Of a stretch of 64,000 nucleotides of DNA, positions 1 through 64,000 are shown piece by piece (positions within the stretch are counted from its first letter, which is position 1; every line of letters starts with the position of its first letter). The DNA lies in NCBI RefSeq assembly GCF_030144855.1, contig NW_026781435.1, positions 1 through 64,000 of the forward strand, in the 5' to 3' direction. Below the pieces are notes generated by a model. The model was not told where the DNA came from, did not search any database, and was given only the letters and a program-made list of their open reading frames with translations. The translations under genes and the position numbers were made by a program. Source of the DNA: Hypanus sabinus (Eukaryota).

Positions 1-891
1 TCCGAGGCCTTGACATCACCATCGCAACACGACCGTTGTACCCATTGATTTTAGACGTAATTTCATAAGGACCATGGAATTTAGCTTGCAAAGGATTCGT
101 CTGCACTGGGAAAAGAACCAGCACCTTATCTCCAGGCTTGAACGTCCAAGCGTCTTTATCGTACCAGGTTTTAATTTTCTCCTGAACCAATTTTCAAATT
201 TCCCTGGCTGAGCTACAAGCTTTATGTAATCTTTCCTTAAATGTTAAAACGTAGTTCCATCCCTTTCCCCTGGCGAGAGCGATTAATCCCAAGAGCCTGT
301 GTTTTGAGCCGTTAAGGAGTAATGGTTCCCGTGGACAGAATGCAAGTCTCCGCTTGCAACGGATTTCTTTGGAGATCTGTCTGCCATCTCGAGAATAATT
401 TAATAACTCCCACTGGCAAAACGGCTCGTCAATCGTCCGTCTCCAGCCGCAATCCCCATCTCATTGCCTCTGGGAAATTAAATAAATTCTGGTACAATTT
501 TGTAGTGGCGGTCCTACCTGTCCAATTGGATGGAGTACATTCTATATGTGGGGAAGATAATTGCAGAGGAAAGGCCGCATGATGTCTATTTATTGATGAC
601 TCCCTCATAGTTTGGACTTTCTCCTTCTCCGATTCGACTCTTTTCCCGCCGCTGTCTGTAAAGCGTGACTGCCTGGGTGTCTTCGGCGTACTCCTGACTC
701 CTCCCACATTCCAAACATCTCTGTGTTTATTGGTTAATTGGTCATTGTAAATTGTCCCATTCGTCGGGTCGCTCGGACCGTGGAGCATTGCGTCATCCAA
801 GGCCCGAACGTTGGAATTGAACTGGAAGTAAGACCTTTGAGAATGAACCTTTCCGGTAGGCTGAGTCATGTGACCGAGTTGGTTTGGACAG
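1..891 (+). other. 3' UTR/flank of an off-window GPR139-like paralog (flank copy F0, part 1)
   Basis: Bases 1-45 and 255-891 align with the sequence downstream of the intact receptor (about 50335-51075) and of the 27808 fragment, e.g. CCTTGACATCACCATCGCAACACGACCGTTG vs CTTTACCATCACCAACGCAATACGACCGTTG. AATAAA at 481-486 matches 50654-50659. Confidence 0.85.
46..254 (-). mobile_element. Isolated ~210-bp gypsy integrase C-terminal fragment without LTRs
   Basis: Translates to ...KTWYDKDAWTFKPGDKVLVLFPVQTNPLQAKFHGPYEI (GPY/F module). About 90% identical by eye over the first 100 bp to about 3037-3255. Confidence 0.85.
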
Positions 892-1731
892 AGTTACGTT
901 CCAGCAACAATGAATATATGAGACAGTGTTATTTATTTTTACACATAAAACATTTATTAAACACTGCTAAAACATACCCAAAATAAACAAACGACTAACT
1001 TAACCGGAAGCCGGCTGCTGTGCGGCAGCTTGAACAGTTCTGAAAGCGATTATGTATAAATATGTTCTTAGAAGAAGTAATGTGAATGTCCAAATGTTTT
1101 ACCCTGTCGCTTCTGAAAGACTTTCTTGTGGTATAACTTCTTTTTTTGCAATACTGCCTATCCCAGCCAAAGTTTGCCTTGCCCGGAGGATTTACGATGA
1201 AGAAACTAAGATGGCTTAAAGGCTCTGACCTTTCCTTGGCGAAACCGTGCGCCCAGTCCTTTCTGCTCTTACAACAGGGACTAACATGTGTACCCATGAC
1301 TAATTCGTTCCGAAGGAGGATCAAACAATATCGAAACTGTTTCACCGTCGAAATCAACTTTCCTCAATCTTTCGTGTTCTCCGAACTTCGATAATTCTTT
1401 ACTCTCCGACTGAAGTTTAACTGGAAGCGATGATCAGAACTGCCCGAACAACGTTGACTTAAGGCAGAATCTAAAACTATGCTTTAAAACATAACTGCGT
1501 CATTACATTGAACACACAGCGGAATGGAGTCACTGGCAAATTCAACCACGAACTGCCCTGCGTCACACGAATGTGTTCCCCCTTTATACCCTGTTGAAAA
1601 AATAGACTATTACATGACCTGTTACTGGCGGGAAAATTACCTCACTCTGCCATCACAAGATCACAACAGTATGCCCAGCAGAGTCTCAATTACATCATGG
1701 TCATGTGACGGACACAAACGGGTACGTAATA
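892..1731 (-). repeat. 3' LTR of the Gmr1-like element
   Basis: Termini AGTTACG...CGTAATA (degenerate TGTTACG...CGTAACA). Aligns with 6147-6987 at roughly 85-90% in alignable parts. Confidence 0.9.
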
Positions 1732-4700
1732 CCTCCCTCTAAAAGAAAATGTCTGTCATGAACAAAATTTTAAAAATTAACTATTTACAGAAGAAAAAAT
1801 AAATAAAATTTACAACGTACACAGTATACATTGTATTATCATACAGCATCTTACAAATTATTACACACTAGGAGCGGTACAAATGTTAAAATATCTCTCC
1901 ATAAAACAATACAGTGCGTTCTCAACATCGATATAGACAATCAGCAATCACAGTATCTCTGCCATTATTAAGCGTTATCAAAATATTGAACTCCTGCTAC
2001 ATTAAGTTTTTATTGCTAAATTGGAGTTTAATGTATTTTCTTAACCGTTTTCCTTAACCAAGCCTGGACTTACAACAGAAATAAGGTAAGACACAGTGGC
2101 ATTTGCAAATTCACTTTCAGCTAAATTAATAGTTGCGTTAGCTTTGGAAAGTCTTTCAAATATTTTTTTCCTCTGCAGTAAAGCGTGCTTCCCAAGTATC
2201 ATTTTCTGTAATTACATTGTCACTATAGGCATCTGTGTCTTTCAATCCCTGAATCACATTTAATCATCCGCTGGAAAGGACCTGGGGCATTCTTCAACCC
2301 AAATGGAAAAACACTATATTCATATAACCCAGATGGAGTTACAAATGCAGAAATATTTCTACCTCTATCCGTTATTGGAACACAACAATCCCATTTTAAT
2401 TAATCAATCTTTGTCAGGAACTTTGCTTTTCCGACTTTATCTACACAATCATTTACTCTCGGATTTGGATATGCATCTGCTTTCGTCACAGCATTCACCT
2501 TCCTGTAATATGTATAAAACCTAATACTGCCGTCTGTTTTAGTCACCATAACACAAGGTGAACCCCAATTCGAGTTAGAAGTTTGAATAATATTACTCTC
2601 TAACATATATCTAATTTCTTTCTCAGCAAGTTCACATTTTTCCATGGTCATCCTGTATGGATGATGTTTTATTGTTTCGGCATCTCCAACATCTACATCA
2701 TGTGAAGCTGCTGTGGTCCTTCTAGGAACGTCTGAAAATAAATGTTTATACTTAAACATTAATTGCTTCATCTGTTGCTTCTACTCTGGCTGTAAATGTC
2801 CTAATTTTCCATCAATATTTTCAGAAGAGTTGAGTTTGCCAACCTGACAGAAACAATGTTACGTTGAAACTGAGTTTCAGATGAATCATCTATTATGTTC
2901 TAGTAAGTCGGACCCATTAGAATTGACCACAACAATCACAGTAGCAGACTGTTTCTCATAATATGACTGTATCGTATTTATATGGAAAAGTTGAGTTGCC
3001 CTTCTACAATCTGTTTTTATCACGGAATCCACCTCATTGATTTTAGAAGTAATTGCATAAGGACCATGAAATGTAGCATGTAAAGGAATCGTCTGCACTG
3101 GGAAAAGAACCAGCACCATATCTCCAGTATTGAACGTCCTCAGCCTAAACTACTTTATTGTACCAGGTTTTCATTTTCTCCTGAACCAATATTAAATTTT
3201 CCCTGGCTAAGCTACAAGATTTATGTAATCTATCCTTAAATATTAAAAAGTACTGCAACAAATTATTGTGTACCTCTTTATTAATCCATTGTTCTTTTAA
3301 TAAAGTTAATGGTTCTCTAACAATATGCGCAAATACCAATTCAAATGGACTGAAACGTAAGGATTCAGTCCGACTGCCTTACTGCAAATAGAAGCAAGCA
3401 TATATCCACATCCCAATCATTTTCATTTTCCACACAATATCTCCTAATCATATTCTTGAGGGTAGAATGAAATCTCTCCAAGGCATCTTTCGATTTGGGA
3501 TGATATGCAGACGAAGTTATTTGCTTAGCTAACAATTTATAAACTATCTGTTGCAACAATCCATACATAAAATTACTGCCTTGATCAGATTGTATTTCCT
3601 TAGGTAACCCAAAATAAGTAAAGGATTTTATAAGAGCCTTTATTCCTGTTTCAATTGTTATATTTCTAAGCGGTACCGCCTCTGGAAACCTGGACGCACT
3701 GCAGATGATAGTCAGCAAGGACTGATAACCTGTTTTTGTTTTTGGTAATGGACGACACAATCATATAATAATTTTAGAAAATGGTTCACCGAATGCTGGA
3801 ATAGGTTGCAATGGAGCTACTAGTGTAACTTGATATGGTTTACCCAGAATTTGGCAAGTCTGACACCTTCAGCAATACGTCACCACGTCTTTTCTCAAAC
3901 CAGGCCAGCAAAAATGTTTTAAAATCTTTTGCTTTTTTCCTCAATCCTTCATGTCCGAATAAGGGCACGCTATGGGCTAAAGTTATCATCTAATTTCGAT
4001 AAACTGCAGGCACAACTACCTAGTGAACAATATTCCATTCATCACTTGCAGGAATTGTAGGCGATCTCCACGTCCTCATCAATACTCCTTTCTGAAAATA
4101 ATATTCTACCGGCACCTTATCCAGTTCTCTATCCGGTAGAGCTCGTTCATTTAATTTAATAATCTCAGGGTCTCTACTCTCCTCTGTTATCATTTCCTTC
4201 TGAGAAAGAGACAAATCTTCATGGTCAATCTTACTCCAAGAATCTTGTTCAAACAATGAGGTAAAAAAGTTTCTGATACATCCTGAACACTCGAATCCTG
4301 AGTTAAACAGTCATGGGTAACAATTTCATTCTGAACATCAATCTATTTAGCCATAGCTCACAGGAACAATCTGTGTAGCATTCAGCAGTTGTTCCTCTCA
4401 CTTTATTGTCAAATGCACTTCTGGAAAAACGTAACGACCTGCCATGTCATTACCTAACAATAAAGAAACATCCTTCACAGTTAAGCTAGGCTGTAGTCCT
4501 ACTTTAACAAGTCCTGTAATAATCCTGACCTTTAAGTTACTTCATGAAAATGTACAGGCATAAGGGCACTCCCAACACCTCGTATGTAATTTCCCTCAGC
4601 GGTGTAAGGCTCCTCGTTACATTTTAACACATTTAACACACTGTCTAACATCAGCGATTAATTAGCTCCAGTATTCCTAACGGTTTTTATTGGTACCGGA

Positions 4701-6146
4701 GAAGATCCTTTTTTCCAGGATACAAGCACTTCAGTTTTAAACTGGTCATACCCCTTCCTAATTTGGTCAGACTCTAACAAAGCTTCATTAGTGTTTATCA
4801 AACCCTCTGGATATACAGGTGTTTCGGTATGTGGCACACACACATCTGGGACTGCTTCCTTCTGCTCTTTCAGCCGGAAACAGTTAGCTATTATTTGACC
4901 TGGTTAATTACAATAATTACAGTGGGACCAAACTGGATTTCCTGCACAGGTTTTCCGTCAATCTTACCTTTCTGACTAACACCTGATTTAATTTCTGGTT
5001 TACCTTGAAGCTCTGTGTAATTTTTCCTTTTAAATGATCTGACCTGAATAAATGTATTCTTATGGATTAAAACATACTCCTCAGCTAATTTAGCACACTC
5101 CTGAAATGTAGTAGTGTCTCTCTCAGTTACGTATATCCTGATTTCATCAGGAATACCCCTTTTAAATTGTTCCATTAAAATCAGCTTTTTCAATTCATTA
5201 TATTACCCATTTACATTTTTGGAGGTAACCCATCTCTCAAAACATGCAACTTTATTGGAGGCTAATTCCACATAAGCATTTTTTCCACTGATTTCTTCGA
5301 ATTTCTGCATCTTTCTCTATATGCTTCTCGGAATAGATCAGATGCCTTCAATATGCACACTTTCACAGTATCATAATCAAGTGCTTGCTAAACAGTTAAA
5401 GCTATATAAACCTGTGGTGCTTTGCACTTAATTACACTCAGTAACAGCACTGATCATTTATTTCCCGGCCACTCTGAAATCAGCGCAACTGTTACAAAAT
5501 GTTGCAAACATTTTTATACTTCTTTTTCACAAAATGGCGGGACAATCTAATTTCCTGACTAACAAAAAACTTGTTTCTAGAACCAGGAGACTGACTCTCA
5601 GTCTTTAATTCCGACATCGCAAGTTCAAATTCCCTCTGTTTATTCTCAGCTTCGAACCAGCGTAATTCCAAATCAGCTTCTAAATGTTTCTTTTTATTTT
5701 CAGCTTCTAATCGACTGAGATCCACGTTAGCTTCCAAATTCCTTCTGTTTTACTTCAGCTTCTATGTTACGCTTTCCTATTGCTGCTTGTTTCAGGTGTA
5801 ATTGAATCGCTGCTTTACTCACAGGAAACTTATCTAAAATCGATACATCGAAAACATGTGAAACAACGAAGTGTTGCGCTATTTCTCTCTGAATGACAGA
5901 CATTGTTGTATCTTTCGTGATACCTGTAAGTTCCAAGATACTAGCAGTTTCAGATACATCACACGTTTTCGCCTTCGCTAATAACTCCAGATCTGGCGAT
6001 GCCCGGAATTCGTCAATGCTCATTATTGCCGAATACGACTCAAAAGCCAATCAAACAAAATAATCGGGTCTAACACTTTCCAAAACACCGTTCGAAAATT
6101 AAATAAGCATTTAAGCTCAAAATAGTTTATCCCACAAGCCCCCAAT

Positions 6147-6987
6147 TTCTACGTTCCAGCAGCAATTAATCTATTGAGACCTCTTTTTTAAAAAAAATTC
6201 CAGAAGTAAAAAATCGACGAACATAACCGGAAGTCGGCTGCTGTGCGGCAGCTTGAACAGTTCTGAAAGCGATAAAGCGAAAACAGATCTTAAAGCGATT
6301 GTGAATAAATATATTCTTAGAAGAAGTAATACGAAAGTCCAAATGTTTTACTCAGTCGCTTCGGAGAGACTTTCTTGTGGTATAAATTCTTTTATTGCGT
6401 TACTGCCAATCCCAGCCAAAGTATGCCTTACCCGGAGGACTTGCGATGAAGAAAATAAGATGGTTTAAAGGCACTGACCTTTCTTTGGCGAAACCCTGCA
6501 CCCAGTCATTTCTGCTCTTACAACAGGGACTAGTATGGTTACAGATGACTAATTCTTTCCGAAGGAGGATCAAACAATGTCGAAACTATTTCACCGACAA
6601 AGTCAACATTCCTCAATCTTTCGGGTTCTCCGCACTTAGATAATTCTTTTCTCTCCGACTGAAGTTTAACTGGCAGTAATTTTCTGAATTGCCGGATCAA
6701 CCTTTGACATAAGGCAGAAAGTAAAATTCCACGTTAAAGCAAATCTGCGTCAGCTCATCGAATTCGCAACGGTACGGAGTCACTGGCAAATTCAACCACG
6801 AACTGCCGCGCGTCGCAGTGCGGCTTTCCCCTTTTATACACTGTTGAGAAAAAACCTATCCCATGACCTCAAAGTGGCGGGGAAATTACGTCACTCCACC
6901 ATCACCAGGCCATTACATCATGCCCAGCAGAGCCTCAATGACAGCATAATCATGTGGCAGGCACAATCTACCCACCGGTTAGTAAAA
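6147..6987 (-). repeat. 5' LTR of the Gmr1-like element
   Basis: Partner of 892-1731, immediately adjacent to the PBS at 6129-6144. Confidence 0.9.
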
Positions 6988-7880
6988 ATAGCATGGCTTC
7001 AAGTAAAGTACAGAGGGCAGTGATGGAGGACATCCATTCTGCATGTGAGAATTGTTGGAAATGTCCTTGCGTTTGACTTGGTCGAAAATGGGAGTGACTC
7101 ATAGATACTCTTGCAGACGACACAGACGTGATTGAGTTGTAGATGTTGAGGGAGCCTGTTAAAAGTCCAGTTGGAAATATAGCCGAGGAAATGAAAATTT
7201 TGTCATTCCAATAGGGCAGATTGTGCTCGAATGATACTGAAATAATAGAACAGCATTATTATTTTTAAATATAGAAGAAATGGAAAGAACAGAAGACGTT
7301 TTATGCTGAGGTACTACAAGAATGTTCAGCTTGGTAGGAACATCTGTTCGTGGACTAGTAATTCAGTAACTCTGCTGCTGGATTCACTAATCTGCAAGAA
7401 TAAAAACGTAGATTTGTATTCCGCCAGCAAGTGGAAGTTTGTGAGCAGAGAATTTATGCTGTAACCCGCGAATCGCATTTTATACACAAAGCATAAAAAA
7501 CATTCCATAGTTAATGTCCGAAAGTGAGTCCTTCCCTGGAACAGTGATATATGTAACTGAATCGGATGTCAGCAATTCGGCTAAGTAATAATCTTACAGA
7601 TGACACAGAAACGTTGACACGTTTACAAGCATGACATTTACTCAGGGCGTGGTGGGTCCATGCGATGCGGTTCCTGGAGTGGTGGTAGAGGCATAAGGAT
7701 AAGTGGCCTTTAAAATTAGCCAAGACAGACTTTTTTTCTATGAGGAAAATGGAAGGATATGCTCATTTTACAAGCAGAAAATATCAGTTAGCCATTATGG
7801 AAACATAGAAAATCTACAGCACAATACAGGAAATTCGGACGGCAAAGCTGTACAGAGCATCGTGTTACGGATAAGCTCCA
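6988..7880 (+). other. 3' flank copy F0, part 2 (old CR1-derived sequence shared by the receptor units)
   Basis: Colinear with about 51075-51790 and, apart from the solo LTR, with 32814-35010. Contains a decayed CR1 RT motif (CTTGCAGACGACACA, ADDT). Confidence 0.8.
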
Positions 7881-10370
7881 TGTGCCTATCCAGGAGACGC
7901 TTAAAAAGCCCTTTGCTCATCCGCCTTCACCACCGTCACCGGCAGCCCCTTCCACACACTCACCAATCTCGCGTGAAAAACGTAACCTGACAACTCCGCT
8001 GCACCTCCTTCCAGCAGCCTAAAGCTGTGCCCTCTTGTGATAGCCATTTCAAACCTAGTATAAAGCCTTTGACTATCCAGATGATCAATGCATCTCATCA
8101 CCTTATACAGCTCTATAAGGTCACCACTCACCCCCCTTCTCTCCAAGGACAAAAGATCAATCTCATAAGGCATGCTCCCCAATCTAGGCAACATACTTGT
8201 GAATCTGCTCTGCACACTTTCTTTGGTTTCCAGATCCATCCTGTAGAGAGGCCTCCAGATCTGAGTACTCCAACTGGGGTGTGAATAGGATACAAAATAG
8301 CTACAACATTACCTCTCAGTACTTAAGCACAATCCCACGTTTGTTGAAGGAGAATGCACTGTATGCCTTGTGAACCACAGGGTCAACCTACGCAGCCGCT
8401 TTGAGCTTCCTGGCCTTGGACCCCAAAACACTACTGCAAATTGACACTGCATAGTCTTACCAGTAATAGTATATTTTGCCATCATATTTGACCTAACAAA
8501 ATGAACCACTTCACATTTACGTACGTTGAACTACATCTGTCACTTCAATGCACAGTTTTGCATTCTATCAATGTCCCACTGTAACATCTGACAGCCCTGC
8601 ACACTACCCACAACACCTCAAACCATTGTGTTATCAGCAAATTCACAAACCATTCCATCCAGCTCCCCATCCAGGGCAATTATAAAAACCGGGAAGAATA
8701 AAGGTCCCAGCACCGATCACTGCGACACAACCATTGGTCATCGAATCCATACAGAATACGACCGGTCTACAACCACTGTTTGCCTTCGGTGTGCAAGACC
8801 GCTGTGGATAACAAAGTAATGCCCCTTGGATCCCATGCCTCCTTTCTTTTTCAATTAGGCTTATATGGGGCACCTAATTAAATGCCTTGATGAAATCCAG
8901 ATACACTGGATTCGTTCTTCGACTGCTTGTTGATTGACCTCCTCAAAAAATGCAATCAGGCTTGGCAGGGAAGACCAACCCTCGACAAAATGATGCTGAC
9001 TGATCCTAATCGTATCATAACTCTCCAAATGATCAAAAATCCTGCCTGTTAAGATCTTCTCCTTCATCTTACCAACCACTGAAGTAAGAGTCACTGTCAA
9101 ACGCCACAAAAATATACCCTGAACTTTTGCTAAATTTCATACATAATCTGTGTTAATCTGTTCCTAATTTAAGCTTCCAATTTCCTCCCTGATAGCCTCA
9201 CAATTCCGCTTACTCCACTCAAAAGCTTTTCTAAATTGTCTAATTCTATCTCTCTACAATAAGTCTGTCTAAGGAAGATAGAACTATGATCACTACCTTC
9301 AACATTCTCTCCCACTGAGTGATCTGACACCCGACCATTTTCATTTCTTCATTTCCCAATACAACACAAAGTACATTCACCAGAAATGTAGGCTTATCTA
9401 CATATTTTGAAAAGGGAGCTTCATGAACATACCTAGCAAACTCCACCTCATCTAAACCCATGCTCAGGGGTGATAACAATCGATATTTGGGAATTTAACG
9501 TCTCCCATTACGACAACTCTGCTGTTATTACAACTTTCCAGAATTTGTCCCCATCTGCGCTTCGATATCCCTGTTACGGCTTACAAAGACACCCAGTAAA
9601 TATATTGACCCTTCCTGTTCCTAACCTCCACCACAAAGTCCCCGTAGACAATTCCTCCATGCTGTCCAACTGTTTTGCTGCCGTGACACACTCTCTGTTA
9701 AAACGTGCCACGCCCCCTTTTCTTTTGCCTCACTCCCTATCCGTGAGCCATCCAAGTCCCTGCAATAGCCAGCACATTGAAGCTAGAAGTACTGATCCAC
9801 GCTTAAAACTCATCCGCTTTGTTCACAATACTCATTGCGTGAGAATAGACACATCTCTAACCTCCGGTCTCAGCGCGTCCCTTCTCGATCAGACACTCAC
9901 TCACACACGCACATGCCTGTCCTCACTCAAGCGCTGCCTACAATTTTTTTTCTATTTGTGAATTTTTATTTTCTATTTTTTTCTATTTTCACGTCCTATT
10001 CTTCAGTTCGGTTCCTATCATCCAACAATTCTATTGAGACTCTCTCCATTAGCTTAGCAAACCTCCCCAGCAGGATATTGGTCCCCTTGGGATACAAATG
10101 CAACGCTTTCTATTTGTACAGGTCACACCTGCCTCAAAAGAGGTCCCAAAGATCCAGAAATCTGAATCCATGTTCGCTGCTCCAATCCTTCAGCCACGCA
10201 TTTATCCTCCATCCCATTCTATTCCTGTCCCGTTGTGACAGTCAATAATCCGGAGATTACCAGCTTTGCGGTCCAGCTTCTCAACAGCCTCCCTGACTCC
10301 AAGTAGTCTTTTTCAGGACCTTTTTCATTGGTATCCATATGCACCACGACCTCTAGCTGTTCCCCCTCTC
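7880..10370 (-). mobile_element. Decayed CR1 LINE with internal deletions, shared between paralogous flanks
   Basis: RT, endonuclease and ORF1 esterase remnants (SLERRGVSGDLIELYK, LTLTSVVGK). Starts at the same flank position as the CR1 copies at about 35010 and 51790. Confidence 0.8.
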
Positions 10371-10376
10371 ACTGTA

Positions 10377-10378
<2 letters not shown>

Positions 10379-10426
<48 letters not shown>
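10379..10426. repeat. (AT)n microsatellite
   Basis: Uninterrupted AT run in the sequence. Confidence 0.98.
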
Positions 10427-10431
<5 letters not shown>

Positions 10432-11059
10432 GTAGAGCCTCCTCTCTTGTAGGGTTACTAGATAGTTTGTCGTTCTTACGCCGACTTGTGGATCAGCCTA
10501 CCAGATTGGGTCCTGTGAAAGGATTCGGAAATGCTTGGGGCGCTGAAGTCAAACGAACGTTTGTGAAGCAGTTATCAGACTATAGTTGCGTTTGATTTCA
10601 AATATGATGGGGAAAATTGGTGTGTGACGCAGCAGTGTTTCAGTGGAGGAAAGGAAATTACAGTGGTATGAGCAAGGTCTTGGCCAAATAAAAACTGATG
10701 GATACGCTGCCAGGATTGTCTGCAGGGCAGAAATGCGGCGATTTCCTGATAAAACAGCGGCAAATGCAGAACACCTGCATTCTACAAACAAATAAATACA
10801 GAAATGACAAATTAGGACAATCGTGTCAGAACGTAAAAGCAGAAGAGAAGGCATATAACAGGGCAAAAGCCACTGGGAAAACAGCAGATTAGAAACTTTT
10901 ACGATGAAATATACAAACAAGCTAGTGACAAAAAATATCAAGGTGGGTGGGAAAACTGTTGGGAAACAACGATTTAGGAATTGTGCTCCTGCGGTCCGCC
11001 GCACTGCGGAAAATAGTCCAGCTCCGTCAACTCTCCTCCATGCAGGCTAACGCGTCTTT

Positions 11060-14000
11060 TACCTTCATAACGAAGGTGAATCGAGTCAAGAGGCTGAGAA
11101 TGGAAGACTGAAGCAGCGCGAAGGGTCATTTTCTTTACTGCAACTGATAGTGAAGAAGAGGCTTACTGCGCAGGCGCGTGACGTAGCGCGGCCAGGTTTA
11201 AAAGGAAGCCATCATCTGCAGCGGCCATCATCGGGGCGTCCATTGTTGCAGTGAAGTGCGTCAGAATCTGACGGCTTTGGCGAGAAGCAATCAGAGGCGA
11301 GGGTAGGCTCCAGCAAGTTTCTGTTTTTCTTTTTCTTTTTGATGTTGTTCAGATGAGAGAATATGCCAGGCTGGATGTTGGAATACTCCTCTTTCAGGAT
11401 GTGTCTGACAACGATAACTGCAAGAAGTGCATCCAGCTTCAGCTCCTAACAGCGGTAGTGATAGGGGACTCCATAGTCAGGGTTCCATAGGCAGAAGATA
11501 CAGGGGTCGAGACAGAGCCTGCCGGATGGTTTGTTGCCTCCCGGGTGTCAGGGTCAGGTATGTCTCTGATCGCGTACACAGCATTCTGAAGTGTGAGGGT
11601 GATCAGGCAGATGTTGTGATACACTTCGGTACCAATGACATAGGTAGAAATGGTCAGGAGGTCCTGAAGAGTGAGTCTTGAGTGTTTGATAGGAAGTTGA
11701 AAAACAGGACTTCGAGGGTAGTAATCTCCCGGATGCTGCGTGTGCCACGTGCCAGTGAGGGTAAGAGTAGGATGCTCTGGCCGAACACGTGAGAAACTGG
11801 TGTAGGGGGCAGGGTTTCAGATTTCTAGATCATTGGGACCTGTTTTGGGGCAGGTAGTGCCTGCACAAGAGAGACGGGTTACACCTGAACTACAGGGGGA
11901 GCAATATACTTGCATGGAGTTTTGCTAGTGTTGTTGGGGAGGGTTTAAACGAGTTTTGCAAAGGGGTGGGAGCCAGATTGTCAGAGCAGATAGTGGAACG
12001 GGGGTAAAAATAAATTATGTTAGTAGTTCATGCAAACTCATAAATAGTATGGTTGTGTGTTGTGCTAGCAATCTTCTGAGGTGTGTATATTTCAAAGCAA
12101 GGAATATTGTGGAAAAGAAAAAAGAGATGAGGGCCTGGATTGACATGTGGAGTTATGACATCATAACCATGACTGAAACTTTGCTACAGGAGGGGCAGGA
12201 CTGGCAGCTCAGTGTTCCAGGGTTCCGATGTTTCAGACGGGATCGAGGCAGATGAATGAAGGCTGGGGTGGTGGCTTTGATATTGGGGGAAAATATTACA
12301 GCAGTGCTTCGACAAGACAGATTAGAGGGCATGACGACTGAGGCCATGTGGGTGGAGATGAGAAACAGAAAAGGTATGAGCACATTAAAAGGCTGTATTA
12401 TAGACCCTCCAATACATAAAAAAAAACAATAAATCAGGAGGGCGAAAAGACATGATGTTGCTTTGGCAGTCAGGGAGGAGGCTAATCCTAAGAACTTCTA
12501 CAGGTATGTTAAGAGCAAAAGGATACTAAGGGTAAAAGTTGGTCCTCTTGAAGTTCAGAGTGGTCGGCTACGTATGGAACCAAAAGAAACGTGAGAGATA
12601 TTAAATGTTGCTTTTCTCGCATCTAGATTTACTCAGGAAACTGGAATGTCGTTTATGGAAAGAAGGCAAACAAGTAGAGAGTTCATGGAACTCATATAGA
12701 TTAAAGAGGAGGAGGTGCTTGCTGTCTTGAGGCAAATCAGAATAGATAAATCCCCAGGAGCTGACACGGTATTCCCTCGGACCTTAAAGGAGACTCGTGT
12801 TGAAATTGCCGCGGCCCTTGCAGAAATATTTAACGTCGTAATCCACGTGTCAGGTGCTGGAGGAGTGGAGGATAGCTCATGTCGTTCCGTTGTTTAAAAA
12901 AGGCTCAGAAAGTGGGCTGGAGAATTATAGGCCGGTACATTTGACATCGGTATTAGGTAAATTATTGGAAGGAACGCTAAGAGCTAGGATCGACATGTAT
13001 TTGGATACACACGGACTGATTAGAAAAAAAAAAACAGCACAGCTTCGGGCTTGGTAGGTCATGTTTAACCAATCTGTTAGAGTTTTTCGAGGAAGATACC
13101 AGGAAAGTGGATGAAGGGAAGGCAGTGGATGTTGTACACATGGATTTCAGTAAGACCTTTAACAAGGTTAGGCATGGGAGGTTAGTGGCAAATTGGATCA
13201 GCAAATTTGCTGATGATACAAAGATTGGAGGGGTAGTGAATAGTGAGGAATGTTTTTAAAGATTACAGAGGGATTTTGACCAGTTGGTGGAATGGGCAGA
13301 AAAATGGCACATGGAGTTTAATACGGACGTGTGAGATATTGCAATTCGAAATGTCAAACCAAGTTAGAACATGCAAAGTAAATGGTAGGACACTGAGGAG
13401 TGCAGTAGATCAGAGGGATCTGGGAGTACAGATACATCATTCCCTAAAAGTGGCATCTCAGGTCGATAGGGTTGCAAAGAGAGTTTTTGGTACATTGGCC
13501 TTTATAAATCAAAGGATTGAGTTTAAGAGATGCAATGTAATGGTGAGGACGTATAAGACAATTGTGAGACAGAATTTAGAGTATTGTGTGCAATTCTGGT
13601 CACCTAATTACAGGACGGATATTAATCAGGTTGAAGGTGTGCAGAGAAGTTTTACAAGGATGTTTACCGGACGTGAGAAACTGAGTTACAGAAAAAAATG
13701 TGGAATAGGTTAGAACTTTATTCCCTGGAGCGTAGACGAATGAGGGGAGATTTGATAGAGGTGTATAAAATTATGATGGGTATAGATAGAGTGAATGCAA
13801 GCAGGTTTTCTCCACTGAGGCCAGGGGAGAAAAAATAAGCAGAGGTCATGGGTTAAGGGTGAAAGGAGAAAAGTTTAAAGGGAACTTTTGGGGTTGGGGC
13901 TGCTTTTCACGCAGAGAGTGTTTGGAGTGTGGAATGTGCTGCCAGATGAAGAGGTGAATCCGGGTTGACTTTTGACATTTAAGAAGTAGTTGGACAGATA

Positions 14001-14135
14001 TGTGGATGGGATGGTTTGAAGGGATTTGGGCCAGGTGCAGGTCACTGGGACTATGCAGAAAAATGTTTCGGCAAAGCCAGGACGGACCAGAAGGTGTGTT
14101 TCTGTGCTGTAATGTTCTATGGTTCTATGGTTCAA
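11060..14135 (+). mobile_element. CR1 LINE, nearly full length, with internal deletions
   Basis: 5' UTR, SGNH-esterase ORF1 (GDSIVR; VVIHFGTNDIG) and ORF2 endonuclease/RT (DKSPGADTVFPR; LENYRPVHLTSVLGK; LEYCVQFWSP). (TTCTATGG)n 3' tail at about 14113-14132. Confidence 0.92.
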
Positions 14136-14139
14136 AACC

Positions 14140-15600
14140 GGCTGTAACGTCTCCAGGACTTCAGAGACTCCCACATTAGATTCTGAAAACTCCAGTCTCA
14201 CTTACAAGTACACAGCAGTCGGATAATCAGCAGCAATGATGCCCCAAATCTCCAGCGCACTGAATGGGGTCAAGCTCAATAGCTTAAGATACTGATGGTT
14301 AAACGAACGGTATAGTACCGTGACCTGCGAGCCCGTGTCGAGTATGTTTTCAGTACAGACTCTGCAGTGATACACTGAGCAGGTCCCACTGATCCCTCCG
14401 GAATCAGCTCTTTTGCTTTCGTGGTTTCTTTGATAAATTGCTGGGAACGTGCTCCCACAGAGACCCCAGGCCGTTCCCTCATTGAGTCTCCTCTACGTTT
14501 CCCGACACATCGCCCTGCTTGGATACCCAGGGACGCACCCTCCGAGGGGTTTCCTGCCTCTCACATTCCTGCCGGAAGTGGTCTTCTTCCCCACAGTTAT
14601 CGCGCACACATCCGGCCGCCCCTCCTTTTGCGGACCCCCCGCAGCTCGCAGCCCTCTGCTTTGTCTGTCACCTGAGTTGGAGGGTTGTCTCTCCCTATCA
14701 GTCCTGTCAAACTGAGGGTCCATACCTACTTTGTCCCCTAGGAGCTCCCTGTCAACCCAAAAGCACTCTCGAATGCCTCCAAATACTCAACGTTAGAGAC
14801 CGAGGGCTGGTTATCCTTCACGTCAAGAACTACCTCCGCCGCCACTCGCGGCAAACTTTCAACCAATTACTGTCGCTTTTCATCATCCGGGCACTGCCTC
14901 TCTCACTTAACATCTGCGAAGTTTGTTCTACCCATGTCTCATAATCCTCTTCACTTTCGTGGCTGGGCGTTATCCCAGAGAAAATTCTTATCTTCTGGCG
15001 GGGCCCCTTGACTTTCTGGCCAGGGAGGTAATGGCAGATGCCAAGTCGGAACTCTCACCTTTCGCTGGGGGACGGGAAATAAACAAGTTTTCCAAATCGG
15101 ACCACTCTTTCCACTCCACCCTCAGTAACGAGAGAATTCGTTCCCTAAGATCTTCGCCCTCATCCTCTGCCAACCCAGCTCGCTGACCTTCCACACTTCC
15201 CTCCTCTTAGTTTGCAGACGCCATAGTCCGGCCACTCCAGGAAACCAATAAACTCTGACAACTCCGCCCTCGTTCGTCCATGCTTGTCTGCACGAGCACT
15301 AGGTCTGTTCCGTTTCAAAGTCAATCTTTCGAGATACCATTTCGATTTTGCCATCAGCTTGAACCAAACTCAGACGTCGAAGGAACACTTCATCCAGGGT
15401 ACGAGCCTCTACTCAACTCAATACTCACGTATTGCTCAGTGGCAAACATGACGTCGCACTCCAATGCTCGAACGTGGCTGCCGCCATAACAACACAACTT
15501 TAAACAAGGCGATCACACAGCCGGACGGGACCCCACAAATATAAGACTGGCTCTATCAACTCACGTCCGCTAGGGGTAACGACATGAGGCCCTGTCAAAC
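14140..15600 (-). mobile_element. Truncated gypsy element: PNMA-like gag plus protease, PBS and short LTR stub
   Basis: ENILDTGSQVT protease motif near 14330 and gag-like LRERILSLLRVEWKEWSDLE. PBS-like TGGGGTCCCGTCCGG at 15521-15535. Confidence 0.75.
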
Positions 15601-15609
15601 TATGTTGTC

Positions 15610-17519
15610 ATGTTTGCACAGATGCTGTGTAATGCAGCCAGGTACAAGCCCAGGACGTATAATATCTGACAGTATTCAATGTATGATTAAATGATTACAC
15701 TTTTAAACTTATTTGGTTGTGTGCTTTAGTGAAACAAATAAAACAAAGGCGCCGCTCAATAAATTTATCAGTTTTGTACATAAAATAATTTGTTGGATCT
15801 TACCCCTTCCTCGTTCGTCCATAAACGACCTCGGAACCTCCGACAACACTGCGAACCATCGAATTCCGGTATCCGCCATCTTGGGATCGCCGAACGGTCC
15901 CGGACTCGCCCTTCCTTTTCACTCGCCTCATCGAGAAGCCCGCAAACACTCTCTCGGTTCGCATCATGCCAAAAAGTTCCCCGTTATCTGTAGTTATAAC
16001 CAAAACATCGCAGCTACAGAGAACCACACACCTCGTCGGATAATATTACAGAGAAGCCATTTCAATATAACACTAGCAAGAAGCCACTTTATTAGGTTTA
16101 ACAGTTAACATTCCGCTTAATATTACTGAGAACCCGACTTCAGAATCCATTTCCAGGCGTCAGGGATATAATAGAATTCTTTATCAAACTAGTAATCTGC
16201 ATACTCTTCCTGCTTCGGGCCTCACAGGCACGTAGCATGAACAACAAGTCCAGGAGGGTCCTGCCTTTTAACTTCGCTCTTAACTCCCGGAAATGGCAGT
16301 GCAGTACTTCGTCACTCATCGTACCTCTGTCACTGGTAACACAATGGGCCACGATTTCGAGCTGTTCACACACCTAGTTCAGATTGCCACATGGGAGCTG
16401 TGCCGCCATCCCCCCGCCAAGCCACACACACAGACACCGCTCAACACCCACTACACTTCTGACTCACAGAGTCAAACTGACTGCATGAGACCCGAACACT
16501 GTGACTGAACACATTTCGGTGATTCTCCTGCCCTCCAAACTCTGCAATGGTGTCCAAAATGTGCAGGAATTTGCCATATGGGAGTTGTGCCCTGGCCCCT
16601 TCAGACGTTTCGCTTTCCTGATTGTCACACAGTCTCCTGTGCCCTGTGCCCTCGGTGTAAAATTTTCCGCTATGACTTGTCTCTCTTTTCTGCCTCCCGA
16701 ATGATCCGAGCTCGTCCAGTTCCAGCTCCACACCCTGAGCGCCGATTGTTAGAAATTGCAGATGAAGGCAGCTCTCGCAGTTGTAATCATTAGGGCCACT
16801 GGAGATCTCCAGGCCTTCCCAGATCCCGCAAGAGGAGCATGCATCTATCCTGCCTGGCATCTCAGTCATTCCATCTGATCAGATATGATGAATGGACGGA
16901 AAAAGAAAGTCTTAAACAAGTGCTTTTTCTTTATTTTGCCTCCTTTGACTGAAGCCTCCCTGAGCTGACGCCTCGGCGAGCAGAAGCCTGGAGATCACCT
17001 GCTTGACGGTCCATTCAGGCGATGGCTTCTACAGCTGACCCTTCCATCCTCCTGCTGATGAAACTATATATGCAATAATTATTTTATCTGTTTATATTAT
17101 CTTTATTGATTTTATTCATTTGCTGTGTGTACCTTCATTTACAGACTTGTTGTATGTCAGCGCCTGGCTGCGAGTCTCAATTTTGTGTCTGTTTACAGAC
17201 TCGGCTGACATCGGTGCCAGCCATTTGCTGGGAATATTGGATACACTTCCAGTCTGCGTATGTATTGCTTCACTGAAGGACTGCAAATAAAGGGTTAAAT
17301 GCACCTGTCACTCGGTAGAACTTAATTAAGTGAGTGTCCGTGGGGATTGTCGACGTCACCGCGGAGCTGGGGCTGCTCGTTACCTGTTCTATTAATATGT
17401 ATCCACGACCACGACAGTTTCAGTGAGTGCCGCTATTCTCTTCGATCAGAGACCAGCGGGATCTGGATAGAGAGAGGACGGAGGCTGGATCGGGAACCGG
17501 TACCTGGAGTATCCCAGCA
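15610..17519 (+). repeat. Upstream block of a receptor unit, paralogous to about 42820-44960
   Basis: Colinear similarity over about 2 kb, including a shared antisense CR1 ORF1 remnant (about 16140-16900 vs 43330-44200) and the proximal promoter. Confidence 0.85.
17301..17399 (+). promoter_or_regulatory. Putative proximal promoter of the split receptor gene
   Basis: CACCTGTCA (E-box), TAATTAA (17323-17329), GATTGTCGACGTCAC (17345-17359, CRE-like) and TATTAATATG (17390-17399). Same order and near-identical spacing as at 44738-44834. Confidence 0.6.
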
Positions 17520-17664
17520 ATGGATCATAAACTGCGAAATCAAGCCCTGAATACCGCGGGAATAGCGAAGTACTATTCCTGGGATTTGGATCTTCGAATC
17601 GAGCGAGTGCTAAAGAATTTACAACTGGTTTACTACCCTGTACTCGCCATTGTAGCTGTTCCTG
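17520..17664 (+). CDS. GPR139-like: GPR139-like receptor exon 1 (N-terminus and start of TM1), open but separated from its exon 2
   Basis: MDHKLRNQALNTAGIAKYYSWDLDLRIERVLKNLQLVYYPVLAIVAVP plus G, then GTAAGT. 145 nt, phase 1, homologous to 44961-45132. Confidence 0.85.
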
Positions 17665-17789
17665 GTAAGTGTATAGTCTCTTTCTCTTGATTAACGTTGA
17701 AAAATTATAAGCCAACTTTTGTTTCATATTTGTCCTCAAACGACACGCTAATCGCCAGGCAGGTCTCTCAAATGGGTATCGCTTCAGCA

Positions 17790-18517
17790 AATATCGGTTG
17801 AATGCATTTGATAAGGTGCTCCATGCAAGGCTTATTGAGAAAGTAAAGAGTCATGGGATGAAAGAGGACACTGCTTTGTTGACTACAACTGGCTTGCCCA
17901 CAGAAGTTAAAGTGTGGTTGCAGACGCGTCATGTTCTGCATGAAGTTCTGTGATCTTGGGACGTTGCTGTTCTAATGCATAGGACTCTCGAAGCTGCTAC
18001 GGAGGTTGACCCTACAGTTAGGAAGGCAGACGCTGAATTGGCCTTCATCAATGGAGTGATTGAATTTCAGAGCCGAGATGTAATTTTGCAGCTATATAAG
18101 ACCCTCGTCAGACAGCACTGGGAGTACTGTGGCCTCACAACAGGAAGCAGGTGGAGACCATAGAAAGGGTGCAAATGATATAGCCTGGACTGGGGAACAT
18201 GCCTTATGAAAATAGTTTGAGTGAACAGAGTCTATACACATTAGAGCGACGGGGTGTAATATACGACATGATAGGGGTGTGCAAGATGATGACAGGCATT
18301 CATCATGTGGATAGTCAGAGGCTATTATCCCAGAGCGGAAATGGCTTGCACGAGAGGGCACAGTTTTAAGGTGCTTGGAGTCGTCGAGAACAGATGTCAG
18401 AAGCACGTTTTTACGCAGAGAGTTTTGAGAGCTTTAAATGGGCTGCTGGCGACGTTTGTGGAGGTTGATCCGATAGGGTCTTTTAAGAGTCTCCTGGATA
18501 AATATATAAACATATAA
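17790..18517 (+). mobile_element. Old CR1 RT/3' fragment in the intron, shared with the intron of the intact gene
   Basis: FDKVLHARL and EFQSRDVILQLYKTLVRQHWEYC remnants. Homologous pieces at about 45270-48430. Confidence 0.75.
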
Positions 18518-18519
18518 CA

Positions 18520-21500
18520 ATCACAGCAAGGAAACAGGCCATCTCGGCCCTCCTCCTCCGTGCCGAACTCTTAATCTCACCTAGTCCGACCTACCCGCAC
18601 TCAGCCCATAACCCTCCACTCCTTTCATGTCCATATAACTATCCAATTTTACCTTAAATAACATAACTGAACTGGCCTCTACTACTTCTACAGGAAGCTC
18701 ATTCCACACAGCTATCACTCTCTGAGTAAAGAAATACCCTCTCGTGTTTCCCTTAAACTTCTGACCCCTAACTCTCAAATCATGTCCTCTCGTTTGAATC
18801 TCCACTACTCTCAATGGAAACAGCCTATTCACGTCAACTCTATCTATCCCTCTCAAAATTTTAAATACCTCGATCAAATCCCCCCTCAACCTTCTAGAGA
18901 CCTAACTTGTTCAACCTTTCTCTGTAACTTAAGTGCCGAAACCCAGGTAACATCCTATTAAATCGTCTCTGCACTCTCTCTAATTTATTGATATCTTTCC
19001 TATAATTCGGTGACCAGAACTGCGCACAATATTCTAAATTTGACCTTACCAATGCCTTGTACAGTTGTACCATTACATTCCAACTTCTGTACTCAATGCT
19101 TTGATTTCTAAAGGCCAGCGTTCCAAAAGCCTTCTTCACCACCCTATCTACATGAGACTCCACCTTCAGGGAACTATGCACTGTTATTCCTAGATCTCTC
19201 TGTTGCCTCTGCATTCCTCAATGCCCTACCATTTACCCTGTATTTTCTATTTGGATTATTCCTGCCAAAATGTAGAACTTCACACTTCTCAGCATTAAAC
19301 TCTATCTGCCAACGTTCAGCCCATTCTTCTAACCTGCATAAATCTCCCGGCACGCCTAGAAAACCCACCTCATTATCCACAACACCTCCTACCTTAGTAT
19401 CATTGGCATATTTACTAATCCAATTTACCACCCCATCATCCAGATCATTTATGTATATTACACACAGCATTGGGCCCAAAACAGATCCTGAGGCACCCCG
19501 CTGTTAACCGGCCTCCATCCCGATAAACAATTATCCACCACTACTCTCTGGCATCTCCCATCTAGACAGTATTGAATCCATTTTATTACACCAGCATTAA
19601 TACCTAATGACTGAACCTTCTTAACTAACCTTCCATGTGGAGCTTTATCAAAGGCTTTGCTGAAGTCCATATAGACTATATCCACTGCCTTACCCTTATC
19701 AACATTCCTCGTAACTTCTTCAAAAAATTCAATGTTTGTCAAACATGAACTTCCACGCACAAATCAATGCTGGCTACTCCCAATCAGGGCCTGTCTATCG
19801 AGATAATTATTAATACTATCTCTAAGCATACTTTCCATTAATTTACCCACCACTGATGTCAAACGGACAGGGCTATAATTGCTAGGGTTACTTCTAGAAC
19901 CCTTTCAAAACAATGGAACCACAAGAGCAATACGCCAATCCTCCGGCACAATCCCCGTTTCTAATGACATCTTAAAGATTTCCGACAGAGCTCCTGCTAT
20001 TTCTACACAAACTTCCCTCAAGGTCCTGGGGAATATCCTGTCTGGACGCGGAGATTTATCCACGTTTAAATTTCTTCAAAGCACCAGTACTTCCACATCT
20101 TTAATTGTCATAGGTTCCATAACTTTCTTACTTGTTTCCCACACCTTACACAATTCAATATCCTTCTCCTTAGTGAATACCGAAAAGGAGAAATCGTTCA
20201 GAATCTCTCCTATCTCCCTCGGCTCCACACATAGCTGACCACTCTGATTCTCTAAGGGGCCAATTTTATCCCTCACTATCCTCTTGCTTTTCATATAACT
20301 GTATAATCCATTTGGATTTACTTTCACCTTATTTGCCAAACCAACCTCCAATCTTCTTTTAGCTTTTCTAATCTCTTTCTTAAGATTCCTTTTACATTCT
20401 TTATATTCCTCGAGCAATTCCTTTACTCCATGCTGCCTATATCTACTGTATACATCCCTCTTTTTCCGAACCAAATTTCTAATATCCTTTGTAAGCCATG
20501 GTGCTTTCAAACCTTTAACCTTTCCTTTCAACCTAACAGGAACAGAAAGATTCTGTACCCTCATAATTTCACCCTTAAATGACCTCCATTCCTCCATTAC
20601 ATCCTTCCTAAAAAACAACTTGATCCAATCCACTGTCTCTAAATCACTTCGCATCTCCTCAAAGTTAGCCTTTCTCCAATCAAAAATCTCAACTCTAGGT
20701 CCTGTCCTGTCCTTCTCCATAATTATATTGAATCTAATGCTATTGGGATCACTGGACCCGAAGTGCTCCCCAACACATACATCTGTCAGCTGACCTATCG
20801 CATTTCCTAACAGTAGATCCAACACTGCCCCATCTCCATTCGGTACTTCTATGTATTGTTGCAAACAAACTATCCTTCACACATTTCACAAACTCTAGCC
20901 ATCCAGCCCTTTTACAGAATGAGCTCCCCAGTCTACGTGTGGAAAATTTAAATCTCCCACAATCACCACCTTGTGTTTACTACAAATATCTGCTATCTCC
21001 TTACACATTTGCTCTTCCAACTCACGCTCCCCCTTAGGTGGCCTATATTACACTCCTATCAGTGTTACTACCCCCTTCCCATTCCTCAATTCCACCCAAA
21101 TAGCCTTCCTAGAGGACCTCTCTAATCTATCCTTCCAAAGCAACGCCATAAGATTTTCTCGGACAAGCAATGCAACACCTCCTCCTCGGGCCCCTCCTAC
21201 TCTATCGCACCTGGCTACTGAATCCAGTAATATTTAGTTGCCAATCACTCCCTTCCTGCAACCATGTTTCACTAATAGCTACAATATCATAATTCCTGGT
21301 ATCAATCCACGCTGTAAGCTCATCCACCTTTCTTACTATGCTCCGAGCATTAAAATAGATACATTTAAGATACTCTCCTCTCTTTTCATCCCTAAGAATG
21401 CATTCAAATTTATTATCCTTTTCATTCTTCTCCCCCACATCTTCGGGCTGAGCGCATCCCTTCTCCATCACCTGTCTTTCCTCCCTCACACACTGTCTAT

Positions 21501-22200
21501 TTACTTGCTCTACTGGCGAACTAACTTCCTCTCCTATGGTTTCCTCAAATTGATACCCGCCCCCAACCCCATCTTACTAGTTTAAAGTCTGCCCTGTAGC
21601 CCTAGCAAACCTCCCCGCTAGGATATTGGTCCCCCCAGGATTCATGTGTAACCCGTCCTTCTTGAACAGGTCACACCTGCCCCAGAAGAGGTCCCAATGA
21701 TCCAGAAACATGAATCCTTGCCCCCTGCTCCAATCCCACAACCACGCAACCATCTTCCACCTAATTCCATTCCTACACTCACTGTCGCGTGGCACAGGCA
21801 TTAATCCCGAGATTACTACCTTTGCGGTCCTTCTTCTTGACTGCCTTCCTAACTCCCTATACTCTCGTTTCAGGACCTCTTCCCCTTTCTTACCTACGTC
21901 ATTGGTACCTACATGTACCACGACCTCTGGATCTTCACCCTCCCACTTCAGGATATCTTGGACGCGATCAGAAACGTCCCGAACCCAGGCACCAGGGAGT
22001 CAAATTACCATCCGGGACTCACGATCACCTCCACAGAACCGCCTGTCTGATCCCCTGACTATCGAGTCCCCTATTACTATGGTCCTCTTTCTTCTATCCA
22101 TACCCTTCTGAGCTATATGGCCGTCCTCTGTGCCGGAGACCCGGCCACTGTCACTTCCACCAGGAAGGCTGTTCCCCCCCCCCCAACAGTACTCAAACAT
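18520..22200 (-). mobile_element. CR1 LINE (ORF1 esterase and ORF2), 5'-truncated, antisense in the intron
   Basis: Long ORF2 pieces (262, 106, 102, 101 and 100 aa; YLKCIYFNARSIVRK, FSKAFDKAPHGRL, ISKYANDTK) and ORF1 GDSIVRGSDRRFCG / VHVGTNDVG. Confidence 0.95.
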
Positions 22201-23699
22201 GAGAAACATGAGTTACATGGAACTTAGAATAATGGAGATGTATGGGTAAATACGAGGAAATCTACAGATGCTGGAAATTCAAACAATAACACACACAAAA
22301 TGCTGGTGGAACACAACAGGCCAGGCAGCATCTCCGCAGCGCTCGGGCTGTCGGGATCCCGGTTAATTTTCGGTCAGGCAAACGTTATCTCTGCATCTTC
22401 TCCTCTCAAACACTTCCACCAACTGACCTTTCATACACATTCACTCCAAGAGAAGCAAGTCTGAGCGCACACAAACTCTGATCATAGGGAATGCTGTCCA
22501 ATCCAGTCAGATCTCTGCTGAATTCCTTCTGCGCTTCCTGTTAAGCTTACACGTCCCTCCTCTACTGAGGTGACCAGGACTTCTGATCTTTACGGCCCCA
22601 TAGAGATGAGTCCAGTTGTGTCAAGGCAGGATTAATCGACTTTGTGGAAGTTTGCTGGAAGGGGCCGCATCGCTGAATTAATTAAATAAATAAATAAATA
22701 GATGTCCTCATTTGTTATGGAGAATGAGGTCACGCTTGCATCATAACTGTCATGATCTATTGCCGCACAAAGGCTGCCGAGGAAACCGAGAGCCTGCAGA
22801 GGAATATAAATAGGATACGCGAATACACTAGCGTCTGGTGGATGCAGTAAAAAGTTGGAAATTACGAGGTCATCCACTTGGGAAGGACAAGTGGAGGAAC
22901 AAGAGATAAACAATTACAGGATGCTGCTGTGCGTAGGGACTTTTTTTCAAACACAAAAAGTTTGGTTTGCAGGTGCAGCATATCTGATGTTCGCCTTTGT
23001 AGCCAGAGGGAATGAATGTTCGAGCAGGGATGTTCTGCTGCATCTGCACAAGGTACTGGTGTGGATGCGTCAGCACTACCGTGCATTTCTGGCCTCCGAA
23101 CTTCAGTAAAGATAAACTGGCTGTGTAGATGGTTCACCGGCCGATTGCACATCGTGGTTCGACTATGACGAGTAATTGAGTCGCCCGGAACTGTACTCGT
23201 CGGAATCCAGAAGTATTATAGGAGATCAGATAAAAACATAAAGTTTTGAAAGCGATAGATAAGGTAGTGGCAGGAAAGTTGATACCACTGGTAGGTGAGA
23301 CTCGAAGTAAGGGACAGAGCCTGAAGATTCTGGGGAGTAAGTTTAGGACACTGATGACGGGGAGCTTCTTCTCCCAGCGGTTGGGGAATCTGTGGGATTC
23401 TCTGCTCAATCAATCAGTGGAGGCGACCGCAGTTGATATACATAAACAGCCTGGCATATCGTTTTGCATAGTGGAACGATTAAGGGCTGTGAAGAAAAGG
23501 CATGTTTGCGGCGATGAGCCCGATCAGATCAACCATGGTCACCATCATTGCCGTAGCATGCTAGTCCGAACAGATGGACTTTTCCTACTCCAATTGCTAA
23601 TATTCCGATATTCTCATGTTCCCGCATGTTTGCAGTTGAGGGGAGTTGAATTTATGTAAGCGTGGCACTTGGAAAATTAGTCAGTTCGTTATTAAATAT

Positions 23700-26600
23700 A
23701 TAACAATTACACCTCGGATACAAGCCATCTCGACCCTTCTAGTCCGTGCCGAGCGCTTACTCTCACCTAGTCCCACCGACGCGCACTCAGCCCATAACCC
23801 TCCATTCCTTTCCTGACCATATACCTATCCAATTTTACATTAAATGACAAAGCTGAACCTGCCTCTAACACTTCTACTGGAAGCTCGTTCCACACAGCTA
23901 CCTCTCCCTGAGTAAAGAATTCCCCCTTGTGTTACCCCTAATCTTTTTCCCTTAACTCTCAACTCAGATTCAAACTTTTGTCCTCTTGTTTGAATCTCCC
24001 CTAATCTCAATGTAAAAAGCCTATCTACGTCATCTCTGTCCATTGCCTTCATAAATTTAAATACCTCTATCAAATTCCCCTCAGCCTTCTCTGCTCTAAA
24101 GAATAAATAACTAACTTGTTCAAACAATCTCTATAAGTTAGATGCTAAAACCCAGGTAACATTCTAGTAAATCTCCTCTGTACTCCATCTAATTTAATGA
24201 CATCTTTCCTATAGTTCGGTGACCAGAACTGTACACAATACCCCAAATTCGGCCTCACCAATGCCTTGTAGAATTTTAACATAACATCCCAACGCCTATA
24301 CTCAATGCTCTGATTGATAAAGGCCAACATACCAAAAGCATTATTCATCATCCTACACACCTGAGAATCCACATTCAGGGAACTATGCACCATTATTCGA
24401 AGATCACTCTGCTCTACTGCATTCATCGATGCCCTATCATTGACCATATATGTCATATTTTGATTATTCCTAACAAAACGTAGCACCTCAGACTTACCAG
24501 CATTAAACTCCATCTGCCATGTTTATGTCCACTCTTCTAACTAGCCTAAATCTCTCTGCAAGCTTTGGAAACCTACTTCATGATCCACAACGCCACCTAT
24601 CTTAGCATCATCTGCATACTTGCTAATCCAGTTTATCACCCCATCACACAGATCAATAATGTATATGACAAACAATATTGGATCCCGATGATCCAATGTA
24701 CAGATCCCTGAGCACACCACTAGTCACCTGCTCCTAATCAGACCCTGTCTATCAAGATCATGAGACATACCGTCTCTACTGACGTCAAACCTACAGGCCG
24801 ATAATTGCTAGGTTTACTCTTAGAATCCTTTGTGAACAATGGAACCTCATAAGCAATGCGCCAATCCTCTGGCACCATCCTCGTTTCTAATGACATTTGA
24901 ATTATTTCTGTCAGAGCTATTGCTATTTCTACACCAACTTCTCTCAGGGTCCTAGGGAATGACCTGTCAGGATCCGGAGACTTATCCACTTTTACATCCT
25001 TTCGAAACTCTGGTACTTCCTCTCGTTTAATCATCATAGTTGCCAGAACTACCCTTCCTGTTTCCTTTATGTTACACAATACAATATCCTTGTCCTTAGT
25101 GAATACCGATGAAAAGAAACTGTTCAAAGTCTGCCCCCGTTTCTTTTGGCTCCACACATAGCTGTCCACTCGGATTCTCTAAGGGACCAATTTTATCCCT
25201 CACTAGCCTTTTGCTCTAATATAACTGTAGAAACCCTTTGGATTTAATTTCACCTTACCTGCCAAAGCAACCTTATATCTTCTTTTAGCTTTTCTAATTT
25301 CTTTCTTAAGATTCTTCTTACGTTCTTTGTATTCCTTCAGCACCTCATTTACTCCATGCTGCCGATACCTACTGTAGATCTTCCTCTTTTTCCGAATCAA
25401 TCTTCCAATTTCCCTTGAAAACAATGGGTCTCTGAAACGTTTAACCCTTTCTTTCAATTTAACAGGAACAATAAGGTTCTGTACTCTCAAAATGTCAAGT
25501 TTAAATGACCTCAATTTCTTTATTGCATCCTTTCCATAACGCAAGTTGTCCCAATCCACTCCTTCTAAACCCTTTCGCATCTCCTCAAAGTTAGCCTTTC
25601 TCCAATAAAACAAAAATCAAGCCTGGGTCCAGTCCTATTCTTCTCCATAATTATATTGAAACTAATGGTATTGTGATCACTGGACTCGAAGTGCTCCCCA
25701 ACGCATACCTCCCTCAGGTGACCTATCTCATTCCCTTACAGAAGATCCAGAACTGTCCCTTCTCCAGTCGGTACCTTAATGTATTGCTGCAAAAAACTAT
25801 CCTGCACTCAGTTTACAAACTCCAGACCATCCAGCCCTTTTACAGAATGGGCTCCCCAGTCTCTGTGTGGAAAATCAAAGTCTTCCACAATCACAACCTT
25901 GCACTTACGACAAATATCTGCTATCTCCATAAAAATTTGTTCCTCCAATTCTCGCTACCAATTAGGTGTTTTATAATACACCCCTGTAATTTGGACTACA
26001 ACTTTCCCATTGCTCAGTTCCACTCAAATAGCCTCCCTAGATAAGCCATCTATTCTGTCCAGCCAAAGCACCTCAGTAATATTTTCTCAGACAAGCAATG
26101 CAACAACTCCTCTGCTTGCCCCTCCGATTCTATTACACCTGAAGCAACGAAATCCTGGACTATTTAGATGCCAATCACACCCCTCCTGCAACCATGTTTC
26201 ACAAATAGCTACTCCATCATATTTCCAGATATCAATCCATGCTCTAAGCTCATCCAACTTTCTTACAATGATGCTCCTAGCATTAATATAGATGCTTTTA
26301 AGAAACTGTGCACCTCTTCCTCTCTGTTTATCCCTTCCGATTCCATCAACGCTATCATCTTTTTCTTCCTTCTCCCTACATTTTTGGTCTGAGCTCTCCC
26401 ATTCTCCATCAGTAGCCTAACATCCCTAACACACTTTCGACGAGCGTTCTTTATTTCTGAACTAACGTCCTCTCCCGTAGTCTCTTCAAATTGATTCCCA
26501 CCACCAACCATTCTAGTTCAATGTCTCCCCAGTAGCCTTATCAAATTTCCCCGCCAGGATATTAGTCCTCCGAGGATTCAAGTGTAACCCGAGATTACAA

Positions 26601-27100
26601 CCATTGCGGTCCTTCTTCTCAACGGCTTTCCTAACACCCTATAGTCTCCTTTCATGACCTCTTCCCTTTTCCTATCTTTGTCATTGGCACCTATACGTAC
26701 CACGACTTCTGGATCCTCACCCTCACACTTGAGGATATCTTGGACGCGATCAGAAACATCCCGAACCCGGGCTCCATGGAGGCAAATTACCATCCGAGTC
26801 TCCTGACCGCGTACACAGAATGGCCTATATGACCCCCTAACGATCGAGTCCCCTATTACTACTACCTTCATGTTCATTTCGTTGCCCTTCCTCTTCCTTT
26901 CCTTATCCTTCTGAGCTACAGGGTCGGACTCTGTGCCGGAGGCACGGCCACTGTTGCTTCCCCAAGGTAGGCTCTCCCCCTCAGCAGTACTCAAACAGGA
27001 GTACTTATTGTCAAGGGGTACAGCCACTGGGGTAATCTCTAGTAATCCCTTTTTAAATATTCCCCGCTTCACTGCCCGACGTCACACTCCTGCGCAGAGT
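23700..27100 (-). mobile_element. Second antisense CR1 LINE with internal deletions
   Basis: ORF1 VVVIGDSIVRGS; ORF2 SKPSNYRPVGLTSV and LGYCVQFWSPNYRKD. RT is shortened at about 24730. Confidence 0.92.
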
Positions 27101-27324
27101 TTTATCCTCTTAAAATTTACACTTTGCAAATGATTCTTATGGCGTCAAGATTAGAATACATCCCAGCCATCGAATGATATCACTGCTTAGCCCATCATGA
27201 ATTCGGCTAATCCAGAACTGAGCCTTCGCCGCCATTCAATAATAGCTAATTTATCATCACTTCCAGACATATTCTGACGCCCTTTCCGCGTATTAATTGA
27301 AGCCACGACGAATCAAGAGCCGAT

Positions 27325-27808
27325 TTCCCTATCTATGGAGACAGCATTACTTCTGATACATTCAATCCTCACCCCAATATTCCCCTTTGCCTTCATTCTG
27401 CTGCTCAACTGTTTAACCATCAGGTACGTTTTAGTGGCCAGCCGAGTCCGTAGGGGACTCCGTGGTACGCACGATGGGGAGACGCCCGCCGACCCTGAGA
27501 TGAAGAACCGCAGGCAATCTCTCTTGTTACTGCTGGTGATGTCGGGGAATTTCATATTCCTGTGGGCTCTGTTGACGGTGTTTTCCATATGGGAGGGTCT
27601 GATGTATTACATTGTCCGGATGCCCCCATTTTCTCTGCAGCATTTGGGCTACATGCTGCAAATAATGAGCTGCTGCACGAACTCGGCCCTTTACGCCGTG
27701 ATCCAGGCCAGGTTCAGGGTTCAGCTGAAGGAGACAGTCAAATCGCCCTTACGTCACATGGCAAAGTTCATTCGACAAAGTTGTGTGGACGGCATTAATC
27801 CTCGGTGA
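27325..27808 (+). pseudogene. GPR139-like: GPR139-like exon 2 fragment (ECL2 end, TM5-TM7, C-tail); no acceptor and no TM1-TM4
   Basis: Open frame METALLLIHSILTPIFPFAFILLLNCLTIRYVLVASR...MKNRRQSLLLLLVMSGNF...CCTNSALYAVIQARFR...GINPR*, colinear with about 49637-50118. Abuts intron sequence at 27324. Confidence 0.9.
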
Positions 27809-28430
27809 AGCTTTTCCCATACCGCCGCAAAAAAAATCCCATTTCGCCAGTCGCGTGTGCAATACCATTGGGGCTGTGGACGGCCCGATTAGCTCCCGCC
27901 CTCCGCCACTCCATGCTGGGCCACGATCGGAGCCATGCTCCCAATCTGCCTCCACTGCGCTCCTTCCAGTTTAAGTTCTTCACGAGTTCCCTGTAATGTC
28001 TACTTCATTTCCACCAAGTGTGTGTTTCTACCGTTACATGCATGCGAAGCTTTGACATCACCGTAGCAATACAACGTTTATGCCTTGCCAGCATTCCGTG
28101 CAGTCCGAAAGCCTATTCATGTACGCCCGATGTACTCCGTCTCTTTTCTCTCGCGAAAGCTTTTGGTTGCAAGAGCTCCAGCCATTGAAAGTTTCGGGAA
28201 ATCTGGTTACCATGGATAGTCTGCAAATGTCCTCTTCATCCGGGGTGCTTTGAAATATGTCTGTCACTTCGAGACTAATTCAGTAACTCGCGCTCATAAA
28301 ATCCACTCATCCAATCGTCGTTCCTCGGTCGCAAGCAGCAACTGCAATCGCAGTGCCTTCTGGGAATTAAATTAAATACTTGGACACTTTGTGCGGTTAA
28401 GGCCCAGTCTGTCGAATTGCATTTAGTACA
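27809..28430 (+). other. 3' flank copy FA (truncated)
   Basis: Aligns with about 50119-50720. ATTAAA at 28371-28376 sits at the position of AATAAA in the other copies. Confidence 0.8.
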
Positions 28431-28499
28431 TTGGGTGTTTCGGGCAGATGGTGCTCGTCATCCTGGGAAGGCAGTCCATCTAAGAGAAGGAATACTCTG

Positions 28500-29446
28500 A
28501 GGGAAGGTAATTGCTGAGCTAATAGCTCCGGCTGACTACTTATTTACTGAGATTCCGCACGAAATGTGAGATGTTGTCAGAAGTATGGCTGCCGAAGAAA
28601 CATTTTCAGTTGGTCTGGATACATCGGAGCTTTCTCCTGCTGAACCTTCAGGAATAGCATCTGGCACTGGAATATTCCTCCTGAGATACTGATTGGTACG
28701 TAACCCTCCGAAACGCCGATGCGCAACGCCACTGGGTCCCTGGTAGTCTCGCATTTTTCTTTGTCCGTTTGATTATCGACTGTTGTCCACATTTCCTGCC
28801 GCTACCTTTACAGCGTGACCGCCCGTGTTTCCTCGGCGTACACTTGTTTCCTGCCACACCACAAACACTATATCTTAATTGGTTAATTGTCCGTTCTCTA
28901 TTGAAAACACCCCTGTGGCAAATCATTTTGGGAGTTATTTCGCAGATCGTGGAACTGGGTAAGTGGCAATCACGCTGTGTGTGATTGGGGTAACCTTGTT
29001 GAAGCTACCGGTGTGTCTATCCTTGCCTGGGTGGTGGTTCGGTTAACGATGCCCCTCGCCCTTGTGTTAAGCTTCTGTTTAGTGATGTTTCGTGTGAGGA
29101 TTCCAAGGACAACGGGAAGACCGACAACATCTATTTGTTTGGATTACAAATAACTGTCTCACTTCAAATTCTGTACATTTGAACTGAACAGAAATTTCTT
29201 ACATTCCATCTTTAGACGGTAACGCTTGCCATCCGAGCTTGAATAACTTTGGGAACTTTATGTTTTTACACACACAGAGATGCATAATACTGACAACACT
29301 TGCTTTACCTGGTTTACGTAGTTAGTAATAAAATAATGATTGTTAACAGCAAAACCAGAAACCAGGCGTGTTCTATTGCTGCTGAAACTTTTACAGCGTT
29401 TCGTGCACATAAGAGGTACCTTCCCCAGGGTTGCGTGTACGTAACG
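28500..29446 (-). mobile_element. LTR (solo or partial), related to 33121-34311
   Basis: About 28900-29446 is the reverse complement of about 33121-33700. Terminus CGTTACG at 29446; the left boundary is approximate. Confidence 0.75.
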
Positions 29447-30195
29447 AGACAAAGCTGAACATTCTGTTATGACCTCATTCTTTTAATAAACCAAACTTCG
29501 TTCTCTTCATTTTCTCTATATTCCTAAAAATATTTCCTTTTCTCGTATTTTTCTATGGCTCGAGACCGAACTGTCGCATTTCTAACACAGATTAATAATT
29601 TCTCCGGCCAGATTACTAACTGGACTTTTACCAAGATCACTCAACATCCAGATCTCCATCGCGTTTGTGTCGTCTGCAAGAGTGTGTATGAGCCCCGCCC
29701 ATTTTCATCCAGGTTAAACGCCAGAACATTTCCAACAATTCTCACATGCAGAATTGGTGCCCTCCACAACTGTTCACTGTACTCTTTATTGAAGCTATGC
29801 CATCCAATGCAAATCGGTCTTATGTCTCACCCTACCGGAGCAGGACCTTCTCAACAGTCTTACTTACAGTCTAATCCCAACGGTCGTGCCCTGGCTGGCG
29901 CAATGTTTCACGGTCCGGGAGATCCTGCTAATGGGACAATTTACAATGACCAATTAAACTATCAACATATAGGTGTTTGATCTGTGGGAGGAATCAGGAG
30001 TACGCCGAGGTAATCACGGTTTATAGGCACAGGCGGGAAATTAGTGGAACGGCGGATAATCAACCGGAGAAGGAGAAAGCCCAAGCTACGAGGGAATCAG
30101 TAAATAAATAGAAATCATGTGCCCTTTCCCCTGCAATCACCTGCCACACATACCGAATATACTATTCGACAGATAGGATCACCACTAAAGGTTAA
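29447..30195 (-). other. 3' flank copy FC (inverted), belonging to the exon at 31544-32393
   Basis: Reverse complement aligns with about 50685-51420 and continues at about 31445-31590 beyond the LINE insertion. Confidence 0.85.
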
Positions 30196-31445
30196 GTCAA
30201 GTCAAGCCAAGTCAAGTCAGTTTTTATTGTCATTTCGACCATAACTCCTGGTACAGTCCACAGTAAAAACCAAACGTTTTTCATACCATTGGTCTACATG
30301 AAACAATGAACTCCAATGAACTATGTTAAACAGCACAAAAAAAAACTATTCTAGACTACAAACCCTCCCAGGACTTCATAAAGTGAACAAAAAATGCAAG
30401 TAGTACAGTAAATAAAATACAGGACAATAGGCACAGTAGAGAGCAGGAAGTGGTGTCAGTCCAGACTCTGGGTATTGAAGAGTCTGATGGCTTTGGAGTA
30501 GAAACTGTTACGCACTCTGGTCGTGACAGCCCGAATGCTTCGGTGCCTTTTGCCAGATGACAGGAGGGAGAAGAGTTTGTATGGGAGGTGCGTGGGGAAT
30601 AATGTTGTTTCCTTTGCGGGTGCAGCGCGTGTTGCAATTGTCTGTAATGGTGGGAAAAGAGACCCCGATGATATTCTGAGCTGACCTCATTGTCTGCTGC
30701 AGTGTCTTACGATCCGAGATGGTGCAATTTCCGAAACCGGCAGTGATGCAGCTGCTCAGGATGTTCTCAGTACAACCCCTGTGGAATGTGATGCGGATGG
30801 GGGTGGAAGATGGACTTGCCTCAGCCTTCGCAGAAAGTAGAGACGCTGTTGTGCGTTTTTTAGTTTTTTTTTTCTATGTTGAGGGACCAGGTAAGATTCT
30901 CCGCCAATTGAACACCAATAAATTTGGTGCTTTTAACGATCTCTGCCGAGGAGCCGTCGATGTTCAACAGAGAGTGGTCTGTCCATGCTCTCCTGAAGTT
31001 AACAGCCTTCTCATTTGTATTGTTCAGGATGTTCGGTCTGCATTCGCCCGTTTTCCGCTGCACCTCCTTCTCTATACACTGAATCGTCGTTGTTGCTGAT
31101 GAGACCCACCACCGTCGGGTCGTCGACGAACTTGAAGATGTGGTTCGATCTGTGTGTTGCAGCACCGCCGTGGGTCAGCAGAGTGAACAGCAGTGGGCTG
31201 AGAACACAGCCTTGTGGGGCCTTCTTGCTCAGTGTAATAGTATTGGAGATGCTGCGTCCGATTCCGACTCCCAGACACGAAGTCTATAAGTCTATAATAC
31301 AGTTGCAGAAGGAGGTGTTCAGGCTCAGTAGGTTCCGATTTAAAATCATTTTCTGAAGGAGGATTGTGTTGAATGCTGACCTGAAGTCTCTGAGCAGCAT
31401 TTGAAAGTATGTGTCTTTTCTGTCCAGTTAGGGCCAGGTGGAGGG
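30196..31445 (-). mobile_element. 5'-truncated Rex1/Babar-type LINE
   Basis: KFVDDPTVVGLISNNDDSVYREEVQ (FADDTTVVGLIS-type RT motif) near 31070-31140. (GACTT)n-like 3' tail at about 30196-30220. Confidence 0.8.
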
Positions 31446-31543
31446 AGTGCTGGAATTTCTTTAATTTCCAAGATGCTTTGCTATGGGGATTGATACTAGG
31501 GTCGAACGATTGAATGAGCCATTTACGAGTGCGAGTTATTAAC

Positions 31544-32393
31544 TTAATCTCCAGGGGTCCGACAGATCTCCAAAGAAATCCGCTGCAAGGGAGATTTCTC
31601 CGTCTTTTTGAACTGTAGCCTGAACTTGGTCTGGGCCACGGCATGAAGGGCCGTGTTTGTGCGGCATCTCAGCAGCTGAGAAATGTAGCCCAGTTCCAGC
31701 AGAGTATTCGGGGGGTTCTGCTTTAAAACAAATATACAGGAGATCCCAGACGGAATACACCGTCAGCAGCGCCCACAGCAGGAAGAGATTCCCCGACATC
31801 ACCAGCAGTAACAGCAGGGATTGTCTGTTGTTCTTCATCTCCGGGTCGGCTGGCCACTAAGACATGCATAATGGTTAAACAGTAGAACAGGAGAATCAGA
31901 ACAAAGGGGAATGTTGGGGTGAGGAAAAAATGAATCGCTTGCAATGTTACCAACTGAAGTGCGGAAAACAAACGGCCACTATCCAGGCAGTGCAAGGACA
32001 TAATTAAAGTCGAATATTTCCCAACGAGCATAAAGTACCAGAAAATGTTCTTTAAGCAGCTCAGCCCAGACGCTGTCCCCAGAACCAGAGCCGCCGCTCT
32101 CCCGGAGCAGTAATTTAGTTTCAGCTGCGGAAAACAAACGGTCACTCATCGATCAAAGGTGAAAGCGACGGTGAACCAGACAGAACAGTCTGTGGCAGCG
32201 TAGATTATGACGGCGTGAATATTACACACGGGAACACAAAAACTCCAGTAGTACATAATCGGAATCTTTCTCAAAACCAGTTCGAAGGGAAAGACTAGCA
32301 GTTCCGCTGCTACCATGGTAACCAGGTACCTTGTGACGCCTTTGGAGAGATCGCACTGCCGCCGCGACAGGATGAAGATTGTCACCACGTTCA
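31544..32393 (-). pseudogene. GPR139-like: GPR139-like exon 2 pseudogene (inverted partner of exon 1 at 17520-17664)
   Basis: Intact acceptor CACACAG|TGAACGTG at 32395-32393. VNVVTIFILSRRQCDLSKGVTRYL...FTFDR is followed by TGA (32146-32148). Further lesions: 47-bp deletion at 31846-31850, +1 C at 31710-31715 and loss of the native C-terminus. Confidence 0.92.
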
Positions 32394-32813
32394 CTGTGTG
32401 GAGGGGAATCAAGATTATTAACACAGATTCTGAATGAAATATTCTCTAAAAACAACTATTTTAATCGATATCATTTCCAGGCGCAGAAATGGACATGGAA
32501 TCGATGTATCTAATAAGGAGATAATCGGATCCATTATTAAATAGTAGTGACTATAATGTACCTGAAAGGTTCAGGTGAATGAAGGGAATCGCACTGAAAC
32601 CCATTGAATATTGAAACGCCGACATTTCGTGGACGTGGACAGCATAGCTACTGTAGTGGTTTAGTCTGAAACTAGAACATGAGGATTTACAAGACATCAC
32701 TTTGGACAGAGGTGGATAGAAATCTGTTTCGTCCGAGGCTAGTGAATATGAGAATTCCTCGCCACAGACGGCTATGGGAGTCAGTTCGTTCGATCCATTT
32801 GCAGCAGAGAGTG

Positions 32814-35010
32814 GCAGCCATTCTACTTGATACAATTGTTGGAAATGTTCTGGCGTTTGACTTGGATGAAAGTCGGCGTGACTGAAAAATACTCTTGCAG
32901 ACGACACAAAAGTGGTGGAATTGTCGATGTTGAGGGAGCTTGGTAACAGTCCAGTTAGAAATGTGGCAGGAGAAATGACAACTGGTATAGTAATACGACG
33001 GTTCGGTCTCGAACGGAAGAGAAATTCGAGAATAGGAACTGTTTTTAAAGAATATAGAGAAAATGGAGTGAGCAAATGATGGTTTCTGCTGAAGTATTAG
33101 AAGACTGTTCAGCTTGGTCGTGTTACGCACCGGCAACAGTGGAAAAATACCTCTAACGTGCACGCAACCCTGGGGAACGTACCTCCTACGAGAACACAAC
33201 ACTGTAAAAGTTTCAGCAACAATAGAACACAACCGGAGTCTGGTTTTGTTGTTAACAATCACTATTTTATTCGTAACTACGTAATATAGTAACTTAAACC
33301 GAGGAAGCCAAGGGTTATGCATATATAGGTGTGTAAAATATACAGTTACCAAACCCATTCAAGCTCAGCTGGCAGGAATTGCATTCTTACGATGGTATGT
33401 AAGAATTTTTTGTTTAGCTCAAATTTGAAGTGAAAGAGCGATGTTTTTCATCCAAACAAGGAGGTGCCGTCGATCTTCCCGTTGTCCTCTGAATATTTAC
33501 ACGAAACATCACTAACAGCAGCTTATCACAAGGGGGAGCATCGTCAAGTGAACCACCACACAGGCAATAGTCGACACACCGGTAAATTCCACAAGGTTAC
33601 CCCAATCACACACAACGTGATTACCACTTATCCAGTTCCACGACCTACGAAAAAACTCCAGCAGTGCTTTGCCACAGGGATGCCATTCCTCAGTGAACTA
33701 CTAGACCCAGACAAGGGGTAAACACACACGTGGTATTCACAAAGCTTTTCCCCTCACTGGTGAACCCACTCAAGCTGATTACCTCTTTGGCAACAACACT
33801 TTCGTATCCGAATGAAAATAAACTCACCCTCACAGGCTACTGGAACACAGAGTCCAAACAGAGATCTCTTTGTAACGAGGTTTCTTCTGTTTCAAACTTT
33901 CCCCTCCCCTCCTCTCCGTAAACTTAAACTAGTTGCAACAACTTGTGAGAGTCATTCAGCAATACACTGGATCGAGCTCAAATCACCCATTTCGGCGACT
34001 GAAATTTTAAAGCAGCGGCCGACTGCTTCCATTGTCTTCCATTGACCGAATCCATCTTGACTCTGACTGTGTGTCTTTGTGTCCTTGTGTATTCTAAAAC
34101 AAGCCGCAGAATAAAAAAAAGTAAGAGAACATTCATTGTTCATCTAATATCGTTTCTCTCACATCACAGCAACAGAGGAATTTTCATAGTCAGCAGTAAT
34201 CCACGCCGGGAGAAAGAGACTGACTTCAGATACTCATCTGAAGTCAGTCTCTTTCTCCCGGCGTTTTAAAGTGACAGTCCAAAGAAATATGAACCCAGGG
34301 GGTATATAATAGTCGAAACATCTGGTCGTGGACAGGTAATTCAGTGACTGGGCTGTCTGATTCACTCACCGGCAAGAATAAAAATTTCATACCGCGGTAA
34401 TGGACGGCAGGGAAGAAATCGTAGATGTTTTTTTTCCACGATTTTGATTCACCGTCACCTATTGTGAAGTTCTAACGTAGGTTTGTCTGCCGCCAGCAGA
34501 TGGCAGACTGTGACGCAGTGATTTTATGTTGGAAGCCAGGGATCGCATTTTAATCACAACTCATAAGGTAGAGTCCATAGTTAATGTCCGACAGTGAGTC
34601 CTTCTGGGGTTTGTGATATATAGAACTGAATCGGATGTCTGAAAAGAGGATGATTAATAATCTTGCAGATGACACAAAAAAAAAACATTTATTTACAAAT
34701 ATACACAAAGTGCGGGACAGTTTTCACGCGGTAGCTTCCAATTCACTCTACAGAGCAAGACGTTTACGCAGAGAGTAATGGGTACATGGGATGCACTTCA
34801 TGTTGTGGTGTTCGACGCATAAGGATAAGTGGCCTTTACGAGAAGCCGAGACAGACACGTATCTCTGAGGAAAATGGAAAGATATGCTCATTTGAACAGA
34901 AAATATTAGCTAACGATTATAGAAGCATTGAAAATCTACTGCACATTACAGGAACTTCGGACCACAATTGCTGTGCCGAGCATTTACTTACTTTATTAAT
35001 TACTTAGTCT
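32814..35010 (+). other. Orphan 3' flank copy FD (no coding exon attached), interrupted by a solo LTR
   Basis: Aligns with about 51115-51790 and 7030-7880, then continues into the shared antisense CR1. Confidence 0.8.
33121..34311 (+). mobile_element. Solo LTR with 4-bp target-site duplication
   Basis: Starts TGTTACG and ends ...TATAATA. GTCG at 33117-33120 is repeated at 34312-34315, and the flank resumes in register (GTCGAAACATCTG vs GTAGGAACATCTG at about 7333). Confidence 0.88.
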
Positions 35011-37500
35011 TACCGATAGGCCTCTATTTTGAAGCTGCATCTGCCTATCCAGCAGTCTCTTAAAAGACCCTATCGTATCCGCCTTCACCGCCGTCACCGG
35101 CAGCCCATTCCACTCACTCACCGATCTCTGTGTAGACAACGTAACCTGACGTCTCCTCTGTACCTCCTTCCAGCAGCTTAAAGCAGGCGCTCCCATTATA
35201 GCCATTTCAACCCGGGATAAAGCCACTGACTCTCCATATTATCAATGCCTCTCATCATCTTATACAGCTCTACAATGTCAACTCTCACCCTGCTTCGCTC
35301 GAGTAGAAAAGCCCTATTCTCCTTCTAAATGTTTAGTCACATCCTGAAAAAAAAACAATCAGACTCGTCGGGCACGACCTGCCCTTAACAAAGACATGCT
35401 GACTATTCCTAATCATGTTATAACTCTCCAAATGATCCTAAATGCTTCTTCTCAGGATCCACTAAATCAACTGACCAACCAGAGAGCTAAGACTCAGTGA
35501 CCTTTAATTTCCTGGGCTAACTCTACTCCCTTTCTTGAATAAAGGAACAACATTCGTAACCCTCTATTCCAGCGGAACCTCTCCCGTCCCCATTGATGAT
35601 GCAAAGATCATCGCCAGAGGCTCGGAATCTCCTTCCCCGCTTGCCACAGTAGCCTGGGGTACACCTCATCCGCTCCTCGTGACTTATAGAACTTTATGCT
35701 TCAAAAAGCTCCAGAACATCCTCTTTCTTAATGTCTGCATGCGCAACATTTTCGGATTGCTGCAAGTTATCACCACAACCGCCAAAATCCTTTCCGATAG
35801 TGAATACTGAATATAATAATTCTTTAGGTACCTCTGCTTTTTCCCAGTCCCATACACACTGTTCCATTGTCACACGTGATAGCCCCTATTCTTTTTCGCT
35901 AATCCATTTGCTCTTCACATGCTCATGGAATACATTGGGGTTTCCCTTCATCCTGCCCGGCAGGGGCTTCACATGCCCCGTTTTTGTCCTCCTAATTTCC
36001 ATCTTAAGCTCCATCCTCTTTGCCTTCTAGTCTTCTAGATTTCCCAAATCACCTAGATCTCTGAACCATTTGTAAGTTTTTTCTTTCCTACTTGACTAGA
36101 TTTATTACAGCCTATGTACACCACGGATCCTGTACACTATCACGACTTTTCTGACTCATTGCAACGTACCTATACCGAACTTCACACAGATATACGCTAA
36201 ACATTTGTTACATTTATTCCGTACATTTCCGTGAGAAAATCCGTCCCCAATTTAAGCCTTACAATTTCCGTCAAGATAGCCTCAGAATTAATATTACTCC
36301 AAATAAACGTTTTTCAAGTTGTCTGTTCCTAGCACGCTCCAATGCTATCGTTGTGGAGACAGAGATTGCTCGCTATCTACAAAATGCTCTCCCACCGGGA
36401 GATCTGACACCAGACCAGATTCATTTCACAATTCCAAATCAAGTACAGTGTCTTGTAGGCTCATCTACGTATTTTGCCAAGAACACACAAAACTGAACTC
36501 TTGTTCTAGGGAGAAAACAATCAATATTTGAAAAATTACGACACTTTAGGACAACTCTGCTATGATTTCATCTATCCAGTATTTCTTCCCCTATTTGCGC
36601 CTCGATATCCCTGTGACCATTGGGCGGCGCATAAAAACACCCAGTGAAATTATTGACCATTAATGTAACGAAGCTCCACCCACAGAGACTCCGTAGACAA
36701 TTGCAGCATGACGTCCAGCATTTCGGCAGCCGTGATAATCGCTTTGATCAACAGTGCCACGCCACCTCCTGTTTTGTTCCTTCCGTGTCCCTGAGCCATT
36801 CATGTCCCTGTAATGGCCACCACATGATAGCTCCACGAACTGATCCACGCTCTATGCTCATCCGCTTTGTTCACTGTACTCCTTCTGTTACAATAGACAG
36901 ATCTCAAACCGTCAGTCTGAGCGCGTCCCTTCCCTATCACCAGCCTATCCTCCCTCTCGCACTGTCTATAAGCTTTCACTATTTGTGAGGCAAACTCATC
37001 TTCTCCAGTCTCTTCAGTTCGGTTCGGACGGCCCACAGTTCTAGATGAAACTCTCCCCAGTAGCCTGAGCAAACCGCCCCACCAGGATATTGGTCCCCTT
37101 GTGATTCAATCTTGACTCGCCCCTTTGTACAGTCAACAACTGCCCCAAAAGAGGTTCCAATGACCAAGAAATGTGAATCCCCGTCCCTTGCACCAGTCCC
37201 TTAGCCACACATTTAACCTGCGCCTCTTTCTATTCCTACACTCACTATCGCGCAGCTCAGGCAATAATTCCGAGATTATTACCTTCGCAGCCCTGCTTCT
37301 CAACTTCCTGTCTGTCCCCCACCCCACCAGTACTCAAGCAGGAGTACTTATTGACAACAGGTACCATAATAGGAGCATTCTCTAGTACCTTAGTCTTCCC
37401 TTTCCCTCTCCTGACTATGACCCACTTGTCTGTCTTCTGTAGCCCCAGTGTGACGGACACTTTCTATCGGCTCCTCGCTCTACATGATCTTACGAAAGTT
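35010..37500 (-). mobile_element. Decayed CR1, paralogous to 7880-10370
   Basis: Same start site in the flank. RT, endonuclease (LRSVYCNRRSTVNKADEH) and ORF1 remnants. Confidence 0.8.
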
Positions 37501-37649
37501 ATCGAGCTGCAGCTCCACACAGCGGTCCAGATATGTCCTCCAGCATCTGACACCGAGCTCAGAAATCCAGTCTCACACACATACTTCCTTACCGTAATTA
37601 ACACAGGCAAAGCTACGTCACCGTTGCGGACTGTGAGATTGTAGGATGT

Positions 37650-39480
37650 TGCGGCCATCACTGAATCGTGGCTGTAGTATGGTCGCATTTCTGATATGAA
37701 TATCCCAAGCTACACGTTGTATCGGAGGAATTGGAAGGTCTAAAGCGGAGCACCAGCAGATGGCAGATAAAAGTCATGAGTATTTTCCATCAGTCGTCAC
37801 TATGGAAGATACTAGCCGTTTGTCTGTTGGTGTAGTGTGTGAAGGAACATAAATGGGTGCAGTTATTCTTACAAGAGAGAAGGTGCTCAAAAAGCTGAAA
37901 GACGAAAGAGTACATAAGTCACCCGGGCCAAACGAACTCCACATTAGGGTTCTTAAAGAGTGAGCGGTAGAGATTGTGGAAGCATTGACAATGATCTTAC
38001 TAGAACCATTGGGTTCTCGCATGGTGCCAGACGTCAGAATAATTGCAAATGCCACTTCACTCTTTAGGAAACGAGGAAGACAGCAGAGAGGGTGTAAAAC
38101 ACGGGATAGCGTGACCTTCGTGGTTGGAAGATTTTGGATTCAGTTGTTAAGGATAAGTTGACAGAGAACGAGGGAGGAGAAAGCACGTTCCTCTGCTGTC
38201 TCTGTCAGTGTCCTTCGCAGCTATCATCATGCCCAAGGGACTCACCTATCTCAGAAAATTGTTTAAATCTTGCCTGACCAACCTGCTAGATTTCCTTGAG
38301 GAAACTACGAGCAAGATAGATAAAGCAGGCATAGTTGATGTTGTCAATTTGGAATTTGAAAAAAGGAAATCATTTTACAAGGTGCCACACATGAGGCTGC
38401 TTACCAAATTAAGAGTCGATGGTCTTACAAGAAACAACGGGACGAGCAAGCGAGCAGAAAAAAAAATGATCAGTTTCTGGTTGGCTACCGGTGACGGCTG
38501 GTGTTCCGAACGTGTCGGTGCATGGACCACCATTGTTTTTAATCTCGATATCAACGATAGCGTAGATTATATGGAGTAGATTAATTCGTTGCCAAGTTTG
38601 CAGATGGTCCAAGCAGGTAATGCTGAGGAAAGACGAAGCTGGCAGAGAACCTCGGTCAGATTAGGAGAATAAGCAAGAAAGTGACAAGAGAAAAATACAG
38701 TGTTGGTAAGTGCATGACGATGCACTTTGCTAGTGGAAATATATTTGCAGATTTTTTTTCTAATCGTGTTTAAAATCCACAAAATTACGGTGCAATGGGA
38801 ATTTGGAGACCTTGTTGCCAGCACCTGAAGGGTTAAAATGCAAGTGAACTTGGAGGTAAGGCAGGAAACTTTAATATCAACATTCATTTCAAGAGGTCTA
38901 GTATATAGGAACAGTGATGCGATGCTGAAGCTTCACGAGACAGTGCTGACGCCTCAGCGCGAGGATTGTGAACAGATTTCGGATCCTCGTCTAACAAAAG
39001 ATTTTCTGGCATTGGAGAGGGCCCCGAGAAATCACAAGCACGATCCCAGCGATGGAAGGGTTAGCATATTTGTGCTGTTTGTGTGCTCTGGGCCTGTACT
39101 TGCCGGAACTTCAGAAGGATGAGGTGGGATCACCTTTCAAAGTTTCGCATTTTGAAAAGCCGAGGCAGAGTGGATGTGGAAAGGATGCTTCCCAGGGTTG
39201 GGGTGTCTCGGTCAAGAGGGCAGAGGCTCAGAATACAGAGGCGTCCATTAAAAACAGCGAGGCAGTGAATTTTCTTTCGCCAGAGGGTGGGGAATTTGGG
39301 GAATTTGTTTGCATTTACAGCGGATAACATGCCCTTCGGTTTAGTTAAGGCAGAGATTTATTGGTTGTTGATTGGACACAGTATTAAGCGTTACGGGGAG
39401 AAGGCCGGAGACTGGCGGCGTGGAGTGAGGTCAATGATCAGCCGTGATTGAGCAGACACGATGGGCCTAATTCTGTTCCT
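37650..39480 (+). mobile_element. Old CR1/L2-type LINE ORF2 fragments
   Basis: KSPGPNELH, KSCLTNLLDFLEETTSKIDK and HMRLLTKL remnants. Confidence 0.75.
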
Positions 39481-39789
39481 ATTTACTATGGACTTAGGTT
39501 CCTGTAGTCTGAAATCCGTGAGAGTTACGGACATTTTTAAATCAGTCTTTGCTTACGCTCAGTACCACGTTGAATGGTTGCAAATGCCGGTGATGTGAGG
39601 GAACTGATCGAAACTATGTGGAAAGAAAACGTGGTTTGCAGCTGTCAAGTCCGAATTAATGCGCTCGGCCCGTGATGTCGAGCGCTTATTTATGTCAAAA
39701 AATGCTGCCTGACCTGATGAGTTTTGTGTGTGACTCTGTTCTAAGTTCAGAATTCAAAGTATTATCAAAGTAATGACAATGCTCATAGA

Positions 39790-40412
39790 TTTACTGACAT
39801 GTTTTAGGTATTTCATTCAGCAGAGCGGTCAGAGCAGTCTGTTGTGCTGTCAACCTGTCTAAGTTACTGTTGAAGATAACGAATGCGCGCTGTCGGATTG
39901 GTATGGTGGATTTCGGGGGAGCTTTTTGGCCGGTGACACCAAGTTTGGTCTTGTTTTTCTTTTATTTTTGGCGCGGCAGGAGAAGAGGGATGAAGACGCC
40001 GGAAGAACAGATCGTTGGATTAAATCGTGTGTGAGAGCCGTTTGTTCGAGATGGATTTCGAGCGACGTTCGTAAGGTCTTGTGTGCTTTTACTGTGACCG
40101 AGTGACCAGCAGCGAGTGCTAAGGAAGTTCAAGATTAGCTCCATCTTGTGCATATATTTAACTGTTAATTAGAATGGACTTTGCTATTTTGTTCCTCTTT
40201 ACTAAGCGCTTAGTTAAGATTCATAAATATAATCCCTCTAATCGGATGTTGTCTGTGATTACATGGCACTCATTTGAAACAGGGTGGCAAATTTCACAGC
40301 AGCAATACCGATGGGGTTTTCTTTGGAATCGAGCCATCTCAATCTGAGTTGTTTGTGGGGAACGGAGAATACTTTATCCGGACTTAAACAGCGATGGAAA
40401 ACCGGTGGTTGG
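39790..40412 (+). mobile_element. Probable solo LTR
   Basis: Non-coding and resembles gypsy LTRs I associate with ray genomes. Termini and TSD were not resolved. Confidence 0.4.
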
Positions 40413-40932
40413 GGACGGGGGGGTGATCGTCAGTGTATATACGTTTCTATATACCACGAGATTAGTTTCCTTGCTAGGATACTCAATAAATCTGAATAGA
40501 ATAATAACCATGACAGAATCGATGACAGACGGCAACCACAGAGGCGTTCAGCCGGAAAGAGTAAGAAGACCAATCTCTTCTGAGCTCTCTCTTTAACAAG
40601 ACGCTTTCGGATTGAAATGGCGCTCTCTGGAAGTTTTTCCTGGCTTCATGACAGATATATTATTCCTTCTTAACCACATTCTCTTGCCCTCTACCCGTAA
40701 CTATTGAAACATTCTGTAATCAATGGATGGTCAACCTCTTTGCTATAACATAAGGACCATCCAACCTCTGCTTTCAACATAACGACATGTAGACTGATTT
40801 CAATCGATTTCAGCGGTTATATTCCAACGGTATAACCCAGCATTTACATTTAGATTTATTTTGTGTGAACAATATCTTTAGAAAACTTTATTTCCTGGCT
40901 GAGTGGCCTGCAAAATAGAGAAGGCGGGGGGG

Positions 40933-41099
40933 NNNNNNNNNNNNNNNNNNNNNNNNNNNNNNNNNNNNNNNNNNNNNNNNNNNNNNNNNNNNNNNNNNNN
41001 NNNNNNNNNNNNNNNNNNNNNNNNNNNNNNNNNNNNNNNNNNNNNNNNNNNNNNNNNNNNNNNNNNNNNNNNNNNNNNNNNNNNNNNNNNNNNNNNNNN
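40933..41099. other. Assembly gap (N run); other gaps at 55383-55512, 61649-61782 and 62506-62674
   Basis: N runs in the sequence. Confidence 0.99.
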
Positions 41100-44000
41100 T
41101 CACTCTGTCTCGACACTGTTGAACCGATTGCCAATTACCAGGAAGAAGTATCTGCATCGTGGTAATAAGTCACTGATGAGCCACTGGTTATGAACTAAAA
41201 GGATGGTTTAAGTACTGGGAAGTGAAAGGGTTCCTGACTAATTTTCCTGTCCTTTCAGGACTGAAAGAAGTAAGGGTGCAGCTCAGCGGGACGTTGCTGA
41301 ATTCTTGGCCTGTTCTTTTTTTTCTTTTAAACGGGGACTTCATTGTTGATTTGAATGACTTTTATTGGCGTTATACATATGTACAATGAAACCCTGCTTG
41401 GATTCCTGTCAGACAATGAAACAAAGCGTTAGATTAAAAAGAACAGAGTGATACAAAAACAGTATCACTGTTATAGATTAGCGGAAATAGATTAGCGGAA
41501 AATAATTTCCAGCAGCACCAGGATATCACAGTAATTCACATGCTGAATTCAGATTTAGGAGCAGTTGTGACATCACAAGCATCAGGTTCATGAACAGGAA
41601 TGGCGAGCTTCACTCACCCCTACTGTGAAACAACCTGAACCAAACACCCTTATTGCTAAATGACTTGGAGCTTGGAGTATTCAAGAGATGTTTAATGTTT
41701 TGGGATCTGTGATGACTTGGAGGATAGTGGTTGTAAATATTACTTTTGGCACAATATTAACCCTGCTCATGTTCCATCCTCTGTCACTTTCCTCTTTTAA
41801 TTCAGCATATGTTGGCATATACCAAGCATTAATATGTTATCTCAGTTCGTAATGGCTTTATCTATTGAATAATTTGCTGTTCTTTGTCTACCCTGTGTTG
41901 TTTTTACCCGGACGGTTGTGATGTATTCTCCTGTTTGTAATCAGTGATCGGTCGTCAGAAAATTTGTCAGAATCTGATTCTTGTATTTAAAGTAAGTTGC
42001 TGTGTCCTTTCTGTTTCTCATCATCTGGTGAAACCTCATGTCCGGACACGACCAATCACGCTCATTTCTCATATGCTCGGAACATTCAGACTATCTTGTT
42101 GGTGCTTAATATCATGTCCTTCCGGAGATGCCCATGAACATTGCTGCGAAAATCACTTTCTGATTGGACTCCGGTGCTCAGTGCAGTTCCGTAGCAATCG
42201 GTGTTGGGACCGCTTCTTATCGCGTTTTGCGTCATAATTCGGTGAACGATTTATTTTTTTGTTTATTAGCTTTATGGCAGGGGGTAGGGATCATGCGAAA
42301 TTAGATGGAAGGTCAGATAGAGTTGATGATGTACGCTTCTTGCAGAAGGATTAACACAGGCTGCACAGTCAAGAAATAATTGGCAGCAGGAATGTAAAGC
42401 AGGGAAGTGCCCAGTCTTAGATGCTGGCACAGGGAATATAGGCCTGGATTATTTCAAAAATGGGAACAAAAAACAGCTGAATTGAAAAATCGGAGTTGCC
42501 TAGCCAAAGGACTATCTGCAGAGAGAGTCTGTGGTGAGGAAGACAGATACGTATCCCAATCTATTTTCAGAGGACTGGTATATAAATACAACTCCTTCGC
42601 CATATAATAAACTGTATACTCTCTGCAGAGGCCGAGATTTTTTAACAATGAGGAGAACATTGAAACAAGCAGGGGTGTCGAGACTTTTGTGAAGATTCTA
42701 TACAGGAAAATTTGCAGAATGCTGAGGAAGCCAAATGCAATGGTAATGTAACACTCGGCTCTCTCAGCCGACGTTCATCTTGGGGAAACTGCATTAGTCC
42801 ATACCAAAATGGGTACTCATGTTTGCGTAGAAGCTGTGTAGTGCACTCGGCTGCAAGTCCACAACGTAAAATATCAGAGACTAAACAATGATTACACATA
42901 ATAACCCTTATTTGGTGGTGTGGTTAGTAGAAACCAATAAATCAAAGGATCACGCCTCCCACGTTCGCCGATAAATGACTTCCGAACCTCCGACAATCAC
43001 CGAACTATCGAATTCCGATATCCAACGTCCTGGGATCGCCGAACGCTCCCGCACTCGTCCTTCCTCTTCACTCGCCTCGCCGAAAAGACCGCGAACTCTC
43101 TCTCAGTTCCCGCCAGGCAAGTTAGCATAACAGGTCCCTCATTGGTTAGTTCCCCGTTATCTGCAGTTATAAACCAAGCATCGCAGCTACATAAACCATT
43201 ATCTCATCAGATAATATTACAGAGAAGACATTTGATTACAACACTACAGGGAAGCCATTTTATTAGCCTTAACAGTTGACATTACAGTCAATATTACTGA
43301 GAACCATAGATTAGCATCCATTTCCAAATGACGGGGATATAAAAGCAGAGTCTGAGAACCTGTCGATCTGTATATTCTTCCAGGTTGTGGCCTCATAAAC
43401 ACGTAGCACGGGCAGCAAATGCTGGAGGTCCTGTCTTTTAATTTCACTCTTAACTCCCGGAACTGGTAGTGCAGTAAATCCTCCCTGAACGTACCCATGT
43501 CATTGGTACCTCAATGGCCCACGATGTTGAGCTGTTAACTCTGCCAGGTAAGAATGCTGAGGACTCGATCCGAGTTGTCCCTGATGTTGTCGCCGACAGA
43601 ACCACCTGTCTGCACCACTAACGAATGCCCTATCACCACAGCGTGACTTTCACACTTCCGCGTCCCCCCCCAACCACATGTACACAGAGACCACTCAAAA
43701 CCCACCGCTCTTCTCAGTCACCGAGGCAAAATAACTGCTTGAGAGTAGACTACAGTGACAGAACTCTGTTAGTCATTTTTTCCGCGCCCCCCAAACTTCC
43801 AAATGTGGCAGATGGCCACGGGGGAGCTCTGCTCTGGCCCCTTCAGCCGTTTCTCATTCCATACCGTTAGACAGTCTCTTGTGCCCCGAGCCCTGGGTGT
43901 AAATCCCTCTCTGTATGTCTTGTCCATCACCACTTCAGACTCCCGAGTGACCTGTAGCTTATCCAGTTCCAGATCCATCTCCGTAACGCGAACGGTCAGA

Positions 44001-44737
44001 AGTTGTAGCCAAACGTAGCTAAGACAGCAGTCGTCGTCAGGGTGACTGGAGTTCTCTATGCCTTCTCAGATCCCGCAAGAGGAGCATTCAACTATCCTGC
44101 CGGCTTCTCTGTTATCCCATATGATCAGATATTTAAAAAGATAAGGAAAAGAAAAACTCTTCGCCAAGTGCGTTTCTTTTCTTTGTCTATTTGACTGAAA
44201 CCTCCCTGAACTGACGCCTCGGCGAGCAGAAACCTGAAGATCACCTGCTTGATGGCTACTGCATTTGCCCCTGCTTTCCTCTTGATGATCAGTGACAAAC
44301 GACGCCTGGTCGCTGGCCAACGCTGTTTTCACTGTAAGGATCACCTGTCGCTTTTTATACCCGTGCTGAGTGAAGTCCTCTCCTCCTAAATCACCCGACG
44401 TCCAGAGCTGTCGCTCGACAGAACTCATTTTTTCTGAAAATAATTATTTAGGAATTATCTAAAGCGACACCATTTTCAAACTACCTATGCAATTATATAT
44501 TTATATCCGTTTATATCATCATTATTGTTTGTTTTATTTTTTTATTTTCTTCGTGTAACTTCATTACCAGACTTGTTGTGTTACAGTGTCTAACTGCGTG
44601 TCAATAATTTTCTCAAATTTGTGTCCATTTACAGAAACGGCACATATCCGTGGACAGCGGACTGCTGGGATTATTAGACACACTTCCAATCTGCTTTCGT
44701 ATCGCTTCTCTGTCGGTCTGCAAATAAAGCGTTAACT

Positions 44738-44834
44738 GCAGCTGTCATTCCGTAGAACCTAATTAAGGGAGTGTCACTGGAGATTGTCGACGTCACAGCG
44801 GAGGTGTGGCTACTGGTTGCCTGGTCTATAAATA
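44738..44834 (+). promoter_or_regulatory. Putative proximal promoter of the intact receptor
   Basis: CAGCTGTCA, TAATTAA (44760-44766), GATTGTCGACGTCAC (44782-44796) and TATAAATA (44827-44834). Conserved with 17301-17399. Confidence 0.65.
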
Positions 44835-44960
44835 TGTCCGGTATCCCTCACGACGACAGTTTCAGTGAGAGCCGCCAGCTTGCGGTATCAGAGATAAGCG
44901 ACTGTAGACAGAGAGAAGACAGAGGCTGGATCGGGAACAGGAGTCTGGACTATTCCAGCA

Positions 44961-45132
44961 ATGGATCAGAATCTTCAAAACACATCGCGCAGTGATGCGG
45001 CAATTGCTAAGAATATTTTCTGGACGAGTTCATATATGATTAATGTGCTGATGTGGGATTATCGAATCGCTGCTGCAATTGTGACATTCCAAGACGTTTA
45101 CTACCCTGTACTCGCCATTGTAGCTCTTCCTG
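44961..45132 (+). CDS. GPR139-like: Intact GPR139-like receptor, exon 1
   Basis: MDQNLQNTSRS...DVYYPVLAIVALP plus G (172 nt, phase 1), then GTAAGT. N-glycosylation sequon NTS. Confidence 0.9.
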
Positions 45133-45830
45133 GTAAGTGTCTCGTCTCTTCCTCAAGATGTTGTTGAAAAATATATGACAGCTTCTCTTCCATCCCTGTC
45201 CTCTAACGGTTCGCTAATTTTATATCAGGTCTTTCCAAACGGTTTCGCTTCAGCAAACATGGTCTGAGTGTATTTGACACGGTACCCCATGCAAGGCATA
45301 TTGAGCTAATAAGGAGGCATGTTATCCAAAGAGACTTTGCTTTGTGGCTCCAGAACTCGCTTCCCACTGAAGACAAAGAGATGATGTAGACGTGTCATAT
45401 TCTGCAAGGAGGTCGGTGGCCAGTAGTGTGCCTCAGTTATCATTGTGCTAAACTTACTCTTCCTGCTTTTTACAAAAAGGCCTGGATGTGGAAGTGGAGC
45501 GTTGGTTCAGTAAATGTGCTGGTGACACAGAGGTTGGAGCTATTGTGGATAGTGTGGAAGGCTGTCAGAGATTACAGCGAGACATTGATAAGATGCAATA
45601 CTGGGAGAGAAGTGGCAGATAGAGTTCAACGCAGATTAGTCCAAAGTGGCTCACTTTGGTAGATCAAACATGATGGCCGAATATAGTATTAGTAGTTAAG
45701 ACTGTTGGCAGTGTGGAGGATCAGAGGGTTTTTTTGGGTCCGATTCCATAGGGCGCTCAAAACAGCTGCGCCGGTCGATTTTGAGAGTGAGAAGGAATAT
45801 GGTGTATTGGCACCCATTAATAGTTGAATT

Positions 45831-46488
45831 TGTTATGAAGGATGAACAACTCCTATGGTTAGAAGGGTACACAATTGCCCATATATTTTTCCCTTCCCTA
45901 GGAGAATTACAACCCGTTACTGCTGCAGTGCTTCTAATGAGAGAGAAAGAGATGGAACAAAAATATACTGGGACTGTAACATTTGCTTCAGATAAGGGAG
46001 AGATAACACCGGGAGAGAGAGACTTGCTGTTCCACCATATTTTGACTCCTGAAAGACTTATGGCCCCGGAGAGGGCTGTTTACTTGGTACCATTCTGTAC
46101 ATTAAAATTCCACAGTGGACAGCCGGAGTGGGCCGGTTTGATGGACTAAGCCATTCAAAACTGATTGACACCTGAGACCCCGTGAGTACGGATAAAAGTG
46201 AGGACTGGGGAGACACCCCTCAGACACACCAGGAGACGCACCAGGATACAGACTAGTGAGCACTGCTTAAGTGTTGGAACCCACAAGAAAAGTGTTGGGC
46301 ATCGGAGATCGAACGAAGGATCGGTCAATTTTAACTCACAGTGCTTACAGCGAGGCAAGTGGGGGCTTGTCTGTGTGTCCACCCTTGCCTGGGTGACGAG
46401 TCCACCGTAGAAGAACGGTCTAGCTAAAGGCGAAAGGGGTCGACGGATCAAGAACGTAAAGGAAGGTTTGACTGACTGTCACTTTTTG

Positions 46489-46568
<80 letters not shown>

Positions 46569-46800
46569 AATTACAACACATCGACCAACAACCAACAACT
46601 ACCTCGGCCTGTATGAACAGAACTGAACTTTATATTCACTTATGAAAATTCATTATCCCCTCGACAACGATAGAGCTTGTTTATTGTATATTATTATTAT
46701 TACCCACACTTTTAGGTTTAGTATTGCCAACGTGTATTATCTTTATATTTGTATTGTGGATATTGATTTGTATATTTTACTAATAAACACTATTTTGAAA
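45831..46800 (+). mobile_element. 3'-truncated LTR inserted in the intronic CR1; related to the 54633-59086 LTR family; contains (CT)n at 46493-46565
   Basis: Starts TGTTATG. About 46260-46430 matches the reverse complement of about 58540-58720, and the host CR1 resumes at about 46805. Confidence 0.75.
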
Positions 46801-46804
46801 ATAG

Positions 46805-48520
46805 TGAATTTAGGAGCCGAGAGTTAATGTTGCAGCGATATAGGACAATGATTTGACCCTACTTGGAGTACTCGACTCAATTCTGGTCGCCTCACTACAG
46901 GAAGGATGTGGAAACCATAGTAAAGGTGCAGAAGAGATTGGCGAAGATGTTGACTGGATGGATTGGGGAACATGCCTTATGAAATCAGGTTGAGTGAACA
47001 CGGCCTGTTCTCCGCGAAGAGACGAAGGATGAGCAGTGACCTGATAGAGGTGTATCAGATGATGAGAAACATTGATCGTGTGGATAGTCAGAGGTTTTCT
47101 CCAAGTGCTGAAATGGTTCCAATAAGAGGACATAAGTTTAACGTGCTGGGATGCAGGTACAGAGGAGATGTCATGGGGAATTCGTTTATGCTGAGATTCG
47201 TGAGTGTGTTGAATGTTCTGCTGGCAACAGTGGTGGAGGCGGATTCGAGAGGGTCTTTTAAGAGACTTTTGGAGAGTTACTTGGAGGGTGGGAAAATAGA
47301 GGGCTGTGGGTAGGCCTAGTCAATCCTAAGATTGGGACATGTTTGGCACAACATTCTGCGCCGAAGGGACTGAATTGTGCTTTTGATTTTCTATGTTTCT
47401 AGATCAGCCATAATCACTGTCATTGCCTGATCTTGCCAGTCTGAACTGATGGACTATTCCTGCTCCTATTGCTAATGAACATGCCACTCCCCAATCTGCC
47501 TCTTTCCAACCCATCTCAATCTCCAATCCCTCTCCCACTAGACAATCTCAAATCTATATCTCACTCACCATTTTGAGTTTCCAATCCGTCTGACTCTCAA
47601 CAGACAAATTCTAACTGGCAAATGGAGTGTAACCCAGATAGGTGTGAGGCACATGGAGTTTAACTCAGATGAGTTAATTTTGTGGTTCATTTTGCTAGGT
47701 CAACTATGAAGGCGGAATATAGTATTAATGGTAAGACTCTTGGCAGTGTGGAGGATCAGAGGGATCTTGGAGTATGAGTGCATAGGACTCTCAAAGCAGC
47801 TGCACACGTTGACTAGTGGTTAAGGAGACGGACGGTGCATTGGCTTTCATCGATCCTGGAATTGAGTTCAGGAGCAGAGAGCTAATGTTGCAGCTATATG
47901 GGATCCTGGTCAGATCCCACGTGTAGTACTGTGCTCAGTTCTGGTCGACTCACTGCAGGAAGGACGTGGAAGCCACAGAAAGGGTGCAGAGATGATTAAC
48001 AAGGATGTTGCCGGGATTGGGGATCATGCCTTATGAAATCAGGTTGAGTGAACACTGCCTATTCTCCTCGAAGCAACAAAAGGTGAGCGGTGACCCGAGG
48101 CATTGATCGTCTGGATAGTCAGAGGATTTTGCCAAGTGCTGAAATGGTTGCCATAAGAGGACACAGGTTTAACGTGCTGGGATGCAGGTACAGAGGAGAT
48201 GTCATGAGGAATTCTTTTATGCAGAGAGTTGTGAGTGTATTGAATGTTCTGCCGGCAACAGTGGTGGTGGCGGATACGAGAGGGTCTTTTAGGAGACTCT
48301 TGGAGAGTTACATGGAGCTTTCAAAAATATAGGGCTGTCGGTAAGCCTGTCATTCCTAAGGTTGGGACATGTTGGACACAACGTTACGGGCCAAAGGTCC
48401 TGCATTGTGCTGTTGGTTTTTTATGTTTCTATGTTTCTAGATCCGCCATGATTACTTTCGTTGACAAATCACGCCAATCCGAACAGATGACTACACCTGC
48501 TCCTATTGCTAATGGTCTTA
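46805..48520 (+). repeat. Tandemly duplicated CR1 3' end plus flank within the intron
   Basis: About 46810-47480 vs 47880-48520 are highly similar, including non-LINE sequence past the tail (CCTGCTCCTATTGCTAATG in both). Confidence 0.8.
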
Positions 48521-49192
48521 CGTTCTCATTCTCTCTCGTGTTTACCGTTGAGCGGACATGAATTTATATCACTTTAATACATGGCATATTAATCAGTTTA
48601 TTATTTTCTTAACAGCTCCCTGTGTCCACTCCTTATTCTGACTTCAAAGATCAGAATATATTCCAGGTATCCACTAATATCCCTGATTAGCCCACAGGGT
48701 ACGACAGCTGAATTCAGCAATTCGAGCACCGAGCCGTCTCCATTATAGCTGATTTATCATCCCCCTGAACCACATTCTGGCGACCACTCCCCGTGTCCAT
48801 TGACACCCCGACGAATCATGAACCTATCACTCTCCGCTGCCAACAAATTGGCAACCATAGCAGTCTGTGGCGTTAAATTCCACACATTTAGCCGCCTTCG
48901 AGTAACGAAATTGTTCCCCATCTCTGTTCCAACGAGATTGGTTTACTTTTGTGAAGACTTGTTCTCAGAAGATTCCAATCCACGTCCACAATATTTCGGA
49001 CGTTCAAAATTCGATAGGTTTCCCTGAGAATCCCCTCAATATTTTGAACTTCAGCAGGTACATTATACTCCGAAATAGTAATGGCTCCCATATTCATCTC
49101 TGTTCTTGGAAGTGTTGTCGATTAAAACAATAGTTTATAGGGAAAGTTTTCATCAAAATATGTGTTAATGACCTTTATTTCTCTCCACACAG

Positions 49193-50118
49193 TAAACGTG
49201 GTGACATTAGTCATCCTGTCGCGGGGAAAGTGCGGTCTCTCCAAAGGCGTCACAAGGTACCTGGTTGCCATGGTAGCTGCGGATCAGTTGGTCGTTTTCT
49301 TCGATCTGGTTTTGAGCAAGATTCCGATGACTTTCATTCCAGACGAGTTTTTTCTCTGGTCCCGTCGTGTTCCTGTGTGTAATATCCACGCCGTCGTGCT
49401 CTACGCCGCCACGGACTGTTCTGTCTGGTTCACCGTCACTTTCACCTTTGATCGATTTGTCGCCATTTGTTTTCCGAAGCTGAAACAAAAATACTGCACC
49501 GGGAGAGCGGCGGCTCTGGTTCTGGGGACAGTGACTGTGCTGAGCTGCTTAAAAAACATTTTTTGGTACTTTTTTCTCGATGGGACATATTCGATATTAA
49601 GAACGTCCGTGTTGTGTTATAGCAGTAAACGCTTATTTTCCCCACCGAAGCTCGCAACATTTCTGATGATTCATTTCGTCTTGACCCCAATATTACCCTT
49701 TATCCTGATTCTGCTGCTCAACAGTTTAACCATCAGGCACGTCTTAGTGGCCAGCCGAGCCCGGAGGAGACTCCGTGGTCTGCGCGATGGCGAGACGCCC
49801 GCCGACCCGGAGATGAAGAACCGCAGGCAATCCCTCCTGTTACTACTGGTGATGTCAGGGAATTTCATCCTGCTATGGGCGCTGCTGACGGTGTCTTCCG
49901 TATGGGAGAGTCTCAGTGATTACGTTCCCTTGATTCCCCCTAAATCTCTTCGGGAGCTTGGCTACATGCTGCAAACGCTGAGCTGCTGCACCAACACCGC
50001 CCTTTACGCTGTGGTCCAGGCGAGGTTCAGGGTTCAGCTGCAGGAGACGGTGACAATTCCCTTCCGTCTATTGACAAATTTCACTCGGCGTTGTCAGGAG
50101 AGCATTAATCCTCAGTGA
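49193..50118 (+). CDS. GPR139-like: Intact GPR139-like receptor, exon 2 (spliced product 365 aa, 7TM class A)
   Basis: Pyrimidine tract and CACACAG acceptor at 49191-49192. G+TA restores Val in frame, and 172+926=1098 nt. Motifs: YLVAMVAAD (TM2), TDCSVWFTVTFTFDRFVAIC (TM3), LTPILPF (TM5), NTALY...RFR (TM7/helix 8). Family assignment is from remembered GPR139/142 motifs, not a search. Confidence 0.92.
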
Positions 50119-50653
50119 CGCCCGAAAATATCCTATTCTGTCAGTGGCATGTGCAGTTCTATTGGCGCTGTGGACGTCCCTGAATATCTCCCGCCCTCCA
50201 CCCCTCGATGCACCAACAGGATTTGAGAGTATCCCCTTTCTGCCTCCATTCTGACACTTCCAGTTTACTTACTTCACGAGTTCCCTGAAATGTCCCCCTC
50301 AGTACCATCAAGTGGGTTGTTCTAACCTTATTTGCACGCGAAGCTTTACCATCACCAACGCAATACGACCGTTGTGCCTTGCTTGTGTTCCATGCGGATC
50401 CCAGCCTGTGTATGCCCGATGTCGCTCCATCTCTTTCCTCTGTCGATGACTATTGGTTCTGAGAGCCACTGCCTTTGAGCCGTTCAGGTAGCCTGGTTAC
50501 CGTGGACAGCCTGCAAGTCTCCTCTTATGGAACGGAGTACTTTAGAGTTCTGTGTGCCACCTCGAGAATAATTTACTTACTTGCACTCGTAAAACGACTC
50601 ATCCAATCGTCCATCCCTAGCAACAATTCCCATCGGAAAGCCTCTGGAATTCA

Positions 50654-50659
50654 AATAAA
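50654..50659 (+). terminator. Putative polyadenylation signal of the intact receptor
   Basis: AATAAA about 540 nt after the stop. The position is conserved as AATAAA or ATTAAA at 481-486, 28371-28376 and 31460-31465 (minus strand). Confidence 0.6.
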
Positions 50660-51789
50660 TTCTTGGCCAGTTTGTGTTGCGGTGGTCCTATCTGTCGAAT
50701 TGGATTGAGTGCATTCGGTAGGTGGGGAAGCTGATTGCTGAGGAAAGGGCAAATGATGTCTATTTATTGATCGTTTCCCTCGTAGCTTGGTCTTTCTCCT
50801 TCTCTGGTTGATTGTAAGCCGTTCGACTCATTTTCCGCCGCTGTCGTAAAGTGTGACCACCTGTGTGTCCTCGTCCTTCTCCTGGTTCCTCCCACAGAGC
50901 AGAGACCTATGTATTGACAGGTCAATCGGTCATTGGAAATTGTTCCATTAGCAGGATTGCTTGGTCCGTGAAGCATTGCGCCAGCCAAGGCCTAACGTTG
51001 GAATTAAACTGGAAGTAATTATTTTGAAAATGACCCGTTCCGGTAGGCTGAGACATGGGACTGAGTGGCATTTTATAACATGGCTTCAAATAGAATACAG
51101 AGGACAGTGGTGGAGAACAGCCATTCTGCATGTGACAATTGTTGGAAACGTTCTGGCATTTGACTTGTATGAAAATGGGCTTGTCTCATAATACTCTTGC
51201 AGACGACACAAATATGATGGAATTGTGGATGTCGAAGGAGCCTGCTTAAAGCCCAGTTGGAAATGCGGCCGAAAAAAAATGACAACTCTGTCATAGTAAT
51301 AGGACAGTTCAGTCTCGAACGATAGAGAAATACGAGCATAGGAAATATCTTTAGCAATATGGAGAAAATGGAGAGAACAAAAGACGGTTTATGATGAGGT
51401 ATTATAAGAATGTTTGGCTTCGTCAAAACATCTGCGCCTGGACAGGTAATTCAGTAACTCTGTTGTTCAATTCATCAATCTGTAAAAATAGAAATAAAAA
51501 AAACAAATAGATTTGTATGTCGCCAGCCGGTGGAAGATTGTGATGCAGAGATTTTATGTGGTAACCCAGGAATCGCATTTTAATCACAACGCATAAAGGC
51601 AAGTCCATAATTAATGACCGACAGTGAGACCTTCCCCGGGTTACCGAGACAGACATATGCCCGTGAGGAAAATGGAAGGATATGCTCATTTTACAAGCTG
51701 AAAAGATTAGTTAGCCATCTGCAACACAATACAGGAACTTCGGCCCACAATGCTGTTCCGAGAATTGACTTACTTTATAAATTATCTCC

Positions 51790-53810
51790 TGTTACCGGTT
51801 GGCCTCTTCTTTTTAAGCTCCATATGCTTCTCCAGGAGTCTCTTAAAAGACCCTATCGTACCCGCCTTCACAACCGTCACCGGCAGCCCATTCAACGCAC
51901 TCGCCAATCTTCGCGTATAAAACGTAACCTGACACCTCCTCTGTACCTCCTTCCAGCAGCTTCAAGCAGTACCCTCTCATGACAGCCATTTCAACCCTGG
52001 GATAAAGCCTCTGACTATCCAGATGGTCAATGCCTATCATCTTATACAACACTATAAGGTCACAGCTAATCCTCCGTCGCTCCAAGGAGAACAGGCCTAT
52101 TCAGCTATGGCACACTCCCCAATCCAGATAGCATATTTGTAAATCTGTTCTACACCCTTTATATGATTTCCGCATCCTTCCTCTAAAGGGGCAACCAGAA
52201 ATTAGCTAGATTCTGCATTAATATTTGACCTACCAAAATTAACCACTCCACATTTTTATGGGTTGAAATCTATCTGCCACTTTTCTGCCCAGTTCTGTCA
52301 GCCCTCCACACTATCCACAACAACTCCAAACATAGAGCCATCTCCAAATTTAATAAGTCTTCGCTGCACTTCCCCATTCAGGGCATTTTATAAAAATCAC
52401 GAAGAGTAAGAGTCCCATAACAGACGCTGAGACACAACACTGGTTACCAACCAGCGTGCAGAATCTGGCCCGTCTACAACGACTATTTACTTTCTGCGGG
52501 GAAGCCAGCTCTGGATCCACAAAGCCACTGTCCCTTTGGATCACAAGCCTCTTACTTTCTCAAAAACGCTTGCATGGTGCACCGTATTATAAGCCTTGCT
52601 GAAATACATATATACTATATCTACAGCCCTTCCTACATCTATAGTCACATCCGTCAAACATTCAATCAGACTCTTAAGGCATGACCTGCCCTTTACAAAG
52701 TCATGCTGACTATTTCTTTTCATACTATATCTCTCCAAATGTCCATAAGTCCTGCGTCGCAGGACCTTCTCCATCAACGTACCAACCACAAAGTTAAGAC
52801 TCACTAGTCTATAATTTCCTGGGCTATCTCTACTCCCTTTCCTGAATAAAGGAACAACATTCGCAAACCGCCAGTCCTCCGGAACTTCTCCCGTCGCAGC
52901 TGATGAAGCAAAGAACATCGGCAGCGACGCAGCTATCTGCTCCCTCACCTCCCACAGTTTCCTGGGTTACATCTCATCCGGTCCCAGCGACATAACCAGG
53001 TTGATGCTTTCCAGAATCTCCAGAACATCCTCTTTCTTAATATCTACATGCTCAAGTTTTTCAGTTGGCTGCAAGTCATCACTACAAACACCCAGATCCT
53101 TTTCCATAGCGAATGCTGAAGAAAAGTTTTCAGTTCTTACCACGATTATTTCTTCCTGCTCCAAACACACTATCCCACTGTCACACGTGATAGGTCCTAT
53201 TCTTTCCCGTCTTATCCTCTTGCTCTTCACATGCTTGCAGAGTGCCTTGGGGTTTTCCTTCATTCTGCACGCCAAGGTCCTCACGTGGCCCCATCTGGGT
53301 CTCCTAATTAAGCTCCTTCCTGTCAGACATAATCCTCTCGATCTCCAACATCACCGAGCTCATTGAAACACTTGTAAAGCTTTCTTTTCCACCTGACTAG
53401 ATTTATTACGGCTTTTGTATATCAGAATTCCTGTACCCTACCGTAACTTCCCTGTCTCTTTGGAATGTACCTATTCACAACTCCAGACAAATAGACCATG
53501 ATTTTTTTCCACATTTATCCTGAATATTGTCTTGAGAACATCTGTTCCCAATTTATGCTTACAATTTCCTCCCAGATAGCCTCACTATTCCAGTCACCAC
53601 AATTAAACGATTTACTAACTTGTCTGCTTCTCTCTCTCTTCAATGCTATTTTAAAGGAGATGAATTATGATCACGATCTACAAAATACGCTACCACTGAG
53701 AGATCTTACACCCGACACCCTGGTTCATTTCCCAATTCCATCTCAAGTACGGTCTCCCCACTTGTAGGCTTATCTACATATTTTGTCACGAAACCTTCAT
53801 GAACACACCT
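51790..53810 (-). mobile_element. Decayed CR1 (shared flank insertion)
   Basis: GNYRLVSLNFVVGTL and YFSKAYNTV remnants. Same start site as the copies at 7880 and 35010. Confidence 0.85.
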
Positions 53811-53869
53811 AACAAACTCCACAGCATCTAAACCCTTCCTCTCACGAGGTGTCAATCGTTATTCAACAG

Positions 53870-54632
53870 TGGCTGGATGGCAGATGCCAGAGTACTGGTG
53901 GATAACTGTTTGTCCGACTGCAGGCCGGTGACTAGTGCAGTGCCTCAGGGATCTGTATTGGGACCAATTTTGCTTGCCTTATCAATTAATGATCTGGTTG
54001 ATTGGGTGGTACTTTGGATTAGTAAGTATGCAGATGATGCGAAGATAGGTGGCGTTGTAGATAATGAAGTAGGGTCTAAAGCTTGCAGAGAGATTTAGGC
54101 CAGTTAGAAAAGTGCGCTGAAAGATGACAGATGGATTTTAATGCTGACAAGAGTGAGGTGCTACATTTTGGTACGAATAATCCAAATAGGACAGACATTG
54201 TAATTAGTAGGGGATTGAAGAATGCGGTCGAACAGAGTGATCTATGAATAATGGTGCATAGTTCAATGAAGGTGGAATCTCATCTGGATAGGTTAGTGCA
54301 GAAAGATTTGGTATGCTGGCCTTTATAAATCAGATCATTGAGAACAGGGTATGGGATGTAATGTTAAAATTGTACAGGGAATTGGTGAGGCCAAATTTGG
54401 AGCATTGTGTACAGTTCTGGTCATCGAATTATCAGAAAGATGTCAACGATATGGAGAGAGTACAGAGTTGAGGGAGGATTGATAGAGGTATTTCAAATTA
54501 TGCGGGGGATTGACGGAGTTGACATCGATAGGCTTTTTCCACTGACAGTTTGAGAATTTCAAACAACAGAACATGAGTCGAGAGATACAATGCGAAAGAA
54601 CAGGGGTAACACGAGGGGGGATTACATTACAC
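53870..54632 (+). mobile_element. CR1 RT/3' fragment
   Basis: VTSAVPQGSVLGP and ISKYADDAK. Confidence 0.85.
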
Positions 54633-57600
54633 TGTTACGTACGCCGTAACTGGGTTCATAGACCTGCAGAAATAGAAGAATCCGTTGAAGTCTGGTGGTA
54701 CCGAAAAATAGTGTTTATTAGTAAACTATACAATACAATATCAAAAATGCAAATATACATATAAAACAGGTTAGGAATAATAAACATAGAAGTGTAGGAA
54801 TAATAATGACAATAATAAACAAGCTGTATCAAAGTCTAGGGGTAAATGAATTGTCATAAGAGAATTTAGAGTTCAGTTCAATTCATGTGTGCTGAGGTAG
54901 TTATGGTGTGTTGCAATCGTTGGAGAGAGAGAGAGAGCGAACAAGAGATTGAGCAGCTGCAGCCAGCAATCCTTCTGTTGTATTCTGATTCCGTTGTACC
55001 GTTGTGGTCACTTGGGTCTGACCCTCCGTTCTCGGCCAGACCGTTCTTCTGTGGCGGACTCGTCACTCTGGCATGAGTGGACACACACACAAGTCCCCAC
55101 GGGCCCTGCCAACACACTGTGAGCTTCGTTGACCGATCTCCTGATTTGCTCCTCGGAGCCCCCACCTTCCTATGGGCGTACAACACTCGGTCTGTGTCCA
55201 CTCGTGTGTCTGAGAGTTGTCTCCCCACACCTGTCTTTTATCCCCACTGATGGGGTATCAGCCATCCATCAACTCAAAATGACCATGTCTATCATTTCAG
55301 GCCACTCCTGCTGTCTCCTTAGGAATGTTAACGAGCAAAGTAACGGCCTTGCTGCGAAAGGTAAGAAATCCAGGAAAGCATCNNNNNNNNNNNNNNNNNN
55401 NNNNNNNNNNNNNNNNNNNNNNNNNNNNNNNNNNNNNNNNNNNNNNNNNNNNNNNNNNNNNNNNNNNNNNNNNNNNNNNNNNNNNNNNNNNNNNNNNNNN
55501 NNNNNNNNNNNTTCCTGCCTCTGTGCTTCATCTCTCTCTCTCTCAGTAGCAGCATAGCTCAGAGATCTCAAGGGGGGTGGGGATGGTGAAATGGTTAACT
55601 CATCGTCCCATTTCCATCAGGTCTGATCAGCACTCCCATCACCCCCACCCATCAAGGAATTTTCACCAGGGTGAAAATTAACTAGTAAAGCACACTACAA
55701 AATCTAATATAATACAAAAGCGGTCTTCAACAACAAGGATATTCCAGATATTAACACCTGGATAAAGAATCCGCAATTACATTGTCACTCCCCTTTACAT
55801 GTTGCATTTTAATATCGAATTCCTTTAACAACAGAAAACAACTTAATAACCGTCTAATTTTATTCATCTTGCGAGCCAAAAATACCAAGGGATTGTGTTC
55901 TTAGCTTAGGTGTACATTACAAAGTGTGTACCAATGCATGACTGATTATAATGTAGTACATTACAGAAGTTTGCGCAAATGCTAATCTCTTATTTTACTT
56001 TTAAACTTAACATTCAGTCAATCTACTATCATATTATCTTTATTTTTCACATGCTTCGTCAAAAAAAAGTCAAATTCCCGCAAAACCAGATCCTGTTATT
56101 CATCGTGGCATTTGGTCAACCCATGCCTCTTGTCGACTTAACACTCATGTGGTTTGCCTCGTCTGCTAACCCAGCAGAGCCCCTCAAGGTAGCGGCATCC
56201 TTTTCATCTAGGACTACCCTTATATCATCGAGAACACATGCAACTTCTTCAACTACAACTGGATCTTTCAAGCTCCATTGTCCAAACCTGGACCTTCTAA
56301 CTGCCACATCTGTTTCTCACCTTGGCTTTGAGCCTCCATAACCACCTTCCTCACTCCAAAATGTTCACCTAGGGGTATCTTATGGGCAAGATTCAAAATT
56401 CCGTTCCTTGACAACACTAAATCTGCTTCCTCTCCCTTTCTTTCCGTAGCTCCACTACCCTCCCCTTTACCATCCTCTAAACCTTCCTGGTACAGGATCG
56501 GTAAAAACGTCTCTGCTAGCTAAACACTGGACTAATTTAAACTGGTTCCTGTCTCAGCCGGCTTTCTTGACATGCTTTGAGTTATTGCGCATGCGGGATA
56601 AATCTTGGAATCGATGGGCGGGTACACAGCACTTACAGGCTTGCTTGTCAGCTTCACTTCTGATTACACATCCCCAGTCTCTCTCCAGGACAGCACTGGA
56701 AAAGGGGTTTCTCCCTCCTTCACAGACACCATGCATTCCAAAATAAACCCCTCACGCAACTCTTGGGCTATATCTAACCTGGCCTTCATCATCAGTCTGT
56801 TGACCGGCTGAATGCAACCAGTCGGATTTGCCTTCTTTCACTTTCCTGCTTCCTTCTTCGGAGCAAAGCACTTAGATGTTAAGTGGACAGATATCCCACA
56901 CTCATAACTAGCAAAGTATGGAACCTTCTTGCCAGTCTTCTTTTTCTCCACCTTGCCTTTTCCGGTAGACACCGGCTTTTCAGATTTAGCCGGCGGGCTC
57001 TCTCTACCGTCCCTAATGCCTCTCTGGTAGCACTTACTTGGGGGAAATTTTGTCTTGTGGGTTAAGGCATACTCGTCTGCTAACTTGGCAGACGCAGAAA
57101 GAGTCTCTGTCTCCTTGTCATCCAAGTACGTCTTCATATCTTCAGGGATACAACCTTTGAACTGCTCAATCAGAATGAACTGTAGCAGTTTGGCATAATC
57201 CCTTTTGAGGCGCACCAACGCTCACAATACTTTTGCATCTCACGGGCGAACTCTAAATACGTGTGGTTCCACGGCTTTCTCAAATTCCGGAACTTCTGCC
57301 GGTATGCTTCTGGCACCAACTCGTAACTCCTCAATATAGCCCTTTTTACTTCATCATAATATTTAGACTCATCCATAGACAATGCCGAATAGGCTTGCTG
57401 AGCCTTCGCCCTAAGTACACTCAGTAACAGAACATCCCATTTCCCGTTAGGTCAGTTCTGATACAAAGCCACTTTCTCAAAATGGAGGAAGTACCTATCG
57501 ACATCCATCTCTTCGAATGGGAGTACCAACTTAACCTCCTGACTAATCCTGAACCACTTGTTTGAGGCTAAAGCCTGGCCTACTCCCTGCAATGCATTTA

Positions 57601-59086
57601 ACTTCGCTTTTTCCAGCTCAAACCGCCTCTCTTCCCGTTCCTTCTCGGCCTCCAGTTGCAGCTTCCTTACTCGAAGATCATGCTCCCTCTTCACCCTGTT
57701 CTTTTCCTCATCCCTTTCCTCTCTCTACCTTTCAGCCTCTTCCTTCTCCCTTTCTCTCTCTGCCTCCAGCTGCCTTATCCGGAATTCATGCTCCCTCTTC
57801 TTTTCCTCCACAGCCAATCTTAATTTTCCCATCTGTAACTGAAGCTCACTCTCGGTTGGTTTCCACTCAGGGAACAGTTACAATGCCCCCGACGGGTACA
57901 CACATTGGGATACATAATACACAGCTATTGTTCTCTGTATTTCCAACTTTCTCATCGCCGGTTTCACCACCGAGAGATTCAATCATTTCGCAACACTCAA
58001 TTCCATCTTTCTGGCATCCTCTAATGCCCCCGTAGTTGGTTCCTTTAAAAATTTGTCAATATCAATTTCTTATGCACACAACCAGATCAGATAAGGGGCT
58101 TCTATCCCGATTCACCAGCCGCCCAATTTGGTATTCAAGTCCAGAGACGAGGCCCCAATTAATTACGTAACCCGCAGCTAGGTTTCCAGACCAGTAGAAA
58201 TAAAAGAATCCTTTGGAGTCTGGTGGTACCGAAAATCAAAGGTGTTTATTAGTAAACTACACAATACAATATCAAAACTGCAAATAGGCCTATAAAATAG
58301 GTTAGCAGTAATAAACATCGAAGTGTAGGAATAATCAATAATAATAAGCTCTGTCAATGTCTCGGGTAAATGAATTGTCATAGAAGAATATAACGATCAG
58401 TTCAGTTCATTTGTGCTGAGGTAGTTATGATTCTGTTGCAATTTCTGGAGAGAGAGAGAGAGAGCAAGAGATTGAGCAGCTTCAACTCGCAAACCTTCTG
58501 TTCTATTCTGATTCCGTCGTACCGTTGTGGTCACTGCGTTATGACTCCTCCGTTCTCGGCCAGACCGTTCTTCTGTGGTGGACTCGTCCATATGGCATGA
58601 GTGGGCACACACACAAGTCCCCACCGGCCCTGCCGTCACACTGTGTGCTTTATTGACCGATCTCCTGATTCGGTGCTCGAAGCACCCAACTGCTTGTGGG
58701 TGCATAGCACTCGGTCAGTGTCCACTGTTGCTTCTGAGGAGTGCCTCCCCACACCTGTCTTTTATCCCCACTGATGGGTTATCAGCCATCCATCAACTCA
58801 AAATGACCATGTCCATCAAATCAGGCCACTCCTGCTGTCTCCTTGGGAATTTTAAGGAGCAAAGTAACGTCCTTGAGGCGAAAGGTAAACAAGCCAGGAA
58901 AAAGCTATAATACATAAATCAAATGTCTCTCACTTTCTCATCTGTAGCAGATGTCCCTGCCTCTGTGCCTCATCTCTCTCGCTCTCTCAGTATCAGCATA
59001 GTTCCTTGTTCTCAAGGTTGAGGGGGGATGGTGAAATGGTTAACTCTTCGCTCCATTTCCATCAGGTCTGTCCAGCACTCATAACA
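54633..59086 (-). mobile_element. Internally deleted Gmr1-like gypsy element (gag and protease kept; integrase and RT lost)
   Basis: LTRs 54633-55641 and 58161-59086. PBS-like TGGGGCCTCGTCTCTGG at about 58141-58157 and PPT near 55642-55650. Gag has SCAN-like EQFKGCIPEDMKTYL and a degenerate zinc knuckle (SYECGISVHLTSKC). WRETG protease remnant near 56680 and an RNase H tail near 56030-56090. Confidence 0.88.
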
Positions 59087-61030
59087 TTATTATTTAAGGC
59101 ACTGAGTTCAAACGTCAAGAGCATCTGTTGAAACTTTACAGAAACCTCGCCAGACAGCATTTTGAGAACTACAGAGAGTTCTGGTCGCCCCACTACAGGA
59201 AGAAAGCTGAAGAGGGAAAAGGATTCAGAAGTGGTTCACCCGTCAGCATGCTGTTAATTGTGCCCCTGTAGAACGTTGCTAGAATTTGGGGGCACATACA
59301 AAACTTCCGCATCCTTCTGAGGATCGGAGATTTCTTGGGGTCTGAGGCCAAAGGACGCTCAACGGTGCTGTGCAGGTTAACTCTGTGCTTAAGAAGGCCT
59401 TCACCAATCGTGGGATTGAGTTTAACAGCCGAGGGGTAATGATGCAGATATATAGGAATCTGGTCAGACCCCACTTGGAGTATTGTGCTCAATTCTGGTC
59501 GCCTCACTACAGGAAGGGCGTGAAAACCATAGTAAGGTTGCAGAAGGGATTCACAAAGATGTTGCCTGGATTGGAGAGCATGCCTTATGAGAATAGGTTG
59601 AGTGAACTCGGCTTTTACTCCTTGGTGCGACGTATTTGGGAGCTGACCTGATAGAGGAGTATAACATGATGAGAGTTATTGATTGCATGGCTAGTCGGAG
59701 GTTTTCTTTTTTTCCCAGAGCTAAATTGGGTAATACAATGACTACACAGTTTTAAAGTGTTTGCAAGGAGGTACAGAAAAGATTTCAGTAGATGTCCTTA
59801 CTTTCCCGACCTATGTCGGTGGTGCCAACTTATACCGAGACATCTGGCTCCTCATCCAGAGTGATGTGGGCCCGACTCGAGACATCCCTGACGATGCATC
59901 CTGGGAATAACATACCGTCCGGGTGTCTCTTCAGTTCCACGGAATCTCGTGCCTACTCCTCTGACTATGGGAAATTGCTGGAGAAGATTCTTAGGGATAG
60001 GATGTGTGAGCATTTGGAAAACCGTGGCCAAATCAGGGTGAGCCGACATATCTCTGAACGTGGCAGGTCGTGCCTTACCAGCTTGATTTGAGGATTCTTG
60101 CCAGGTTGATGAGAGAGATTGGTGAGAGCAGGGCAGTAAATGTTGTCTACTTGGATTTTAGAGAGACGTTTGTCCAGGTCCCTAATGGGACGTTAATCAA
60201 GCAGATTGATATGCATGGGATTCGCGATGATATCGCTTTTTGGTTTCAGAACTGGCTTGTGCGGAGAAGACCGAAGGGAGTTGTTGAAGGGACTTATACG
60301 AGCTGGAGATCTTTCATCAGTGATGTTCCACAGGGATCAGAGAAATTGCAGATGGTGCTTATTTCAGAAAAAAAACGTTAGGTGTTTGACTTTGGTAGGG
60401 CAAATGCAAATATAATGTTACCCTAACAAATGTCTTTTAACACTGAGATGCTGGGGTACAAGCTCATAGATCATTAAAAGTGGCTGTGCATGTCTATATA
60501 ATGGTTAAGAAGCATTATGGAGTGCCTGTTATTATTAGTCAAGGCAGTGACTTCAGACATCAGGAGGTTATTTTGCAACCTTTTTCGACATCTCGTTAGT
60601 CTGCTTCTTGAGAATTGCAAAGAGCTATGGTCAGCGCAATACAGGAAGAAATCTGAAGAGTGGAAAGGGTTCTGAGGAGATTCACCAGGAAGCTGACAGC
60701 TTCAGAGGGCATGTGCAATCATGCAAAGCTGGAGAATCTTGGTAGTTTTCGCAGGAGCAGCGGAGGCAGAGGGCAGATCTGATAGAACATAAGAACACAC
60801 GATATAGGAGCAGAAATAGCACGTTTGGCCCATTAGTCTGCTCCGTCATTCAAGCATGGGCTCATCGAATTCTTCCATTCATCCCCACTCCTCTGCCTTC
60901 TCCCATTAACCTTTGATACCTGCCTAATCACCAACCTATCTATCTCTGCCTTAAATGCATTCAACGACTTGGCCTCTACATCCGCTCGTGCCAAAAATTC
61001 TGTAGATTTACCTCTTTCCGACTAAAGTAA
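59087..61030 (+). mobile_element. Scrambled CR1 fragments
   Basis: LVRPHLEYCAQFWSP, GRSCLTSLI and VYLDFRETF remnants in non-colinear order. Confidence 0.7.
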
Positions 61031-61782
61031 TTTCTCCCCCACTCAGTTCTAAAATTTTTTCCGTCAAGTCTTGTATTATATTATGTGCTATCGTATTGTT
61101 TTTCATAACCATTATCCTTATGAATTCTGTATTCGTGAATGTGAAATTTAATAAAAATATTTGGTCAAGTTTCGTTTCTCAGTGTTTTTGATTTGCTTTT
61201 TAGCGGGTGAGTCTCAGCGTTGTGGGCCGAAGTTCCTGTTCCTGTGCTGTACGTTCCTACATGAAGCGGTAAATTACATTGTGAAAATCGGAAACCGTTA
61301 GTTTTTCCGCAAAAATACAGATGCAACACACGCAGCTTAATTCCGTAGTTGTAAGTATTCGGCGCGAGGTTGCACCTGTGCTTCGCAGTTTTTGAGCGAA
61401 AGGAGAGACTCGTCGGAGCTTCCGCAAAAGAATCATGTCGCCCCGATGTTGGCACTCATCGCAGAAATGTAGAACATTTACCAGAAGGATACGAGGCAGA
61501 GTGTGTTCGGACATTTCCGTGAGACTTTTCCTGCTCTCAATCTTATGGAATACAAATAGGAGAACTGATGAGCCCAGGCAAAGCTGGTGATGTCGCTCCA
61601 GATGAACAACGAGTTTGTTTCTTCAGTTCTAATACAAGGGCAGTGCACNNNNNNNNNNNNNNNNNNNNNNNNNNNNNNNNNNNNNNNNNNNNNNNNNNNN
61701 NNNNNNNNNNNNNNNNNNNNNNNNNNNNNNNNNNNNNNNNNNNNNNNNNNNNNNNNNNNNNNNNNNNNNNNNNNNNNNNNNN

Positions 61783-61915
61783 CAGTCAGACAGATAGACG
61801 GACAGAAAGATTAGATAGAAAGACATAGAAGCAGAAAGACAGATAGAAAGATAAACCGATGGAAAGATAGATAGACAGACGGACAGATAGATAAGGTAGA
61901 CAAATGGATAATTAG
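61783..61915. repeat. Degenerate (GATA/GACA)n microsatellite; a second one at about 62675-62815
   Basis: Imperfect tetranucleotide repeats next to N gaps. Confidence 0.85.
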
Positions 61916-62132
61916 ATTTCTACATCTACAGTAGCTGACATTATACTGTTAATGGGTTACAAAGCGTCAATTAAGTCGCTACGGAGTCCACTGGGACAAT
62001 TTGGCTGCCAGAAATTTCCAGAGTCAAGGATTCCTCTGAATGTACCACGGTTATGAAACTGTTGCCACTGACGAGATGAGGAGAGATGGGAGGAAAGTGT
62101 GGGAAAGGGACTTGGCGGTTATGTTTGGCGAT

Positions 62133-62171
62133 AGGTATTGCAGTATATGTCAGGCTGCAGGCACTGCTGTG
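62133..62171 (-). other. Recombination signal sequence with 23-bp spacer
   Basis: Heptamer CACAGCA (62171-62165) follows ...TGC GCA AGG GAC CGC AC. Spacer is exactly 23 nt. Nonamer GCAATACCT (62141-62133) matches ACAAAAACC at 5/9. Confidence 0.75.
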
Positions 62172-62469
62172 GTGCGGTCCCTTGCGCAGAAATACACAGC
62201 CGTGTCCCCGGGGAGCAGCCCAGTCAGGTTAAGATGGTAGGAATCGTCTGACCCCCTGACTGCTGACAGTCTGTTCCTGAATCCTTCGGATATCTCCGGG
62301 GCGTTATTCCTATAGGCGGTGATCAGGAGCTCCAGCTCCTGGTTGGGAGCCTGTCGATACCAATCGGTCCTGGGGTGGGTATGTGGCACAAAGCAGGATA
62401 TCATCACCGAGTCCCGTTCGTGTACGGCGAGGAATCGGAGTTTTTGAAGAACTAATTCACTGTGTGCCC
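62172..62469 (-). CDS. T-cell-receptor-type V exon (best fit V-beta), open reading frame
   Basis: TTTCTAG acceptor, then G-AHS|ELVLQ...SVMISC-FVPHTHPRTD-WYRQAPNQELELL...NRLSAVRGSDDSYHLNLTGLLPGDTAVYFCAR. Canonical Cys, Trp and YxC. The 10-residue Cys-to-Trp spacing and the RLSA-type FR3 resemble V-beta. Confidence is high for an antigen-receptor V and moderate for beta. Confidence 0.8.
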
Positions 62470-63170
62470 CTAGAAATGTTAAAATTAACAATCAAAATGA
62501 ATTCCNNNNNNNNNNNNNNNNNNNNNNNNNNNNNNNNNNNNNNNNNNNNNNNNNNNNNNNNNNNNNNNNNNNNNNNNNNNNNNNNNNNNNNNNNNNNNNN
62601 NNNNNNNNNNNNNNNNNNNNNNNNNNNNNNNNNNNNNNNNNNNNNNNNNNNNNNNNNNNNNNNNNNNNNNNNNNAACAGAAAGATACATATATACATACT
62701 TAAATACATCGATCGCCAGAGCGACACGGATAGATAGACAGATAGATGAATATACTGGCGAGCACTTCGATGAGGAGACAGACAAACAGACACGAAGATA
62801 GATAAAGATATTTAGAACATAAACCCCTGCGCAGGCGCACTAAGAGATAAACGGAAGGTGGAAGTAAATGGAGACGGACAGATGAACATACCGGCGGAAA
62901 GAAGGATGACAGAGGAAGGGCTGCCGGTGGAAACGGTTAAAAATAAAGAGAGAAAGTTATAGAGCTGAGCGAAGTTATGCAATTGCAAGCGATGAGTGAA
63001 CATGGAAAACCGGTAGGGACAGATAAACTGGATGAGAGAAAAGAGAAGAAATTGGCGATAGAATATATAAAAACATAAGGACGGAAAGCTCAGAGCGATA
63101 GTGAGTGACCGTGAGAAAGTTAAAGTGCAGAAACGTGAATGAAAACAGCTCCGCTTCATGAAACACTCAT

Positions 63171-63207
63171 CATGAATTAAAGCCATCATCCCCAGTATGA
63201 GAAACAT
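63171..63207 (-). pseudogene. Leader exon of the V gene with a non-canonical donor (AT instead of GT)
   Basis: ATG TTT CTC ATA CTG GGG ATG ATG GCT TTA ATT CAT G|ATGAGT. Phase 1, and joining to the V exon gives the signal peptide MFLILGMMALIHGAHS. Confidence 0.75.
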
Positions 63208-63269
63208 GAATATCTGGATGTTTCCCACTTACTATTGATAGCGGCGAGGAGGGGAACGGGCCTTCAAAC

Positions 63270-63415
63270 TAGTTTATATTGCCCGGCCGACTATACACCA
63301 GGATTCAGTATACACGCCCCCTCTCGATGATTGACGGGTCATCCTGCGCTGCTGCATCAAGTAGTTCCGCCCAAAATCTCTCATTGGTAGAGGTAATCAA
63401 ACTCCGCCCACAACC
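63270..63415 (-). promoter_or_regulatory. Putative V-gene promoter
   Basis: Minus-strand TATAAA about 70 nt upstream of the ATG, with GC boxes (GGGGCGTG, GGGCGG twice) and CCAAT further upstream. Confidence 0.5.
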
Positions 63416-64000
63416 AGTAGGTGGTGAAAGGGGGTGTATTCGGCACAGAGATAACAACCCCATCTCGTAAAAGCTTTGTGTGAAATAAAAATTAGAAGAT
63501 TGATTGTTGAAGGTCATACAGGGTTGGACAATGAGGAGTCTGGTAGGTGAGGACAGAAGAAAGTAAAGGGGGAGGAGCACCAGAGGGAGGTGAACGGAGG
63601 GATGGTCAGAGAGAAATGAGAATTGTGATAGTGGGGCCAAGTTAGGCTTCATGATTCCTTCACTTGAACTGATATTAGTACGTTTCGATGGGCAGAATGG
63701 ACTGCCGTTTCCCGCTCGGGGTACAGTCTCTTATGAATTCTGTGTGGCAACAGCGCCCTCTTACGCACAAATTCTGAACGGAAATGCACTTGAGAACGTG
63801 GTTCATTGGTTGATTCTTTTATTCACCATTTTACCATGGTTTATTTTCATATCGGTCCGGAAAAAATATTAAACACTGAACAAGCAAGAACAACTTAATG
63901 GATTCCACAGAAACGTATCGTACACAAATCATGTCCATCAATCTAAAGGTCGTAGATCTGCGTTGAAGCTGAGTGGTGTTGATGGGACTTCAAAATAATC

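Follow-up and report, generated by a model that had tools for sequence, protein, structure and literature searches.

Among characterised receptors, the closest relative of the genes described here is GPR139, a G protein-coupled receptor (GPCR) of class A with two coding exons and with GPR142 as a paralogue. A review (PMC12208981) describes GPR139 as highly conserved across vertebrates, and the residues that bind its agonists and aromatic amino acids are F109, H187, W241, N271 and R244, plus E108 (PMC5430874). As for the chemoreceptors of cartilaginous fishes, the catshark has only 2 OR, 6 OR-like, 3 ORA, 3 TAAR and 2 TARL genes (PMC11979771).

The window analysed in this study is a stretch of 64,000 nucleotides from the stingray Hypanus sabinus (contig NW_026781435.1, positions 1 to 64,000 of the forward strand). 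A preliminary description of it, made from the letters alone, proposed a tandem array of GPR139-like receptors evolving by birth and death. We find that the window very probably holds the end of an array of large units, each with one two-exon class A GPCR gene belonging to an orphan family that has expanded in elasmobranchs and that has GPR139 as its nearest characterised relative. The pattern of birth and death is upheld, with decay by transposon insertion, deletion and inversion and with one gene still alive; the window contains this intact gene and at least two broken ones, and loci of Mobula and Hypanus likewise mix intact and broken copies.

The intact gene comprises 365 codons and a stop in two exons of 172 and 926 nt and is open throughout. 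Exon 1 (44961-45132, plus strand) encodes the N-terminus and most of TM1 and ends at the donor G/GTAAGT (the slash marks the splice junction), while exon 2 (49193-50118, plus strand, 308 codons) runs from the end of TM1 to the C-terminus behind the acceptor ...ctctccacacag/TA, both sites being consensus. The phase 1 intron between them (45133-49192, plus strand), 4.06 kb long, abounds in repeats and contains a segment duplicated within it (46805-47477 and 47863-48514). The protein scores 69 bits with Pfam 7tm_1 (PF00001), where the gathering threshold is 30.5, at E 5.9e-19 and over profile positions 2-260 of 260, so that open reading frame, splice sites and domain all bear out the intact 365-residue two-exon gene first proposed. 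Exon 2 was used for the protein searches, and exon 1 was assessed by translation and tblastn.

The intact protein keeps all 47 columns that are invariant across a 32-member family alignment, in which C63 and C142, the TM3-ECL2 cysteine pair, are likewise invariant. Its class A micro-switches are variant forms common to the whole family: D/E-R-Y appears as DRF, with the arginine in 100% of 121 sequences, W229 (W6.48) is present in 100%, and the TM7 motif is NTALY, lacking proline, with N268 and Y272 in 100% of the same 121. In a conservation map built on the 120 matches closest to the intact gene, with TM boundaries set by eye using the GPR139 alignment as a guide, entropy is 0.35-0.96 in ICL1-3 and the TM segments versus 1.7-2.3 in ECL1-3 (outer versus inner half, p = 2e-10), and deep-pocket positions are conserved across the family. 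Overall dN/dS against close relatives is 0.45-0.70, which is high for a GPCR; outside the loops it is 0.27-0.53 in six of seven pairs and 0.73 in the remaining one. Loop dN/dS reaches 0.6-1.4, but loop dS is raised as well (0.39-0.75 versus 0.2-0.28), and the loop ratios therefore fail to establish diversifying selection; they would fit just as well if constraint were relaxed, if the alignment were noisy or if gene conversion had acted on the conserved parts. The caution to be drawn from the window is that the deep pocket is conserved and that positive selection is not demonstrated.

The rival that survives best places this gene where the array is dying out, as a pseudogene not yet broken or as a relic that is not expressed; the window would in that case contain no functional receptor. 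Every other copy in the window is broken, the overall dN/dS is high, and the nearest DNA copy of the intact exon 2, Hypanus L004a at 89.5% identity, is itself a pseudogene with 14 stops in a single-frame reading. Among the sequencing runs matching exon 2 none is recorded as RNA, the best containing 0.26-0.31 of its words, and the reads of four runs over 44700-50600 (5,901 letters) gave no joint of 45132 to 49193. The contigs built from reads over that interval are short, 90-95% alike and span the intron and acceptor, and hence represent DNA of relatives or paralogues. Logan contigs holding another family member, P0072 (L006 to L008), were considered as transcripts and rejected, as they retain the upstream polypyrimidine tract and AG and are DNA. 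Against the relic reading stand the 365 codons open over two exons with consensus donor and acceptor, the complete set of family-invariant columns and the non-loop dN/dS of 0.27-0.53. With every neighbour in the window dead, the gene may itself be in the course of being lost, but we consider a relic improbable and prefer a functional gene.

The resemblance to GPR139 is real but distant. As a single sequence, the intact protein has human GPR139 as its only PDB match below E 1e-5 (4.3e-9, 39.6 bits), at about 24% identity by a hand count on the alignment; the 32-member family profile gives GPR139 an E of 9.1e-16 and 61 bits against 2.9e-9 and 39.7 bits for the next entry, a lead of 21 bits, so that this class A GPCR (PDB 7VUG and others) is the best match among solved structures by a clear margin. 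The TM7 motif lacks proline in both proteins (NFFLY in GPR139); unlike GPR139, the intact protein has no proline after W6.48. The hydrophobic contacts F109, H187 and W241 are retained as Y71, H161 and W229, and this deep pocket has conserved equivalents (Y, H and W) family-wide. The polar contacts E108, R244 and N271, in contrast, are replaced by L70, L232 and Y258, and three of the six ligand-contact residues are thereby lost; across the family the equivalent positions hold L in 93%, F, L or Y, and F or Y, with F in most members at the latter two. The label GPR139-like consequently holds for the nearest solved relative and fails for identity and ligand contacts. That the gene is simply this species' orthologue of GPR139 (one gene, sensing aromatic amino acids in the brain), accompanied by local junk copies, might be argued from the public annotation of its relatives as "probable GPR139", from the PDB match and from the retained aromatic contacts. 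However, the low identity and bit score are at odds with a receptor so conserved among vertebrates, each elasmobranch genome has dozens of paralogues, and the polar contacts have become L, L and Y; on these three counts we rule orthology out, leaving it only the slightest probability, and return to an expanded family of its own, for which the public name is misleading.

Evidence for that expansion comes from the exon 2 protein search. It returned 1366 matches, the best 120 of which are all elasmobranch "probable GPR139" proteins at 54-79% identity with dozens of paralogues per species, in agreement with the lineage-expanded receptor family first suggested. The species matched include Mobula hypostoma, M. 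birostris, Hypanus sabinus, Heptranchias perlo and Heterodontus francisci, among others. The exact protein of the window is absent from the database matches, the nearest being Mobula proteins, 79% identical over exon 2. These proteins, called "probable G-protein coupled receptor 139" at NCBI, form one family with the intact gene and can be aligned over all of exon 2, and the Mobula and Hypanus loci share both its two-exon layout and its multi-kb unit, in which intron and flanks are homologous too. Several public elasmobranch models (P0001 to P0003) omit exon 1 and begin with an in-frame intronic methionine. A feature search of the ESM Atlas returned "probable GPR139" and generic 7tm_1 clusters only, and searches of the literature on GPR139 in sharks and other elasmobranchs, of a GPR139 review and of the catshark sensory genome paper turned up no account of the expansion.

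The remainder of the array lies mostly to the left of the intact gene. At the window's edge is the 3' flank of a first copy, copy 0 (251-10369, plus strand), whose exon 2 is placed about 40-50 bp beyond the edge. An LTR retroelement has inserted into it at 880-6987, with LTRs (969-1717 and 6192-6966) that are 80% alike and an integrase ORF at 3365-3760 (minus strand) matching rve at E 1.6e-7. The pieces 256-879, 6988-7539, 7741-8259, 8459-9095 and 9100-9465 are collinear with 50426-53841 of the intact unit at 68-77% identity, and the flank is also collinear with 13621-19648 of a separate Hypanus sabinus contig, L002. Unit 1 begins with an upstream block (15538-17519, plus strand) that is 70-75% identical to 42745-44960 and is found also in L002 from 9531 and in the Mobula unit L003 at 6928-7626; the homology continues into the gene (15538-17952 versus 42745-45418, including the 2.2-kb block) at the same 70-75%, confirming the claim of an upstream block of about 2 kb in two copies. 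It is followed by a second exon 1, also correctly recognised earlier (17520-17664, plus strand), which is open for 48 codons and 1 nt, nine codons shorter than that of the intact gene, and has the identical donor GTAAGT. The intron of unit 1 up to an inversion breakpoint (17665-27324, plus strand) has been enlarged by a pair of CR1-like LINEs (18507-22203 and 23693-27001, each on the minus strand, 79% alike), and its pieces 17976-18498, 23526-23693 and 27147-27324 match 47779-48827 of the intact unit and 10324-12000 of L002.

Both further copies of exon 2 claimed earlier, one partial and one decayed, were recovered by tblastn and lesion mapping. The partial copy (27325-27808, plus strand) holds the last 154 codons, open to a stop at 27806-27808, with a 3-nt insertion as its single lesion; tblastn matches residues 166-318 at 70% (27342-27808). 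It belongs to another lineage, being 81-82.5% identical to Mobula copies versus 71% to the decayed exon 2, and has its own 3' flank (27809-28714, plus strand), which corresponds to 50119-50719 of the intact unit as far as 28436 and, at 28501-28714, to 2595-2808 of Mobula L001. Next comes the inverted rest of unit 1 (28908-32813, minus strand), made up of 3' flank (28908-31586), exon 2 (31587-32393) and an intron remnant (32394-32813). Read from 32393 to 31587, this exon 2 is broken by a stop at residue 89, a deletion of 47 nt and an insertion of 1 nt, and its homology is lost about 18 codons short of the stop. A flank copy with no exon 2 of its own (32814-37741, plus strand) starts abruptly at the right inversion breakpoint and matches 51118-53792 of the intact unit and 14316-20326 of L002; its segment 33119-34478 (1.36 kb) is present in L002 and absent from the intact unit and copy 0. 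The intact unit starts with a distal upstream region (37746-40155, plus strand; L002 21236-22426 and 4702-6056, L003 3649-4659), continues with its upstream block (42745-44960, plus strand, collinear with L003 5491-7778) and closes with a 3' flank (50119-53841, plus strand) carrying an old RT fragment (52541-52948, minus strand). No family homology was found in the window to the right of 53841, where the array ends.

An assembly gap at 40933-41099 falls in non-coding DNA of the intact unit, outside every copy, and no real ORF spans it; the ATG lies 3.9 kb downstream of it and the duplicated upstream block 1.65 kb to its right. It is flanked by anchors collinear with the Mobula unit (L003 3649-4659 with 37758-38766 and 5491-6370 with 41851-42745), and 780 bp to its left and 750 bp to its right matched nothing among the sequences compared; continuity across it would follow from the order and orientation of the anchors alone.

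The flank pieces at all five sites are homologous to 50119-53841, at 68-80% identity, as had been claimed. Two of them, however, 27809-28430 (intact unit 50119-50719) and 32814-37500 (51118-53792), do not overlap and cover different parts of the flank, so that no flank position occurs in more than four copies; the limits also change, with the first piece detectable from about 251 rather than 1 and the 32814 flank reaching about 37741 rather than 37500. Whole multi-kb units were duplicated, as the preliminary description held: an RT-bearing LINE fragment (52541-52948 of the intact unit, RVT_1 E 0.0015) and a second repeat (51644-52199) lie collinearly across the flank copies and recur in the unit on L002, and the copying therefore came after those insertions. 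Upstream block, intron, exons and transposon-laden 3' flank were all duplicated long ago, and the collinearity of units holds within the window and with contigs L002, L001, L003 and L004. A unit measures 16.5 kb in a Hypanus relative versus 22-28 kb in the window after transposon insertions. It might be suspected that like transposons had inserted independently beside receptor fragments unrelated to one another, since fragments of the flank LINE and other repeats recur at 45279-45569, 46881-47275 and 59319-59787 and read depth over the intronic repeats is very high, but at least six blocks in the same order and orientation in three window copies and the separate Hypanus contig, blocks which include exons, upstream block and intron pieces, together with a deletion of 1.1-1.4 kb common to the intact unit and copy 0, rule it out and leave it next to no probability beside duplication of whole units.

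These copies are old paralogues. Exon 2 pairs within the window are 71-81% identical, and for two of the three copies of this exon a closer relative lies on another contig, the intact one joining L004a (bootstrap 100) and the inverted one L002 (bootstrap 100, 82.7% identity). The window contributes evidence that units and flanks are older than the divergence between stingray and manta lineages. Although four assembly gaps mark the region as hard to assemble, assembly or haplotype duplicates are scarcely conceivable, as was foreseen, with copies that are 68-81% identical, bear many indels and private transposon insertions and have a closer relative elsewhere. The figure of at least five units is not sustained: the evidence is for three whole units (the intact unit, unit 1 and that of the left-edge flank) and, besides these, for one or two fragments. 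One fragment, of 1.4 kb, comes from a fourth lineage; the other is the flank 32814-37741, which may belong to a fifth unit or may be a duplicate of the flank of unit 1 itself. The flank tree meant to show whether 32814-33682 and 29761-28908 are sister copies gave supports of 27-30.

The second exon 1 (17520-17664) and the decayed exon 2 (32393-31587) were once one gene, split by an inversion of 27325-32813. The inversion is close to base-precise, with an alignment overlap of at most 7 nt at the breakpoints: L002 11814-12000 matches 27147-27324 on the plus strand and the adjoining 12001-13273 matches 32813-31587 on the minus strand (78%), with the inverted flank following (L002 13879-15166, 30186-28908). 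Units probably multiplied by unequal crossing-over. The last unit has stayed whole since its duplication, whereas unit 1 gained the two LINEs in its intron; the inversion, one break of which falls in this intron some 400 bp upstream of exon 2, then cut that exon off from its exon 1, and it decayed. At the left junction lies the half exon 2 of another lineage. One simple inversion was rejected as the full history, for undoing it leaves this half exon 2 inverted beside the duplicated flank piece; the half exon and the duplicated piece (28908-29761 versus 32814-33682) are features that the inversion alone does not explain. The window is a clean example of array decay, with LINE and LTR insertions and an inversion parting exon 1 from exon 2.

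As for function, the product of the intact gene would be a functional receptor whose near-invariant intracellular face (DRF, NxxxY and ICL1-3) couples it to a G protein common to the family, with a ligand probably bound in the conserved deep aromatic pocket (Y3.33, H5.43 and W6.48) and specificity perhaps set by the highly variable extracellular loops. Few canonical odorant receptors in sharks and rays, set beside dozens to hundreds of tandem copies with a fixed signalling face and variable loops, make the family a candidate for an unrecognised sensing system. Our best guess, offered tentatively, is a repertoire of sensors for numerous chemicals or peptides, whether external or internal, over a neuromodulatory receptor of GPR139 type. 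More doubtful is the bolder reading of a true sensory repertoire, in which the family would supply the sizeable set of chemoreceptors apparently missing from sharks and rays, would be expressed in chemosensory cells, olfactory or other, and would read many related ligands through a common aromatic-binding core with loop specificity; peptides or amino-acid derivatives would be examples of such ligands. The interest is carried by the family rather than the locus, the window by itself being one intact gene among wreckage.

Compared with known systems, the family stands apart from GPR139, which is one conserved gene expressed in the habenula and brain, versus dozens or more paralogues per genome in pseudogene-bearing tandem arrays in this elasmobranch family, described here from gene sequence. 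It is more like the expansions of OR, TAAR, V1R/ORA and MRGPR type in its tandem arrays, many pseudogenes and lineage-specific expansion, and also in high overall dN/dS with a conserved signalling face and a variable outer face, a likeness at the level of the genes. ORs vary inside TM3, TM5 and TM6. Unlike these vertebrate chemoreceptor families, the elasmobranch family has its coding region interrupted by an intron and combines variable extracellular loops with conservation of the deep transmembrane pocket.

With the long ORF at 49162-50118 as tblastn query we find three copies of the second receptor exon in the window: an intact one, an inverted one (32424-31574, -) matched in three frames with one stop, and a 3' half (27344-27805, +) corresponding to residues 166-318. 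Exon 1, placed by means of full-length relatives, is present in two copies, from 44961 and from 17520. The intact gene is made up of exon 1 at 44961-45132 (+), which ends in CCTG followed by the donor GTAAGT, and exon 2 at 49193-50118 (+), which is preceded by tttatttctctccacacag; the intron is 4.06 kb long and in phase 1, and the coding length of 172 + 926 nt gives 365 amino acids and a stop. The other exon 1, at 17520-17664, is open, has an identical donor and is shorter by nine codons. The gene and gene fragments reported in the preliminary description are thus real by the tblastn matches, the placement of exon 1 by relatives and the gene model read from the DNA. The public protein models P0001 to P0003 of this family have no exon 1; they begin at a methionine within the intron. 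The stretch 45488-48245 of the intact gene's intron shows enormous contig depth in four sequencing runs (up to ~650,000 summed word depth), which suggests that its repeats are very high-copy families in related genomes.

The layout of the array was derived by comparing the window with itself and with the complete unit carried by a separate Hypanus sabinus contig, L002. Leftmost is a 3' flank (copy 0, 251-10369, +); the exon 2 belonging to it would lie just outside the window, ending ~40-50 bp before the left edge. This flank is split by an LTR retroelement at 880-6987 with an integrase ORF at 3365-3760 (-; rve match, E 1.6e-7). The LTRs of this element (969-1717 and 6192-6966) share only 80% identity, so its insertion would be almost as old as the duplication of the units. 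LTR-like pieces were also seen in a Mobula intron (locus L001, 8100-8872). Unit 1 follows with an upstream block (15538-17519, +), its exon 1 and an intron (+) extending to 27324, in which a single CR1-like LINE family is present in two reverse-strand copies (18507-22203 and 23693-27001) that are 79% alike. The LINEs of the window we take to be CR1 from the C-terminal motif LEYCVQFW, found in ORFs 13243-13713 and 24145-24513, and since a 90% identical copy of the 3' part of the intronic family lies at L002 4-869, that family was probably still active after the units had been duplicated. Between 27324 and 27325 this intron is joined directly to the 3' half of an exon 2 (+), which has ~0.9 kb of its own flank. 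The inverted remainder of unit 1 runs from 32813 leftwards to 28908 (-) and contains the remaining intron sequence, an exon 2 that is complete but decayed, and 2.7 kb of flank; a flank copy (+) begins abruptly at 32814 and continues to ~37741; and the intact unit occupies 37746-53841 (+), where the array appears to end, since no family homology was found to the right within the window.

The flanks of these units are composed of at least six blocks whose order is conserved between copies, including an RT fragment (52541-52948; RVT_1, E 0.0015) and a second dispersed repeat (51644-52199), and the collinear blocks are also found in L002 and partly in the Mobula loci. As the copies share these blocks, the two repeats included, whole units were duplicated after the repeats had inserted, and the conserved block order bears out what had been proposed from the sequence alone.

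Both parts of unit 1 are contiguous in L002, where 11814-12000 matches 27147-27324 (+), 12001-13273 matches 32813-31587 (-), and the two pieces meet within 7 nt in a four-way alignment; exon 1 at 17520-17664 and the decayed exon 2 therefore once formed a single gene, which an inversion broke in its intron, ~400 bp upstream of exon 2. The half exon at 27325 was considered as the other half of the inverted exon and rejected, as their closest relatives differ: the half exon shares 71% identity with the inverted copy and 81-82.5% with Mobula copies, and in the exon 2 tree the inverted exon pairs with L002 (bootstrap 100). When the inversion is undone on paper, an inverted half exon remains beside a duplicated 850-bp flank piece (28908-29761 and 32814-33682; 80% alike in the alignment, 74.5% by BLAST), the tree of which has supports of only 27-30.

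The preliminary description counted five copies of the 3' flank and hence at least five units. Two of those pieces, 27809-28430 and 32814-37500, correspond to 50119-50719 and 51118-53792 along the intact unit, and because they cover non-overlapping parts of the flank, no position is present in more than four copies. Three whole units and a fragment of a fourth lineage stand; the flank from 32814 onward either belongs to unit 1 and was duplicated at the break or represents a fifth unit. This flank and L002, and partly the inverted flank, contain a 1.36-kb segment (33119-34478) that is missing at the same point from the intact unit and copy 0, which suggests that these two represent one subtype.

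Only one of the four N runs in the window, 40933-41099, lies inside the receptor array, 3.9 kb upstream of the intact ATG; the duplicated upstream block begins 1.65 kb to its right. This gap is outside all claimed copies and is crossed only by ORFs made of X. The Mobula unit L003 matches both sides with order and orientation kept (3649-4659 to 37758-38766; 5491-6370 to 41851-42745), and 37746-40155 is matched by the start of the Hypanus unit. Since the anchors are 832 bp apart in Mobula versus 3.1 kb in the window, the gap probably lies within a lineage-specific insertion; the sequence immediately flanking it has no match among the Hypanus and Mobula contigs compared. What would link the dead units on the left to the intact gene on the right is collinearity and the scaffold only.

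Identities between copies in the window are 71-81% for exon 2 and 68-80% elsewhere, which rules out haplotype copies and assembly duplicates. The intact exon 2 groups with a pseudogene from another Hypanus contig (L004a; bootstrap 100), with which it shares 89.5% identity; its identity to Mobula copies is 84.6-85.5%, and intron and flank pieces are 68-76% identical to the Mobula loci. As the copies in the window have diverged as much as or more than Hypanus-Mobula pairs, the duplications are, by these identities, about as old as the stingray-manta split, or older. Intact genes also stand among broken copies at L001 817-2159 in Mobula and L004 3662-4581 in Hypanus; in the broken copy L001a, exon 2 is interrupted by a 426-bp insertion and shows 18 stops in a single-frame reading, and L004a has 14 stops read likewise.

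Exon 2 served as the query for protein-level searches; it matches 7tm_1 at 69 bits. A word search gave 1366 matches, and the top 120 all come from elasmobranchs (Heptranchias, Heterodontus, Pristiophorus, Mobula, Hypanus, Leucoraja, Rhinoraja and Narcine), at 54-79% identity, every one named 'probable G-protein coupled receptor 139'. Dozens of paralogues from single species are among these best 120 matches, upholding the lineage expansion suggested earlier over a family with few copies genome-wide. Public annotation already shows this family, labelled as GPR139, and a literature search on GPR139 in elasmobranchs found no paper describing it. Exon 2 was found in no RNA among the sequencing runs listed for it, and the splice joint of the intact gene in none of the contigs from four runs, which are DNA-like; Logan contigs that carry a different member of the family still contain the intron.

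Variation was analysed in 121 aligned sequences, with TM limits set by eye guided by a GPR139 alignment. Column entropy averages 0.37-0.78 in ICL1-3, 0.35-0.96 in the helices and 1.7-2.3 in ECL1-3, the outer and inner halves differ in variability (p = 2e-10), the most variable sites fall nearly all in ECL2, ECL3, ECL1 and the C-tail, and the deep pocket is conserved. Within the subfamily, overall pairwise dN/dS lies at 0.45-0.90; outside the loops it is 0.27-0.53 in six of seven pairs and 0.73 in the pair of Hypanus L002 and L004b, and in the loops, where dS is raised too, 0.6-1.4. We read the signalling face and core as fixed and the loops as changing at about the neutral rate, with positive selection in the loops possible.

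The window holds a decayed example of the family at the edge of an array, beside Ig-type V segments. An ORF at 62150-62491 (-), adjoining a gap at 62506-62674 and ~12 kb right of the last receptor unit, encodes an Ig-superfamily V domain (...WYRQ...DTAVYFCARD). Another at 56838-57218 (-) has a weak SCAN-domain match (E 4.2e-5, under the gathering score) and is probably a gag-derived retroelement fragment; near it lies a repeat pair (54635-55377 and 58163-58901), 85% alike. The catshark genome paper stresses the small canonical olfactory repertoires of a shark (PMC11979771), and it is because these are so small that the present family deserves attention.

The earlier observation was largely right, and its interpretation right in kind if overstated in unit count; its GPR139 label is loose. 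GPR139 is the nearest characterised relative, being the only match below E 1e-5 among all solved structures (4.3e-9, 39.6 bits) and leading with a 32-member family profile at 61 bits versus 39.7 for the next receptor, but at ~24% identity by hand count the family's members are not its orthologues. Mutagenesis placed the GPR139 site at F109, H187, W241, N271 and R244, with E108 nearby (PMC5430874). Its hydrophobic part is retained in the window protein as Y71, H161 and W229, and across the family as Y or F in 94%, H in 93% and W in 100%, whereas the polar part (E108, R244, N271) is replaced in the window protein by L70, L232 and Y258.

Follow-up and report, generated by a model that had tools for sequence, protein, structure and literature searches.

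A base-resolved micro-inversion in a broken copy of a GPR139-like receptor array of the stingray Hypanus sabinus

Known inversions and receptor arrays

Birth-and-death evolution is the general concept for tandem receptor arrays, and the stingray locus described here resembles such arrays in that intact and dead copies are mixed within a fast-evolving class A receptor family. Dead copies have mostly been described there with stops or frameshifts, whereas in the stingray the break is structural and maps to the base. In the F8 intron-22 inversion of haemophilia A, a recurrent event, near-identical 9.5-kb repeats recombine with one another over hundreds of kilobases. As in that inversion, a break within an intron has left the 5′ and 3′ exons of one gene in opposite orientation; in contrast, non-homologous joins are seen in the stingray, where the nearby repeat reaches just ~80% identity.

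Inverted duplications of 46 bp to 1.9 kb lie at one or both breakpoints of 17 out of 29 Drosophila inversions, and at one breakpoint only in 12 of these 17, for which a staggered-break model has been put forward (Ranz et al. 2007, PMC1885836). The stingray locus likewise carries an inverted duplicate of non-repetitive sequence at one breakpoint only, of a size (0.87 kb) within the Drosophila range (PMC1885836). However, the Drosophila inversions are chromosomal, whereas ours is a micro-inversion inside one gene unit, and the 1.58-kb paralog fragment and good preservation found here do not fit the simple staggered-break model (PMC1885836). Inversions flanked by copy-number variants (CNVs) are a standard class of complex variant in human catalogues (delINV/INVdel and dupINV/INVdup; PMC5338099), with which our locus has in common a loss or duplication at one breakpoint, three novel junctions and clean non-homologous joins. 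In contrast to the human cases (PMC5338099), the stingray rearrangement is old, presumably fixed, 3.9-5.5 kb in size and carries a paralog fragment at one junction, and it may belong to either the deletion-flanked or the duplication-flanked class.

Structure of the broken copy

The window, a stretch of 64,000 nucleotides (contig NW_026781435.1 of assembly GCF_030144855.1, positions 1 to 64,000), lies within a tandem array of H. sabinus in which GPR139-like class A receptor genes follow one another head to tail. Genes in its three units all lie on the plus strand, and duplicated parts throughout have diverged by 20-30%, indicating that the scaffold is old. Sequence comparison identifies the receptors as class A (rhodopsin-type) GPCRs of a GPR139-like elasmobranch expansion, on which the 7tm_1 domain and the nearest annotated relatives agree: the intact paralog used as reference matched Pfam 7tm_1 (E=5.9e-19), and its protein, which gave 1,352 hits at E ≤ 1e-10 in a protein search, shares 79% identity with a Mobula 'probable GPR139' and 72% with a Hypanus 'probable GPR139'. 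A literature search on GPR139 and shark returned nothing relevant. The genes have two exons separated by a phase-1 intron within TM1, exon 1 ending in ...AVP plus G and exon 2 starting with TA plus AAC, and the exon join in Hypanus protein P0004 reads ...AIVAVPVNV.... The ancestral, collinear exon order is seen both in the intact paralog and in P0004, which spans exon 1 and exon 2.

The broken copy lies in unit 1 of the array (15795-37300), which appears formerly to have carried a normal two-exon gene (Table 1). Its exon 1 was matched by residues 1-77 of P0004 (tblastn), and the last 30 nt of that exon together with the donor region were identical to the exon 1 end of the intact gene at 44 of 45 positions. 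Downstream, the intron has been enlarged by two decayed LINE copies (18507-22203 and 23693-27001), and its blocks 17976-18498, 23526-23693 and 27147-27324 align in order to 47779-48304, 48439-48605 and 48647-48827 of the intact gene, the last of them ending exactly at 27324/48827 (BLAST, E=5e-13).

Table 1. Coordinates of the broken copy, its junctions and the reference gene in the window
Feature	Positions	Strand	Details
Exon 1, broken copy (unit 1)	17520-17664	+	Intact 48-codon ORF plus one base (phase 1); GT donor 17665-17666
5′ intron part	17665-27324	+	Collinear with intact gene's intron up to paralog 48827
Junction J1	27324/27325		Left edge of TM5-TM7 fragment
TM5-TM7 fragment of a paralog	27325-28902	+	Intact ORF 27335-27808 and ~1.1 kb of 3′ UTR/flank
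Junction J2	~28902/28903		Between TM5-TM7 fragment and left repeat arm
Inverted repeat, left arm	28903-29761	-	Downstream flank of flipped copy; 0.56 kb specific to unit 1
3′ flank and 3′ UTR of flipped copy	29762-31573	-	1.27-kb insertion at 30188-31452
Flipped exon 2, pseudogene	31574-32393	-	TGA, deletions, insertion
3′ intron end with acceptor, flipped	32394-32813	-	Ends at paralog 48828
Junction J3	32813/32814		Right edge of flipped block
Inverted repeat, right arm	32814-33687	+	Starts at paralog 51118, native order into the unit's downstream region
Intact paralog (reference)	44961-50118	+	Exon 1 44961-45132; intron 45133-49192; exon 2 49193-50118

An earlier note on this DNA had proposed that a base-precise, 5,489-bp inversion tore a receptor gene in two. 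The short matches on which it drew are present (27308-27324 against 48811-48827, 14/17 bases; reverse complement of 32801-32813 against 48828-48840, 12/13 bases), and the break is precise to ~1-2 bases, with the left flank ending at 48827 and the flipped block starting at 48828, equivalent to a position 365 bases upstream of the exon-2 acceptor in the intact paralog. Flipping 27325-32813 in silico restored intron continuity, as predicted, in a single HSP against 48647-50063 that began at 27147(+), crossed the junction and ended at 31587(-) (1,491 columns, 69.5% identity, E=0, BLAST). In shuffle controls the left flank scored z=34, the right flank z=9.4 and a 60-mer over the rebuilt junction z=17.8 (40/60 ungapped matches), whereas the un-flipped continuation did not match the intact paralog (z=1.3). 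This collinear flank and the junction-crossing HSP bear out the view that exon 1 at 17520 and the minus-strand exon 2, whose start at 32393 was also correctly placed, were one former gene; the alignment limit of 49192 given earlier needs adjusting, as the intact exon 2 starts at 49193 and 49192 is the G of the acceptor AG. Both sides of the first breakpoint were thus recovered at two junctions (27324=48827 and 32813=48828) with neither gap nor overlap. The sides of the second breakpoint were not complementary, and after the flip paralog ~49638 (-) abuts 51118 (+). No runs of N were found near either junction, the nearest being 8 kb away at 40933, and no repeats of >86% identity occurred near either.

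Directly adjoining the flipped block is a 0.87-kb inverted repeat that the earlier note had missed, with arms at 28903-29761 and 33687-32814 that are 74.5% identical in the BLAST alignment, or ~80% once gap columns are left aside. The arms meet the block exactly, and the two in-silico flips showed one arm to run on into the block and the other into the outside flank; flipping 29762-32813 alone also restored continuity, in one HSP from 30183(-) to 33119(+) against 50681-51424. The arms have a common insertion boundary that is missing from units 0 and 2, and cluster together 5:1:2 at informative sites; the common 1.2-kb insertion (33120-34316) has only a weak 4-bp GTCG repeat at its ends. Minus-strand 'intron-like' pieces found downstream of every unit, at 7741-8259, 34920-35314 and 51810-52200, were considered as relics of an ancestral convergent gene and rejected, as comparison of LINE tails (ORFs 46963-47313 and 18581-18889) identified them as 3′ tails of the intron LINE family, and they therefore give no support for a convergent gene in other units.

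Decay and ancestry of the two exon 2 pieces

The flipped exon 2 is clearly dead. Its FDRF motif is interrupted by an in-frame TGA (32148-32146). Sequence has been deleted near 32255 (18 bp, in frame) and near 31850 (47 bp) and one base inserted near 31720, and a ~470-bp deletion at 31587/31582 took its last codons, stop codon and UTR start, giving a tally of one stop codon, two frameshifts and two larger deletions. The TM5-TM7 fragment, which aligns to paralog ~49638-50918 from ~27325 through the 3′ UTR to ~28902, has an ORF of 157 codons with no stop or frameshift. It covers profile positions 152-260 of Pfam 7tm_1 at 21.9 bits, under the gathering cutoff of 30.5 bits, and falls with 100% support in the same GPR139-like subclade as the intact paralog; a TM1-TM4 partner for it was absent from the window (tblastn).

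Decay was measured at alignment columns where at least 90% of 120 homologs agree. Mismatches there numbered 18/50 in the flipped exon 2, 10/55 in the fragment and 9/55 in the intact gene, and private departures 11, 2 and 1, respectively; the bootstrap probability that dN of the fragment equals or exceeds that of the flipped exon 2 was 0.04. Decay of the flipped exon 2 is close to the expectation of neutral drift since the array duplications. The much smaller decay of the fragment fits a recent cut from a working gene, with the neighbour intact until the break. On these comparisons the flipped copy was probably already a pseudogene before the break, because its exon 2 has decayed about as far as neutral drift would give and the fragment, from the same break, has barely decayed. 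The earlier claim thus holds as to the flip itself, which is real, but the copy it tore was most likely already dead and not a working receptor gene. All three branches had dN/dS of ~0.4-0.5, with noisy coding branch lengths on which coding dS does not place the fragment as the oldest lineage, and branch-wise dN/dS was dropped for dating events as too noisy.

Divergence between the fragment and the flipped copy, taken over the same columns, was p=0.33 in the 3′ UTR, compared with 0.20-0.22 for the repeat arms; in coding sequence it was 0.275. The fragment's 3′ UTR lies at JC distances of 0.39-0.43 from the three unit copies, which are about half as far from one another (0.23-0.26); the fragment is therefore not a copy of the flipped gene dating from the origin of the repeat arms. 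These distances argue that the fragment is not a same-age copy of the broken gene's own exon 2, and fit an origin in another paralog. Copying from the gene's own exon 2 in a single event was rejected, as the pair is more diverged than the repeat arms. A processed retrocopy was also rejected for want of a poly(A) tail and target-site duplication: there was no A-run at the fragment's 3′ end near 28902, no duplications flanked 27325-28902, and homology extended ~280 nt beyond an AATAAA-like signal common to the copies.

Origin and meaning of the rearrangement

The best reading, which is that of the earlier note and which we hold tentatively and at somewhat less than an even chance, is an inversion accompanied by loss of the 5′ half of a convergent neighbour. 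One break would have fallen in the intron of the broken gene and the other between TM4 and TM5 in a convergent paralog's exon 2; the intervening DNA would have been rejoined upside down, so that exon 1 came to face the neighbour's TM5-TM7 half while the gene's own exon 2 (32393-31574) was directed away on the minus strand. The same event would have removed the neighbour's 5′ half and whatever lay up to 32814, making it an inversion with deletion at one breakpoint, presumably germline and fixed. We infer the loss at the right junction from the missing DNA, and likewise infer a neighbour that was complete and in use until the break. Junction complementarity, the ancestral exon order, the dead exon 2, unequal decay, the fragment's distant UTR and the gap-free junctions all speak for this reading. 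Against it, much DNA must have vanished, namely exon 1, the intron and TM1-TM4 of the neighbour, all without trace in the window by tblastn, and probably further sequence; a minus-strand neighbour departs from the local rule of three plus-strand units; the adjoining inverted repeat goes unexplained and needs an extra, older duplication; and the noisy coding branch lengths, on which coding dS does not make the fragment oldest, weigh on the same side.

The main rival, which we consider possible but on balance unlikely, is an inversion with breakpoint duplication and captured filler. As one event, staggered breaks or replication template switching would have inverted everything between the intron break and the far end of the downstream flank (now 28903-32813), duplicating the 0.87-kb flank in inverted orientation (28903-29761 and 32814-33687) and leaving a 1.58-kb TM5-TM7 copy of a paralog as filler at the left junction; in two steps, filler and inverted flank copy would have entered the intron, and recombination between the arms would then have turned 29762-32813 round. 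Both versions do without a deletion or a vanished neighbour, and all present bases are explained. The exact abutment of the arms on the block, with one continuous with it and one with the outside, the single HSP over the flank junction when 29762-32813 alone is flipped, and the arms' common insertion boundary and grouping all favour it, as do the 11 departures of the flipped exon 2 against ~12 predicted from arm divergence and the precedents in Drosophila (PMC1885836) and human CNV-flanked inversions (PMC5338099). However, this history gives the filler the age of the arms (~0.12 substitutions per site) and neutral evolution from then on, with ~13 private departures expected in the fragment where 2 are seen, and with its 157 codons still free of stop and frameshift. 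This mismatch with arm age would be avoided if the fragment were under selection or refreshed by gene conversion.

A third history, in which a small, recent deletion followed an old paired-duplication inversion, seems improbable to us. Here the end of the intron, exon 2 and the flank would have been copied early, in inverted orientation, to a place downstream of a still-intact gene, the TM5-TM7 piece would be that gene's own exon 2, and a later 810-bp deletion would have taken the acceptor and TM1-TM4. Such a history covers both the old, dead flipped exon 2 and the fresh-looking TM5-TM7 piece and exon 1, and the TM5-TM7 piece and right flank indeed stand in collinear plus-strand order, just ~200 bp being absent between the two. 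Yet the deletion must begin, by coincidence, exactly at the edge of the old duplicate (48827/48828), and the divergence of fragment and flipped copy given above exceeds the arm-like ~0.20-0.22 required by ~3-5 standard errors, so that present distances already oppose the fragment as sister of the flipped exon 2. Improbable too is an assembly artefact, in which the assembler turned over a 5.5-kb block of a gene that is really collinear, as both junctions are clean to the base with neither gap nor near-identical repeat, the inverted repeat is just ~75-80% identical, and turning the block back would still leave exon 2 dead and the TM5-TM7 fragment orphaned.

Whether the rearrangement made a putative chimeric gene that is still in use, from exon 1 and the TM5-TM7 ORF, is a separate matter, which we think improbable. 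Exon 1 (phase 1, with intact ATG, ORF and donor) could be spliced to a candidate CAG at 27342-27344 in frame with the TM5-TM7 ORF, and that ORF keeps both its native stop codon and, beyond it, its own 3′ UTR. If true, the product would be a truncated, three-helix receptor of native topology (N-terminus outside; TM5 passing inwards), purifying selection on it would account for the family-conserved residues kept in the fragment against the decayed exon 2, and a single-event, duplication-flanked inversion would fit all data with no lost DNA. A query with the 157-aa ORF found no annotated chimeric or fragment protein among those of 86-275 aa, longer proteins lying outside the scope of that search.

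In conclusion, apart from its base-resolved structure the flipped copy is an ordinary pseudogene, and inversion an ordinary route to a dead gene copy. For annotation, gene models should not join exon 1 (17520), the ORF at 27335-27808 and the minus-strand exon 2, nor should that ORF be tallied as a receptor. The locus offers three mappable junctions of a micro-inversion in a cartilaginous fish, a group whose rearrangements have seldom been described at breakpoint level, and a clean, base-resolved example of a receptor-array copy broken by a structural event and not by point mutation; it would take on greater importance only if the chimera of exon 1 and TM5-TM7 were expressed and conserved.

The receptor array and its broken copy

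Self-BLAST resolves three head-to-tail units of a tandem array in the window, and the gene of unit 2, which served as the reference for all paralog positions below, encodes a class A receptor (Pfam 7tm_1, E=5.9e-19) whose closest relatives are ray and shark proteins named 'probable G-protein coupled receptor 139' (Mobula 79%, Hypanus sabinus 72%). P0004, a Hypanus sabinus protein covering both exons, confirms this gene model, in which a phase-1 intron interrupts TM1. Of 8,000 candidates scored in a search with the unit-2 protein, 1,352 matched at E<=1e-10. Almost all of these carry the label 'probable GPR139', with Heptranchias, Heterodontus, Pristiophorus, Mobula, Hypanus, Leucoraja and Narcine among the genera; this is a very large family in sharks and rays, and a literature search on GPR139 and sharks returned nothing on a large shark/ray family.

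Array units, junctions and lesions of the broken unit-1 copy
Feature	Position	Description
Unit 0	1 to ~15000	only the gene's 3' UTR and flank within the window
Unit 1	15795-37300	array unit with the broken copy
Unit 2	starts 42947	intact two-exon gene: exon 1 44961-45132, intron, exon 2 49193-50118
Unit-1 exon 1	17520-17664	intact, GT donor
J1	27324/27325	intron (paralog 48827) joined to plus-strand fragment
J2	~28902/28903	plus-strand fragment joined to minus-strand block
J3	32813/32814	minus-strand block (paralog 48828) joined to plus-strand downstream flank from paralog 51118
Inverted-repeat arms	28903-29761, 32814-33687
Flipped exon 2	32393-31574	minus strand
Flipped exon 2, stop	32148-32146	TGA within the FDRF motif
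Flipped exon 2, deletion		18 bp, in-frame
Flipped exon 2, deletion		47 bp, frameshift
Flipped exon 2, insertion		1 bp, frameshift
Flipped exon 2, deletion		~470 bp, last codons and stop gone
Flipped copy's UTR		1.27-kb insertion

The end of exon 1 (30 nt, coding YYPVLAIVA...) and its donor region are identical at 44 of 45 positions between unit 1 (17628-17672) and unit 2 (45096-45140), while the remaining exon 1 has ~42% of amino acids in common and differs in length; exon 1 combines a hypervariable extracellular N-terminus with a frozen TM1 start. The unit-1 intron is collinear with that of unit 2 and is broken up by two decayed minus-strand LINE copies (18507-22203 and 23693-27001; reverse-transcriptase fragments, ~79% identical), which account for its length of 9.7 kb against 4.1 kb. 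The unit-2 intron holds a tandem repeat of tails from this LINE family (46805-47477 and 47863-48514), and further such tails lie inverted downstream of every unit.

Unit 0 carries a 6.1-kb insertion (888-6988) in the gene's downstream flank, its two ends bearing a direct repeat that is 80% identical (969-1717 and 6192-6966). A unit-1-specific 1.2-kb insertion (33120-34316) holds a perfect 29-nt palindrome with a 4-nt spacer (34203-34264). At 35319/35321, ~525 bp kept in units 0 and 2 (paralog 52102-52628) are absent, a clean deletion in the unit-1 downstream region. The window's most similar duplicate pair (85%) lies at 54635-55377 and 58163-58901, one copy stopping just short of a masked N run (55383-55511).

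Junctions, healing flips and the inverted repeat

The final intron block (27147-27324) aligns to paralog 48647-48827 and ends exactly there, and the reverse complement from 32813 downward picks up at paralog 48828, leading into the acceptor and exon 2. When 27325-32813 is flipped in silico, a single BLAST alignment runs from 27147(+) through the junction to 31587(-), against paralog 48647-50063 (1,491 columns, 69.5% identity), and global alignment places neither gap nor overlap at the rebuilt join. Against shuffle controls, the left flank scored z=34, the right flank z=9.4 and a 60-mer over the join z=17.8; the un-flipped continuation stayed at noise level in the same control. The features that the earlier note described are all present at their window coordinates, the re-inverted sequence is continuous with 48640-49192 as it had proposed, and its central interpretation, a base-precise break that put the exons of one gene in opposite orientation, is borne out.

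Past J1, the plus-strand fragment is homologous to paralog 49638-50918 and comprises TM5-TM7, as an intact 157-codon ORF (27335-27808), and ~1.1 kb of 3' UTR. From J2 to J3 the minus-strand block is unbroken: 0.56 kb unique to unit 1 comes first, then the gene's downstream flank, its 3' UTR, exon 2 and finally the end of the intron. The flank past J3 keeps its native order. All three junctions are clean to a few bases as judged against 25%-diverged paralogs, which are too distant for calling microhomology.

A 5,489-bp inversion of 27325-32813, as first proposed, heals the breakpoint, yet that account overlooked an inverted repeat, the age of its arms and the separate lineage of the fragment. 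The 0.87-kb arms (74.5% identity by BLAST, 80% over non-gap columns) adjoin the flipped core at 29762-32813, and flipping this core alone yields one HSP over the flank junction, from 30183(-) to 33119(+), against 50681-51424. Each of the two flips on its own gives a continuous alignment and so heals one junction, a different one in either case. The arms have an insertion boundary in common, without counterpart in units 0 and 2, and cluster together weakly (informative sites 5:1:2), marking them as a duplication private to unit 1 and of roughly the units' own age (JC 0.23-0.25 between arms, 0.21-0.26 between units). Over 352 UTR columns common to all four copies, the fragment has 56 private changes and the others 19-27; its UTR lies at JC 0.39-0.43 from each other copy, so it was not copied from the flipped gene when the arms arose.

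Unequal decay and competing histories

The flipped exon 2 is dead. At columns conserved in at least 90% of 120 homologs it mismatches at 18 of 50, with the TM5-TM7 fragment at 10 of 55 and the intact gene at 9 of 55; private departures number 11, 2 and 1, respectively. Unique substitutions at codon positions 1/2/3 are 15/15/20 in the flipped exon, a flat, neutral-like pattern, 14/4/13 in the fragment and 6/3/13 in the intact gene. Branch-wise dN/dS is noisy, with all values near 0.4-0.5, and the bootstrap probability that dN of the fragment equals or exceeds that of the flipped exon is 0.04.

Our tentative preference, held at somewhat below an even chance, is the history in which the first break would have fallen in the unit-1 intron (paralog 48827/48828), with 27325-32813 rejoined inverted, and the second within exon 2 of a convergent neighbour whose 5' half was lost. 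Inversion directly explains the 48827/48828 complementarity, and the model leaves room for a fragment from an older paralog, well preserved because the neighbour would have worked until the break. As one break would have orphaned both pieces and the flipped exon is far more decayed, this history suggests that the flipped copy was already dead before the break. Against it count its dependence on DNA now gone (no trace of TM1-TM4 or a second exon 1 was found anywhere in the window) and the separate, older duplication that the arms require; the convergent neighbour and the deletion at the breakpoint are putative.

Unlikely, though with an appreciable claim, is a duplication-flanked inversion, produced by template switching or staggered breaks, in which the fragment would have been picked up as filler. 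One event would then cover every base present, the decay of the flipped exon is well predicted, and the pattern matches one seen in Drosophila, at 17 of 29 inversions (PMC1885836), as well as a standard complex-variant class (PMC5338099). However, the fragment should then be equally old and neutral, with ~13 private departures expected where 2 are seen, a serious conflict unless selection on the fragment or gene conversion intervened. We consider it very improbable that an old paired-duplication inversion spared the gene, which then lost 810 bp in a recent deletion. The decay pattern is accommodated, but the deletion must start exactly at the duplicate's edge, and divergence between fragment and flipped copy should equal the arms' 0.20-0.22, whereas p=0.33 (UTR) and 0.275 (coding sequence) were found. 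Misassembly is less probable again, since the junctions are without gap or near-identical repeat. More complex histories take the modest remaining share.

Age of the break and its significance

With 20-30% divergence between its duplicated parts, the scaffold that suffered the break is old. If the inversion with loss of a convergent neighbour holds, the near-intact state of the fragment suggests that the break is much younger than the array. Exon 1 ends in phase 1, and splicing to a CAG (27342-27344) would keep it in frame with the TM5-TM7 ORF, whose native stop and UTR are retained. A putative chimeric product of exon 1 and TM5-TM7, with three helices and under selection, is a long shot; if true, it would square the duplication-flanked inversion with all the data. 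We regard the event as well resolved but ordinary in a birth-and-death receptor array.
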